Shown: piece by piece, positions 1 to 64,000 of the stretch
How the letters are laid out: the number at the start of each line of letters is the position of its first letter
Numbering within the stretch: position 1 is the first letter of the stretch
DNA from: Thalia democratica
Lineage: Eukaryota
Length of the DNA stretch: 64,000 nt
Direction of reading: 5' to 3'
NCBI GenBank assembly: GCA_965202585.1
Contig: OZ241832.1
Location: forward strand, 30,070,001 to 30,134,000
The notes under the pieces: generated by a model
Databases searched by the model: none
What the model was told of the DNA's origin: nothing
The model's input: the letters and a program-made list of their open reading frames with translations, nothing else
Position numbers and translations under genes: made by a program

Positions 1-2017
1 TCTAAAACGCGAAAATATAAATCAAAACTTTATAAGTAGTGTTTTTAACAAACTGTTTAGTTTTGAAGTGCGGAAAGTAAACGCTATGAGTTTTAAACTA
101 AATAAAATAATATTTTTGAATGACTTGTTATGCTTTATACTTCTATGTATTCTTTTATTTAAAAAGTAACTTTATAAAACTGTCATAGCTCGATATTGAC
201 GGTAGCATCTAGCAAGGTGGTCTTGTTATTCGAGTTAAATCTAATATTTATTCATTTTGACAATTAAAAAACCGATTAAAAAGCAACAGCAAGTACAAGC
301 ATTAAAACCTTCAAACGCAGCTTAAGCATGGTTGTTTACATAAGAAATTGAGCTGATACAACATTTTTGATTTAATCTGGATTCATATATTGCATTTAAA
401 AACTAATGGTTGTTAGACTTAAAAAGTTATGAACTATCAAAAGTTATAGTTTTCAACTGGTCAAAAATTTATTTAGAAGACTTCAAGTCGCTTAACTTTA
501 TATAGCTTTGTTTTATGTAAGTATCATAATCAGTAGGTTGTTCATAACATTAAAACATAACAACAATTAAAAAATCTTATATACAACAAACGTTTTTAAT
601 AAGTTGTTTTTTTTTTCTATTTTTAGAATCTTCAAGTTTATTTCGAATGAAAAGGTTTGCTAAAAGTTACAATAAAGTATTTGAACAAAAAACAAACAAT
701 AATTTACTTCTTATTAAAACGTTTAATTAAGCTTTATTTTAATATACTTTTCCATTTTTAAACCGTTTTAACAATTTGTTTAAGTTGTATTTATAAAACG
801 CTTGCAAATCTTATAGTACGAATGATTGAAAATTATTGCTTTTAAATTCATTACTGTGTAAAAAAACTTTAATAATCTTATAATAACATTGTTACTAGTT
901 CAACGAGTAGAATAGTTATTGATTTGATTGAATCCGAATGGTTTAAGTTAAGTAAAAAAACATTTACTAATTTACTTCAATAAAACACTTAGTAATTAAA
1001 TTTAAGGTGTGATCGTACATTGTTTACAATTTTTTAGTGACGTATTTTATGGTGAATCGATAAACGACAATATAGTAAAATAGCAACAAAAAATATGATA
1101 TTTAGTGCAAGATTATGTCTTTAAAATATTTTTATTACAAAATAAGTTTGTCTAGAAAAATAAACATATTTCACTTATTCTTGAAAACAAAAAAAAAGAA
1201 CTATTGTTATAATACGAGTTCAGACTTAAGTAGTTTTTATTGTTAACTTTACTAATGAATTAGCACAAACTCAAATTACTGAAAAGATACATAAAACTTG
1301 TATCCTAATTAACAAAAAAATTTTATATGCGTTTAAAATAGAACATGTATATAAATGCAAAAAAAAATAATATGCAAAATAAACACAAAAAATAAACTAA
1401 AATTGGTTTTACAGTTTTCGATCAGAACTATCGTAAGCAAGTTATAATAAAAAAGTTTAAAGTTAACAGTAAATTTACCAAATTTTACCTTAACAAAAAA
1501 CATTGTTTTGGTAAAGTAGCAAAATAAATAAAAAAAAAATTCATTATTTGAAAACATTAAAAAAAATATATATAAAGTTTCATGTAGTTTTTTCCACAAA
1601 ACTTTACAGGTATTTTTACAAAAAATATTCCGTTAAAAAAAGAGAAAACAGAAAGAAAAAAAACTTGAGCTCGTTAAACTGTTTTTGACACTTTGATTTG
1701 ATAAAATCGTTTTGAAAACTGTTGATATCTAAACATTCGTTTTTTAAGACATTGCACAATCGTTTTATTATAATTAGAAAAAAATCGAGCACTTTTATAA
1801 GTATGTTGTTAAAAGGATATAGTATAGGAAACTCTGTTTAAAATTTATTTAAAGTATAACTTTTTTAATATGAAATGCTTAATAAAATAATTTTGAATTA
1901 TATTCGTTCAGTTTTATTTATACACTTAAGTCTTTAAATGATTAAAATTTGTTTAACAGGAATGTAGTTAAAAACCAAACAAAAAGTCGTTTAATTTTGG
2001 TTTTCATTAGATTAACC

Positions 2018-5000
2018 ATGTTTAAGCAAGTCTTGATCATTTTGTTTTTTGGATTGTTTATTGTTGCTTCATCGGAGTTTGCGAATGAGACCAGTTCTAA
2101 CTGCACTAGTAGTCCGAACAACGAATATGCAGAAATCAATGCCACGGTAAGTTGATCTATTTTCTGATACTAATTAATGTTATTAGTTCATAAATTTTAT
2201 ACAAATCTTTCTTTCATAATTCGGTGTTTATTTATAACATATGTAAAAAATATAAACAAAATCATAGCATTAAGTTGTATTATACATAACAAAAGTTCTG
2301 AATTTATTAACAACTTGAAATTAAATTTGAAATATGTTAACTATTAACATGATTACGCACAGAATATGAAGACTAAAAAAAACTATAAATTATTAACAAA
2401 ATAAAATTTTTCTCTTTTTTTTTAAACAGCAAACGTTTAACTTTAATGATAAACAAATAAATAATAGTATTTTTAGTAAACTTTACTGTATTTCTTACTC
2501 AGCGTTTTTTTAGAATACATTTATTATTGAAACGTAAGCAAGTATAGTTTTCTACTGAAATATTTTCTTAGCTTAAAGTTTGATTCGAACGTAGAAAATT
2601 AAGAAAAAAGTTGTTTATATTTTTACTCATTATAATTCAATTTTGTTATAATTTGCAGAAATGAAAATAAAATTCAGCAATCTTTTTTTGAAATTCTATA
2701 CATACTAATTGTCTGTTTATTTAGTTATAAGAACAAAGTAAATTGATTTAAAATAAAATTACTTTTAAGTGTAGATTTATGATAATAAATATAAATTTAA
2801 AGTTAAAAACTTTTAAAACTATCTAGTATTTAGCAGCTATTTATAATATTTATTATATAAGAATAATTCATGTTTTTTTAATAATTTTATTTTAAAAACT
2901 TATTATGAATAGTTAATACAATTTGACTTTAGTAAACTATATTTAAACAATATGTGAACACTTAAAAAGCTTAAAAATTTCTTCAGTAAAACAAACATGG
3001 CTCATATCAACAATATTTTACTATACAAAACTTTAAGTATTCTATTTAAAACTGAAAAAAAACATATTTTATCTATATTTACAAAGTTCTCTTACATTTT
3101 TTTAAAGTTTCTAGTAATGAAAAATATACTCAAAAAGATACTAAAATAGTTTTAGCGCTATATTTCACTTGTATAAATAAACTGATAATAAAATAGATAA
3201 GATAACATTTTTGCTCACACAGCTGTTACTTAATTTTCTTATAACGCTTGAGATTGAAAATCTTAATGATAAACAGTTTTTAATAATTTTAAATAAAACA
3301 TATTCTTTTGATTTCTAGGAAATAATAACTTTTCAATGTGTTTAACTGTAGTAATCTTTTGTAGAATTTAAACCACAAAGTTTTTAATTTTAACAATAAC
3401 ATTAATTTGATTGTTTTTTTCTATATATATCAGTGTGCTTCATTTTTATTGCTACCTAACTCTGAAGATCCTTTTTTAGGTGAAACCGAGTTAGTAAGGT
3501 AGCAATTTTTGTCAATAAATTATTAATTAATTTTAACAATAGAGTATTACATCTAAACAAGATCGATACATTTTTGCTTAGGTTTGTTTTTACAGTTTCA
3601 GAAGTTTAACTTAAATATTTTGTTTTAATAGTTTAAACATATAAAATAAAGTATGCTTATTTGTTTTATGTTTTACTTGGTGATAAACACTTTCTGAATT
3701 ATGTTTTTTATTTAGTTCATTAAGATTCTTCGATTATTTAAACTGTTCTTTTATTCGCAACAAACAAACATTTATGTTAATAGTTCTTGCACGTAGCTTC
3801 TATTTTCAAAAATAACAGTTTTATCTTGGTAAAAAATCATTTTATTAATTTATTAAAGTTCGAATTATTAACTTAACAGTTTTCAAACAGGTCATCACCC
3901 CACTGAGCCCGAACCAAACTTACGACGTGTGGACGTGTCGGGTGACTTACCAGAACCACGTCAGAGAATACGCGTTCTGGTCCCTTTACAACGACTCGCT
4001 CTACGGGGTCGACGCCCAAAACCTCGATGACGCGTTTTGGAAGAGCGACGCCGAAGCGAAAAGGGTCGTCATGGAAACGAAGATCGACGACCGACAGTAC
4101 GCGGAACACGACCCGTGGTTGCTCAAGCATGAAAAGTGGGCCAAAGAGTACAAGTTTACGAGCTACAAGGGCATGTGCGACTATTGGATAAAATACAAAA
4201 ACGCGCCTCTTTTGGGCGGTAAAATGGAAGAAGTTGTGAAAGGTTAGATTGTTAAAATTCTTAAAAAAGATTGAAATACAATGTGATTTTTAATGTTGAT
4301 AGTTTTAAAATATTATATTCTAGCATTAATAACATTATGGTTTCACTAACAAGATTTCTAAACAAAAAGTATTTTACATGCTTAAACTGTTCGGTTTACA
4401 AAAGTTGTAAAGATTAAATTATAAACTTCTTAAGCGTTTAAAAAAATGCGAAACAAAACAACACATAGTTAATAAACAACTGAACTGGCGAAAATGTATT
4501 ATAACCGATAAAACACACTTTTTAGGTAAAATATGGTCGTCGACTGCGCCCAGTGAGCACATCTACCACACCGTTTTCGATTGCGGCACCCACTTTTTCA
4601 GTAATTTGTTCAAAGGCTGCTGTTATGCATGGGAGAGACAGTACACTGCCACGTTGACGAAAACCACGTTGAACTACGACTCTCGTTCGAAAGAAATAGA
4701 GAAAATAGAACAAAGAGAAGGCTCTTCCGTGTTCAACTGTCCTTGGGTGTACATGAAAGACAAAGATGGGTACACGAGAATGTTTAAAAATTACTGCCAA
4801 ACACCAATTTCTGTTGTCAGGTTGTTAAATATCCTTGATGTATATTAAGTTTATTTTTTTACAAACTTTTAATAGAACTTAAAAGTTTTCATTGCAAAAA
4901 GTTTTTTTTTATAGATTTTGTTTTAACGTTTAGTTTTTTTATATAGTTATTTAACATGTATTTTTTTATTGCTTTATTATATTTTGCCTTATAACAAAAT

Positions 5001-6232
5001 TATTTCGTCGTAAAACTGTTTGTAATATAAATTTTTAAACATTTTTATAATTAGGTTCATTGAGGAAGAAAATGGTAGAAAAGTTGAACTTCCTGACGAA
5101 AAAGGTTGTTCTAAGGTATGTATTTGTTTTAATTAGAAAAGTATTTTAATTTGATAGCTTGCTTTATCAGCTAAAGTTTTACTTACTTTTTTTGTAGAAC
5201 GTAGTGAGGTTTTAAAGAAATTTTACTAAAATTAAACTTTTTGTTTTCTTTGTTGCTCACTTTCGTTTCTTGGTGCAATACTTATCTACTAAAGTCTCGA
5301 TTTATCTATTATTTACTTGCTACTCTAGGTTGACAGGCAAATAAATCCCGAAAAAACGTTGGTTCAAATTTACAACAAAGGGAATTCATCTTATGTTTTA
5401 GTCCCTAGTTTGGGTCTTTACTTGAAAAACTTCAGTAAATGCAGTGATCATATTCGGTAAGTTTCTTACAGTTTTTGTTTTCATTTTGTACAAAGTTTTC
5501 TCAAAGTAAACTATTTTACCTTAAAACATTGATTTAAACTTTACAGTTTTGAATATCTAGAATAGCTTTAGTTTAAAATTTACGAAATGAGATCGTGTAA
5601 CTTCTTAAACCAACTTTGTAGTATATCATCATAAATATAAATAAAAAGTACTTTTTTGCTTCAAAATTATTTATTTTTTTAAATATTAACGAAAACAAAA
5701 CAGAAAATGTCATCTTGATTTTTTCGCGTACGTGTGCAAACCCCCTACTGATGGAAGTAAATGGCAGTAAGTGTTTTGTCGTTAGTTGAAAAGAAAATAA
5801 TAATATAAAATATTCACTGAGAAATAGCGTGTGATATATTGTCATTTTTTTACTTTAATAGTTCAATACTTTAATTTTGATATTTTTGAAGAATGTTTTA
5901 ATGTTTAAACTTAAATAAAGTATAAAATATGTGCAAATTAAGTATTTAGTTTACTAACAGATATCGGTGGCAAAAAATTGCGACTTTTTTAAGTACAATA
6001 AATAGTAGACTGCAATGTTTAAACTTAAAAAACCTTTTGTAAACTGTATTCAAAGCTATACTACATTTTAAAAATTATTTTTTTAATATTAATTTTAAAG
6101 TAACTAAACATTAATTTTAGAATATGCTGTCGCGAGTACAGGGTAGTTTTGTGTACAGCGGAAGGACATGTCATTGCAACTAAAGAACCTTCAAAGGAAT
6201 TGTATGAAATCTACAAGTTGACAGAGCAATAA
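2018..6232 (+). CDS. Six-exon gene for an orphan secreted protein (~358 aa, signal peptide, Cys-rich, no TM helix)
   Basis: Exons 2018-2146, 3891-4242, 4526-4820, 5055-5115, 5329-5456, 6121-6232; all joins GT-AG and phase-consistent (0,1,2,0,2), sum 1077 nt = 358 aa + TAA. N-terminus MFKQVLIILFFGLFIVASS is signal-peptide-like; several N-glycosylation sequons (NET, NCT, NAT, NQT, NDS, NSS, NFS). Exons are GC-elevated against very AT-rich introns. Confidence 0.8.
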
Positions 6233-6828
6233 ACACCTGGGCTGCTTAATTTCTAATTTTATTCCTTTTAAAATTCACTCATTGTATATAGATAGACTTT
6301 AGATTATTTATAAGCACAAATTACATCTTTGTTTGTTTTATCAATTTTACCGTATGGAACATCTAAAATCAAACTTTATTAAGAGGCAGTTTAACTTTAC
6401 TATACAAAGAATGTAAATCATGACTTTGAATTTTCATAAAGTAGTAGTAGTAAATTATAAAGATTAAACTGAGCTAACTAATGATTCGTTATCGAAAATA
6501 CTTTAGTGTATTTCTAAATTAGTCTTTATGTAAACAAACTGTGTAATTTTATACACCATATGTGTCATGATTCATATTTAATTTGTTGTAGAAATTATTC
6601 TTATTCTTACTTTCACTAAAGTTTTTATTGAAATTCATCAACTTAAAAACAACCAAAAAAACGTTTGGAAGTGACCTTAGTTTGGTAACCAAAGTAAGTT
6701 ATAGCTCTAGTCATAACAATGCAATAATGTTTACACTACTTGGAAGTTCGTTTTAATAAAAGAGTTTTTAATAGAATCATATTTTATCGCAATGTTTCAC
6801 TTTTTAAAACTCAAAACAAAAAAAAAAC

Positions 6829-7552
6829 TTTAAACGAAGTTTATTAAAGTGCAAATTCACAAAAATAGCAAAACTCTGTGTAATATACTTTTAGAAACAA
6901 AGTAACCTACAAAATTTAATAACAAGACAGCAACTCCGTATTAAAATAAATTAAGAACTTTGACTTAAATAGTGTGAAATATTTCGGTACTGCATTAGTT
7001 TATAATGATAAGTTTAGTTTTAAGTATGCTTTTCTTACAAGAAACGTTGTTTACCTTTTAAAAAACTAAATTGTTTCGTTTAGATGACTGAAAATACTTT
7101 CAAGTAAATTTAAGCTCTGAATAGTTAATAGGTAAAATATTAGAATAAATTCAGTTCTATAAAATAAAAGTTTAAACGAAGTACATTAAAGTGAAAAGTC
7201 AAAAAAAAAAAGCAAAATTCTTTGTAATACACTTCTAGAAAACCAAGTAACCTAAATAATTTAAAAACAAAACAGCAACTTCGTATTTTTAAAGAAAAAA
7301 AAATAAAAACTTTGACTTAAATAAAGTCAAATATTTCGGTACTGCATTAGTTTGTAATGTTAAGTTTATACAGTTTAGTTTTAAGTATGCTTTTCTTACA
7401 ATAAACGTTGTTTACCTTTTTAGAAAACTAAAATAAGTGTTCCAATTAAATAACTGAAAGTTCTTTCAAGTAAACTCTAACTTTATTCTAAGTTCGGTAG
7501 TCCCTTATTTGGTAAAATATTTGAACAAATTCAGATTTTTAGAATAAAAGTT
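6829..7552. repeat. Diverged direct tandem duplication, unit ~340-380 bp
   Basis: TTTAAACGAAGT...AAATATTTCGGTACTGCATTAGTTT...AAGTATGCTTTTCTTACAA...AATAAAAG occurs at ~6829-7170 and again at ~7171-7552. Confidence 0.8.
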
Positions 7553-10446
7553 TGTTTAAAATTTCTATAATTTTTTATTCTACTCTAAAGCATCGATAAA
7601 TAAAACCTAGTTTTTATTTAATACTATGTTAATTTGTAAACTTAAATATAAAGTTGACATTTTTCAAAACGATTGAAATTTTTACTTTTAAAACAGTTTA
7701 ACTATTGTAAAACAAACTAAATTTAGATCTTTAAATAAACAAGCTTATATATGCACTTTCAGCATCTATTTTGATAAAGGCGCTATCAAGTAATTAAGTA
7801 CTTTAAATGGTGTTTAAATATATTGATATTTTTTGTCATAAAACTAATTAAGTGGAAAGTTTTTTGTCAATTTTCACACAATTTTTTTTTTTAATATTTA
7901 CAAAACAAAGTTTGAACTCAATAACACACCAAGCTATAAAAATATTAAAACACAAAACATGTATTTATTAGATGCTAAAAATAAAACTAAAAGTATTTTT
8001 GTATTGTATTTTGAAAGGTTACTTAATTTACAATTCTCAGAAAGTAATTAATTTCGCATGTTCAAACAAGCTAGTGCTTACCGTATTTTATTAGAGTTTT
8101 GTAAAAACTATAAAATACAGTCAAAAAAATCTTTTAGTAATCAAATAATTTAGTTTATTAAAGTAATATTTTATTATCAAGCGTAATATAAATCTTAACT
8201 TTTTATTATAACAAAACTTGGTAAACTTTTCTGTTATAAACAATACTCAGTTTAACATTGTTAAGTTGTATATTTAATTTAAACTTTTGAAATTATTCTC
8301 TGAAATAAATTTTAAAAGATTTATTTTTTTAAACTTCCGTTTATATTTAAGCACAATATATAACAGATAAGAAAACAAAAAAAAAAACTTTTTTATAACA
8401 TTTCTGTAAGTTGTAAATTAATACTATTTTATGTAGACAAAGTAATCAACCTAAAATTGTTTTAACTAAAATATTGTAAGATTTTCTTTAAAAATTTTGT
8501 TAAAACATTTATCTTTTGTATTAGTCCTTACAATAATTATATTAAAAGAGTAACAATTAATTACGAAGAGCTTGTTTATTAAAACTGATGGTAACTTTCT
8601 TTGGGTAAAATGATCACGAACACTTACTTACTAACGCAGGTATAAATACTCACAAGATATTTACATAGACTAAGAATGTTTGCCAGTTTCCAGCAAAGTT
8701 TATTATGACGTGTTTACAAAGAATCTACTAACAAGTTTTGTTAATGTGAAGTTGGCACAGAAATAATAACACAAACTTTCTTTTATTCAATATTCTACTA
8801 ACTAAGTTGACGTAAAAGTTGTCTTAATTTGCATAAAGCAATTTAAAAACAACACTTTTATAAGTTTTTAAAGAATACACACTTTATAGAAATAAATAAA
8901 GTAATAAATTCATTGTATTTATGAACATCCTTTAGTGACGTGACAAACAAATGTTAATCTAATCTATTTGTATATATATATATATATGTAATTATGATAA
9001 AAAATTACTGGTTAGCCAGGGTGGTATTGTAAATTTCTTAAAACAATTTACACGAGCATTAAAAAAAGCTGCTTAGAAAGAAAAAGACAATTTATTCTTT
9101 ATAATATTTGTAATTCTTTATAATCATGGTATGTATTTAACATAGACTAAAATCTTAAAACATAACTTACAAAAAACTAAATTAAAATTACTGACTAAAC
9201 AAGGTACTCTTATAAGTTCCTTTAAAGAATTCTGAACATAAAATAAAGTTTCTAAGAAGACAAAAGACAATTTGTTCTTTGCAATCACTGTAATTCAGTC
9301 ACTTTATTGGCATCTATATAATATAGACTAAAATCTATAAACATAACTTTGAAAAACTAAATGTTTGATTAGGTAAAATAAAAAAAATGACACCTATTGA
9401 CATGACACATTTATTTTTAAAGCTACATAACAAAATTGATAGAAACTAAATCTACTTTAAGTAATAAAACTGCATTAAATATTCTTTTTTAAAGAAGACG
9501 TCTACTTTTTCTGTTTTATTTTTTGTTTAAATTTAATTATTTAAGTTTTAAACATTTAAAATGTATACATATATTTTAAATTGTTTAATTGATTTAGTTC
9601 ATGTATTTAACAAACTAAAAACTTAACTAAAAAGTATTATCTATATTAAGTTGTTGAACGTTAGTTTATTACTAGTATTGCTTTATAAAGCTCTAAAAGC
9701 AAAAATTATTAGTACTTGCACAAAATAAATAAACATCCTTTAGAATGTTCACACGTTTATTAAACACGATTTAACGTTTTAATTAAAGTAAAGTTCAACT
9801 TTAAAAAAATATTTAGCTATATGATCACGAGCTATGACATTTTAACACAACTACAAATACTTGGTAGATCTATATTAAGACTGAGAAATTTTATTCACTT
9901 TACAGCAGTGTTTGTTTTTATTTGAAAAGCATCTAGGAAACAGATATATTCTTCTGAAATAACCGTTAAAAATATAACACTAAGTAATTTTCTTTTTTTA
10001 AATAAAATAAAAATTAAATAGATATTAAATAAAACATAATATTTGTCCTTATATTGTATTTTAACTCCTAAAATTGTATACAAACAATAAAAAAACATCC
10101 CTTCTATGAATTTTAACTTAATTTGAAAACAAGATATTTCTACTACTGATTAGAAAAACATTTAAACTAATTAAAAGCTTAAAAATTTTACACCGAAGAT
10201 TACATTAGGTTGTATGTTTAGTTTTATTGTACTAAACAAACTATGTTATAAATTAAGTAGTTACATTCATTGTATTTCGTAAATCCTTTAGTGACGTAAC
10301 AAACAAATGTTGACATTTATTATTTGAATATATATATATTACGATACAATAATTGTTCAAGCAAGGTGCTCTTGTAAATAACTTTAAAGAGACTACCTGA
10401 GCACCAAAAACAAACATCAAGAAATAAAATATAATTTTATTGACAT

Positions 10447-11525
10447 CATTGTAAATTTGATCACTTTATTGTTGTCATTATGACACTATTCGGTCTGGTA
10501 TGTAGACAAGGTTGTGATCATCGTTGGGGATTGGTGGTTGGTGCCTTCGGCGCCTTTGATTCTGTCTGTCTTGATCTATCCCACCCACACCGCCCTAAAT
10601 GTCTTCGTTTAATTTATGTTTATCATGTAAGCTAGTGTTTGTGGTTGTGTTACGAAAATATTTTCTCACTCATCCCTTTCTTTAGTCTGAAGTTAAATAT
10701 AAGTTCGATGCAAAGACGAGTAATCTTGCTTGCTTGCAAACTTGTTTTAACAAATTTGTTTAGCATCGTATCTGTAGTTATAAAACCGCACATAATTATA
10801 AATTTTACCTGAATGGTTGCATTTGTAAAAGACGTCAGAATATAATACTTTTAGTTTTTATATCAAAACAAGTATTTTTAGACTTAGTTTTTGTATTTGT
10901 TAAAAAAGTTTAAGAATTCATAGATATATTTTATTTAAATCATGTTTTACAAAACTAAATAACATTCAAGAGAGTCTATTAATTGTAAAGTCATTGTAAA
11001 TTTGGTCACTTTATTGTTATCATTATAACACTACTTAGTCTAACATGTAGACAAGGTTGTGATTGTCGTTGAGGATTTGGTGTTGGTGCCTTCGGCGCCT
11101 TTGATCATGACTGTCTTGATCTATCCCACCCACACCACCCTAAATGTCTTCGTTTAATTTATTTTCATCATGTAAGCTAGTGTTTGTGGTTGTGTTACGA
11201 AAATATTTCCTTACTCATTCTTTTCTTTAGCGTGAAGTAAATCATAAGTTCAATGCAAAGACCAGTAATGTTGCTTACTTGCAAAATGTTTTAACAAATT
11301 CGTTAGTGATTTGTATCTGTGATTTTAAAACCGCACATAATTATAAATTTTACCTGAATGGTTGCGTTTGTAAAAGACGTCAGAAAATAATACTTTTAGT
11401 TTTTATATCAAAACATGTATTTTAAGACTTAGTTTTTGTATTTGTTAAAAGTTTTAAAGATTTCATAGATCTATATTTTAATTATATCATATTTTACAAA
11501 ACTAAATAATATTCAAGAGACTCTA
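10447..11525. repeat. Direct tandem duplication, unit ~540 bp, with GC-rich core
   Basis: CATTGTAAATTTG...GGTGCCTTCGGCGCC...CTATCCCACCCACAC...GACGTCAGAA...ATTCAAGAGA at ~10447-10980 and ~10990-11525. Confidence 0.85.
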
Positions 11526-13428
11526 ACAATTTAAATTCAACTCTGTAGTTCATTTAAAACAAACTAAACTAAAAAATAGTGCAGTTAGTTTTATTTATCT
11601 AACCTTAACATAAAATATTTCGTTATTTAATTATCCTACAAATTTTGTATTAATTGTTATCATTTTTAATAAAATTTTATGTTCGTTTACTATTTACTTA
11701 TAAGTGTTTATCATTAAAAATGTTGAAGAAATACAGAAACTAATCTTAAAAATACTTGTTTTTGTATAAGGTGTACATACTTACTAAATGCTAGCAAAAA
11801 TTATTTTTACTGGTTAATGCGATAGCTTTGTATCACTGTCCTGGACAAGATATTAAAAGTTATCCGAGTGGTTTACGACTCGGATAACCAGGTCCTTGGA
11901 CCAAGTATTTTGAGCATCTTCTTTTGTCGTTCAACAAACTATAACAACAAACTTTACATCCCAATCAAATAACAAATGATGAAATATTTTTTCAGAGTTT
12001 ATTCATTTTAAAAGTAACTTGTTATAAAATTATAAATAAGCTTGTTACCCATCATAACTGAATTTTACAAAACTGCATCTAAATAGGAACTTTACCTGAA
12101 CGCTTTAATTTTTATATCAAAACTAGTATTTTTCAGCTTATTTTCTATACTTGTTAGAAATTATTGTTTAAGTATTGTTATATAATTTAGTACATATTAT
12201 TAATATTAACATTTTTTTGTTACGTCACTAAAGGATATAATAAATACAATGAACAGTGTTAATATTTGTTTTGACATAGAGTGTAACGTTTTATTAAAAA
12301 AGCAAACTAAATAAGTATTATTATGCAACACATTCTTAAGAATAAGCTTTTAGGTACTATTCTAGTCATTAAAAAGTATTTTACTTGTCAAAAAAGTTAA
12401 AACTTATACGTGTATTTTTTTTTTAATTACAATATTAAGACAAATTTATTTTAATTTCATCCAATAATGAAACGTTTTTTTTTAAGTTATTTTTCTTATA
12501 TTTATGCCAATTTTATATTAACAGAACTGGTAATTAAAAGCTTTAAAAATTGAAATTTATGTCGTTAAGTCTTATTGGTTTTTTAATGATAAATAAGTTC
12601 ATATTATTGATGTATTTGTAGAATATAAATTTTTAGTTTAAAATTATGGTTAAGAAACACATCAAATACATTATAACTTCAGCTTGATATTGGTGTGACA
12701 TCATTCTAGGTAAAAACCAATATTTATTGTACCATGCACCTACACAATTAAAATAAATAATAAATAATTGATTTAATTTTTGTGTTAATTTCTAAGCCAT
12801 TGGATAAAAATGATGGGGTAGGGGTTCTAATGACCTTTCAAAACTTGCTAAACATTTTTGGATTGAAACCCATGGTCAATACAAACACAAAATAAAGCTT
12901 TCAAGTATTCTTTTAACCTATAGTTAGTTAAATGTCTTTATTTAGAATATTCCTTAATTGTTTTCATAACTTCTACTTTTAAAATTTGCAGTAGTTATGT
13001 CAACCAGCTTTTAACTGAAATTAAATTAATAAAGAACTTAATGATGTCTAAATTTAAAAAGTGTAATGCTTAAAGAGAAACCTAAAAACTACTTAAAGTA
13101 TAAAACTATTTTTTGTCAGAACAAAAATTTAAAGTTTAGTTCTTTAAAAATGCCATCACAAGGTTTAATAAAAACTAATAGTTTTTTCCATAGCTTCAAG
13201 ATTCTTTTGTAATTTTTTATCTCTTAGTCCTTGCTTAAACACAAAAAAAATGAGTAAGTTTATATTAAAATGTGAGAACTATTATAATGTTACATTATGT
13301 ATATTCAATAATTAAAGTTTTCATTAAAGTTAATCTATAAACATATAAATCTCAATTTTTACTGTATCGCAAACCATGTTCGTACTTATTTAAAATAAAC
13401 AAAGTAAAAGTTTATATATAAAAAAATT

Positions 13429-13722
13429 AAGTTTACAAAAGGGTTGTTCAAACTAATTCGATCATCAGATTCAAGTTTCGGTAGACTGATACCGGTTTCG
13501 TCCTCATAAGAACTCATAAGTAATTTACGACCAAAAAACTTGCACTTTAAATTTACAAACGGTTTATGTTGCTTTCGCATGAAGCAACCGTCTGCTGGTA
13601 CAAAAAAGAAAAACGGCAAAAGACAATGCTGACGTCACTGATCATTACCAGCAAAAACAAGGACGAAACTGAAGCTTGTGTTCTGATGGTCGAATTGATA
13701 TGATCAACCCTTTTGTAAACTT
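13429..13722. repeat. Imperfect inverted repeat / potential long hairpin
   Basis: Perfect 18-bp ends AAGTTTACAAAAGGGTTG (13429-13446) / CAACCCTTTTGTAAACTT (13705-13722); pairing continues imperfectly inward (AATTCGATCATCAGA vs TCTGATGGTCGAATT; GTTTCGTCC vs GGACGAAAC). Confidence 0.7.
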
Positions 13723-14260
13723 GAGCTTATCTCACGTCACACGAGAGTCCAGGCTTCTGCTTTGCAGACTTTCGCCAATGTTATTGATGATCAGAAAATT
13801 TAGGCATTTTGATACTGGTAAGAATGATTTTGTCATTTAGAAACAAAGTAATTAAAGTTTTTGCTACCGCTTACCTTCATAAAAATTTTTATACCTTTAT
13901 TCAATTTTATACCTTTATATACAGTTTTTTTCTGCTAGAGTTGGGTTGTAACAAATTTTCCTTTATTATTTTTGATTTCTACTACACTGATTTATAGTTT
14001 GGCGCTAAAGAGTACTTATGTTTGATTATTGATTTGTGTTATAAACTATTTTAGTGTATGTGTATATAGCTTTTGTTTAATAAAACACTTGATCACAGTT
14101 ATTGTTAGAATTAGATATATATTTTTGGCAGTAAATAGTTATTAATAATTTGTGACAAAATTTGTGATTTAGATAGTTTTAGAGTTTAACGCTGTGGCTA
14201 AGAAAAGAAGCAAAGCTATTACCCCTAAAGGTAACGACACTAACCAGACTGGGTTTGTTA

Positions 14261-14538
14261 CAGGGTTTCTCAAAAATTTTTTTCAAAACGCCCCTTTAAA
14301 GATAATAAAGAAGTTATGGCCCCTCTCACAAGATTTCTCAAAAAACTTCCATTACAAACTCCTAAAACTTTTTTCTGTTGCTCTCCATCATCAAGTCAAT
14401 TTTCATAATTTTTTAGCCGAATATCAAGTTTCAAAACTACCATTAAAAACGCCTAAAATCTTTTTTCGCTCTTTATTTGTCCCTAAACCTATTTCATGGC
14501 CACCAAAGGGTACACTTGGCCCACTTTGTGAAACTCTG
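14261..14538. mobile_element. hAT-type MITE (CAGGGTTTC-ended family)
   Basis: Starts CAGGGTTTCTCAAA, ends GCCCACTTTGTGAAACTCTG, the reverse complement of the end type seen at 44581 and 56651. No clean TSD. Confidence 0.55.
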
Positions 14539-14977
14539 TGCTAGAGCAACCAATTAAAACAACATATGGCTTGCTTACTCAAAATTTCTTCTTCACCAAG
14601 GATAATCTAAGTTTAAGAATATTTAAATTAAAGTAAAAATAGTTAATATTTCAACATTTGTATTATTGAAAATTAGTCAAGATTACATTATAAAATGTTT
14701 TTTTATAACATACCAGTGATCGTACTTTAAATTTTTTATAGTGCTTTTTAAGTTAATAAATAATGCCCTTAAAAAAGTATTTGAGAAACCTAAAGCCTCC
14801 CTAGCCCCCGGGTATAGTTAATTGTTTTATTAAATGATTGGTTGTTATTAAAAATTTATTTTTTTTAAGAAAACCATGTTAAATTATTTTTTTCCTATCT
14901 ATTTTAGATATAATTTAGCGTAAAGTTCATATTCTTGACATAAAAAATTATCATGTGTGCCGTTTTTTTTTTTGTAC

Positions 14978-15305
14978 CAGGGGTCACTTTGGCACGAAAA
15001 CACTTTTGCACGGATTGAAACTTTTTTAGTTTGTTTTTATTAATTTTATCTTTTATTTTACCGTTTCTTTACTACCCTTAAACTCAAAAACCTTCGTCGG
15101 TATTTTTTTCTTAACTATTATTTTATTGTTACCATTATTTTTCAATTTCGTGAAAAGCTGTCACTCATGAAAAATTGACTCTTCGTGAAAAAAGTTCTAC
15201 GTGCAAAAGTGTCGCTGTGCAAAAGTGACCCTTAGTGCAAAAGTGTCGTTGTGCGTATTTGATCTGTCCCCCGAAGACAAAAACGCACGAAGACACTTTT
15301 GCACA
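14978..15305. repeat. Relic of TGCACGA/GTGCAAAAG subterminal-repeat element, related to the MULE-like host at 31362
   Basis: Clusters of TTTTGCACG / CGTGCAAAAGTG motifs in both orientations, like the motif arrays at 31375-31525 and 35790-35960. Confidence 0.5.
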
Positions 15306-16849
15306 TGTTGAATTGTTTTTATTCTAATCGCTTATTAATTAGAAAGATTATAATATAGTTTTCAAAAATTTCAAATTTATTGCACACTATATAAGTTCAA
15401 AACGTTTACTGAAGACGGGTTTTTATCTGAAAACTTTTTGAACTTATGTAATATGCAGTGAATTTGTATGTTTTTCAAAGGTATCTTTTGATTTTTTACA
15501 ATTATTGAGACAGAAGAAAAAAGACAATTAAAAAATTGACTGTGTCCTGGACTGATTTAAGAATTTTAATATATATCTTGAACTACTTATTAAGTATTGC
15601 CTAAGTAATGTCTATAATCTTTTAATGTTGACATAATGAAGTACAAATTGAACTATAAGAATAAGAGCTGGGATGAAAAACAGTTTTATATAAAACATCT
15701 TAAATATATTTTATAAATTACATTTTATAAGGTTAAAGCTAAAATAAATATAATTAATAGTTTTAAAGAACTTCTATATTAAAAATTTTAAAAATTTGAG
15801 TATTTTATATTTAATTTGGTTGAAAGTGTAGAGAAACACTACTAATCCCAGTAGTACTTAAAATTTTGTGAAATTGTTTATCAAAAATAAATGTGCTAAA
15901 CAAAATTTCTAAATGTTTTTCTGGCGCTATATCACGTTTTCTAGAAGAAATTTTGAGAGTAATTTTATTTTCATAAAAATAACTACTAATTTGAAAATAA
16001 AAAAACAAACTAATATAACAACAATATTTATCAAAGTAATGTTAAAAATAAATGAATGGAAAACTAAAACAAGTAAAAATAACATTAACAATTATAATTG
16101 TCTAAAATAATATTTTATACTTTTCAATAAAATGTATTTGGTTTATTCATTAAAAACAAACGATTATTTAAAAGCAATAGTAAAACAAATATAAATCTAT
16201 TTTGGAAGGAATTAAATGGAACTAATGTATAATTTTACGAATCAAAGTGTATTTATTATAAACAAAGAATTATGTAACCAGGTTAAGTTATAGAATATTT
16301 GTTTAGTAAGCATTTTATTTCAATATACTCAAGCTTATGTAAAAAACGTTATGTAATAAAAGTAAAGTCAATTTAAATATAGTTTCAAGACAAATAGAAA
16401 GAAAAACATTTAAATTTTTTTTTTTATTTGAAATTACAATAAAACATTTCTTAAAACAGCCTATTAAATTAGGTTAATAATTTAATCTTAAACAACACTA
16501 CATAAAGTATAGGTATTTAGTAGTAGAACAACTAAATGATAATATACTTTGCTTTTATTGTTAAAACCAAATTTTGAACAACATTATGTAAAGATTTTTA
16601 GTTATCATTAACAAAAAAACGTTAAAAACATTTTAAAGTTTAAGACATTTTTGAAAGAAGTTGCATTATTAAAAACTAGATGGGTGAAAGTCACAATCAT
16701 GCCTAAGTAAAAAAAAAAAGCATAATTCTGAAACTTAATTGATTTAGCTATTATAAGTTTTTAAAACGACCATAAAATATACTAAAACTGGTGCAAAATT
16801 TAATTGATGTACTTTAAGTTGTTAAAAAAATAGATTAAAAAAATTATAA

Positions 16850-17367
16850 TCAACACGCGTTGCTTTCTTCGTGCCTAACCAAATTTGGCAACAAATTAAA
16901 CTTCTTACCGCATTTTCTACAAGCAAAAACGGGTCTGAAATGAGTTTTAATGTGCGTGTTTAAAGATGACGAAGTATGAAACTTCTTGTTACAATGGGGG
17001 CAAGGGTATTTCGGTTCTGAATGATACTGCATGTGGATTTTCAGCTCACGTTTGCTTTTAAAACACCTTCCATCCGGGCAAATCTCGCACTTGAAATTTC
17101 TCTCCTTACTGTGAGTAACTTCATGGTCTTTCAAGTTGGATTTCGTGATGAATCTTTTGCCGCAAGTGAGACACGCGTAAGGCTTTTCTCCCGTGTGCGT
17201 CCTCTGGTGAACTTTGAGGTTAAATTTGGTTCGATAAGACTTGAGGCAAATTTCGCACTGATGAAACATTTTGCGCGCGTTTTTGCGAAGGCGTATAGGT
17301 TCTTCCGTGGCAATCGTCTCCTTTGATTTTGATAAATTTTCTTGGAGGTTCTGCACAGCACTGCTGA
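16850..17367 (-). CDS. Terminal exon with five C2H2 zinc fingers (last one C2HC-like)
   Basis: CEIC..HQRTH-TGEKPY-CLTC..HEVTH; CEICPDGRC..HMQYH; CPHC..HIKTH; CRKC..HEESNAC. Acceptor TTTTCAG at 17368-17374; the MFKFS start given in the ORF track is intronic. Confidence 0.93.
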
Positions 17368-20300
17368 CTGAAAATTTAAACATATATTAGGTGCCTTAAG
17401 TATTACTTAACTCGTGAGTTTGAATAGTATCTGTACTGTCGCCGCTACCCAAGGATTTATTGTGAATTTCTTCCAGATTTAAAAAACATGCTTTTTGTTT
17501 AACTTTCAATAAAAAAATTATTTAAGCTAAAAAGCTGTCTTTATTGGTATAACAATGTCAAAAAGACATTGTAAATCTACTTGCAATGTGTTTTTAATGA
17601 AAAATAAATTAAACAAAACGTTCTATTCTTATAATAATTTTTTCGTATTTAATACAAACTTCTGTACTTATAATGTAAAAACAGTATCAAGTTCCAGGTC
17701 TTTCCAATTTTTATTTTTAAAATACAGATTTTTCTTTTACTTAGATTGTGAAGTTCCATGTTTTTAAAGGATTCGATGTTTTTTGGCAACTCTGGTACTG
17801 TGTAAAAGTAGTTCAAAAATCATTAAATTATTTCAAAACTCAATAATTGAATGAAAGCTATCATAATTCATTTATTTTTAATTTAATATCAAACGAATCA
17901 AAATACATAAATAATTCAGAATTTTATCATTTTAGTAAAATAAATCAATTTACTATCTGTAGTTTATATATAACGAATTTAATCTCATAAATAGACATAA
18001 ATAATTAAAGGAAACAGATAGTGGCATAAGTTTAAATTAAAGTATAAGGCATTGTTCATAATAATATAACAAAATATATAATTCTAAAAGTTTGTTTTAA
18101 AAGGTTAAAACTTAGTTATAAATAAATATTAAACCAAAATAAAATATACATTTTTAACTTTTAAATAAAATTTTAATTTGAACAATTTAAAGTATTTTTT
18201 TAGAAATAAGTCAATATTTAAACAACTATGAAAAATCTAACTTTCTAACATGAAATAAATGGTATAAAGTGACAGAAAAATATTTCTTTTAAAATCTATA
18301 ATTAATAAGCATTAAACAAAAAGAATAATCAGGTCATATACTTAACTTTTTTAATGATAGGTCTTGAAACATGGTTGCCACTCGTTTTTTTTAATTTCCA
18401 GGTTTCAAAGTTTCCTTTAGGTTTTTAAAATTACACATTTTGGGTCTATTTTTAGTTTGAAGTAAAGGCTATAAACTGTTTTAAATAGAATAAAAACATT
18501 GAAAAGAAACTGTTAAACTTCTTTAAATGTGATTTTGAATATAATAATTTTTGATGATGAACAAAAAACATTATCTATATTTTTGTGTCACATCGAAAAT
18601 TTTATACTTAATATGTAAAAATTATTTAAAATTCCGGGTCCTTTTTGCCTAAATTGTCAAGTTCCAGGATTTTCAAGGTTTCCAGGTAAAGTGGCAACCC
18701 TGTCAAAACCCATACTAACTTTAATTTGAAATAAAGCTAATACAATGTAAAGTATTTATCATTTTTCATTAATACCGCTCGTTAATTAAGCTTCATTATA
18801 ATAACAGTAAAATGAATAAAGTTTTAATAAAAATTATAATAATTTATATTACACAAAAAATTGTAGATAAATATGATTTTTTTTAAATAAAGTAAATAAC
18901 TATCAGTTTTTTAGTTTGCTAGCTTCCAAACTTATGCTAAAAACGTTATTATTGTCAAGACAGAGAAAAACATTATTGTAAAAACATAAACAAATTTAAA
19001 CAAGAAAATGTATTACTCAATTATAATCAAGATACAACTTGAGGAATAAAATTACATTTTGTATTAAAAATATTTTAACTAATTTTTTTACTGGAAAGGC
19101 TAGATAAACTGTACGTTTTTCTAGAAGTTATATATCAGTAAGAACAAAATTTATATATTATTAATTGTTTTTAAGTTCAGTAGTTAAAAATACCTGAAGA
19201 AAAACCATAACTATTTTAGGAACTTATTTTTTATTTAGTTGCTAAATTATTTCAATTTATTTATATAGATTGCAAACTTTAATGAAATATATTTTAAACT
19301 TAAAACAAAAGGTTTGGTTTATTTGTGGTAAAAAAGAGAGATAAGTATAGAAACATCAGTACTTAAAAGATACTTTTATTGTATTTAATGATCATAACTA
19401 TTCAATAAAGTTATTTTACTCAGTAAACCAATGCATCAAAAACTTGAAACGTAATCAGAATAAAAACGTAAGTATAAAATGTATCAATTGTTTGATAATA
19501 AAAACAACAATATCCTGAAAAACAGCATTTTAAGTGGAAGAAATAAATGGTAGGCAAAACACACAGTTTTGTAAAACAATTAAGGACATAGGGGGTCCAC
19601 CTTTATTTTTACAAGTCAATCTTATTCTGTAGAGTTAAATATTAGCTATTTTACCCCTTAAAAAACCCAAAGAAGAATTTGAGATAAAAGTTGGTGAGCT
19701 CAATAGGTTCCTAACCAGGGGCGTCGCGTGGGGTGTTGCACTGCCGCAACTGCACCACCTTGAAATTTTGTAAGAAAAAAAAAAGTATCTATAACGTTTT
19801 CGTTATTTTTTAAACGAAATCTCTTTTAAAACTCCAATTTTGAAAACGACCATTTTGCCCACTTCACTGCCGCAAACTCTTAGCTGACTGCCGCAAATGA
19901 ACTCAAAAAAGCAAAATTTCTTCAAGAATTACCGCAAAATCAATATCTTGCGGTAAGTAAGTTAAGTTGAAAATTCCCTAAAACAGGACTTGCTTAAGTA
20001 TCATCTACAAGCTATTGTAAACATAAAGTAAAAACAAAGCTAAGCTACTGCAAAGTGCAAAGGATTAAGCTTAAGTTTATGTACCCCCATGATTTTTTAA
20101 ATTTAAGAGATCACTTCTATTAAAAAGAAACAATAAAAGAACAAAACTTGTCATAAATTACATATTTTGAAAAAAATAGACAAAAAACCTAAATCACCAA
20201 AGTCTTTAAAATTTGTTTTTTTATTTAAATCTGCATACATAAACTTAACTATAACTGATTATTGTTATTATAAAGTTAATAAAATATTTAATTAAATTTT

Positions 20301-23300
20301 ATTTAAATATTAAATTTGAGTGCTGAAAATAAATGTTAAGAAGTTTATTATAAACTTCTAGTTTACTCTTACAGAAAAATAATTTAGATTTATATTAAAT
20401 AAAAATTAGTATTTTTGATACAGTCACATATTTAAATAAAGTAAATAGCTTTAACTTAGAAATTTTGATTACTTAGAGTAGTTTAACATTTTAGGAGAAT
20501 TTAGTCTACTTTATATGACTTTTGGTTTAATATTTTTATTAACAAAGAAAAAATTTTAGATAAAATTGCTGAAACATGGTTGCCTTGCCTCATAATCTGG
20601 ATAACTTAGAAATATAAAAAAACTAAAGATGACCCAAGATAAATTAAAACAGACCAAATTAGAAAAATATTCAGGCTGACTAAAGCAGTTTTAGTATTTT
20701 ACTCTGAAAATAACAAGCTTATTTATAATTAAAAAATAAGTGTTTTACCCCTATGGCCACATGAAAACTAACTAACCAATTTTTTTAATGCTTTAATGGT
20801 TACATATTTATAATTTATCTTTAAATTTCTTGAAAAGTCAACAGCCTCACCAACTAAACTTAAAAAAGTTGAGCTCCTGAGAAAAATACTGTCATCAAAA
20901 TGAAAAACAAATTTAGCTTAAATAAAGAAAAGATACCCTTAAAGAACTATTGAATTTTAAACCTCCAACAAAAAAACATTAAATTTGGAAAAAAGTTAAC
21001 AAAAATCTAAATGTTTGTAAAACAAATTGTGCAAAATTTTGAGGGGTAAGGGGGGGGGAAGGGGTGTATAGGCTCTTTTTTCATGTTGTTCTTATTTTAA
21101 CGTTTTCAGAAAACTAATAGTTACTTTAAATAAACTTGAAATTTCCAATTAAACTTTTAGATACAACTAGTCAAAGCCAGAGAGTACAATGATTTATTAT
21201 ACAAGGAGCAAACCAAAACACCAAAAAAATACAATTTTACTGAAAACCTATATTCTCCATAATTCCTAAAGCAATTTTTATCAAACTTTTTATCCTACTT
21301 TTTAGAAAATTTTATCTTTTTGTTGAAGAGAAGTTTTAAATTTTTAAGTATCAATATATATTTTTATATATACAAAAAAATAATTACTTTTGTTATAACT
21401 TTTTTTTCTTAGTGTTTTAAATATCTATTTTAGCAAATTGTTTTGTTTTATAAAAGAAACATCGAAAGATTTTAAGGCCAACTTATAAAAAAAAGATATT
21501 ATTATAGTGATTTGATTTATTTGTTGTTCGAGTTTATATTATATTAATAAGGATTCTTTTGTACCACTGACTGTGAATTACCATATCTCAAAAATTAATA
21601 TGAATTTTTTATATTGATAAAATATGACTTTTAGTTAAATTAAAACTGTATAAAATAACTTCAGTAAAATAATTCTAAAGTAGATGATAAAATTGTTATA
21701 GAAAAAAGTCTTTATTTAAGATAAAAAAGAGTTTTAAAGTAGGGGATTTTTTAAAAATTCTGCACCACCTAATAAAAATACCACGCGACGCCACTGTTCC
21801 TAACAGAAGACTTAAACCAAAACACAATAAAAAAAAAGAGAATTTCACTACAAAAATATGTTCTCTTTTATTTTTAATCCAATATTCTTCAAACTTTCAC
21901 AGTAAATTTATTTCTAATAAATCAGATCTTTTAAACGCAAAACAAAAAATCTGATTAATGAAACCTTAATTACAAATATTTTTATTTTTTTATCTAAAAT
22001 TTCAAATTTATATATTTTTTTTAAATTCAACATTAAAAGTAAAAAATGTTTTCAGTGAATTAAAAGGTCTCTAGCTCAAAAATAAAGGAAATATATTTTT
22101 AGTGAAATATAAAATATTTATGAAAACTGGCAAAAACATATTGGGTCTATAGGTTTATACTGTAATTTTTTCACAAATTTTTTTTTATCTCTAAACTTAA
22201 CTGAAATTTTTATACTGTATAAACACTTATTTAGAGTTTATACTTTGAGTTTTCGTATAAGAACCAATGTTAAGGGCATAGGGGAGTTAAAAACACTTTT
22301 TTCACAATTTGATCTTATTTTATATAGTTTTTACTAAGCTACAAGAGGCTTTTCACGGATTTTAAAAATCAAAAATAACTTTTGAGATAGAGCCGGTCAA
22401 AGTTGGGGGCAACATTAGGTTTCTTATAGGAGGGGCAAACTAAAACAGCAAAAATAGACTATTTCACTAAAAATCTATATTCTTTTTTGTTTTTTATGAT
22501 AACTACTTCAAATGTTCAGGAAGTGTTTCTTAGTATATTTAGAAAATTCTGTCAGAAAGAATTTTGAAAACTGAAAAATAATTTTTTTATTAAAATATAA
22601 ACAAAATAAAACAGTTTTGTTTTTTTATTATAAAACTGCTAATTTAAATTTTACTTAACCTTGTTTCTGACAGAATTTTTTAAATATTGCAAGAAAAACT
22701 TGAGGTAGTTATCCTAAAAAACAAGGAGATAGATTTTTAGTGATATCTAGTTATTTGCCGTTTTAGTTTGTACCTCCCATAAGCAACCTATTGTTGGCTC
22801 CGACTTTGACCGGCTTTATATCAAAAACTATTTTGAACTTTTTTAATCTGTAGAAAGCACCTTGTAGCTTAGTAAAAAGTATATAAAACAAGATTAAATT
22901 GTGAAAAAAGTGTTTTAAACTCCCTATGCCCTAAATTTTTTTAATCTAAAAATATGCATTATACATCTAAAGCAGAATTTTAATTGACGAACCAAATTGT
23001 TCTTTTTGAATTGAATGTACATCACTGAACAACTAAATAAGAGTTCATCAAAATTAGTTTACCTTTTGACGTAGCTTTTATTGTTCTGTTGATAGGTGAA
23101 ATTACACCATTTGAATACAATACGAACTGGGGAACAATATTTTGTTTATTCATTACAAACTTATCACCATTTGAGTTCAAATTAAAGTTTATTGAGTGGA
23201 CGCCTGCTACTTCTGCAAAAATCATATAAAGCATTCAGAGAAACAAAACAACTGATTTAGCTTTTAGTTATATAAATGTTTGCATGTTTAAATAATTGGT

Positions 23301-26300
23301 AAGTAATGATCAGGTCTTCCATGACTTACTCAAATTTATACAAAACATAAATTTTGTAAAATAAACAGATCTTGTTTTATTTTAGACTTAAGTAAAAGAA
23401 AAAGAATCTTTGATTACTAATTAAGACTTGTATGAAATTAAAAATAAATTTAAGTTTTTCTATGTCAATAAAAAAACCCATTAAGAACACAGAAAAATAG
23501 CTAAAATTTTTGAGTACACTGTACACTAGGGTGCTTATAAATACGGCGAACGTTGAGTTTTCAGCTGGACTTTTTACACTTGGCAAGTATCACAAAAACA
23601 CCCTGTGAAATTTTTAAGACGATTTGAAAAAACTTTAACGTTAATGGAATTCAATTTTCGAAAAACCACCCCAATGGAAACTGTATTGGACCAAAAAAAC
23701 AATCTTAAAGTTTTTAGCTGATTTTTTTTCACATGTGGCCAATTATTACATAAACACATTGTGCACAATTTAAGATGATTAAAAGAAAGCTTTATGGAGA
23801 CAACTCTTAATTTTAAGTTATTTTTATCAATTTTTTTAAGTTTTATTTATTTATTTTCTTTTTTTCAAATATTTGAGAAACTCCTTCATAATATTTTTTG
23901 TTATTCATTTTAAATTGTGCACAATGAGCTTTTGTGATAATTGCCACTAGAAAAATGATTCAAGCTAAAAATTGTAATGTTGATTTTTTTTGGTCTTATA
24001 CAGTTTGAATTGTGGTGGTTTTCAAAAAAAATAGAATGCTTCCACCGTGAAGGTTTCTTCAAACAATATAAAACTTTGCACAGGGTGTTTTTGTGATATG
24101 TATAAGTATTGTTAACATATTTAGCATAAAAATTAAAAATAAAGTTAGTCAAGTTTTAATTTCCACAAACAAGTTAAAAATTGGTAAAGAACTACATAAA
24201 CAGAACTTTAAGCTACTTAAGAAAACTTACCTTTAATATTTGATTCAATTTCATTATTTTGAAGAGTTACTTCAGAGTTTTGAAAATAGACTTTACCATT
24301 AGTGTGAATACTAGCTTTACTTTTTTCATCAACATTATCATCTAAACGGTAAAAAAATATTCAAATAAAGAAGAAAAAACAAGATCAAACATGAAATACT
24401 TATTTTTTATAAGGTATTTGTTTGAGAAAACTAACAGAAATACTTTATTTCTTACATTTACTTATACCTTGTCTTGAAGTGTTATCAATCATATTTAAAT
24501 TATCATCATTAGTACACAACTCAACTGGTTTGATTTTTATTGATTCAACATTTATTGTGTTCCAAGTTTGGTTGTTAAAACTTGAGTTCCCACCTTCTGT
24601 TCAAGTAAATGTGTAAAAAGTTTCAAACAAATTAAAATTAAGTTAAATTTTCAAATTTACCAGTCCTGTTCTCAGGAGATTTATCAAAATATTGCAGCAA
24701 CTTGTTATTTTTGGATGTAACTTCATTTACTTTTAGTGGCTGTATTGTGGTATCTACAAAAATATATAGTTTTATAAGTAAATTATTTTCTTTATCAATA
24801 TAATTTACTTTACCATTCTCAGTTTTGTTTGATGTTTCATCTTTTTCTTTTATATGATCAACAAATGTATTTCTGTTAATGTTTTTCAATCTGAAATATC
24901 TATTGTTTAAATATGAAAGGATAATTCTGTTTTGTAACAAACTTAATTAAAAGTGCACACTCTTTATATCACGTAAATTTTTAAGTTTATAAATAAAAAA
25001 TTTTAATATGTCATTTACATAAAATATAGTGCAGTAATACAAAAGTATAGAGCCAAAAACTGTTTCATAATGACAGCAAAATTTTTATTAGATCTTAATT
25101 ATTATTATTATATTGTTTATTGTGCAATGTTGGACTCGGGCATCAAAACCTGATTCACTAAAACAGGACACACATTGAGAAAAATAAAAATAAAATAAAC
25201 TACATTTATATTCAACAAAAAAAAGTTATAAATAAAACATTAAACAAATTTAAAACTATAAAAAAATCTCATTAAACAGTTTTAACTTATTTGCTTGACA
25301 TAAAAGGCGATAACTTAGTACATCATACAAACAAATTTGTAGAAATTAACAAAATTAAGTTAATAGTCTGTTAGGGGGAGGCTTAGGGATATAAAACTAA
25401 TTAATATCACAAGTAAAAAAAACGAAGAAATCACTAGTTAATTTAGTTGGGACAAATACTATAAAAAAAATTTAATTATTTTTCTGTATTGTTTTTAAGA
25501 AAAGTTACTGAATTATACTGATATTTACACTATTTATATTAAATCTTTTTAGTTCTAAGCCATAACACATTCTTTGTAATCAAGTATAAAAAACTGTAGA
25601 AGTAAAAAATCTTACTGTGTATTTTTCAACATGATTTTTTCTAATGCATAAATTTTGTCTGATAGTTTAACATTTGCTTCAGCCATCATTCTTTTTTCAA
25701 TTTCCAAACTGTGATAACTTTAAAATTTTAAACTTTTTTTAATACTAAGGCAGATGAAACTTTGTCATTGTTAAACTATTTTAGCATTTAAGTTTACTAT
25801 TGCTAAAAAACTGTATTTGTTGTTTAAATTTTTTTTCTTACTTTTTAACTTGTTGCAGCAATTCAATGTTTTTATCAAACAGGTTTTTATTTTCCTTTTC
25901 CAAAGTGCAATTCTTGTTTTGTAAATTTTTGTTCTCTGAGCTTTGCTTTTCAATAAGCTGAATCAAGCAAGACATCAGAAACTCAGCTTGGTTTAAATCT
26001 TAAAAAAATAAATTTAGTTACTATACAGTCACTTGGAGTATGGTTAAAAACGTATTACAAAGTAAACTGAAAGTCCATGTTTTTAATTAAAATTTAACTT
26101 AAGGTTATAATTCAAAATCCAACAAAAATTATAACATCATCATTATGATTTGGAAAAAATCTATATTATTTGTATAAATACTAGCTCTAGTTTTTTCAAT
26201 ACCTGGAGAGTTTGTTTTATATTTAATGTTTTATGATTTTAGAACATAACATATATATACAACATGTTTCATTTTTACTTATATTGTAAATATTATCATT

Positions 26301-26801
26301 TAAAAGTTAAACAAACAAAATAAAATTTAGTAACATGCTTTTCTACGAAAAAAAATTATAAAGATTTTATTATAACCTTTTCTAGAACTGGTGTAACTCA
26401 TAATTGAGTTTTCATCATTAATACAAAACTCATCTGGTTCGATTTTGATTGGATCAACATTTATTGTGTCTGAAGTTTGGTTGTTAAAAATTGAGTTCCC
26501 AACTTCTGTTCAAGTAATAAATATGTAAAAAAATTCCAAACAAATTAAGTTAAACTTTATAACTTACCAGTCCTGCTCTCAGACGACTTATCAAAATACT
26601 GCAGCAACTTGTTTGCATTAGGTGTAACTTCATTTACTTTTAGTGGATTGTTATTAGAACAATGAAAACTTTCTGCTTCAGCCAGATTTTTATTTTCCCT
26701 TTCCAAACTGTAGTTCTTGACTCGTAAAATTTTGTTTTCTGAGCTTTGCTTTTCAATAAGCTGTTTCAAGCGAGTCATCAGAAACTCAGCTTGGTTGATA
26801 T
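16850..26801 (-). CDS. Gene A: coiled-coil/linker module plus C-terminal 5x C2H2 zinc-finger protein (at least ~528 aa; 5' end unresolved)
   Basis: Minus-strand exons 26801-26568, 26505-26377, 25998-25842, 25717-25616, 24890-24814, 24753-24661, 24596-24468, 23212-23063, 17367-16850; all GT-AG, phases 1,1,1,2,2,1,1,1,1, no stops. Heptad-like segment (LIEKQSSENKNLQNKNCTLEKENKNL...), IKIEPD psi-K-x-E motif. Confidence 0.75.
18370..18702. mobile_element. hAT-type MITE (CAGGGTTGCCAC family), copy-A-specific insertion
   Basis: CATGGTTGCCAC...GTGGCAACCCTG; absent at the paralogous site ~40675 (TTCTCAAGACCCATAC). Same family as 62949-63340. TSD degenerate. Confidence 0.75.
19716..21796. mobile_element. 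Non-autonomous hAT element, ~2.08 kb, perfect 8-bp TSD
   Basis: TIR CAGGGGCGTCGCGTGG / CCACGCGACGCCACTG; TSD TTCCTAAC at 19708-19715 and 21797-21804; single TTTCTAAC at the empty site in copy B (~41630). No long ORF inside. Confidence 0.9.
22274..22931. mobile_element. Fold-back MITE with GGGCATAGGG termini at a TTAA site (Kolobok-like)
   Basis: TTAA|GGGCATAGGGG ... CCCTATGCCC|TAA; arms pair imperfectly over ~300 bp; empty site AATGTTAAATTTT at ~42085 in copy B. Further ends of this family at ~19584, ~20750, ~39020, ~41495. Superfamily call (RR termini plus TTAA) is inference. Confidence 0.75.
23588..24098. mobile_element. Palindromic MITE (~510 bp)
   Basis: TATCACAAAAACACCCTGTG ... CACAGGGTGTTTTTGTGATA with long imperfect arms; partial homologues at ~36290-36470 and ~42520-42960. 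Confidence 0.65.
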
Positions 26802-29800
26802 CTTAAATAAAAAATTATTACCATCAATCACTTTAAATTCGGTGTTAAATACAAAGTAAACATAAAATTCATTGTTTTTTACTAAAATTAAATGTAGTAG
26901 GTCATAATTTATGAACTTTTTACTAATCCACCACAAGCTTTTTACTGATTTTAAAAACTCTAAATATTTTTTAAAACCAAAGTAAGGTAGACCAATTGAA
27001 ACATTTTATGAAAAATACAATTCAAATGAACAAAAAACTATTCAATTTGTAGTCTATCTTCTTGCCTAACTTTAGAGTATAATTTTTAAACTAATTTAGT
27101 CTAGATTTTACTAAAAGAAAGTATTAATTTATTAATTTTTATGTTTGTTAGATTAATTTTTTTCTTGCAAAAGTATTATATTTTTTTTTTACTAACTAAG
27201 ATTTTTTGTTTATATTTACACTAAGAATCGTTTTGTATGATTAAATAAAATATACAAAATAATTTTCCTGAAAACTTCAACATATTTAGCTCCAAACAAA
27301 TAAGAAATATATGTTTGTTTTTAAAAATTTACTGTTAGTAAAAATTATATAGCTACTTACAAGTTCTAACAATAAAAACCAAGATAAAACTTACTATAAA
27401 AGATACATTTCAATTGTATTTACAGTTATTCGTATATATGTATAAATAAAACTAACTTTCATTTAATACCTTGCTATTTCCAATTTGATCCATTTTAAAA
27501 CTAAAATTTGGTTAAATATTATTTAATAGTTCATTTTCTGTAAAAGTATCATTTAAGTACATCACTGAATAGTATATTTTGTGATTATATCCAAAGTTCT
27601 CATAAGGAGAGTAAGCACAAAATAAAAAAGGTGTTTTTAGTAAAATTTGTATGCAATTAATATAAAATACAAACTTTAAATCATAACTAAAAATTTTTCA
27701 TAAATAATTTATTTAGTTTTGTTAAAAAAGTTATATATAATATAAAGTAAATTTGCTTAATTTACAACTACATTTTGTCTTAAAAGTATACAGAATTTAA
27801 GAAAATGAGAAAATATAGTGTTACCATTACAAACTTAAATTTTTTCAAATAAAAATACAGTAAAATGTTTAAATAAATTTCAAAATTAAGGTCATAGGTG
27901 AAGGGGTAATAATAAAATTTTATAAAATTTAATATTTTCTTTTACTATTTTTTTCTAAAAGCTATAACTATAAACTACAAGTGAGTTTTTATAGAATATA
28001 AAATTTTCAATGAATTTCAAGATGCAGATATTTTTACAAAAAGCCCCAATTGACAATTCTCTGGAAATTTATTAAATCACTCAAAGTCTATATTATTTCT
28101 AAAATGAAAACTAGAAATTTTTAGAAAATATTCCTTTAATAGTTTTAAAGATGATTTCAAGTGTTGGAATTTCTAAAAAAAGGTACATTTTTGACAACAA
28201 ACTTATTTTACAAATCCTGTTAAAGTATTGCTCATTACGATACAAATTTGCAGTTTATAAACATCATTAAATTTCAACATTTTTTTCAGAGGGTTTGTTG
28301 TGGTCAAATCGACAAACATACCTGATTACTCTTTTTTGCCTACAAACAATAGGTTTTAATTAACAGTCAGTAGCACAAAACTTTAAATAATCACTTCAAA
28401 ATTAATAAAGATCATGTTCTTAAACAAAATTGGTTATATAAATTCCAAAATATTGAAACTGTATTAACTTAATCCCATTCTAGATCTAGAAACAATCTGC
28501 GCTGATATTTCTTTAGCCTGATTGTGTGGCAACCCAGATTTAAGAAATAAGCCTTGTTTAATAAAAATTTAAACAAAGAAAAATATAAACTTCAACCACT
28601 GAATTGTTGACACTGCATAAAGGTTATGGCTCGAATGTCACTGCTCAAAAACTGATCAGTATATTTGGTTGTAAACTTCACAAGAAACATTTGTCAGATG
28701 TTTTTGCTTTAATTTTTTTTTTCTATTAACTCTAACTTTAGTTGTATCAGATAAATTTCAAACTGTTTTTTTTTATCTCCAGTGTCCAGGACAATGCTAA
28801 CCCTTTTGGTCAGACAGTAAACAATTAAATTTTAATTATGAACAAAATTATTGTCATAAATACAATACTACTTATACTAATAAACAAAAATAAAATAACA
28901 GAAAAATAAACAAATGCAGACTTTTTTTTTCACAAGTACTTTTGTTTATTCAAAACATTTTCAAGTTAAAAACAGCTTATTCAAGTAGAACGTTTAGCTG
29001 CATCAGTATTTTCACGCTCTCATTCTGGGAATAAAATACTTAAACTCAAGATTTAAAAAATGAAAGATGTCATTTTGTCATAGAAGTAAAATAATTTTAA
29101 AGCAATATGTTAACATAAAATTATAATGTACTGTAATGTTTTCATTCTCAAAGAAAATGTTGCTTTTTAGGTGAATTACCAAAGCTACTTTTAGTTTTAA
29201 AATTCCTTTTTGTCAGGGACACCAATTTAAAACTCAATTTTCTTAAGTCAGGGTTGCCAAAAGTTTTTCCTAAACTTATTTCAGGTTTACTGATTTCTAT
29301 AAGGTTTTAAAACAAGTTTTTTGTTTATTTTAAGTATAAAGTTAAACTTAACATATAAAACCTTTTTGAAATATTAAAAAAATTTAAAGTTATATATGAT
29401 ACAAAATTTTTTAATCTTTAAGAGAAATTTTTGGTATCTAGTCAAAATTTTCATATTTTACACATGCAATTAGTTTTAAGATTTTCATTGGGTTTTTTGT
29501 TCAAAGTTCAAGGTTTTTTTATTTTATTTCTCTAGTTCAAGGATTTTAGGTTTTTTGGAAACCGTGTAAATTGATGATTTACAACTACAAGCTAAAATAT
29601 AAAAAACCTTACTTATAGTTTTTTATAAAACCTTCAGTAGTTTATTAAAGCTTAGAAGCCCTTTTTTACATGTCTATATACAGCAATAATTTAAAAATGT
29701 AAATTTTAGTTAAAAATCGAAAATGTATTAAAGGTTTTGTTTACTACAGTATTAAAAGGAAGCTTAATCATTATCCAGTATTCTGACATTTCCGAAAAAT

Positions 29801-31942
29801 TCAGACAATCTAAAAACTGTTAGAAAAACGATTATAGTTAGTTTTAAATTCTAAAATTTGACAAATACCTTTCTCAGAGCTCTAGAAATCGGCCACTTAA
29901 ACGTTTAAAACGGATAAATAAGTTTTTATACTGTTCTTGTCTTTCAAAAAAACCACCTTACTAGAAAATCATTTGTAGAGTTATATTGTAGTGTACAACC
30001 ACACTAAAAACTATAGTTAAATGTAAACTTACTAACACCAAGAGCTAATTTTCAATAATACTTAGGGCTTCTCTATATAAAACTAGGCATGACAATAAAT
30101 GAACATGTTAAAGTAAAGAACAATTGCAAACACTAACAAACAAATGTATAAAGAACATCAAAGATTCTTTAAATGTAGTCAAAACTTTTACATAAGAATT
30201 AAATCTAACAGTAGTTATATTTTGAGAATATTCAAATTAAAATGGAAATTAACTGCTTGAAACTAAAATAATAAAAATATATATGAGAAGAAAACATTGT
30301 TAAATAAAAGTTTACACAAAACAATCAAACAACATAAATGTCTATTCTTAAACAACATGTTAACTGCAGCAGGCTGTGGCTAGAATGCCCAAATTAATCT
30401 CTGTGGATCGTTATACAGCAATGTTTTTAACTTCTTTCAACATTAAATCAGGAATTTCTTATGTGCTCTTTATTTACTCCTTATTTTAAATTGCATCAGT
30501 ATAAAACTTGACCTTGCGAGCTTTCTCTTAAACGCTTGGATGAATAAGGACTTTAGCTCAAAACTTTCCATAAAATTTAAACAGCTTTTAAGTGCAATTT
30601 GATATCCTGTTATATGAAAAATATAACTAAAATTTTTATAAAGACAACTAGAGAATTAATAGTTTTTTTTTTACTTATTAAAATACAGAATATATTTGCA
30701 GCCCGTCGTAGCTTTGTAAACTTTCATTACAAATAAGTTAAAGTTTGTTCAGTAACAAAGTTGCAGTTACATAGTTATACTGACACTTTGAAAGCTTAAA
30801 AATATATCAAAACTATATTACAGATTCAAAATAACAGTTCAGGTTGTTACAATAGAATTCGAATGAGGTATTTTCGCTTAGTTATCAATGTTAAAACCTT
30901 CAGTTTCCTGATTAAAGCTAGTATTATTATCAGTCTTTTAATCAAGTCTTTTGTCAAAACCGTACACAACTAATAAAAAAGCTTGATGTTGTTAAGATTC
31001 TGCGTTTTAAATATTTTATACTGGATAGCTTGACTAAATTATTATAAACAATTGTATTATTTTTTTTAACTACATACACAACATCAAATAAAAAAGACAT
31101 GTTAGTAGAACAAATAAACAATAACAATTTTGTAAACTGTTTATAAGTTGGTCTGTTTACTATTTTATAAATCATATATACACAGTTTATGGCATTGTAA
31201 GCCTTAAAGTCTGATTGATGATATTAAACAAAGTTTCGATCAAAAAACAAAATTGCTTGTACTTTGTATGTATACAAATGTGTATTATTAGCTTCTTATC
31301 TGGTGCCTAAACTCAATCAAAAGTTCTTATGCTTAAGAAATAAAACATAACTTATTCCGATGGGAACGGGTGTAAATTGCACGAAGACAGAATTGCACGA
31401 GTGTACGAAATTGCACAAAGCCAAAATTGCACGAGGGCATAAAATTACACGAGTGAACAAAATTGCAGACGTAGACGATTTTGCACAAAGGGTCAATCTT
31501 GCACGAGTTACAATTTTGCACGTGAGTAAAAAAAATAAAGAAAAAATGAAAATAAAAGTTATAAAGAAAAAAAAACTTAAAAAAAAGTTACTGACCGAGG
31601 GTAAGGGGAAATAAAGATAGTAAAAATAAGAAATTGCTAATAAAAATTATAATTAAAAATAGTTATAATGAAATGAATAAATTAGAAAAAAAGCTACCGA
31701 CCGAGGGTAAGGGGTAAAAGTGATAGTAAAAACAAAAATAGCTAATAAAATTTATAGTTAAAAAAAAAATAAAAAAAAAAAATTAATTAGAAAATAAATA
31801 ATCTTCCGACCGAGGGTAAGAGGTAACAGTGATAGTAAAAAATTAATAAATTGAAAAAAACCTACCGCCGACCGAGGGTAAGGGTTAACAGTGATAGTAA
31901 AAAACAAATAATAATAATAAATAAAACAAGTCTTTTTCACAA

Positions 31943-31975
31943 CACAAATATATTTCAACAATTTTCTTCAGTGTG
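31943..31975 (-). ncRNA. Minimal type I hammerhead ribozyme motif in Penelope 3' terminal region (left arm)
   Basis: Reverse complement reads CACA-CTGAAGA-AA(ATTG)TT-GAAA-TATA-TT-TGTG. Confidence 0.65.
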
Positions 31976-32136
31976 ATTACAATTGTAACAAGGTAAAACA
32001 AATTTTAAACTTATATAGCCTTTTTAATTATATGAGAAATTATCAATCAATTAGTAAAAAAAACCCTAAACTATAACAAAAAATTAAAAACAACAAGGAA
32101 AACATAATTAACTGTAACATTTAAAACAAAAAAAAA

Positions 32137-33966
32137 TTAGTCTAATTTAAACAAGGATAAAGAGTAATCAAACTCTCTTTGTTTGCATAATTCTGGCTTG
32201 TCCAAGTGAATATAAATAGCTTCCATTTTAATTAAATCAAAAATGTTCGTGCAACTTCTTAAAACTTTGAACTTTGTCTCACTGTAATTATTACCACATT
32301 TAGGATTTTTTACTAAGTGCTCTGAAATTGATGATCTTTTTGTTGCGTTTAAGGTTGCAATACTCATTTTCTTCGGTTGATTTTTGATATGGTCTTTCAC
32401 GCACTTAGGTACGTGCTCTTTTATTCTTGTTTCTAAATGCCTAGATGTTTGTCCTATATAGCTGTTTGCGCAACAGCATTTATACGTGTATACCACGCAA
32501 CTTTTGTGCTTGTAGGATATTAGATCTTTACCTCTAGGATTTAGGATAGCAGTAGATGTAAAAATTACTCTTGGTTTAGAAGCATGGTAAACTTTTTCTG
32601 TCATATTCTTGATATCTCTTTCAACTTGTTTTGATTTTTCACCCACATAGGGCAAAATTAATAGAACAGGACATTTCTCTGGTCCATAAGGTTTTGTGTA
32701 CTTTAGTCTTCTCAATTCAGTTTTGAATACCCTATCAATCAACGGATTAGGGTATCCATTCTTTATTAGTAATTCTTTTATAACCTTAAGTTCATTCTGA
32801 AATACTTCTGGCGAACATATTTTATTTGCTCTATGAAATAGGGTTTTAATCAAACCAATTTTTCTTCTTTTACTGCAATAAGATTGAAAATTAAGGTATT
32901 GACCAGTAAATGGTTTTCTGAAAATAGACGTTATGAAATTATTATCCTTTCTTTTGATTAAAACATCTAAAAATGATATTTGATCATTTTCTTCATTTTC
33001 TTTTGTAAATTTAATAGCACTATGCAAAGAGTTCAACCTCTCAAACAATAAATTACTAACTTTTACACTATCACTGATAACAAAACAATCATCCACAAAT
33101 CTCATGTACTTACAATTTGAATCGAATTCTGGTAGAACTTTGTATTCAAGATAGCCCATAAATATGTTTGCCAATGTAGGTCCTAATGGGGAACCCATGG
33201 CAATACCATCAATTTGTCGGTATAATATATTATTAAAACTGAATTCAACTTCTTCTGTTGCGAGTCTCATTAGTCGAACAAAATTACTTCTTTTCAGAGT
33301 CGGATTTTCAAGGTTATATAACATTTCTGCACAAATATCTATCACTTCATTTAAAGGTACACTTGTAAAAAGACTTTTTACATCAAAAGAACAAAGAAAC
33401 GTGTCTTTAGCTCCCCGGAGTTTTAAGTCATCTACAAACTTGAAAGAGTCTTTTACAATATATCTAGAAAAATACTTCAACACAGGATCTAAAAGACTAT
33501 TTAAGTATCTTGCCAATTCATGTTGTGGAGATCTTATCATAGAAAGTATAGGCCTCAGAGGTATATCCACTTTGTGTAGTTTTGGTAAACCATATAAACG
33601 AGGTCTTATGGAACCTACCGGTCTAATTAAATTATAATGTTCTTGAGAAAGTTCATTTTTATCAACCAAATCTTTTAATATTTGAATAATTTTCTTTTCC
33701 AACTTAACTATAGTTAGCTTTTCTCCTACAGGACCTATTTTCAAAAACTTCTTCTCATCATTAATTATGTTCAACATTTTAGAATTATAGTCCTCTTTAT
33801 TAAGAATTACGATTCCTGAACCTTTGTCAGGTTTGGTAATGACAATATGTTCATTACTTTTAATCTTAGTCAGGCTACTTATGATTTCTTTTGAATTAAT
33901 TACAGAACTATGTTCTGGCTTAAGTTTGCAAAAGTTGTGTGCAACTGAGACTAAGTTTGCTTTCAA
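32137..33966 (-). CDS. Penelope-like reverse transcriptase plus GIY-YIG endonuclease (5'-truncated, upstream frameshift)
   Basis: KPDKGSGIVI, PRLYGLPKLHK..PLRPI, SFDVKSLFTSVP, QIDGIAMGSPLGPTLANIFM, RFVDDCF, YIGQTSRHLETRIKEH. The upstream motif QNLSSQKFDEKDLTALSYGMNF is out of frame by +1 at an A7 run (~34058-34064). Confidence 0.93.
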   Translation of the reverse strand: MKANLVSVAHNFCKLKPEHSSVINSKEIISSLTKIKSNEHIVITKPDKGSGIVILNKEDYNSKMLNIINDEKKFLKIGPVGEKLTIVKLEKKIIQILKDLVDKNELSQEHYNLIRPVGSIRPRLYGLPKLHKVDIPLRPILSMIRSPQHELARYLNSLLDPVLKYFSRYIVKDSFKFVDDLKLRGAKDTFLCSFDVKSLFTSVPLNEVIDICAEMLYNLENPTLKRSNFVRLMRLATEEVEFSFNNILYRQIDGIAMGSPLGPTLANIFMGYLEYKVLPEFDSNCKYMRFVDDCFVISDSVKVSNLLFERLNSLHSAIKFTKENEENDQISFLDVLIKRKDNNFITSIFRKPFTGQYLNFQSYCSKRRKIGLIKTLFHRANKICSPEVFQNELKVIKELLIKNGYPNPLIDRVFKTELRRLKYTKPYGPEKCPVLLILPYVGEKSKQVERDIKNMTEKVYHASKPRVIFTSTAILNPRGKDLISYKHKSCVVYTYKCCCANSYIGQTSRHLETRIKEHVPKCVKDHIKNQPKKMSIATLNATKRSSISEHLVKNPKCGNNYSETKFKVLRSCTNIFDLIKMEAIYIHLDKPELCKQREFDYSLSLFKLD

Positions 33967-34793
33967 AGCAACTTCATCCTGTTTTGAACTTGGCTGGAGT
34001 TTTAAAAGTTGATTTAAATATTTCTCAAATCCTAAATAAGTAGCAACTTGATCAACCTTTTTTTGCTGGGAGTGAAAAATTCATTCCATAGCTTAACGCA
34101 GTCAAGTCTTTTTCATCAAATTTTTGAGAAGATAAGTTTTTGACACTTTGCTTGGTGAAGTGTTTCATAGAGCAAATAAAATATGTTCGCCAGAAGTATT
34201 TCAGAATGAACTTAAGGTTATAAAAGAATTACTAATAAAGAATGGATACCCTAATCCGTTGATTGATAGGGTATTCAAAACTGAATTGAGAAGACTAAAG
34301 TACACAAAACCTTATGGACCAGAGAAATGTCCTGTTCTATTAATTTTGCCCTATGTGGGTGAAAAATCAAAACAAGTTGAAAGAGATATCAAGAATATGA
34401 CAGAAAAAGTTTACCATGCTTCTAAACCAAGAGTAATTTTTACATCTACTGCTAACCTAAATCCTTTGGTAATGACAATATGTTCATTACTTTTAATCTT
34501 AGTCAGGCTACTTATGATTTCTTTTGAATTAATTACAGAACTATGTTCTGGCTTAAGTTTGCAAAAGTTGTGTGCAACTGAGACTAAGTTTGCTTTCAAA
34601 GCAACTTCATCCTGTTTTGAACTTGGCTGGAGTTTTAAAAGTTGATTTAAATATTTCTCAAATCCTAAATAAGTAGCAACTTGATCAACCTTTTTTTGCT
34701 GGGAGTGAAAAATTCATTCCATAGCTTAACGCAGTCAAGTCTTTTTCATCAAATTTTTGAGAAGATAAGTTTTTGACACTTTGCTTGGTGAAG

Positions 34794-35497
34794 TATTTCA
34801 TAGAGCAAATAAAATATGTTCGCCAGAAGTATTTCAGAATGAACTTAAGGTTATAAAAGAATTACTAATAAAGAATGGATACCCTAATCCGTTGATTGAT
34901 AGGGTATTCAAAACTGAATTGAGAAGACTAAAGTACACAAAACCTTATGGACCAGAGAAATGTCCTGTTCTATTAATTTTGCCCTATGTGGGTGAAAAAT
35001 CAAAACAAGTTGAAAGAGATATCAAGAATATGACAGAAAAAGTTTACCATGCTTCTAAACCAAGAGTAATTTTTACATCTACTGCTATCCTAAATCCTAG
35101 AGGTAAAGATCTAATATCCTACAAGCACAAAAGTTGCGTGGTATACACGTATAAATGCTGTTGCGCAAACAGCTATATAGGACAAACATCTAGGCATTTA
35201 GAAACAAGAATAAAAGAGCACGTACCTAAGTGCGTGAAAGACCATATCAAAAATCAACCGAAGAAAATGAGTATTGCAACCTTAAACGCAACAAAAAGAT
35301 CATCAATTTCAGAGCACTTAGTAAAAAATCCTAAATGTGGTAATAATTACAGTGAGACAAAGTTCAAAGTTTTAAGAAGTTGCACGAACATTTTTGATTT
35401 AATTAAAATGGAAGCTATTTATATTCACTTGGACAAGCCAGAATTATGCAAACAAAGAGAGTTTGATTACTCTTTATCCTTGTTTAAATTAGACTAA
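34794..35497 (+). pseudogene. Inverted partial copy of the Penelope ORF 3' half (thumb plus GIY-YIG)
   Basis: Translation FHRANKICSPEVF...SLSLFKLD is the same as the C-terminal part of the 32137-33966 ORF. Confidence 0.85.
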
Positions 35498-35658
35498 TTT
35501 TTTTTTGTTTTAAATGTTACAGTTAATTATGTTTTCCTTGTTGTTTTTAATTTTTTGTTATAGTTTAGGGTTTTTTTTACTAATTGATTGATAATTTCTC
35601 ATATAATTAAAAAGGCTATATAAGTTTAAAATTTGTTTTACCTTGTTACAATTGTAAT

Positions 35659-35691
35659 CACACTGAAGAAAATTGTTGAAATATATTTGTG
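35659..35691 (+). ncRNA. Minimal type I hammerhead ribozyme motif in Penelope 3' terminal region (right arm)
   Basis: Stem I CACA/TGTG, core CTGAAGA, 2-bp stem II AA/TT with ATTG loop, GAAA, palindromic TATA stem III, AUU cleavage triplet. Confidence 0.65.
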
Positions 35692-37360
35692 TTGTGAAAA
35701 AGACTTGTTTTATGTATAAAAATTAAAATTAGCAGACATATGTTTAAAATTTTAATAATAATAAATTTAAAAATATAATAAAAACATTAAATCCGTGCAA
35801 AATTGTCTTAGTGCAAATATTTCTGCTCGTGCAAAAGTTTCTTCGTGCAAAAGTATCTCCGTGCAATTTTATCTTTGTGAAATTTTATCCCTTCATGCAA
35901 AAGTGTCTTCGTGCAATTTTGAGAACTCGTGCAATTTTGTACGCTCGCGCAATTTAGACAGTTACCCTATTCCGATAGCTTTAAAACCTGCAACTATTTT
36001 GCATATATGAAGATAGATCTTTTTTAGAAGTTAATTACAACAATTTAAACTTATATTTTTGATTTATTTGTTATATCTTTGGGTAAGGTAGGTTAGTACT
36101 AACGGAAAAAAATTAAAAATAACAGGGAATATTTTTTTTACTTGTTATTACTTTTCAACTGATAACATAAATTTCAAAAAGCAAAAACAAAAAAGTTTGT
36201 TAGCAGTAAACTAAACAAAAATACATTGAGTTTTTTTTTAGAAAAGAGCAATATTTCAGGTGATTATAAAACTTTCACGTTGGCACCATACTATTTTCTT
36301 AAAACCACCACAAAACAAACTGTATTCGACCAAAAAAATACTACCTTATATTTCCTAGCTGGAACTTTTTTTTACATGTAGCAATTATCATTAAAACATA
36401 CCGTGCACAACTTAAAACGAAGAATGTTTTATGGGGGCACCGCTCAAATTTGTGGAATTTTTTTACTTTTTCAAAGTATTTTTTTTATTTTTCAGTGTTT
36501 TTTTTTCATAAAAAATAAATATTAATATTCTAATGTTAATAATTAAAAAAACACGTTTAAACCAAACTATAAAGTCTACAGAGTAGATTTAAATCTTCAT
36601 AAAAAGCTTTATCTAGTTCTTTACAATCGTTAGTTTTTATTTAGCTCTAATAAATTTAAGGGTAAATTATCTAAATAGTGCTTAATTTTACTCGACACAT
36701 TCAACTAAACATAATCACACTTAGCTTAAATTTGATTATGCAACCTTAATAATTTTAGTTTTTTACTTGAAAAATCTTAGGAGCTTTGTTAGCGATATAT
36801 TTAGGAGACGATAACTTATAATTGTTTTATTCAATTAAGAAAAGTGATAGATTGTGATTAAACAATAAACCAAACACTTTTTTTTTTGAATATTTAAATT
36901 TTTATTGTGTAGAATTAAAAAATACATTCAATTGTATAAATTTCAAAGTTGAAGCAACTTAGCTAAGTAAACTAAAACCCTTAAACGAAAATTTTCAACA
37001 TAAATGGTAAAAAAGACAGCTATAAAATAACATTGACAATTTAAGAAATTTTAAAGCAGTTTTATAACAAAATAGATTTCTTTACAATTAACATAAATGA
37101 AATACAAACGAATTTATCAGTTTTAAAATAAAAATATTTAAGAATAGCTTAAATTCACAACATTTGATAAAAACATTTTTATTCTTTTAGAAAAAAAAAT
37201 ACAATTTTTTACCTGTTTATATTTTTTACAACATCAAATATCTATCTAACAATAAAGTATTTATAGTAAACTCAAATATAATGAAGTTATGTTAACATGA
37301 ATGCAGTTCATCAAATTTTTTATTTATTTTTGCAATAAACTTGTAAACTTGTAGCTTGTT

Positions 37361-38121
37361 TTACACTTTTCTCTTCCTTATCAAGGGCAGGGCTATGAAA
37401 AGATCATCAAAAACAACTTTTTTTCCAATCTGCTTTCGAACATCTTTCTCAAATATTTTGGTTGGGATTTTATTATTAATAAGATCGCTTATTAATCTTT
37501 CAACACTGCGCAGAGCATAAATGTTTTTGCCTGATTTCACCTTCTCAGAAGCTTCGTTTTTTATTTTTTCCAAAACACTCAAACCCTTCGAAAGTTTTAC
37601 TTTTTCATATTCAACTATAGTATTACGATCGCTGAAGAAGACCCTAGCTGCTTTTTTACTTTTTACCAAGGGCAAGATTCTGTAGAGACCAGCAAAACAC
37701 ATGCCTCCTACCTGCTCTTTTACCCGTTGTTCGAAATCGTGCATTGTGATGTGTTCTTCCATCAGCTCGCTTATCAAATCTTCGACGTTGCTAGGGGCGC
37801 AGGTGTTTTTTCCCGAATACTTCTTATGATCAGCTTTGCTTCTGATTTTGAGGAGCACGTCCAATCCCCTCTGGAGTAACATTCCGTCTTCAAAGCTGCC
37901 ACTGAACAAGTTTCTGCTGGTGCTTTCTGTAACAGTACTGTCGTCTTTCCGCATTTTGCACGGAACATTCGCCTCATTGCGCTCAACTGGAACTTTTCTT
38001 TTAAATGGTGAAACGCTGTTTTCTGTGTTGGTCTTCCGACAAGTGACGTTTTGCGTTCTTCTGGAATGATCCACTGAATCAGAAGAATCCGGTGAACCGG
38101 AACGGTTTTGCCGAAGGTAAC
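37361..38121 (-). CDS. Terminal exon (253 codons) encoding two tandem ~85-aa helical repeats resembling TAFH/NHR1
   Basis: Acceptor TTCATTCAG at 38122-38130, phase 1; stop followed by AATAAA near 37325. Repeat 1 KGL/RGLDVLLKIRSK..SGKN..SNVEDLISELMEEHITMHDFEQRVKEQV..LYRILPLVK; repeat 2 KGLSVLEKIKNE..SGKN..SVERLISDLINNKIPTKIFEKDVRKQI..LFIALPLIR. ORF is certain; the TAFH call rests on recalled consensus. Confidence 0.75.
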
Positions 38122-41100
38122 CTGAATGAAAATTAGATGCTTACTAGTTTTTAAACTTGTTTGTGACTGTAAATAACGACAGTAAAGTTTGAAAAATTAT
38201 TTAACTTGTTAATAAATTCAACAGAAAAGTTTGATTGAATATTTTGAAAAAGCACTAACTGGCAAAATAGATATACTTATTTTTACCAATTTATGTTTAA
38301 CATCCGTATTTATGTGGCAAGTATGTTTTAAAAATCAGTCTCTAGTTTAATTTTTAATTTCGTAATTTAACCTTACTTATAAATCTTACAAACTTAAATG
38401 CAGTTATACTTTTTATATAAATACGGATGTTAAAGATAAATTGGTAAAAATAAGTATATGTCAGCTGCAAAGAATAACTGTAAATTCAAACATTCAAATA
38501 TTTCAATAGACTTAATACCATTTTATATAAAAACTTGATTAATTAAAGATTACATTCAAAATTAATAGTCAAACTTATTATTAATTTTGTGTGTTTTTAG
38601 TAAAAAAGTAAACCTAAATTAAAAAGCTGTCTTTATAAGTATAACAATGTTAAAAATATACTGTAAAGCTACTAGTAATTAAAAAAAAAACAATACAAAA
38701 TATTTTTTCTTATGATGATATTTCGTATTTAATGTAAATTTCTGTACCTAAAACAAATAGTATCAGGGTTCGTGCGCTAAATTTTTTTCATTTAGCCTGA
38801 CTGAGACCAATTTAGCCTGACATTTTTTCAAAGTAAGGAGAATCCCCTTTAGAAGTCACTTTAGGTACTGGGGAGTCTTGATTAGTACTATTGTAGTCTC
38901 CGACTTCAACCAGCTTTATCTCAAAAATATTTAGAGCTTTAAAAATCTGCAACAAGCAAATCATAGCTTAGTTACAACTCAATAAAATAAGAGACTAAAT
39001 TGTGAAAAAGGTTATTACCCCCCTATGCCCTTAACATAACAATTTCAGTGATAAGTTTTAAAATTAGTGTTATATCTAATCTATTGCTAGTTCAAAAATG
39101 TAATATATATTTCTAAACACAATTGTTAAATTTAATTAAGCACTAAGTAAAAACATTATAACCAGAAGATTTATAATAAAACGACGTGCATTGTCTCGTG
39201 TTTTATTAAAATCAAAAATGAAACACTTTCACCAGTATTAATATAAGTAAAAATGTTTATTATAGTATTTTGACTAATACTTAAAATTGATACATAATTA
39301 TAAATCCTGAACTCTAAATAAATACAGTGATTGTTGACGTCGTATCAGATTTAAAAAGCTTAAACTAAAATTAAAAAAAAAACCTTTAATATTTTGTTCT
39401 TGTAAAGAAAAATGAATTGTACCTAAAATTTGTACTCCCACAAAACTTAGTACTTAAGCTAAGTTTTAGTGTTGTGAATATCTCTAATAACTTTAAACAA
39501 ACAGTAAAATATATGAATAATCTGCTAAGAAATTTAATCTTAAATGTATTTGGTATAAAGCCTTTAAATTAGAAATTAAAACAGTTAAACCAACTAAGCT
39601 CTGAAAAACATAGCTGATGTAAACAAATTCAAACAAACAGCTAAGTTTGTTGAACTAAACTGTAATGTTTAAACTATATTTTTTTTATGAATCTTATAAT
39701 TATGACGTGAATAATCTACTAAAAACAAATAATGAAGATTCTTAGTTTTTTTTTAGAGATTCAACAAAAGGTGTTAAGCATTTATTTTTACAAATACTGA
39801 CTGATTTTGTCTTTAATAATTAAATCTTTATTTATAAATTAATTCACATTTCAATTTGATCTTAAAAAGATTTCTCAATTTTTTTAATCAAAAATTTTCA
39901 AGCATATGAACTGAGAAAAACTGAGATTCTCAAATTTTTAAATAAAAAAACTTATTTAGCCTGACGCGCACGAACCCTTTAGTATTAATTCCAGGTCTTT
40001 CCAGTTTTATTTTTATTTTTAAAACCCAGGTTTTTCTAGTTTTTTCTTTTGTCAAAATTGTCAAGTTACAGGTTTTTTAGGATTCGATGTTTTGTTTTGC
40101 AACCCTGGTACTATGTAAAAGTATTTTAAAAATCATTAAATTGTTATAAGTAAATTAAAGTTAAAATCAAAGCTATCATAATTGATTTTTTTTATACTAA
40201 AATAATTCAAATTATTTTACTTTGTTAAAATGCTTGGATTTACTATCTGTAGTTTATAACCAAGAGGTTATTTTAATAATTATACCAAGATAATTAAAGT
40301 ATTCATATAGTGGCATAAGCTTAAAGCATTAGGCAATGTTCATAATAATAATAACAAAATATATAACTCTATAATTTTGTTTAGCGATTTTAAGTGTTTT
40401 AGAAGGTTCAAACTTAGTTATAAATAATTACTAAACCAAATTATAATCAATTGTTTTTAATTCAATCGTTAAAATATAATTTTAGTGTAAACAATTTAAA
40501 GTAATATTTTTAGAAATAAGTTAATAATCAAACAACTATGCAAAATCTAACTTCCAAACATGAAATAAATGGTAACAAGTCATAGAAAATTATTTCCTTT
40601 AAAATCTAAAAATTAACAAATAATAAACTAAAAGTTAATAAGGTCATATACTCAAGTTGTTTAATGATAATTCTCAAGACCCATACTAACTTTAATTTGA
40701 AATAAAGCTTATACAATGTAAAATTTTTAACATTTTTTATTAATACCTCCAGTTATATAAAAGTCCATTATAACAAAAGCAAAATGAATAAGGTCTGAAT
40801 AGGAAATATAACAGTTTTTTTACTACAAAAAGTTATGACAATTTTTCTGGAATTTAGTAAAAAAATTATGACGCATAATCTTACAATTTTATTAATTTTA
40901 CTATTTTACTAAAATCTATTTAGTTATCTACAAGAACTATTGAAAAGGGTAGATTGAAAAATTTTTAGTTCACAAAAAATAAAATATACTGCAAAATGAA
41001 TTGTTGTCTCAAATTTATATAAAAACTGCATTATTTTCTAGAAGATGTATATCAATGAGAACAAAATTTATACATAAATAAACGTTTTTAAGTTCAGTAG

Positions 41101-44100
41101 TTATAAATAACTAAAGAAAAACTCAGTTATTTTAGGAACTGATTTATAGTTTTTCATTCACTCTTAATTCTCTTGTTGTTAGAAGATTTTAATGAAACGT
41201 AACTTAAACTTTAAACAAAAGGCTTGGTTTATTTGCGGTATATAAGAAGATGAGTAGATAAACATCTGTATATAAAAGATTTTTTTATCTAATGATCATA
41301 AAAAATAGATATCTTACTGTGAAACAACTAAGCCAAAGCATTAACAACTTAAACATAATCAGAATAAAAAATTTAAGTATAAAATGTATAAATTTTCTTC
41401 TAATAAAAATAACAGTAACTCTGAAAACCAGCATTATAAGTTGAAGAAACGAAAATGTATATTAGGTAAAACACACAATTTTGTTCAACAACTAAAGGCA
41501 TAGAGGGTCCACTTTGATTTTTACAATTTGATCTTATTCTGTAGAGTTTCATATTAGCTATCAGAAACTTTTAACAGCTTAAAAAATTCAAAGAAGAATC
41601 TGAGATAAAAGTCGGTGAGCTAAAAACTTTTCTAACAGAAGGCACAAACCAAAACACAAAAATACAACTTCACTATAAAAATATGTTCTCCTTTAGTTTT
41701 ATGCAATATTCTTCAAATTTTCACGATGAGTCTATTGCTAACATGTCAAGCCTTTTAAATGCAAAACAAAAACTTTAAAACATAATTAAATCACAAACAT
41801 TTTTCTTTTTTTTTATCTAAAATTTTAATTTGTTTTTTTTTTTTAACCTAACATTAAAAGTATAAAATGTTTCTAAAAAGTTCAAGGTCTCTAGCTCAAA
41901 AATAAAGGAGAAGATATATTTTATTTTTATTTAAATTTCAAATATTCGAAAAAACCGGCAAAAACATATTGGCTCAATACGTTTGTACCGTAAATAATTA
42001 TATCTCAGAATTTAACAAATTTTTTAAACTGTATAAACACTGACTTAGAGTTTATATTTCAAGCTTTCATATAAGAACCAATGTTAAATTTTGTAAAAAA
42101 AAATCTTAAGCTGAATTTTCATTGACAAACTAAATTGTTATTTTTTTATTGAATATTTATAACTGAACAACAAAATAAAAATTTAATTAAAAAATATTTA
42201 CCTTTTGAAGTTGCTTTTATTGATCTGTTGATAGCTGAAATTACACTATTTGAATACAAGATGAAATTTGGAACACTATCTTGTTTGGTTGTGACTAATT
42301 TATCATCGTTTGAGTTTAAACTGAAGTTTTTTGAGTGAACGCTTGCAACTTCTGCAAAAAAAAAACATTGAGAGCATTCAGAGAATTAAAACATTTTAGT
42401 TTGTAAATATATAATTTTTGCATGTTTAAATAATTGGTAAGTAACTATCAGTTCTTCAGACTTACTCAGATTTGTTTTACAAAATATTAATTGATTTACA
42501 AAATAATGTTTTTATTTACACCCTAATGTAAACTGTATGGGACCAAAAAAAATCAACCCTAGAGTTTTTAGCTGATTTTTTCTTAATGTGGCCAATCATC
42601 ACATAAACACATTGTGAAAAATTTAAGATGATTTAAAGAAAGTTTTATGGAGAAAATTCTTGATTTTTGTCAAACTTTATTGCTTTTTGTAAGTTATATA
42701 AAAATATCCAGTTATTTTTTTTCAAAAAATTGAGAAATGTCTTCATAAATTGTTTGTTAATCTTTTTAAATTGTGCACAATAATTATTTTATATTTTACC
42801 CTCATGTAAAAATATTCCAGCAAAAACTTTAAGGTTTTTTTTTGTTCTTATACAGTTTGAATTAGGTTGGTTTTCAGAAAATAGAATATCCCCAACGTGA
42901 GAATTTCTTCAAATAATCTAAAATGTTGCACAGGGTATTTTTTTCAATATGTATAAGCATCCTACTGTTAACCAACTTAGCATATTAATCCTAAGAAAAA
43001 CGTTAGTCAAGTTGTAATTTTCACAATCAAGTAGTAAAGAACTAAATAAAAAGAATTTTAGGTTACTTTAAAATATTTACTTAGTGTTTGAGTTAATTTC
43101 ATTATTTGAAAGAGTTCCTTTAGGATTTTGAAAAATAAATTTATCATTTGTGTGGATGCTAGCTTTAGTTTTTTCATCAACATTATCATCTAAAAGGTAA
43201 ACAAAATATTTTAAGAAAGAAGAAAAACCAAGATGAAACATGGAATATTTATTTTTTATAATGTATTTGATTAAGAAAATTAACAGAAGTACTTTATTTT
43301 TTACCTTTACTTATACCTTGTCTTGAAGTGTTGTCAATCATATTTGAGTTTTCATCATTAATACACAACTCATCTGGTTCGATTTTGATTGATTCAACAT
43401 TTATTGTGTTTGAAGTTTGGCTGTTTGAACTTGAGTTCCCACCTTCTGTTTAAGTAAATATGTAAAAAAAAATTCTATACAAATTAAGTTAAACTTTCAA
43501 ACTTACCAGTCCTGTTCTCAGGAGACTTATCAAAATATTGCAGCAACTTTTTATTATTTGATGTAACTTCATTTACTTTTTGTGGCTGTATTGTGCTATC
43601 TACAAAAAACATATAGTTTTATAATGAACTTTTTTCAATTAGTATAATTTACTTTACCATTCTGATTTTTGTTTGATGTTTCATCTTTTTCTGTTATATG
43701 ATCAAAGAATGTGCTTCTATTGATATTTTTTAATCTAAAACAGTTAATATTAAAATATAAAGGATAATTATGTTTGATAATTAATTTATTAAAAACTGCA
43801 CACTTTTGATATCCAGTAATAATAATAATGATAAGAATAAAGTAATAATAGTAATAATTAATAACTATGTAAATTAAATATTTCAACATCTCAATAAACA
43901 AAATACAGAAAAGTGACATTTAGGTATAGGCCAAAATATGTTTCATGATAATAGCAATTTATTTATTAAAACCTTAAATAAAAGTAAAAAGCTGTGGAAG
44001 TATAAAACCTTACTTTGAATCTTTTAACTTGATTTTTTCTAATGCATAAATTTTGTCTAATAATTCAACATTTGCTTCAGCCATCATTCTTTTTTCAATT

Positions 44101-45387
44101 TCTAAACTGTGATAATTTTATTTTTTAAAACCTAAACATTATAACCTAAGGAGTTATACTTTTTTTCAATATCATTATAAATTATTTTTTCTCAATCTTT
44201 AAGTATTATAGTAATTTTTGTAAAAATAACATTCTAAATAATAGTAGTTACAATAATTTTTTTTTTCTTACTTATTAACTTTTTGCAACAATTCAATGTT
44301 TTTATCAGCCAGATTTTTGTTTTCCGAGCTTTGCTTTTCAATAAGCTGCATCAAGCAAGACATCAGAAACTCAGCTTGGTTTAAGTCTTAAAAAAATATA
44401 CAATCACTTGAAGTTTGGTGAAAAACAAAATACAAAGTATACATAAAATTTAATATATTAAAATATATAATAATTGGTCATCAATCAAAATTAAACCAAA
44501 ATTACGAAACTATCACTATTTGATAAACAACTATATTATTTGTGTAAATACTAGCTCTAGTTTTTTATATGCCTTTACAGCAGGGTTTCCGAAAGTGGGC
44601 AAAGTGGTCTCCTTGGGGGCCATTAAAAAAGTTTAGGGAGCCCTACGGTCATGATTTGAAACTTACATTGGATATTCTGGAGTTAATGATAAGTAGCAAA
44701 AAAAAGAAGGTCTTCGAAGTTTTTGGGGTAGTTTTTAGCAGTCTTTTAAAGGAGGCTTTTGGAAAAAGTTTGGGAAACCCTGCTGTAAAGTATATTTTTT
44801 GATTGGAAATCATAAATTATCTAAACGACAGGTTTCATTTTATCTTTTGTAGTAAATATTATCATTTAAAAGTTAAACAAACAAAAAAAAAGAAGAACAA
44901 ACATGATATACTTATTTCTAATAACATACTTGTTTAAAATAAAATGTAAAAATTTTATTTATACCTTGCTTTGAACTGTTGCAACTCATATTTGAACTTT
45001 CATCATTAATACACAACTCATCTGGCTCAACTTTTATTGATTCAACATTTATTATATTTAAAGTTTGGTTGTTAAAACTTGAGTTCCCACCTTCGGTTTA
45101 CATAAGTTTGTAAATGAAATTCTAAACTAATCAAGTTGAACTTTCAAACTTACTAGTCCTGCTTTCAGGAGATTTGTCAAAACGTTGCAGCAAATTATTA
45201 TTATTAGGTGTAACTTCATTTCCTTTTGGTGGATTGTTATCTGAACAATGAAAACTTTCTGCTTCAGCCAGATTTTTATTTTCCCTTTCCAAACTGCAGT
45301 TCTTGACTCGTAAAATTTTATTTTCTGAGCTTTGCAATTCAATAAGCTGTTTCAAGCGAGTCATCAGAAACTCAGCTTGGTTGAAAC
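37361..45387 (-). CDS. Gene B: paralogous coiled-coil/linker module spliced to a tandem TAFH-like terminal exon (putative chimeric gene; 5' end unresolved)
   Basis: Exons 45387-45154, 45093(or 45090)-44965, 44386-44272, 44106-44014, 43734-43658, 43599-43507, 43445-43317, 42351-42202, 38121-37361; no stops, phases match gene A. Two acceptors are mutated and need in-frame cryptic AGs. Confidence 0.6.
38764..39979. mobile_element. hAT-type non-autonomous element, copy-B-specific
   Basis: TIR CAGGGTTCGTGCGC / GCGCACGAACCCT; TAGTAT on both flanks; subterminal TTTAGCCTGA repeats; empty site at ~17685 in copy A; contains a truncated Kolobok-like end at ~38860-39035. Confidence 0.78.
44581..44782. 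mobile_element. hAT-type MITE, copy-B-specific
   Basis: CAGGGTTTCCGAAA / TTTGGGAAACCCTG; flanks CTTTACAG and CTGTAAAG; absent at ~26200 in copy A. Confidence 0.75.
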
Positions 45388-48300
45388 CTTAAGAAAATAT
45401 ATTTACTATCAACCACTTGAAGTTCGGTAAAAATTACAATGTTTTTATTAAAATTTAATTGTAGGTCATAATTTATGAACTTTTTACTAATCCACCAACA
45501 GCCTTTTACTGCTTTACGAAACTCTTAGTTATTTTTGAGAATCAAAGTAAAGTAGCTCAATTGAAATACTTTATGGAAAAAACGATTAAAATAAACTTTA
45601 AACTACTCAATTTATAGTCCATCTTCTTCCCTAGTTATAGGGTATAAATTTTAAACTAATTTAGTCTAGTTTTTACTAAAAGAAAATATTAATTTATTAT
45701 TCTTTATCTTTAGTAGATTAATTTTTTTCTTACAAAAATATCATAGTTTTAATTTTACCAACTAAGAACTGTTTTTTATATTTATACTAAGAATATATAT
45801 GACTAAGTAAAACATAAGATAATTTTCCTAAAAACTTAACATATTAAGCTCCAAAACAAAAAAGAAATGTATTTTTATTAATAATCAGTTCTTTGAATTT
45901 AAAAATTTTTGCTAGTAAAAATTCTATAAGCTACTTACCAGTTTTAATAACAAAAACAAAGAAAAAGCCAACTATAAAAGATACATTTTAACTATATTTA
46001 CAATTTTTCAATAATTTGTATAAATAAAACTAACTTTCATTTAACACCTTGCTATTTCCAATTTGATCCATTTTAAAACTAATAACTTATTAATTATTGT
46101 TTAATAATTCCTTTTCTGTTAAAGAATAATTTTAGTACATTATTGAATAGTAAATTTTGTAATGATGTCCAAAGTTCTCAAAAGGAGAGTAAGCAAAAAA
46201 AAGGTGATTTTAATAAAATTTGTATGGAATTAGTTTAGAAAAAAACTAACCATAAAATATAACTGTAAAATTGTACATAAAGAGTAATTTTGATTTGTTA
46301 AATAAATAATATATAATGTAAAGTAAATTTGCTTAAATTACAATTCTATTTTATCTCAAAAGTATACAAAATTTAAGAAAATGAGAAAATACAGTTTTAC
46401 CATTTTCGACTTATATTTTTCATAATATAATACAAAAAAAAGCTTAAACAATTACAAATTAAGGTCATAGAAAAGGGGTAATATTAGAGTTTTACAAAAT
46501 TTAATATTTTCTCTTACTATTTTTTTTCCTTAAATGTATAACTATAAACTACAAGTGAGTTTTTAGGAATAAATCTTTTTTTTTTAATTTTTAGATACAG
46601 ATACTTTCACAAAAAGCCACACCTGACAGTTTTCTGGAAATTTCTTAAATCACTCAAAGTCTATACTATTTCTAAAATAAAAACTTGAAACTTTCAGAAA
46701 ACATTTCTTCAATAGTTTAAAAGTTAATTTTAAGTGTTGGAATTTCTAAAAAAGAAAAAGTAAGTTTTTGACAACAAACTTTTGATGAAAAATGCAAGAA
46801 TTCCTGCATTAATATATTATATTATAAGTAGATAAACAACTAACAGTAAAAATTTGACAAAAATGGTTAAAAAATTAAAAAGATAGATTTTTAGTTTTTT
46901 TTCTTTGTTCTTTATATTTTGCTTCTTTCTTAAGAAACCTAATTAATCACACTAAATTAGATTACATATACTTTAAGAGTTACTTTGCATTTTGCAAGTG
47001 TTAAAAAGTATCTGGTAGCTAAAAAGGAGCTAAAAAAATTCAAATCATCTTTTAAATAACAAAGTGAGCTTCATATATTGTAAAAATTTAACAGTAAAAA
47101 GTAATTATTTATGTTGAAAACTGAAGTATGTTTAATTTTTAAACTTATAAAGCCTGTTTAAATTATCAAACTAAAATATTTTTCAATTGAAAATATTTAA
47201 TGAACATTGTTTTTAAAACTTTTCTATGTTTAAAGTAGACCACTTGTATAGATAAAATAAGAAAGCAAATAACAATTAATAATTCTGAATTTGAGTTAAC
47301 TGTTTAAATTTTTAAAACATGTTCTAATACATCACAGTAAAACATTTATTGTTTAATATGTTAAATCAAATGGCATTAGCTACAATGATAATTTTTAAAA
47401 TTAACATAAAATATCATTAAATTTAAAATTATGAAAATAAAGTTTTTTAAAATAGTTAAACAATATACAGCCACCAACATAATCAGCAACAAAACTTAAA
47501 ACAACACCCATGGCATAATAGTTTGTACTAAGGCAAGTAAGATAAAATTTAACCTTAAAATCAAAAATTATTAAATTAAAGTATAGTATAGTTTACTACA
47601 ACTATTAATTGGATTTACATTTTAAGTACTACACACATACACATTAAAAACATAGTTAACATTATTTATGTATAATTTACTAGGCTGTTGGGTAAAAGTA
47701 TAACCCTGTAAAATGAAGGAATGCAAAAATTAACAAACTTGGTTGGTTGTAACATAATTTGCTAATTGCTATTTGATACCAACTGCTACATTTCTTTTAT
47801 TACTATGAACAAAAAATTGAGTGTTCATATTAAAAAATCATGCACAAAATTATATTATTAATAACTTTCTGCTTAAGAAAGTATTTAAATAGAATCAAAA
47901 CTTTTATGCATGAATTAAACTAAGCAAATTTATTTCAAAAATATTTCAACTGATATGAGTATTAACTAGTAGAACTTTGAATTATAGATAACTAGATAAC
48001 TAGATAACAGAGTCACCACTTTGAGTCAAAATAAAAACTGCCCTGAGTCATCCTTAGTTTTTTAATCCTTAAAAATAAATTTTGCCTTATGCTCATTTCT
48101 TTTTGACAAAAAAAGGAAAGTAGTGTGTGTATGCTCCCTAAACTAATGAGGAAATTTTTAAAGATTCAACTTTTATAGTTTAAATCGATTGAGATTTAAA
48201 GACATAATTTTGGATGATTTTATATAACCATGTTAGTTGAATTTTAATATATATATATATTGAAAAAAATTAGAATTTTTTTTTGACATTGTAATTGACT

Positions 48301-51300
48301 TACTTAAATCTTACCATATAAAGTGCTCACTTGCACAAATAAACTTAAATCATGATAAATATTTATGTTAGATAAAAAAATATTACAATTTAGTTTTTAA
48401 GTAAATTGAAAAACTAACCACAAGGCAAGAAAATTTTACTTTAATGAGTATGAAAAACATCATACTCACTTTTTCCTCTACAAATTTTTTGAAGGTGAAA
48501 CAAACAAGCTGTCATCACCTGTAATTCTACCTGCCCCCTTATAATTAACATTAAACTAACCATAAAAACTAAAATAAAACTATCTGTTTAAGTAAAAAAA
48601 AACACTAACAAGGTTAAAATTTCAACACTAAAAATTACAAAGTGTGGGAAAGTCATAAAGCTGAAATCCTAAAGTAAAAATCCGCCACTACAATAAAAAC
48701 ACATCAACAATCGGATTAAGTTGTCACTGCCACCAGTGTAAACTAACAATCATCAGTTACAAATTCAAATAAACAAAAATATAAGTAAAATTGTCAAGTT
48801 CTACAAAAACATTGAGAAATTAAGAAAATAATGAAAATAAAAGAAGAAAATAAAAATAGTAGTAATAAATTAAAGTTATCATTTGTAGTAAAAAGTTAAA
48901 TTGATTAAAAAAATGCAATAGTACTTGAAAAGTTTGTTACTAATACCCTAATACAATAGTCAAAAAAAAAATTTATTATTATTTTACTTCAAACTCTAAC
49001 TTAAAGTAAAAAATGGTCAAATAAAAAGTTAAATCAACTATCTTGAAATCCAACAAAGTAACAAAACAAAATACTTAGAATAAAATATTCAAAATCAACA
49101 TTTATTTAATATAACTATAATTATAAATAATAATAATATTTATTTAATGTTCATAAATAATAACTATAATATAATATTTTTTAACTCTTTTACATTCACT
49201 CTTTTATAAACCAGACAATCTTAAAATAAAAGACCCAGCACAACATGGTGTACCTATAACATGCAAAATACCTAAAGCAATTTAGGCCAATTCTTGTTCT
49301 AGGTCTTTCGGTTGAAAATTTTAATTTCATTGAAAACTTTGTATTATGAGAATAGAATAGCAAGTGTAAACCTATTGCGTTCCAAATCAAACACTGTTAA
49401 AGTATTACCCATCGTGTTACAATTTTCAGTTTATAAACATCATTAAATTTTAACATTTTTTTTAACAGAGGGTTTGTTGTGGTCAAATCAACAAACATAC
49501 CTGATTACTCTTTTTTGCCTACAAAAGATTGGTTTCAAATAACAGTCAGTAGCACAAATTTATTTATAAAAACTTCAAAATCAGTAAAAACCATGTTTTT
49601 GAACAAAATTAATAATATTAAGTAAAAAATATTGAAGCTGGATCAACTTGTTCTTATTCTAGATCTAGAACAAATCAGTCCTGAGATTTTTTTTTAATCT
49701 TAAAACTATCCTAGAAATTTTTTAAAAAATCAACATGGTCTAAAGTCATCCTTAGTTTTTTAAAAATCTAAATATTCTGAGTTATTCCAAGTACCCAGAG
49801 TGTGAGGAGACCCAAATAAAAGAAGTAAAATTTGTCAAATAAAAGCTAAAACAAACAAAAAATACAAACTCAATCTCTGAAACTGAATATGGACACTAGC
49901 ACTGTCTGCAGGAAGGTTGTGGCTCGAATCTCACTGCTCAAAAACGGATCAGTATAATTTAATAAACAATAAAAAGAACTAATTTTGTTTTTTTTTATAA
50001 CTACTAATACTTATTCAAAAAAAACTTAATTAATAAGTTGAAAATACTTCATGTAAAAAAAAGTTTTGTTTAAAAAATATTTAATTTACATTTTAATTGA
50101 ACTTTAATGAATTTTAAAACATTACATGGTTTTTGTACAATAAAATTATATTTTATATTATAAATTTCACAATAAACATGTGTCAGATGTTTTTGATTGA
50201 CTCTACTTTTGCTCTTAACTTTCTCTAACTCTAACTTTAGTTGTATCAGATAAATTTCAAAACGTTTTTCATTAAGTGTCCAAGACAATGCTAACCCTTT
50301 TGTTCAGAGAGTAAACAATTACATTTTTAGTAAGAACTTTTTTTTTGTCATAAAGAAAATATTCCTCCTATGTTTTTGAAAAAATGAACAAACGCAGACT
50401 TTTTTTTCACATGTACTTTTGAATTATTCAAAACATTTTCAAGTTAAACAAGGCTTATCAAAATAAAAGCTACATCAGTATTTGCACTCTCTCATTGAGG
50501 GCATCAAAAGTTTTAAATTCAAGTGTCATTTTGTTACTGAACTATATTTATTTATAACTGTTATGTTAACAAACAATTGTAAAGCTTTATAATGTTTTGA
50601 TTCTCAAACAAAATGTTGCTTTTTAGGTGAATAACCAAAACTACTTATAGTTTTAAAATTTTTTCTTGTCAGGGTTGCCAAAGGTTTTTCGTAAACTTCT
50701 TTCAGGTTTTCTGAATTTAAAAAAAGATTTCAAAAAACAATTTTTTTTTTATTAATACTAAACTGAAACAAATTATTTGTGAAATATAATTTTTTTAAGA
50801 TAATGTAAAGCTACTTTTAATGTGTTTATTAATAAAAAAGTATATATGGTACAAACATTTTTATCGTTAAGATAGATTTTCTTATCCAATTAAAGTTATT
50901 TTATGTTATATGTAAACTTAATATTAAGTTTTTTAGTTATTTTTGATCAAAGTTCAAGGTTTTTTTTCAAAATTTCACAAATTCAAGGTTTTTCAAAGTT
51001 TTCAGGTTTTTCAGCAACTTACCTCTTAGCTGAAGTTTGCTGACCTTTTAATTAGAAACTATAAATATAAAAAATGTTAATCATAGTTTTTTTAAGACTT
51101 CAGTATTTTAATAAAGCTAAAGTTTTTTTTATTTCTTTCGCTCATAGACCAATAATTTAAAAAGGTAAATTTTAGTTAAAATTTGATAATATGTTAACTA
51201 ATTTGTTTACTAAAGTATTAAATGGAAGATTTATCGATATTTGTTATTCTAATATTTCCAAAAAAAATAACACAATTTCGCAGTTAAGAAAAACAATTAT

Positions 51301-51418
51301 AGTAAGTTTTAAATTCTAAATCTTCACAAACAAGTTCTTCAGAGCTCTAGGAATCGGCTGTTTAAATATTAAAACGGTTCAACAAGTTTTTATACTTTAT
51401 TTTTGTTTCGAAAAACTA

Positions 51419-52165
51419 CAGTAGACTACCGCTTAAGTACGCACTTTTTTTGGTACGCACTTATCCAGAAAGACAAAATCGAGAATCCATTCTCATTTCA
51501 GCATTGAAAACCCTAAGAAGTTCCCTCATATTATCTCATATGTTGACTTTGGTGGTGCGACTTTACCTTTATCCTTAGACTTGTTCCATAGAGTCATTTT
51601 CTGACGCTTTTCTCCATTTCTCCATCCATTTTTCTAAACTTCTCTAAATTTTTCTAAAATTTCTAAATTTTTTTTTATTCAAAAACTTTCAGAATATTTG
51701 CAAAGGAAAGGCTAATATTAATGTGACATAATATCAAACTACTTAACCACAAAAACTAGTTACTAATTTTATAAAGTCAAAATAAACATGTAAAAAGAAA
51801 CAACAGCAACAAAAAAGTAAAGTTAAAAAAAATTAATGAGCATCTTATTATTATGCACTTATACTATAAATGTTTCTACTGATATAAACTTTCTTACAAA
51901 AACAGTCCTGAAACGTTTTTCTTTCAAAAAAAAAATGAAACACTTTTTAGCTAATGGAAAATTAAAATAAATGTATTACTTTTTTATTTTATTTAAATTA
52001 AAAAGACTTGTTTATTTGGCTTAATTATTTGGTGGCTAGTTGTAAGAAAGAAAACAAACAACTAAATTTCATATTATACTATGTCGTCAAAAAGTACGCA
52101 CTACCCGTGCTAAGTACGCACTTTTTGGTCGGGTTCAATTTGCGTACTTAAGCGGTAGTCTACTG
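51419..52165. mobile_element. Tc1/mariner (pogo/Tigger-like) MITE with perfect 25-bp TIRs
   Basis: CAGTAGACTACCGCTTAAGTACGCA / TGCGTACTTAAGCGGTAGTCTACTG, TA on both sides; absent at ~29955 in copy A. Confidence 0.9.
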
Positions 52166-53171
52166 TACTTACTAGAAAATATACGTAGTGAAACAAACTG
52201 AATTTTTATAAAAACAACTTTAGATATTTTACTTATTAAAATACTAAAACACGTTTTCAACCTCTCGTAGTCTCTTATACTTTCTTTACAAAGATATTTT
52301 ATATTTGTTTAGTAAGAAAGCTGTAGTTATATAGTTATACTGGTACTTCGAAAGTTTACCATTATAAGAAAATTATATTACCATGGTTGCCAAATGTCTT
52401 TGGCAAACGTTTTCCAGGTTTTAGTTTAAACTGTAAATTTTATGTTTTTTGGCAACCTGTATCACAGATTTAAAATAATAATTCTTGCTGTTACAACAGA
52501 TAAAATTCGAATAAGATATTTTTGCTTGGCAACAATCTTGAAGACTGCAGTTTGCCTATTCCTGATTAAAACAAAAATTTCTTATCTTCTCTTTCTTTTC
52601 TCCTTATCTTGACTTGCATCAGTATGACACGTAACCTTGAAAACTTTCTCTTAAACGCTTGGATGAATAAGGATTTTAGCTCAAAACTTTCCACAAAACT
52701 TAAACGGTTATTAAGTTCAATTTGATATGCCGTTACATTATGTTTAGGAAAGGTGGGTTAGGGATAATGGTATAGGTTAAAAATGAAATGAAAAAAATAT
52801 ATATCTATTTTTAACTATATATGAAAATTATTTGCAGATACTTGAAGCAATCCGCTTATTCTACTGAGTTATGTTTAAAAACCTGTTATAGTGAGCAAAC
52901 TGTTTGACCACGAAAAACAATCCATGGATTGGAAAAACAACATTTTGCGACCTGGTTTCTTCCTCATTTGGACTCATCAAGCAGACATGGTCACAATATT
53001 TTTTGTTGTGAGTATACCTGCATAATGATAATTAAATATTGATAACTAATAAATAAATTTAAACAAAACTTAAACTTTTTTCAGGTAAAATCTTTAGAAA
53101 ACGCAATATTCACACGTTTTCAATCATGGATTTTATTCTTTACTATTAAATTAAAGGTGAGTTCCCTATCT

Positions 53172-53430
53172 CAAGAATCGGCAAACTGTGACCCGCGGGA
53201 CAAATTTGGACCTTCAAGCCGAAATCTGCTGCCTGCGAAGTACTTTTTAGCTGAAAACCTATCATTAAAAAACACAAACAAAAACTTTTTTGGTTTAAAG
53301 TAGTATTTTAATATTAATAAGTTTATATATTTTCAGATAACTGCGGCCCATAGAAGACGTACTTCTACAAAGAACGGCCCGCGAGCAACTTTTTCTTAAA
53401 AATTTGTTTACTTATTACAAAACATCCCTG
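53172..53430. mobile_element. Degenerate hAT-type MITE (CGGCCCGCG family)
   Basis: CAAGAATCGGCAAAC...GACCCGCGGG...CGGCCCGCG...ATCCCTG; GC-rich island; TSD unclear. Confidence 0.45.
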
Positions 53431-53773
53431 CTCTAATCAGTGCTTAATTTACAACTTAATTTTAAATGTATTTACACAATTTTAGAAAGTCTAGTTATTT
53501 TTAAAATTTTAATTTTAAAAGTATTTAACCATAAGTTTGATTTGAAACATTTAATAAAATCATTTTGCATTTGTTTTAGATCGTTATTAATTTTTTTCCT
53601 GTTTTTATTTTTATAACAGCAAAATGCACCCAACAATAGACACTTTTAATAAAATGTTATATGCAAAAGTTTGAAATATGTTTTAAGCAAAAAAGATGTT
53701 AAGTCCACATGAGTACAGCTCATAAAAACTTCATTTTATTGTTTGCAACAAGCTTGTAAATTTGTAGCTTGTT

Positions 53774-54515
53774 TTACACTTTTCTTTTCCTTATCACGGG
53801 CAGGGCTATGAAGAGATCATCAAAAACAACTTTTTTTCCAATCTGCTTTCTAACATCTTGCTCAAATATTTCTGTTGGGATTTTATTATTAATAAGATCG
53901 CTTATTAATCTTTCAACACTGCGCAGAGCATAAATGTTTTTGCCTGATTTCTTCTTCTCAAAAGCTTAATTTTTGATTTTTTGCAAGACTTATAAACCTT
54001 TAGCAAGTAACACTTTGTCATATTCAAACATAGCGTTAGGACACTTCAAGATGCTAACAGCTGATCTTCTACTTCTTATCAAAGGCAAAGCTCTGCAGAG
54101 ACCATTGAAGTTAATGTTCCCTGTCTGTTTTCTTACTTGTCGTTCGAATGTTTGCATAAAAATTTTAATCCATGACAAGTTTGCCAATAGATCTTTATAC
54201 GTTATGCGGGTCGTAAGTGTTTTTTGCCAGAATTTTTCCAACAATTAGCTTTGCTTCTGATTTTTCTCAACACATTCAAGCCCTTCTTAAGCATCATACC
54301 TTCCTCAACGCTACCATTTAACTCACTGAACAAGTTTCTAGTGGTATTTTTAACAACACTTTGTTCTTTCAGCATCTTATATGGGATATGCTCTTGATCA
54401 TACACAGTTGGAGCTTTTCTTTTAACGATAAAACGTTGTTTTCTGTGTTGAGCTTCCGACAAGTAAAATTCTGTGGAAAAGTCCAGTGATTCAAAACGAT
54501 TTTGGTAAAAAGAAC
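53774..54515 (-). pseudogene. Decayed paralogue of the tandem TAFH-like terminal exon
   Basis: Acceptor TTCGTTGCAG retained (54516-54525, phase 1); frameshifts near 54200-54225 and in-frame TAA at ~53990 and ~53966; ends ...LPVIRKRKV-TAA like the intact copy. Confidence 0.85.
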
Positions 54516-56650
54516 CTGCAACGAAATTGGACAACTTGTTAGTTTTAAAACAAACTTTGGATTATAAAACAAACAAGTTAAGTTTGCGGAACTGTTTTAG
54601 GTCCTAAATATAACCAGTTTAGAAATATTTTGGATAAGCTTTACTTTAAATAACTAAGTAAGTATACTTATAAAAACAAAATAACTGCATATAATTTTTC
54701 ACATAAAAAACTAAAATTAAAGTTAATAAATAACAAAATTAAAGTTTAAAACTAGTGATTGATTTTGAAACACAACTCAGGATTTTAAACTTTAATTGGT
54801 CAATTCATATATGTCAGGTGCTAGGAGTTACCGTAAGTTCAAACATTAATTTTTTAATAAAACTCAAAAGACATAATGTAGCTTATGTAAAAACAGAATT
54901 AATAAAAATATTCAATAAAAATAAGTGATTAAGTGTTTGAAAACAATTTCAAGGTTTAGTTCAAACTATCTGAGTTAGCATTGTAGGTTTAGATCGTTTT
55001 TGTGAACAGAAATACTGAAAATAATATAGATTTTATACCAAATGATCATCTATAATATAAAAATCGAAAAAACTACAATAAATACAACGACTACCACTTT
55101 CAAAGTTATTAATCATAAATTTTTATACATTTGCTTAACTTACTTAAATATTATTTTTGCTGAAACGTTTTAATTTGGAAAATATTAATACGATAAAACA
55201 AGAAGAGTAAATGACTTTTCAAAACCTCTAAATTATTTTGGAATACAAAAAAAAAAGAGTTTTTATTAAAACAAATTTAACCAGAGTTGTTTGTTTTGCA
55301 AATCAAAAAACGTTTAACGACTGTTTCAAAGCTTTAATTGCAGTTAAAACTAAGATTCAATATCTTTAGGTACGTTTTTTATACTCTGTTTTAGTCTGAT
55401 GACCTACTAAAATAATAAAGTAAAAGTAATAGTCACAGTATATTGTTGTTACAAAAGAAAATAACCGCATCAGACATTTAAGTTTAAAGTAAATGTTTTC
55501 TTAAGATATAAATGCTTATTAAATTATTCTTAATTGTTGCAATAACTTATATTTGTTTCTAAAATAAACCAATATCGAGTTAAAACTAGTCTCATAAATT
55601 TTACTTTCTAAAAAACTCGTTTTTGTTTTGTCTGAAGGTATCAATTTTTTTGTGTACCATATTAAAAGACAAGTTATTTACTTCTAAGCGGAGTAATAGA
55701 TTTCAAGGTGTTTTATAATAATATTGGTTTAACTCCACGTAGTTACTGTTTTAACAGATTGCGAATAAAAAAATCATTTAAGTATAACTTGCGCATGAAA
55801 TTAAAAGAATAAAATTAAAACTTTTGACGAGTTGCACTCTAGATAGTTTAGAGAATATATTCTTCATAGAAAAATAGCTTTTATCTTTCATTTGTTTCAT
55901 TTATAACTACTAAACAAATAAATCTAAGCAAGAGTTGTCAACAGTTAATAATATAATTTAGAAAAAATTAACCGCGAAACATTAAACAATATTTGTTGTT
56001 GTTGAAATTTTTGTAAACATTAAACTTTACACCTGCGAATTTATTTTTGATATTATCTTATATAAATGAACACAATTATTATTTTCAAGATTTAAAAATT
56101 TTAAACATTTGAATTAAAAAGTAAAATTATATAACTTACTTAATTCAAAAAGTTTTTTTATTTAAAAAACCAGAGAAGTTTGAATATTTTTTTGAAAATT
56201 AACTTTGAATTTAAAATAACACGACCAATTTTAAAAGGCTTGTGTGTATAAATTATGTTTGTTGTAAGATATAAACATAAATTTAACATTGAAGATATAG
56301 ATATAAGTATAAAAATTGTTTGAAAAAAAAAAGATAATTACTGAATCTAATTTATCAATACTAATTTAAAAATTTTATGTGAATTTTCTAAATATTAATA
56401 ATTTTGTAATTATTTAATACACGATGAAACTTTGTAATCGTTTCATTAACTACAAAATAATGCAATTTGTTTCTGTAGTTAGATTTAAGTGAAGTGTTTT
56501 ATCTTATTAAATTTGATTACAAATTTTTACACATAAAATTATAAGTTACATGGCAATTCGAACTCTTGAAAAAATGTTTAAAAGGCCACAACTCAAAAAG
56601 TAATATACATTTGAAAATATAAAAAGATGCGTATGTATGTCTATCTTATA

Positions 56651-56966
56651 CAGAGTTTCCCAAAGTGGGCCATGATAATACTAAGAGGCCCATGAGCGTC
56701 AAAGGGGCCTAAGAGGGGGGGGGGTTGTAGTGGTAGTTATGAAACTTACATTAGATATTCTGGAGTTGCTGATGAAGAGCAAAAAAAAAGTCTTAGGTGA
56801 TTGTTATGGTAGTTTTAAAACTTACACCAGATATTCTGGAATCGCTGATGAAGAGCAAAAAAAAATAGGTTTTAGGTGTGTTTAACATGGTATTTTTTGA
56901 GTAATATTGGTACAAGGGGGCCATAGATTTTTAAATTTCTTTAAAGGGGGTCATTTGTTTGGGGGG
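56651..56966. mobile_element. hAT-type MITE relic with internal ~75-bp duplication
   Basis: CAGAGTTTCCCAAAGTGGGC start; AAACTTACA..AGATATTCTGGA..GCTGATGAAGAGCAAAAAAAAA twice; same internal sequence as in 44581-44782. Confidence 0.55.
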
Positions 56967-58011
56967 TAATACCTACAAACACTTTTTTTTGTAAAAATTT
57001 TTAAATAAAAAAACATTTAATCGTTAAAAGTTACAATGTTTTATAAATTATATAGGCCATACCTCTAAAAATATATAAAAAATTCAAAAAAATAAATTTT
57101 GTAGGTATGTATTTGACATACACAAGTTTTTTATTTATTCACACATACATTACTTTTTGAGTTGTCGTTCTTTAACAAAAATTTTAGAGTTTGAATTGTC
57201 GGAATTTGAGTTGTCTGAAATTGAACAGTCTTGCACTAAAATTTTTAATGAGTCTAATGTTTGCAGACGAAGCTAACTATATTTTCGTACGAACAAAAAT
57301 AAATACGACTTAGAATTAATTATACTTTTTGTGGCAGTAAGCACAGCTTTCGTATTTATTAATATAAAATTTTAGGCAGTTTTGAAACACAAATTGTTCT
57401 AAAATTTTAAGTTAGCATCTGAATGTACAATTAAAACGTCCAGTTTAAAAAAACAATATGATGAAACAGAGCTGGTATTATTGGTTAACTTAATAAGTTT
57501 TGCATTTTTATAAAAAATAAAGAAATTAGAACTTTTCTGTTCTGAAAAAACACTAAGTAATAATAATATCTTTTGTATTACTTACATAATCATGAATAAT
57601 ATATTACTTAATGAATCAAAGAAAGTTGAAAATTCACAAACAAGATGCAAACTATAAAACTAATAGTTTTTTTTTTACTTGATCACTACCGAGTTGTTAT
57701 AAACGTAATTAATTTACTAATTTTAAGTGTAATATGTACACCATGAACTTGATTTAAAAAATAAAATGTGTCTTAAAAAGTAAAAATGAATCAATAAAAG
57801 CTAGTTCTATCGTATTATAAGTACTCTATAAAAGATCAACAATCAAAAATTATTGTTGTTAATTTTTTTTTTCCTTTTTTTTTAATACTCTACAAAAACT
57901 ATGCCATAAAAACAAAATGAAAAACAATCGAACACTTATTTTTGCTTTATTGTAACACCAATTAGAAAACACTCTTAATTAAAGTTAGTTTTATCTGGAA
58001 ACTTAAACCAC

Positions 58012-58206
58012 TCATTCGTCAGTAAAATCTTGTCGATTGAGTCGTGCTCCATTTGCTCTAAACTCCCAATTTTCAACTTTCCCTAGTCCAAGACTGGATT
58101 CGGCCGTGTGGCCGCTCCTCTTCTGCCTCACAAGCTGCGACATGCCCGCATCGCAGCAGAAGAAGAAAAACAGAAAGAGCGCTCCGATGAAAAAACTGAG
58201 CTTCAT
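58012..58206 (-). CDS. Single-exon 64-aa prepropeptide (signal peptide, RQKR furin-type site, 34-aa mature region)
   Basis: MKLSFFIGALFLFFFFCCDA-GMSQLVRQKR-SGHTAESSLGLGKVENWEFRANGARLNRQDFTDE*; GC-rich island in AT-rich surroundings; upstream TATA/Inr. Confidence 0.7.
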   Translation of the reverse strand: MKLSFFIGALFLFFFFCCDAGMSQLVRQKRSGHTAESSLGLGKVENWEFRANGARLNRQDFTDE

Positions 58207-58230
58207 GTTGTCTATGTAGCTGGTTGTTGT

Positions 58231-58263
58231 GAATTGAAATACCATCGAGTTGATCGTCTTATA
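58231..58263 (-). promoter_or_regulatory. TATA-like box plus initiator-like element for the prepropeptide gene
   Basis: TATAAG at 58263-58258 and TCAATTC at 58237-58231 (putative +1 at 58235), 28 nt apart. Confidence 0.5.
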
Positions 58264-61200
58264 GCGTGATGATGTTCACTGAACAAGTTAATGCCTCTGG
58301 GCAAATTTTTACTTATTTATTAATTAACAAACTAAAACGCAGCAAATTGTTAAAAAAAGCTTTTTTCGTATACGCCACACCTAATTTTTTTAATATCAAA
58401 CTTTTTATATTAGTAGTGTTTTGTATACTGCGTTATCTGATATACTTTTAATTTGTTGTGCAGCAAAAGTACGCTACAACTAAAAATTTTACAACTTTTT
58501 TTTATATTTAAGTGATTAAAATTATAAAACCCGTTTTTGCATATGCAACAACTAAAATTTAAAATTCTAGTAGAAAGCAATTTATTTTTTACAAAAGACA
58601 TTTAAAAGTGCTTTTTGTAAATTTCTACATTCAAAAAATAAAAAAGTAGTGATTGTAAGTTTTTTAATGTTGTACAAATTTGTTATGTATAAAAACTTTA
58701 ATGATAGAAATAAGACCACTTTAGTTTTACTTCTATTTACTGAAATTCGTATTTAAAATCTATGTAAAGTTTTCATATTTTTGTAATAGACATTAATACT
58801 TAAGGAAAGTGAAATAATTTCAATAAAACAATCAATTAAATATATTTAAACCCTTTGTTTTTACTTTTATTTGCTATAGCAGCTTCAAATTATTTTTATA
58901 AAAACAATTTTTCTATTTCATTATCAATTAAGAATATTTTAAAGTTTATGTTTTTAAGGCTAATTAAAAGTTTATTTTAACAAAAATATTTTGTTTGTGT
59001 GTTTTTTCTACTGATTATAATAGCGGTACATGTTTATTGACATGACGTATATAAGTAAAATCAAATAAAAAACTAATATTTAATCGTTGAAACTTTTACG
59101 TTTAGAAGATTAAAATAATTACAATTGTAAAAAAGTTACTAAAACCTCAGTTGAGTTTTTGTTTAATTGGTTCAAGCGATAGGCGTAATATTTATGCTGT
59201 TAAGCTTTTATTTTTACTACGTGCTTCAAGTCATGTTTTATCACGTTATCTTTAACCACAAACTTGCGGTGTGGTACCTCACACTTTTCCACTTAATACT
59301 ACAAATTTGTTAAAAACAAATTAAATTGTTCGTGATGTTTTTGATGAACTTAAGTTTGACGTAAAAAGTGGTTTTAGTTTTTCGTTTCAAATGACCATTA
59401 ACCACATAACACCGTACATCGCAAAATTTATTTATTAACATGTTTCTTACCAATTTAAGAAATTTGTATTTAATAATTTTTATTTTTTATCAACAACACT
59501 GTATGCATACTAATAATAAAATTTGTTGAGATGTTTTAGTCAAATCAAAAAAAAAGTCTTTAAAACGAAACTTTTGTCGTAAACAACTACTTAATAGCGC
59601 TGCTATGCACTCTAGTTATTCTAAACTGCAAAAATTTATTTTAGCAAAAAAAAAACAATAATTTTGCTTAACTAAATTAAAATTAGTAGAAGTATATAGA
59701 TTGATAAATAATTTTTTTAGTTTATTATCTTTTATTTCAAACTATTTACTATTAGATTGTTCCAGATTATAACATATTCAAGCTTATTTAGTTATACATT
59801 AAGATAACTTAAAATCAACTTTTTAAATATCAATTTCAATAACATTCCGACACTCTAGAATACTTCAATTAGTTAAACTAAATTTTTGTTTTTAAAACTT
59901 ATAAGCTTGCATTTAACTTTATTTTTAAATTTAATGATAAAAATATTTAGGTCAAAAAGTTTGTATAATTAGTTTGTATATAACAGTTTTAAAAGGCTTA
60001 AGTTTGTATAATTAGTTCGTATAGAACAATTTTAAAAGGATTTAAAGTTTTATTTTTTTTTATCACTGGTTTTAATGTTAGCTACATGTTTTTTAATCTA
60101 TTTACTTATAACATCTAAGTTCAAGTTTTACAACAAAATTAAAGTTTTTATTTACGTTAAATAATCTTACATTTATATAAAACTAACTTAAAATGTTAAA
60201 TTTTTATGACTAAAATTTTGTTGTTGACATTAACACCTTTTGTATCTAGATTAGTTATTAATAAAATACTAATTTAATTACTTTTTAAAACGATGATTTC
60301 ACCAAAAATTTTTAGATACTTTATTTTAATGTAAGTTTTGCCTTTCATGTTATTGAAAGTATGTAAAAGTTCCAAATAGATTATAAAAATGTTTAAATTG
60401 AAAATATAGACCTCTTTTTTTTAATTCTGTTGCTTTATGTATTTAAATATTTAAATTAAAAAGATATTTCCTATAAATATACATTTTATCTTAATAACGC
60501 ATACAGGAAGATAATATGGGAAGAAAAAGTAAATAATTTAAATTCATTAGTGAATGTTTGCTCTTTAAGTAATGCTTATGTTGGGTTAAGTTTTTAATAC
60601 ATTTATCATTAGTTTAAAAAACATTACAAATTGATCTTAAGTATACTTAAAAAAAACATAAAGATTACCGTAAAGTATAACGAAAAACACCAATATTGTA
60701 TTAATATATAAGTGAGTCTTCTGTTAATTAAAGTAAACAAAATTATCCTAGTTGTTTATCGTTAGTATTTTTATATCATAAAATGAAAAGTATAAACAGT
60801 TTTTATGATTAAATATAAAGAAAAGCTATACATTTAGCTTTTATTAACTAAATTTTTACTAAGTTATGCATAGTGAAAACTTAATGTGTGTCATATTATG
60901 GAAGAAGACATCATACTTTTTTTTCATGAATTGTTTTTTTAATAAAGTTTTAAGTAATAAAATACATGTAGTACGAGTAAATTTCACGCTTAAATTAAGC
61001 AAGTTTTTTCCAAATGTTTTAAATAAGTAAAAATATAAGGGGTATATATACGTTAGTTTTTTAAAACAAAACCATTGTTATATTTTTAAATTCTATATAC
61101 AATTAAAAACTTTATTTGAAAATATTATTAGCAAAACGTTTTGGATTTAATATATTCTAGAATAATAAAATGCTTATTAAATAAAAAGAATTTTAATATT

Positions 61201-62181
61201 TTTTTGTGTTTGTTTATTCAAATATTAATTGCTTTAATAAATTTCAATCGATTAAAAAAAGTTGAAATTTTTGCAAAAAAAATTCAATGTACAAGTGATT
61301 CAGTTTTTTACAATTTTACCTTAACTAAAAAGTTGTGACCTATTCTTTGAGTATTTTGATGTCTGCAATTTTTATTGTTTATCTCGTTTTTCATATAAGT
61401 TTTAAAAAGTTTTTTAAGTATGGAAATTTTATTTACTTCAAAGTTTATAATTGTTAGGCTTAGTGTGTATTTCCAGAAAATATGTTCTGTAAATTATCAG
61501 TAAAATTTTCTTATGTAAACACATAACTGGACTAATTTCCTTTCTTGATTTCTTAAGTTTTAAAAGTTCAGGTAACAAAATTAAATTTTTTAGCTCGTAA
61601 AAATTTTTAAAGCATGTGGTGTTCGACTCAATAACCGTAAGGTTTTTTCGTACAACAGGTTCATAGACCAACATTTTTGAGCACTAATGAAAGCATAAAA
61701 CTTGTAAGGATAAATTTTAAAGTTGTTTTAAAACAAATTCCCACTCATATTCTAAGTACTAAAAAAGGCTTCAGAAGTAGTTAAAATAGTACAGTAACCT
61801 GCCAACTAGGTACGCACTACTTGTATGGTATGCAATTTCTAGCCGAAAAACGCTAGTTAAAGTTATTATATTTGTAGCGTTCTTTCAGTCGTTTTATTGA
61901 CCTCTTCTTAAGTTAAAACCTTTTCTATATCTTATACATACTTACTCTTTAATACTTCCCTAATTTTGACTTTTTAGTATTTATGTATAATATTTAGTAA
62001 TAGTAATTGTTTTTTAAATATTAGTAAATTTATATAAATATATATACTTAATACCTATCCTGGCAAAACAAAATAACAATTCAGTGTGCTCATTTATATA
62101 TAGATTCACGAATTAAATAAACAGTGAAATTGTAAAAGGTTCACATTGATTTGTTCACTCGTCAACATCTCGCTTAATGTG

Positions 62182-62215
62182 ATTGGTGCATATCTGATTG
62201 CTGGCACGTGATTGG
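62182..62215. promoter_or_regulatory. CCAAT-box / E-box cluster (putative promoter)
   Basis: ATTGG at 62182-62186 and 62211-62215, CACGTG at 62205-62210, in a CpG-containing patch. Confidence 0.35.
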
Positions 62216-62948
62216 TCGAATTTTCCGTCGTTAAAACACTTCCTTTGTTTTCTGAAGTTTGTACAAAGGAAACTTGTGTATTTGGACTGAAATGTGAATA
62301 ACTTATAACAAAAAATTCCTTTAAATTAGAAGCATAAAATAGGAATACATAATAAATATTTTAAAAATACTCTATTTTCGGTAAAATTTATTTTTTTTTT
62401 AAGTTAGTACCTATCAAAAAAAAATAATAATTTTGTATTATTATAATTATATATAATTTTATTCGTGTTCTATCCTGATATTTCATAAGTAAGATATTTT
62501 TTCACCTTAAAATGTTGGTCGTTTTATTTCTTATGCTGCAAATTAGACTTGGTAACATATATTTCAAAGAGTTTATAGAAAATGCAATTAGCAATTTGAC
62601 TTAAATTCAATTTTAGTAGAATTACCTTCAGAAATTCAAGTCTGGCAAGGAAAACTGATGATGTAGCTTTCAAGCGGCTTCAGATTGGGATAGGAGCGCT
62701 TCATCGTTGGGGATTTTCCCTATGATGAGACTCACACATCAGGGTTTCCAACTTGATGTTTCCAAGCCTCTGATCGCCTTCCTCATGTTGATCAGCATCC
62801 CTCGAATTACTCGCAGCAAACTGATAGTTATTATAATTACTTATAAAAAAAACTAATTAAAACTTTCTAAATTAAAAATAGTAAAACAGCAATTTTTGGT
62901 ACAGAATAATTGCAATTTGTTTATTTTATTTTACAATCCTTTTATATA

Positions 62949-63340
62949 CAGGGTTGCCACTCGTTTTTTCAAAATTTTTTCCAGGTTTTTAAAAGTACAC
63001 ATTTTTGGGTCTCTTTTTAGTTTTAAGCTAGTTTCTATATAAGAAACTGTGTTTAATAATATAAAAACATTAAAAAGATACTGTAAAGTTATTTTAAATG
63101 TGTTTTTTAACCAAAAAATTTTCGATGATGACAAAAAAAAATTATTTATATGATAGATTTTTTGTGTCAAATCGAAATTTTATTACTGAAAATGTTTAAA
63201 TTATTTAAAATTCCAGGTTTTTCCATAAAAATTCCAGATTCTTCAAGGTTTTTTTCAAAATATCTCAAATTCCAGGTTTTTCCAGGTTATTTTTGCCTAA
63301 ATTGTCAAATTCCAGGTTTCCAGGTAAAGTGGCAACCCTG
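62949..63340. mobile_element. hAT-type MITE (CAGGGTTGCCAC family)
   Basis: Perfect 12-bp TIR CAGGGTTGCCAC / GTGGCAACCCTG, TATATA on both flanks, internal TTCCAGG(TT) arrays; homologous to 18370-18702. Confidence 0.85.
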
Positions 63341-64000
63341 TATATACGAAACAATAAATTGATAACTAATTCAAAATAATTAATTCACCTTGATGTCGAA
63401 TAATTGAAAATGAACATATCAATTGTATTTCATTGAATGTGGAATTTGGCAAAATTGCGCTCTTTTTGGTATTTTCAGCGACAACTCGTGTAAGACCTCG
63501 TGCGAATAGAAAGCAACTCGACCATTAAAATTATCAATATAGCTTTTGCTGATAAATACCGAGCAAAAAATCTGAGAAAAACTTCTTACAACTCAATATA
63601 AGAAAAACATGCGGAATTATGACAAAGAAACATAACTTAAAACAAAGATAAGAAAGGAATATTGAAAGAAAAATAATGATACTTATTTTTTAAGTCTGAA
63701 GTATATAAATTCTAATTCAAGACCAATTTACAATTTAACCAAAACAAAATAGATTTATTGGGTAGTTTTGTTTAAAACAAATATCATGAGGTAAAATCTC
63801 TAAGTATAACTTGTTTGTCAACAGTTAAGTAATGAACCTAAGATGAAGAACTATTTGGAAGAAAATTTTTTGTTTAATAAAAGAATTCGATTTGCCTGTT
63901 ATTCATAAATGTATTTAAGTCGATGATGCTGATTTATATTTTTAAACCAACACACATCTGATGAGCTATGAATACTGTTTTTAACAGCTTAAATAGCTTA

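Follow-up and report, generated by a model that had tools for sequence, protein, structure and literature searches.

A probable chimeric gene at a tandem-duplication junction joining the 5' exons of a C2H2 zinc-finger gene to a TAFH-like terminal exon in Thalia democratica

In this study, we analysed a 64,000-nucleotide stretch of DNA from Thalia democratica (GCA_965202585.1 OZ241832.1:30070001-30134000), hereafter called the window, which belongs to the AT-rich genome of a marine animal. A tandem duplication very probably fused the promoter and the first ten exons of a zinc-finger gene (gene A) to what was presumably the last exon of a neighbouring gene, giving rise to a chimeric gene (gene B). 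According to the proposed origin, a tandem segmental duplication of ~16–21 kb had its breakpoints at 17493, in the last intron of the zinc-finger gene, and at 54922, upstream of a TAFH-like exon, and would have placed the duplicated promoter and exons E0 to Ei upstream of the duplicated TAFH-like exon at the junction 38562–38585. Splicing across the hybrid intron would then yield an in-frame mRNA for gene B, because the Ei donor and the TAFH-like acceptor share phase 1. The predicted protein B keeps the N-terminal helical module of the zinc-finger protein and would carry a disordered linker and two TAFH-like modules in place of the five fingers, while gene A would retain the original architecture.

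The mechanism is already well known from Drosophila, and this locus is a further example. It is reported in Drosophila that a tandem duplication with breakpoints in two genes of the same strand places the promoter and 5' end of one gene ahead of the 3' end of the other, that the parental genes stay at the flanks and that the chimera is transcribed (PMC5460883). Gene B resembles these chimeras in the 5'/3' join at the unit junction, in the parent at the flank and in being transcribed. The record of its birth is nearly all readable in one 64-kb window, including both units, a junction of ~22 nt, the retained parent and the decayed exon, together with the loss of a cassette exon (its skipping being read from the sequence) and a probable gene-conversion patch.

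The tandem duplication and its junction

Self-BLAST revealed two adjacent direct-repeat units in an X-U-U-Y layout, which have common end points and are colinear at 58–84% identity. Unit 1 (17493–38573, ending at ~38570; ~21.1 kb) contains, on the minus strand, the junction copy of the TAFH-like exon, a spacer with a Penelope-like insertion, the gene A promoter, exons E0 to Ei and most of the last intron of gene A. Unit 2 (38585–54922; ~16.3 kb) contains a broken TAFH-like exon, a spacer, the gene B promoter, exons E0 to Ei and the distal part of the last intron of gene B. The units themselves and their junction were recorded without a strand. The original prediction had also recognised the duplication, with outer limits at ~17520 and ~54870; the self-alignment of the diverged units, with ~67–84% identity and an A/B homology that starts at 17493 and 38585, bears out the duplication and shifts its edges to 17493 and 54922. 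The junction, formerly placed at ~38500–38620, was narrowed by the HSP ends to 38562–38585, within the last intron of gene B; below this interval the sequence corresponds to that at 54.9 kb and above it to that at 17.5 kb. The colinear blocks were 17493–30931 with 38585–52738 for the A and B parts, and 37113–38562 with 53500–54922 for the two TAFH-like copies. The proximal breakpoint lies ~126 nt upstream of the last acceptor of the zinc-finger gene, and the distal one lies ~400 nt upstream of the conserved acceptor of the TAFH-like exon. A Tara contig with a length of 1.6 kb (L001) tracks the context of the 54-kb copy from 54516 to 54967, beyond the breakpoint at 54922, and matches the junction copy only below 38515.

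An artefact of assembly or of unmerged haplotypes can be set aside as practically excluded; the original prediction had regarded it as less likely. The one point found in its favour is that X3, a source of independent DNA contigs, may be the assembly's own source sample. Against it, the copies differ by ~16–33% with many indels, the TE insertions are specific to each unit, the contig X3 record 18 (37835–38792) crosses the duplication junction, and Logan's independent X3 contigs cover the junction at single-copy depth. Moreover, a spliced transcript described below is specific to gene B, matching copy B with 0–1 mismatches, whereas A differs by 19% in exon Ei. A high-copy repeat (38650–40050, no strand assigned) is present in the last intron of B and not in that of A, as seen in an A/B alignment gap and in the k-mer depth in X3, which was ~2e5 for the repeat vs ~100 for the flanking unique DNA. 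The synonymous divergence of ~0.3–0.6 indicates that the duplication is old.

Gene structures and the spliced join of gene B

Gene A is encoded on the minus strand, and its frame is open from E0 to the zinc-finger exon over 575 codons (575 aa). The coding part of E0 (27457–27493) has its ATG at 27493 and a phase-1 donor GTTAGT, corresponds to nucleotides 2–76 of the transcript contig L003 from a close relative, and continues upstream into a contiguous 5'UTR to at least 27531; this first coding exon had been missed before. It is followed by Ea (26568–26801), which encodes a helix-rich, zipper-like segment, has AG/GT boundaries and is 90% identical to its counterpart in B, and then by Eb (26377–26505), Ec (25842–25998), Ed (25616–25708), Ee (24814–24890), Ef (24661–24753), Eg (24468–24596, with an alternative donor 12 nt downstream), Eh (24231–24341, a phase 1-1 cassette exon) and Ei (23063–23212, 150 nt with a phase-1 end). 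An exon duplication inside this 5' module had likewise gone unnoticed: Ec is a paralogue of the 5' half of Ea, Ef of the 3' part of Ea, and Eg of Eb.

The terminal exon of gene A (16850–17367) encodes five zinc fingers and the stop codon, and the 3'UTR extends to about 16658. Pfam matched this exon with zf-C2H2 (3.2e-25, in five stretches) and zf-H2C2_2 (8.6e-22), and the fingers show the tandem C-X2-4-C...H-X3-5-H pattern with TGEKP-type linkers that defines the C2H2 type. The predicted join 23063>17367 was seen in two spliced contigs of the close relative, L002 and L003, with the layouts Eh-Ei-ZF and E0-Ea-Eg-Ei-ZF, respectively. All joins of these contigs fell at the predicted boundaries, and L003 gave the start codon. 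Exon Eh was thus present in L002 and skipped in L003. The zinc-finger exon compared with L002 had a dN/dS of 0.16.

Gene B lies on the same strand, and its frame is open from E0 to the TAFH-like exon over 604 codons (604 aa) when Eh is skipped. It comprises the coding part of E0 (46035–46071, with the ATG at 46071 and a donor identical to that of A), Ea (45154–45387), Eb (44965–45090, with the acceptor moved by 3 nt in frame), Ec (44272–44386, with a 42-nt in-frame deletion relative to A), Ed (44014–44106), Ee (43658–43734), Ef (43507–43599), Eg (43317–43445), Ei (42202–42351, 150 nt with a phase-1 end) and the terminal exon (37361–38121), the junction copy, which holds an intact frame of 252 codons. 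The latter begins with a disordered linker of ~74 aa, followed by the two TAFH-like four-helix modules and the stop codon, and the 3'UTR reaches at least about 37218. The coordinates of the original prediction were borne out: the penultimate exons 23212–23063 and 42351–42202 end, as it had read, in ...IKATSK with one G left over. These exons have AG/GT flanks, and the C2H2 exon from its acceptor at 17367 and the TAFH-like exon from that at 38121 are each open in the frame that fits. The hybrid intron of gene B runs from 42201 to 38122.

The spliced join 42202>38121, set by that prediction as its main test, was observed in X6, a run of the source organism whose transcriptome nature is deduced from its exon-only coverage, the depth being zero on unique intron bins. 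The contig X6 record 25 (1081 nt, depth 14.9) matches 37250–38119 without mismatches, continues directly at 42200–42353 with one mismatch and extends for a further 25 nt upstream of 42353. Its join corresponds to the predicted GT-AG splice and is in frame. The splice support for B is one spliced contig from one run, spanning the terminal exon, Ei and these 25 nt, and it shows that the fusion is expressed.

Exon Eh of gene B (43081–43189) is crippled by a 2-nt deletion at its donor, a lesion that had escaped the original prediction. Since inclusion of this exon would lead to a premature stop at codon 354, Eh is probably skipped in B. The X6 piece ending at 42353 calls for AG, and not AA, as the end of the preceding exon, and the AG end of Eg is consistent with this exon being the one joined to Ei; the suggestion draws on two nucleotides of the alignment and on the placement of two pieces of the X6 contig, and no third, within the window. 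The cassette status of Eh in the relative matters here, because the Eh donor of B is broken and an in-frame B needs the skipping. For annotation, gene B calls for a separate fusion gene model and not for a truncated zinc-finger paralogue with an orphan exon.

The TAFH-like exon and its two copies

The match of the terminal exon of B to Pfam TAFH (PF07531) had an E-value of 1.4e-3 and 19 bits, below the cut-off of 27, and covered profile positions 25–51 only; a PDB sequence search returned nothing relevant. The AF2 model, built from a 2-sequence alignment, predicted that each C-terminal module forms a four-helix unit of ~80–90 residues. By VIA-align the model superposed on the TAFH (NHR1) domain of human TAF4 (2p6v) with a Z of 10.1 (rmsd 2.5 Å, 84/97 residues) and on those of ETO/MTG8 with Z values of 7.1 (2pp4) and 6.9 (2knh); these were the top three matches, the next having a Z of 5.0, and values below ~13 can arise among helical bundles. 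The modelled modules of gene B thus superpose on solved TAFH domains. Foldseek against PDB and Swiss-Prot models also ranked TAF4 and ETO as the highest-probability matches with no significant E-values, so that TAFH was indicated solely by the probability ranking, and the best score in the ESM Atlas (0.64) was uninformative. Gene B differs from TAF4 and ETO in that its predicted domains stand in tandem at the C-terminus, without the histone-fold region of TAF4 or the NHR2-4 of ETO.

A word-index protein search with this exon gave no match, and an exhaustive search found P0001 as one relative among 1.84 billion representative proteins. P0002, a 3972-aa bacterial-type repeat protein in which a 30-residue stretch was matched 12 times, was treated as compositional and rejected. 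The Eh+Ei module searched alone matched nothing except P0003 itself, the N-terminal module had no Pfam family and, beyond its own cluster, no match among database proteins, and the JGI metagenome scans yielded no relatives of the TAFH-like exon or of exon Ea. By these searches, both modules are lineage-restricted.

The second copy of this exon, at the presumed parental position (53774–54515, minus strand), retains its acceptor AG and is damaged by 1-nt indels near 54426, 54226 and 54168. It also has, near 54476, a gap of a length not divisible by 3 relative to the outgroup, and TAA codons in register at 54197, 53992 and 53968. The lesions that disable this copy thus number at least 6, with no fewer than 3 frameshifts besides the 3 stops. 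The contrast of an intact junction copy and a decayed 54-kb copy, as originally described, was upheld, and the idea that the chimera thereby took over was not. As the 54-kb copy has a low dN and a branch omega of ~0.2, it probably evolved under constraint over most of its history and was broken only recently. Its dN was 0.21 vs 0.33 for the junction copy, whose own branch showed a raised omega (~0.5–1.0) compatible with relaxed constraint; the junction exon compared with L001 had an omega of 0.39.

Conservation of the acceptor AG and of the upstream intron extends to both copies, at 38 and 54 kb, and to L001, and from this we infer that the TAFH-like exon was formerly the terminal exon of a separate upstream gene on the same strand. 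The fusion by duplication put forward originally is upheld by the geometry, the frames and the contig joining 42202 to 38121, whereas the part in which this exon was the last one of a neighbour is a deduction. In 54.9–64 kb, neither the ORF lists nor a scan for open frames with a phase-1 donor at their end gave anything convincing as 5' exons of such a gene, and a signal-peptide-like ORF (58012–58245) was rejected as one of them for having no phase-1 donor.

This missing upstream part is one of the points that would favour a reversed polarity, in which the TAFH-like exon was the first partner of the 5' module and A acquired its zinc-finger ending later, or an origin of the TAFH-like copies from a separate older duplication. 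The same explanation draws on the closer similarity of L001 to the 54-kb copy than to the junction copy, and on the two TAFH-like copies (~62% identical outside the patch described below) being more diverged than the A/B parts (~70–80%). It is nevertheless very unlikely. The order TAFH-5'module-TAFH-5'module-ZF is the product of duplicating one TAFH-5'module unit, and before this duplication the 5' module could splice downstream only to the zinc-finger exon. The transcripts of the relative show the 5'module-ZF architecture, and the last intron of A aligns to that of B until 126 nt from the zinc-finger acceptor, without any TAFH-like remnant. The end of the homology at this point and the lack of a remnant also led us to reject the idea that a single ancestral gene used the TAFH-like and zinc-finger exons as alternative 3' ends. 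For the uneven divergence, the visible gene-conversion patch offers a ready cause.

This patch (37361–37540, minus strand), which had been missed before, is 93–97% identical to 53774–53953, vs ~50–80% elsewhere in the exon and intron, and is probably due to gene conversion between the two TAFH-like copies. The relative's transcripts are related to A and B in a mosaic fashion. Because of these mosaic transcripts and the higher divergence of the TAFH-like copies, gene conversion or several events may have contributed to the history of a fusion by duplication. L001 and L003 were rejected as clean outgroups, the former for its closeness to the 54-kb copy and the latter for being mosaic relative to A and B.

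Selection on gene B and its possible role

The exons shared by A and B had a dN/dS of 0.30, all indels in the used exons of B are in frame, and the branch of the 5' module leading to B had an omega of ~0.20. In a neutral simulation, the probability that the CDS of B stays open was below 1/3000 at 0.10 or more substitutions per site. The reading frame of B is too long to have remained open by chance, and purifying selection on both genes A and B is shown.

It was documented that chimeras in Drosophila are mostly young and polymorphic and are usually lost, loss being the prevailing fate of chimeric genes (PMC5460883). With this background, the chimeric transcript could be real and have no selected function, as a by-product of the duplication drifting to loss. 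The crippled Eh of B, the higher dN and raised branch omega of its TAFH-like exon, and the expression seen as one contig of modest depth would agree with this. We consider it unlikely, as the 604-codon frame is intact at a synonymous divergence of at least 0.3 with the simulated probability given above, the sister copy of the terminal exon gained its disabling lesions, and the 5' module of B shows a low omega and in-frame indels; moreover, Eh is a cassette exon skipped in the relative too. The majority of chimeric genes observed at their birth are young polymorphisms that do not last. Gene B is unlike the Drosophila cases in being old with its frame kept, in the decay of the 3' exon at the parental position and in the presumed loss of the cassette exon Eh.

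The chimera formed by duplication would act through the N-terminal, probably dimerising module that it has in common with A, and a putative peptide-binding TAFH-like module would replace DNA binding. In TAFH domains, short helical peptide motifs of transcription factors are bound in a hydrophobic groove. The parental 5'module-ZF architecture persists, gene A being intact and L002 and L003 being independent of the chimera, and the 3' exon of the other parent is broken. One tentative and rather doubtful extension is that the chimera is a long-lived functional replacement, in which B pairs with A and the original TAFH-like gene, no longer needed, fell into decay; the TAFH-like module would thus have moved under the zinc-finger promoter and onto the dimerising module. 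If so, B might bring a co-factor-docking module to the DNA targets of A, or titrate A as a finger-less partner, and would parallel in nature the oncogenic ETO fusions, whose TAFH domain is attached to a DNA-binding partner.

Paralogues of C2H2 proteins that arose by domain swap have a common N-terminal effector or dimerisation module and differ in their C-termini. Genes A and B are like them, judged from general knowledge, in having the N-terminal module in common with a different terminal exon. With a DNA-binding ending exchanged for a putative protein-docking one, A and B are predicted to interact or compete. The difference is that the domain-swap paralogues use an alternative 3' exon of one gene, whereas here the alternative ending lies in a separate duplicated gene. 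The N-terminal modules of A and B are ~80% identical, with helix-rich, zipper-like segments and IKIEPDE-type motifs, and the terminal exon alone differs.

Tandem duplication units and the gene models

The window, which has a G+C content of 25% and zero N runs, contains spliced genes of animal type together with retroelements, and its sequence is present in sequencing runs labelled as two organisms and in marine metatranscriptomes. Self-BLAST revealed two colinear direct units. The segment 17493-30931 is homologous to 38585-52738, with insertions private to one copy separating blocks that are 58-84% identical (mostly 67-84%), and 37113-38562 is homologous to 53500-54922. The limits of unit 1 are therefore 17493 to ~38570 and those of unit 2 are 38585-54922, and the duplication junction is confined to 38562-38585. 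The breakpoints of the original prediction (~17520, ~38500-38620 and ~54870) were each at most ~50 nt off or enclosed the true position. An independent DNA contig of run X3 (37835-38792) spans the junction at single-copy depth, and an artefact of haplotypes or of the assembly is excluded.

The genes of interest, namely gene A with its zinc-finger (ZF) ending, the chimeric gene B and the copies of the TAFH-like exon, lie on the minus strand throughout. Exon-by-exon alignment of A and B gave the chain of shared exons Ea to Ei with conserved splice sites. The two predicted 150-nt penultimate exons (Ei) are flanked by AG and GT and show the ...IKATSK reading and the phase-1 end, and the proposed acceptors at 17367 (A) and 38121 (B) open a frame that matches Ei. 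A protein search with the ZF exon matched P0003 and its cluster-mate P0032 from JGI sample 3300018744. Their contigs, L002 and L003, align to the window as spliced transcripts of a relative in the orders Eh-Ei-ZF exon and E0-Ea-like-Eg-like-Ei-ZF exon, respectively, with joins exactly at the predicted boundaries. The start codon of the gene models was taken from L003; the ATG of the first exon, E0, at 27493 (A) and 46071 (B) on the minus strand, is intact in both copies and is followed by the same phase-1 donor.

Since L003 splices Eg straight to Ei, this gene family uses Eh as a cassette exon. The gene A protein has 575 aa, or 538 aa without Eh, and the gene B protein would have 604 aa with Eh skipped. 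In gene B, the donor of Eh has lost 2 nt, and inclusion of the exon leads to a stop at codon 354. An internal exon duplication at 26801-24468 (A) and 45387-43317 (B), in which Ea is the fused counterpart of Ec and Ef and Eb is paralogous to Eg (82-90% identity), is older than the A/B duplication. Its exons are mostly of phase 1-1 and thus can be skipped with the frame kept. L002 starts with unspliced intron sequence (nt 1-129), which ends in TTTAG immediately before Eh, and at the beginning of Eh its poly-A run is longer by one A; either incomplete processing of the RNA or an error of assembly accounts for these features.

Transcription and selection of the chimera

The contigs of four runs were aligned to 37250-43249. 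Run X6, from the source organism (47 M letters), showed a transcriptome-like behaviour, with zero depth in bins of unique intron sequence. Its record 25, a 1081-nt contig at depth 14.9, aligned to 37250-38119 with 0 differing letters and then to 42200-42353 with 1 differing letter, and it overhangs by 32 nt below 37250 (3'UTR) and by 25 nt beyond Ei. As the dinucleotide AC fits both sides of the join, this is a canonical GT-AG splice of 42202 to 38121, the very join by which the proposed fusion was to be judged. The possibility that the TAFH-like exon is expressed from its own promoter is addressed in part, in that at least one transcript is spliced into it from Ei. The two metatranscriptome runs gave matches to repeats only over the same stretch.

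The second piece of record 25 runs 2 nt past the first base of Ei, and the upstream exon spliced to it must therefore end in AG. The 3' end of Eg is AG and that of Eh is AA; moreover, record 25 has no third piece inside 37250-43249, a stretch that includes Eh. On these two grounds, a direct join of Eg to Ei with Eh skipped is the favoured structure of the gene B transcript.

The exons shared by A and B gave a dN/dS of 0.30 at a dS of 0.32, and their indels are all in frame; the introns are gap-rich. With L003 as the third sequence, the branch to B had a dS of 0.219, a dN of 0.044 and an omega of ~0.20. In a neutral simulation with the base composition of the window, the chance that the coding sequence of B stays open was less than 1/3000 at 0.10 or more substitutions per site; for its terminal exon alone it was ~1% at 0.10 and 0.03% at 0.15 substitutions per site.

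The core of the original prediction, a fusion gene born at the junction of a tandem duplication, is supported by the junction itself, by the in-frame exons and by the X6 splice. Of the conditions that had been named to refute it, those on spliced junction reads and on an artefact were resolved in its favour. The mechanism is the textbook route for chimeric genes and is unsurprising; gene B is a well-documented chimera, unusually old and intact, with a testable functional hypothesis attached.

The two endings and the broken TAFH-like copy

Gene A ends in five C2H2 fingers (Pfam 3e-25), and its ZF exon is under purifying selection (dN/dS 0.16 against L002). The ending of gene B has a weak Pfam match to TAFH, scoring 19 bits where the cut-off is 27. 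Modelled with AlphaFold from an alignment of two sequences (mean pLDDT 68, folded parts 80-94), it is predicted to have a disordered linker of ~74 residues and two four-helix modules. In VIA-align, module 2 was superposed on the TAF4 TAFH domain with Z 10.1 and an rmsd of 2.5 Å over 84/97 residues, and module 1 on ETO TAFH with Z 7.1 and 6.9, while the next match was at Z 5.0. A Foldseek search with the model gave non-significant E-values. Considering the weak Pfam score, the VIA-align ranking and the Foldseek result together, we grade the modelled ending as TAFH-like at the level of fold, with family membership not demonstrated. The only real relative of the exon among 1.84 billion representative proteins is P0001, at 55% identity, which is encoded by L001, a Tara Oceans contig of 1.6 kb.

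The junction copy of this exon (38121-37361), the copy at the parental position (54515-53774) and L001 share a conserved acceptor AG and ~400 nt of conserved intron sequence upstream of it. It follows that the TAFH-like exon was probably spliced as a terminal exon already and did not form a gene by itself. L001 aligned with the context of the 54-kb copy over 54516-54967, that is, to 45 nt beyond the breakpoint, and with the junction copy below 38515 only. A search of 54.9-64 kb for 5' exons of the presumed parental gene found none. A 77-aa ORF at 58012-58245 (minus strand), with G+C above its surroundings, a hydrophobic signal-like start and a KR dibasic site, was rejected as an upstream exon, being without a phase-1 donor.

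The 54-kb copy is broken by frameshifting indels near 54476, 54426, 54226 and 54168 and by TAA codons at 54197, 53992 and 53968. This broken copy was, unexpectedly, nearer to L001 than the intact junction copy (dN 0.21 vs 0.33, with similar dS). By three-point branch lengths, omega was ~0.2 on the branch of the broken copy and ~0.5-1.0 on that of the junction copy. From these values, we read the 54-kb copy as probably long constrained and recently broken, and the junction copy as having undergone relaxed or adaptive change after the fusion. Over its final 180 nt, the exon is 93-97% identical between the two window copies, and this stretch resembles a gene-conversion patch.

Mosaic identities and inserted elements

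The synonymous distance of the relative's transcripts in the 5' module was 0.16 to A vs 0.30 to B, and their per-exon identities to A and B formed a mosaic. This pattern could come from gene conversion, from paralogues exchanging sequence, or from L003 itself being a paralogue. For the ZF exon (16850-17367 in A), the dS of 0.56 was far above the 0.16 of the 5' exons, and exchange among zinc-finger paralogues may be responsible. Divergence is also somewhat higher between the TAFH-like copies than between the A/B parts. The locus may have had a more complex past than one clean event; the junction geometry is unaffected by these distances.

A nested Penelope-like element at 31909-35725 is a recent insertion confined to unit 1. 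Its ORF (32137-33966, minus strand) encodes 609 aa with a reverse transcriptase and a GIY-YIG nuclease, and its inverted copies (31909-32840 vs 35725-34794) and direct copies (33832-34465 vs 34465-35098) are 99.6-99.7% identical. Other copy-specific insertions are found at 19715-21797 (~2.1 kb) in the last intron of A and at 46855-49388 (~2.5 kb) upstream of the promoter region of B. The hybrid last intron of gene B holds a very high-copy repeat (38650-40050, an insertion specific to this copy, and 40865-41020), with a k-mer depth of ~2e5 in X3 vs ~100 for unique DNA, which is also found in contigs of X6 and of the two marine metatranscriptomes. Downstream of gene A, there are local tandem repeats at 10405-11539 (period ~545 nt, 84-88% identity) and 6819-7553 (period ~342 nt, 77% identity).

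Follow-up and report, generated by a model that had tools for sequence, protein, structure and literature searches.

The window analyzed here, a 64,000-nt stretch of Thalia democratica DNA, has a G+C content of ~25%, whereas the minus strand of positions 37361–38121 stands at 41%. On this strand there is an open frame of 259 codons, bounded by an AG acceptor at 38122–38123, which follows a pyrimidine-rich tract, and by a TAA stop at 37361–37363. A 1,081-nt RNA contig (run X2, record 9) matched positions 37218–38119 without mismatch and then continued at 42200–42353, with 25 nt more beyond its two aligned segments. The DNA runs X3 and X4 cover 38122–42201 continuously, and the RNA contig skips this intron. 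When the RNA contig was read together with the splice consensus, the join fell at 42202|38121, which places the upstream 150-nt exon in frame with the terminal exon. The segment 37361–38121 is a genuine spliced terminal exon and makes up the 3′ end of an expressed gene, referred to in the following as the window gene. The last junction is the only one backed by RNA; the start codon and the first exons were not seen in the RNA contig. The features of the locus are collected in Table 1.

Table 1. Features of the window gene and of related exons, in window coordinates.
Position	Strand	Feature	Basis
16853..17386	-	Last exon of paralog B, with five C2H2 fingers and a phase-1 acceptor	Pfam zf-C2H2, E 3.4e-25
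37218..37360	-	3′ untranslated region	Mismatch-free in X2 record 9; stop codon at 37361-37363
37364..37615	-	R2, second TAFH-like four-helix domain	42% identity to R1; 2p6v, Z 10.1
37634..37891	-	R1, first TAFH-like four-helix domain	Sub-threshold Pfam TAFH; 2p6v, Z 8.3
37892..38121	-	Ser/basic-rich linker opening the terminal exon, contains FKRK, phase-1 acceptor	Open frame
38122..42201	-	Intron	Skipped by RNA contig; covered in X3/X4
42202..42351	-	Upstream coding exon, 150 nt, phase 1-1	Junction with the terminal exon in X2 record 9
44965..45090	-	Tentative exon, 126 nt, phase 1-1, IKVEPDE motif	AG/GT sites and frame
45154..45387	-	Tentative exon, 234 nt, phase 1-1, leucine-zipper-like heptads	Inferred from frame and splice sites
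53777..54561	-	Degraded paralog of the tandem-repeat exon	61% identity; 2 TAA stops; three frames

The C-terminal 176 residues encoded by the terminal exon comprise two helical units of ~85 residues each, R1 followed by R2, which align with an E-value of 2e-17 over 77 residues (42% identity). When the two repeats were compared with those in a second genomic copy of the exon (L003) and in a metagenomic relative (P0001), both described below, 24 columns were invariant across the six repeat copies, giving the pattern L..G..VL.KI...A.....SG.N..A...VE..I..L.........FE.....Q.G...F..L....PL....K. The invariant residues are mostly at hydrophobic positions of helices H1, H2, H3 and H4. These results bear out the initial annotation of the DNA, which had described two ~85-residue repeats with a shared pattern in this segment. 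L003 and P0001 both conserve the linker that precedes R1 and place the acceptor identically, and R2 is followed by a basic RKRKV tail, which forms the C-terminus of the protein.

The 150-nt exon is 71–77% identical to its counterparts in two paralogous genes, B and C′. Positions 38.6–52.7 kb are colinear with 17.5–30.8 kb of the window (gene B) at 70–86% identity, introns included, and the same colinearity, but inverted, extends to sequence 7–23 kb to the left of the window (gene C′). Gene B (window 16853–26799, minus strand) and gene C′ (G000:C8:30054284–30063899, plus strand) face each other in a large inverted segmental duplication, which reaches at least from G000:C8:30019500 into the window's right part. 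The 150-nt exon and the candidate upstream exons of the window gene recur in both paralogs, but these end in a terminal exon with five C2H2 fingers; in gene B, this finger exon occupies the position that the tandem TAFH-like exon has in the window gene.

Upstream of the 150-nt exon, four candidate exons, at 45154–45387, 44965–45090, 43507–43599 and 43317–43445, are all of phase 1-1, and the last of these is a second copy of the exon at 44965–45090. An in-frame path is available through 45387–45154, 45090–44965, 42351–42202 and 38121–37361, and the overhang of the RNA contig at 42352–42353 is consistent with the 126-nt exon, which ends in ..CAAG. Two other candidates were set aside: the exon at 43081–43189 was left out of the model, its phase being unfit for a direct join to 42351, and the exon at 44013–44117 had no in-frame join to 43507–43599.

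For exons of the zipper type found at 45154–45387, at least 69 genomic matches were obtained, most of which fall in arrays on contig C9. These arrays are dense at 38.76–39.56 Mb and 33.10–33.80 Mb, and in the 20 kb that we examined, at 38.766–38.786 Mb, C2H2 finger exons adjoin the zipper-type exons. The C9 arrays look like a lineage-specific expansion of zinc-finger genes that share an N-terminal module without a Pfam family. By its upstream exons, the window gene belongs to the local leucine-zipper C2H2 family, and it may also use the zipper exon, but it does not carry the terminal C2H2 finger exon of that family. Since every exon identified is of phase 1-1, and the finger and TAFH-like terminal exons alike follow phase-1 acceptors, an exon swap is the simplest origin of the gene. 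Most likely, the tandem TAFH-like exon replaced a finger exon by such a phase-1 swap during segmental duplication.

Several other elements were observed around the gene. Between the window gene and paralog B lies a Penelope-like retroelement (32140–35494) whose 647-codon frame matches a reverse transcriptase (RVT_1, E 2e-11) and is GIY-YIG-like at its C-terminus; behind this frame, the 3′ part of the element recurs in two partial, inverted copies, at 34136–34642 and 34769–35494. The intron of the window gene includes a repeat (~38600–40000) with a summed contig depth of ~1e5 or more in X3/X4, compared to ~100–500 in its flanks, which is abundant in a marine metatranscriptome run as well. To the right, a signal-peptide-like ORF at 58015–58275 (minus strand), which might encode a neuropeptide precursor, recurs at 95% identity in the left arm of the duplication (G000:C8:30019520–30019701), where the frame is open over 102 codons; no Pfam match was found. 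Between this copy and the L003 exon, the left arm also holds a locus with adjacent frames of 267 and 216 codons, BACK/Kelch-repeat-like by sequence (L018, G000:C8:30026150–30027601), which has no counterpart in the right arm. Lastly, at 3849–4244 (plus strand) there is a 132-codon frame with 49% G+C in a background of 23–30%, without a Pfam match and with overlapping frames open on both strands. A conserved single exon and a foreign insert are both possible readings of this frame.

The initial annotation had read the two repeats as divergent TAFH/NHR1-like domains, and we approached this reading through both predicted fold and sequence. AlphaFold models based on just 4–6 sequences had four helices per repeat, with a pLDDT of 82.6 for the two-domain model and 78.5 for R1 by itself (model mfb9e4068b180). 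The models were compared exhaustively with 48,161 PDB representative chains using VIA-align. For the R1 model, the best match was the human TAF4-TAFH domain (2p6v; Z 8.3, rmsd 3.0 Å, 83/86 residues), followed by ETO-TAFH (2pp4; Z 6.3), with the best unrelated chain at 5.4; at Z-scores below ~13, a match may reflect an arrangement common among helical bundles. With the two-domain model, 2p6v was again the best match, this time on R2 (residues 90–176; Z 10.1, rmsd 2.5 Å, 84 residues). ETO-TAFH was second here too (Z 7.0), the best unrelated chain reached 6.3, and MTGR1 NHR1 (Z 5.5) and TAF4-RST (Z 4.8) were among the lower matches.

Foldseek, which the initial annotation had proposed as a check on predicted structures, returned eTAFH (2knh) and TAF4-TAFH (2p6v) as its top two matches to R1, with TM-scores of 0.61–0.65; 2h7b and 7ac1 were listed as well, and the E-values were 1.6–3.1. 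A TAF4 region from A. thaliana was at the top of a structural search of AFDB Swiss-Prot. The predicted models have the TAFH-type placement of H1 and H4 and the four- to five-helix alpha-alpha-hub fold. What gives the fold evidence its weight is that both repeats pick the same small family above everything else.

The sequence signal is more modest. The Pfam TAFH profile (PF07531) matched the whole exon with a score of 19.0 bits (E 0.0014), which falls below the gathering cut-off of 27 bits. R1 alone scored 15.6 bits and R2 did not match; across the repeat copies, the profile matched one of six. The match spans only profile positions 24–51, which correspond to the H2-loop-H3 part, on R1. The profile match anticipated by the earlier reading was thus found, but below the cut-off and in one repeat of the pair. 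In a genome-wide scan with the same model, only the canonical TAF4 locus on contig C2 was recovered (G000:C2:1504531–1505727). This is the genome's only canonical TAFH domain, which is clearly TAF4-like and is split over three exons, and hhalign placed the repeats on it in the expected register.

When the six repeats were aligned with the spliced TAF4 TAFH by the Smith–Waterman method, all six scored above 2,000 shuffles (z 2.5–7.9), and the alignments extended from H1 to the LPL.[RK] motif. Likewise, an HMM built from the six repeats ranked the true TAF4 TAFH first of 20,001 sequences, the others being 20,000 shuffled versions, but hmmsearch gave it only 13.4 bits, a modest signal; shuffle tests of this kind control composition and not helical periodicity. 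An H2-loop-H3 hairpin with its loop motif is a defining trait of the alpha-alpha-hubs (PMC7948954). All six repeats have the corresponding motif, L..[DEN][KH][IV]....F, with a hydrophobic anchor in the loop, and it lines up with LVDDKVTPQVF in the TAF4 of this genome and with LLDGKIEAEDF in human TAF4. Other landmarks shared with TAFH are L..L.K[IL], with which H1 begins, an SGK-type loop like that of human TAF4, and LP..[RK] in H4. The human TAF4 TAFH pattern given in the earlier reading agrees with the sequence of the 2p6v chain.

Taken together, the TAFH/NHR1-like reading is supported, mainly by the fold and more modestly by the sequence, although the Pfam score falls short of the cut-off. 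No rival family matched better, and the repeats are quite probably divergent TAFH domains, nearer to that of TAF4 than to that of ETO. The main alternative is a lineage-specific four-helix domain that merely resembles TAFH, either an analogous hub or a generic bundle, which might have a different ligand. We consider this unlikely: both repeats ranked TAF4-TAFH first and ETO-TAFH second of the 48,161 chains, 0.7–3.8 Z units above the best unrelated chain, the H1–H4 alignment kept a single register and exceeded the shuffles in six of six repeats, and TAFH was the only transcription domain that Pfam matched. Some observations nevertheless fit an analogous domain, namely the Pfam score below the cut-off, the Foldseek E-values above 1, the presence of PAH and RST among the weaker structural matches, and the outcome of a search with the six-repeat profile against PDB sequences, which gave none at E ≤ 10. 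Moreover, the subgroups of alpha-alpha-hubs may themselves be analogous folds (PMC7948954).

The 802-Mb genome was found to contain three intact copies of the exon and two degraded ones. One intact copy, on the small contig C1303, is 99% identical to the window exon and is probably the other haplotype. The other, L003, is 88% identical and lies 66 kb to the left of the window exon; homologues of the upstream exons of the window gene were not found within 30 kb upstream of it. Outside the genome, an exhaustive phmmer search with the exon against 1.84 billion representatives gave a single true relative, P0001, which is 55% identical and sits on a 1.6-kb marine metagenome contig. The degraded copy at 53777–54561 of the window is of the type closest to P0001. 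A match to P0002, a 3,972-aa bacterial-type protein with Flg_new repeats, was spurious, corresponding to a 33-aa stretch that recurs in beta-rich repeats. Searches for homologous proteins with the exon, and of metagenome contigs with the repeat alignment A2, gave no match. Because P0001 keeps the acceptor position and resembles the degraded paralog type, the tandem pair must be older than the split of the two paralog types.

All three intact genome copies, and P0001 as well, have kept the frame, the acceptor and the stop. Relative to L003 (dS 0.27), dN/dS was 0.30 overall, ~0.40 in R1 and 0.06 in R2; relative to P0001, which comes from another organism (dS 0.8–0.9), it was 0.38 overall and 0.21 in R2. 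The much stronger constraint on R2 than on R1 hints that the two sites are not equivalent. The 150-nt exon had a dN/dS of 0.27–0.30 and is open in all three paralogs, which indicates that the translation start lies further upstream. These values, the retained frame, acceptor and stop, and the presence of spliced RNA make it very unlikely that recent segmental duplication gave rise to the transcript as a by-product, coming from a chimeric, non-functional gene heading for decay, even though the locus is pieced together from inverted and tandem duplications and holds a Penelope-like insertion, two of the five exon copies are already degraded, and the upstream exons are internally duplicated. The best explanation is a lineage-restricted gene under protein-level selection, known from one genome and one marine metagenome contig. 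That the repeats are winged-helix (FUR-like) DNA-binding domains can be dismissed with near certainty, since the Pfam match on R1 (E 0.003–0.008, 17–18 bits) is below the 23.1-bit cut-off and the models are all-helical without wing strands, Fur structures giving TM-scores of 0.35–0.36 at an rmsd of 8–9 Å; a Pfam spectrin match was similarly below the cut-off and unsupported by the fold.

TAFH domains have been described only in TAF4, together with a histone fold, and in the ETO/MTG/Nervy proteins, together with NHR2–4 and MYND, in one copy per protein (PMC7948954). The exons identified here contain no histone fold, NHR2–4 or MYND. The reading frame stops 6 residues past helix 4 of R2, so that neither the TAF4 histone fold nor the NHR2–4/MYND region of ETO can follow. 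The unusual architecture suspected at the outset, a double TAFH with no histone-fold or MYND partner, therefore holds for these exons. Pfam searches with the 76-residue start of the terminal exon, the 150-nt exon and the candidate upstream exons gave nothing credible, and no THAP-type zinc motif that might serve as an N-terminal domain was present in the window. Searches for a known tandem arrangement in the ESM Atlas, by features and by shape, and in the AFDB clusters, with the two-domain model, gave no usable match, and the papers searched made no mention of a tandem or free-standing TAFH.

In TAFH domains, the site between H1 and H4 receives short hydrophobic motifs from disordered regions of regulators (PMC7948954). 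By analogy with TAF4 and ETO, the H1/H4 groove of each repeat would accommodate one such motif, belonging to an activation or repression region that is disordered, and (D/E)phiXphiphi and DphiphiXXphiphi are candidate ligand motifs. The FKRK motif in the linker and the C-terminal RKRKV motif suggest, from the sequence, that the protein would be imported into the nucleus. A protein of this kind, without DNA-binding fingers, histone fold or MYND, might act as a nuclear two-site adaptor. In one scenario, the shared zipper would pair with finger-bearing paralogs, leading to indirect recruitment to DNA. In another, the protein would be a soluble decoy that competes with the TAF4 of TFIID for the same activator motifs. 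A complex prediction with the two-domain region and the zipper exon scored 0.00, which is evidence neither way.

As a whole, it appears fairly probable that the locus encodes an expressed, lineage-restricted gene in which two tandem TAF4-type TAFH domains have been combined with upstream exons of a zinc-finger family through an exon swap, and that its product serves as a nuclear two-site adaptor or decoy. A more specific history is possible, but doubtful: a TAF4-derived TAFH came to lie in one exon by retro-copying or fusion, underwent tandem duplication, and then, as a terminal exon of phase 1, was shuffled into a fast-expanding zipper-C2H2 family, whose finger-less member now pairs with DNA-binding paralogs and brings in two activator-docking sites, or titrates TAF4 ligands away from TFIID. 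If this were so, the gene would represent a new type of co-regulator built from a domain of a general transcription factor. A small protein with two TAFH-like hubs joined to a zinc-finger family's N-terminal module would show that TAFH can be reused beyond TFIID and the ETO co-repressors. The gene would also be a clean natural case in which phase-1 terminal exons have been shuffled, and its pair of hubs would provide a compact system for asking how alpha-alpha-hubs select among disordered ligands. In our judgment, the novelty lies in TAFH-like hubs that stand free, in tandem, on the scaffold of a zinc-finger family; their distribution is narrow, and the function is one that we infer.

Among known systems, the closest is the TAFH domain of TAF4 (2p6v, PF07531), with which the repeats share the order of the helices, the SGK-type H1–H2 loop, the hydrophobic anchor of the H2-loop-H3 region and the LP..R-type motif in H4. 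However, the repeats are only 14–20% identical to it, below the Pfam cut-off, and their H3–H4 segment is about four residues shorter. TAF4 has one copy of the domain, whereas there are two in tandem here, and the TAFH of this genome's TAF4 is split over three exons, while the repeats are intronless within one. TAF4 also has a C-terminal histone fold; none follows R2, so the protein could not pair with TAF12 or assemble into TFIID in the way TAF4 does.

The NHR1/eTAFH domains of ETO/MTG8, MTGR1 and Nervy (2pp4, 2knh, 2h7b, 5ecj) were the second-best family (Z 6.3–7.0, Foldseek TM 0.52–0.61). Like the repeats, NHR1 is a small helical domain, in its case one that docks hydrophobic motifs of transcription factors, but the ETO/MTG/Nervy proteins also have an NHR2 oligomerization helix, NHR3 and MYND, none of which is present here, and the match is weaker than that to TAF4. 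The plant RST domains (TAF4-RST, 7ac1; RCD1) and the PAH domains of Sin3 are built on the same H2–H3 hairpin foundation and gave weak matches (Z 4.3–4.8); they differ in their lower scores compared to TAFH, in the packing of H1 and H4, and in the lack of any sequence signal found. Sin3, with several PAH copies per protein, does provide a precedent for a multi-hub scaffold. Finally, the local organization resembles that of C2H2 clusters with a shared N-terminal module, with a logic comparable to that of the KRAB-ZNF clusters, in that the window gene shares upstream exons, introns and phases with B and C′. Whereas the members of the zipper-C2H2 family that we examined end in finger arrays, the window gene ends in a tandem TAFH-like pair.
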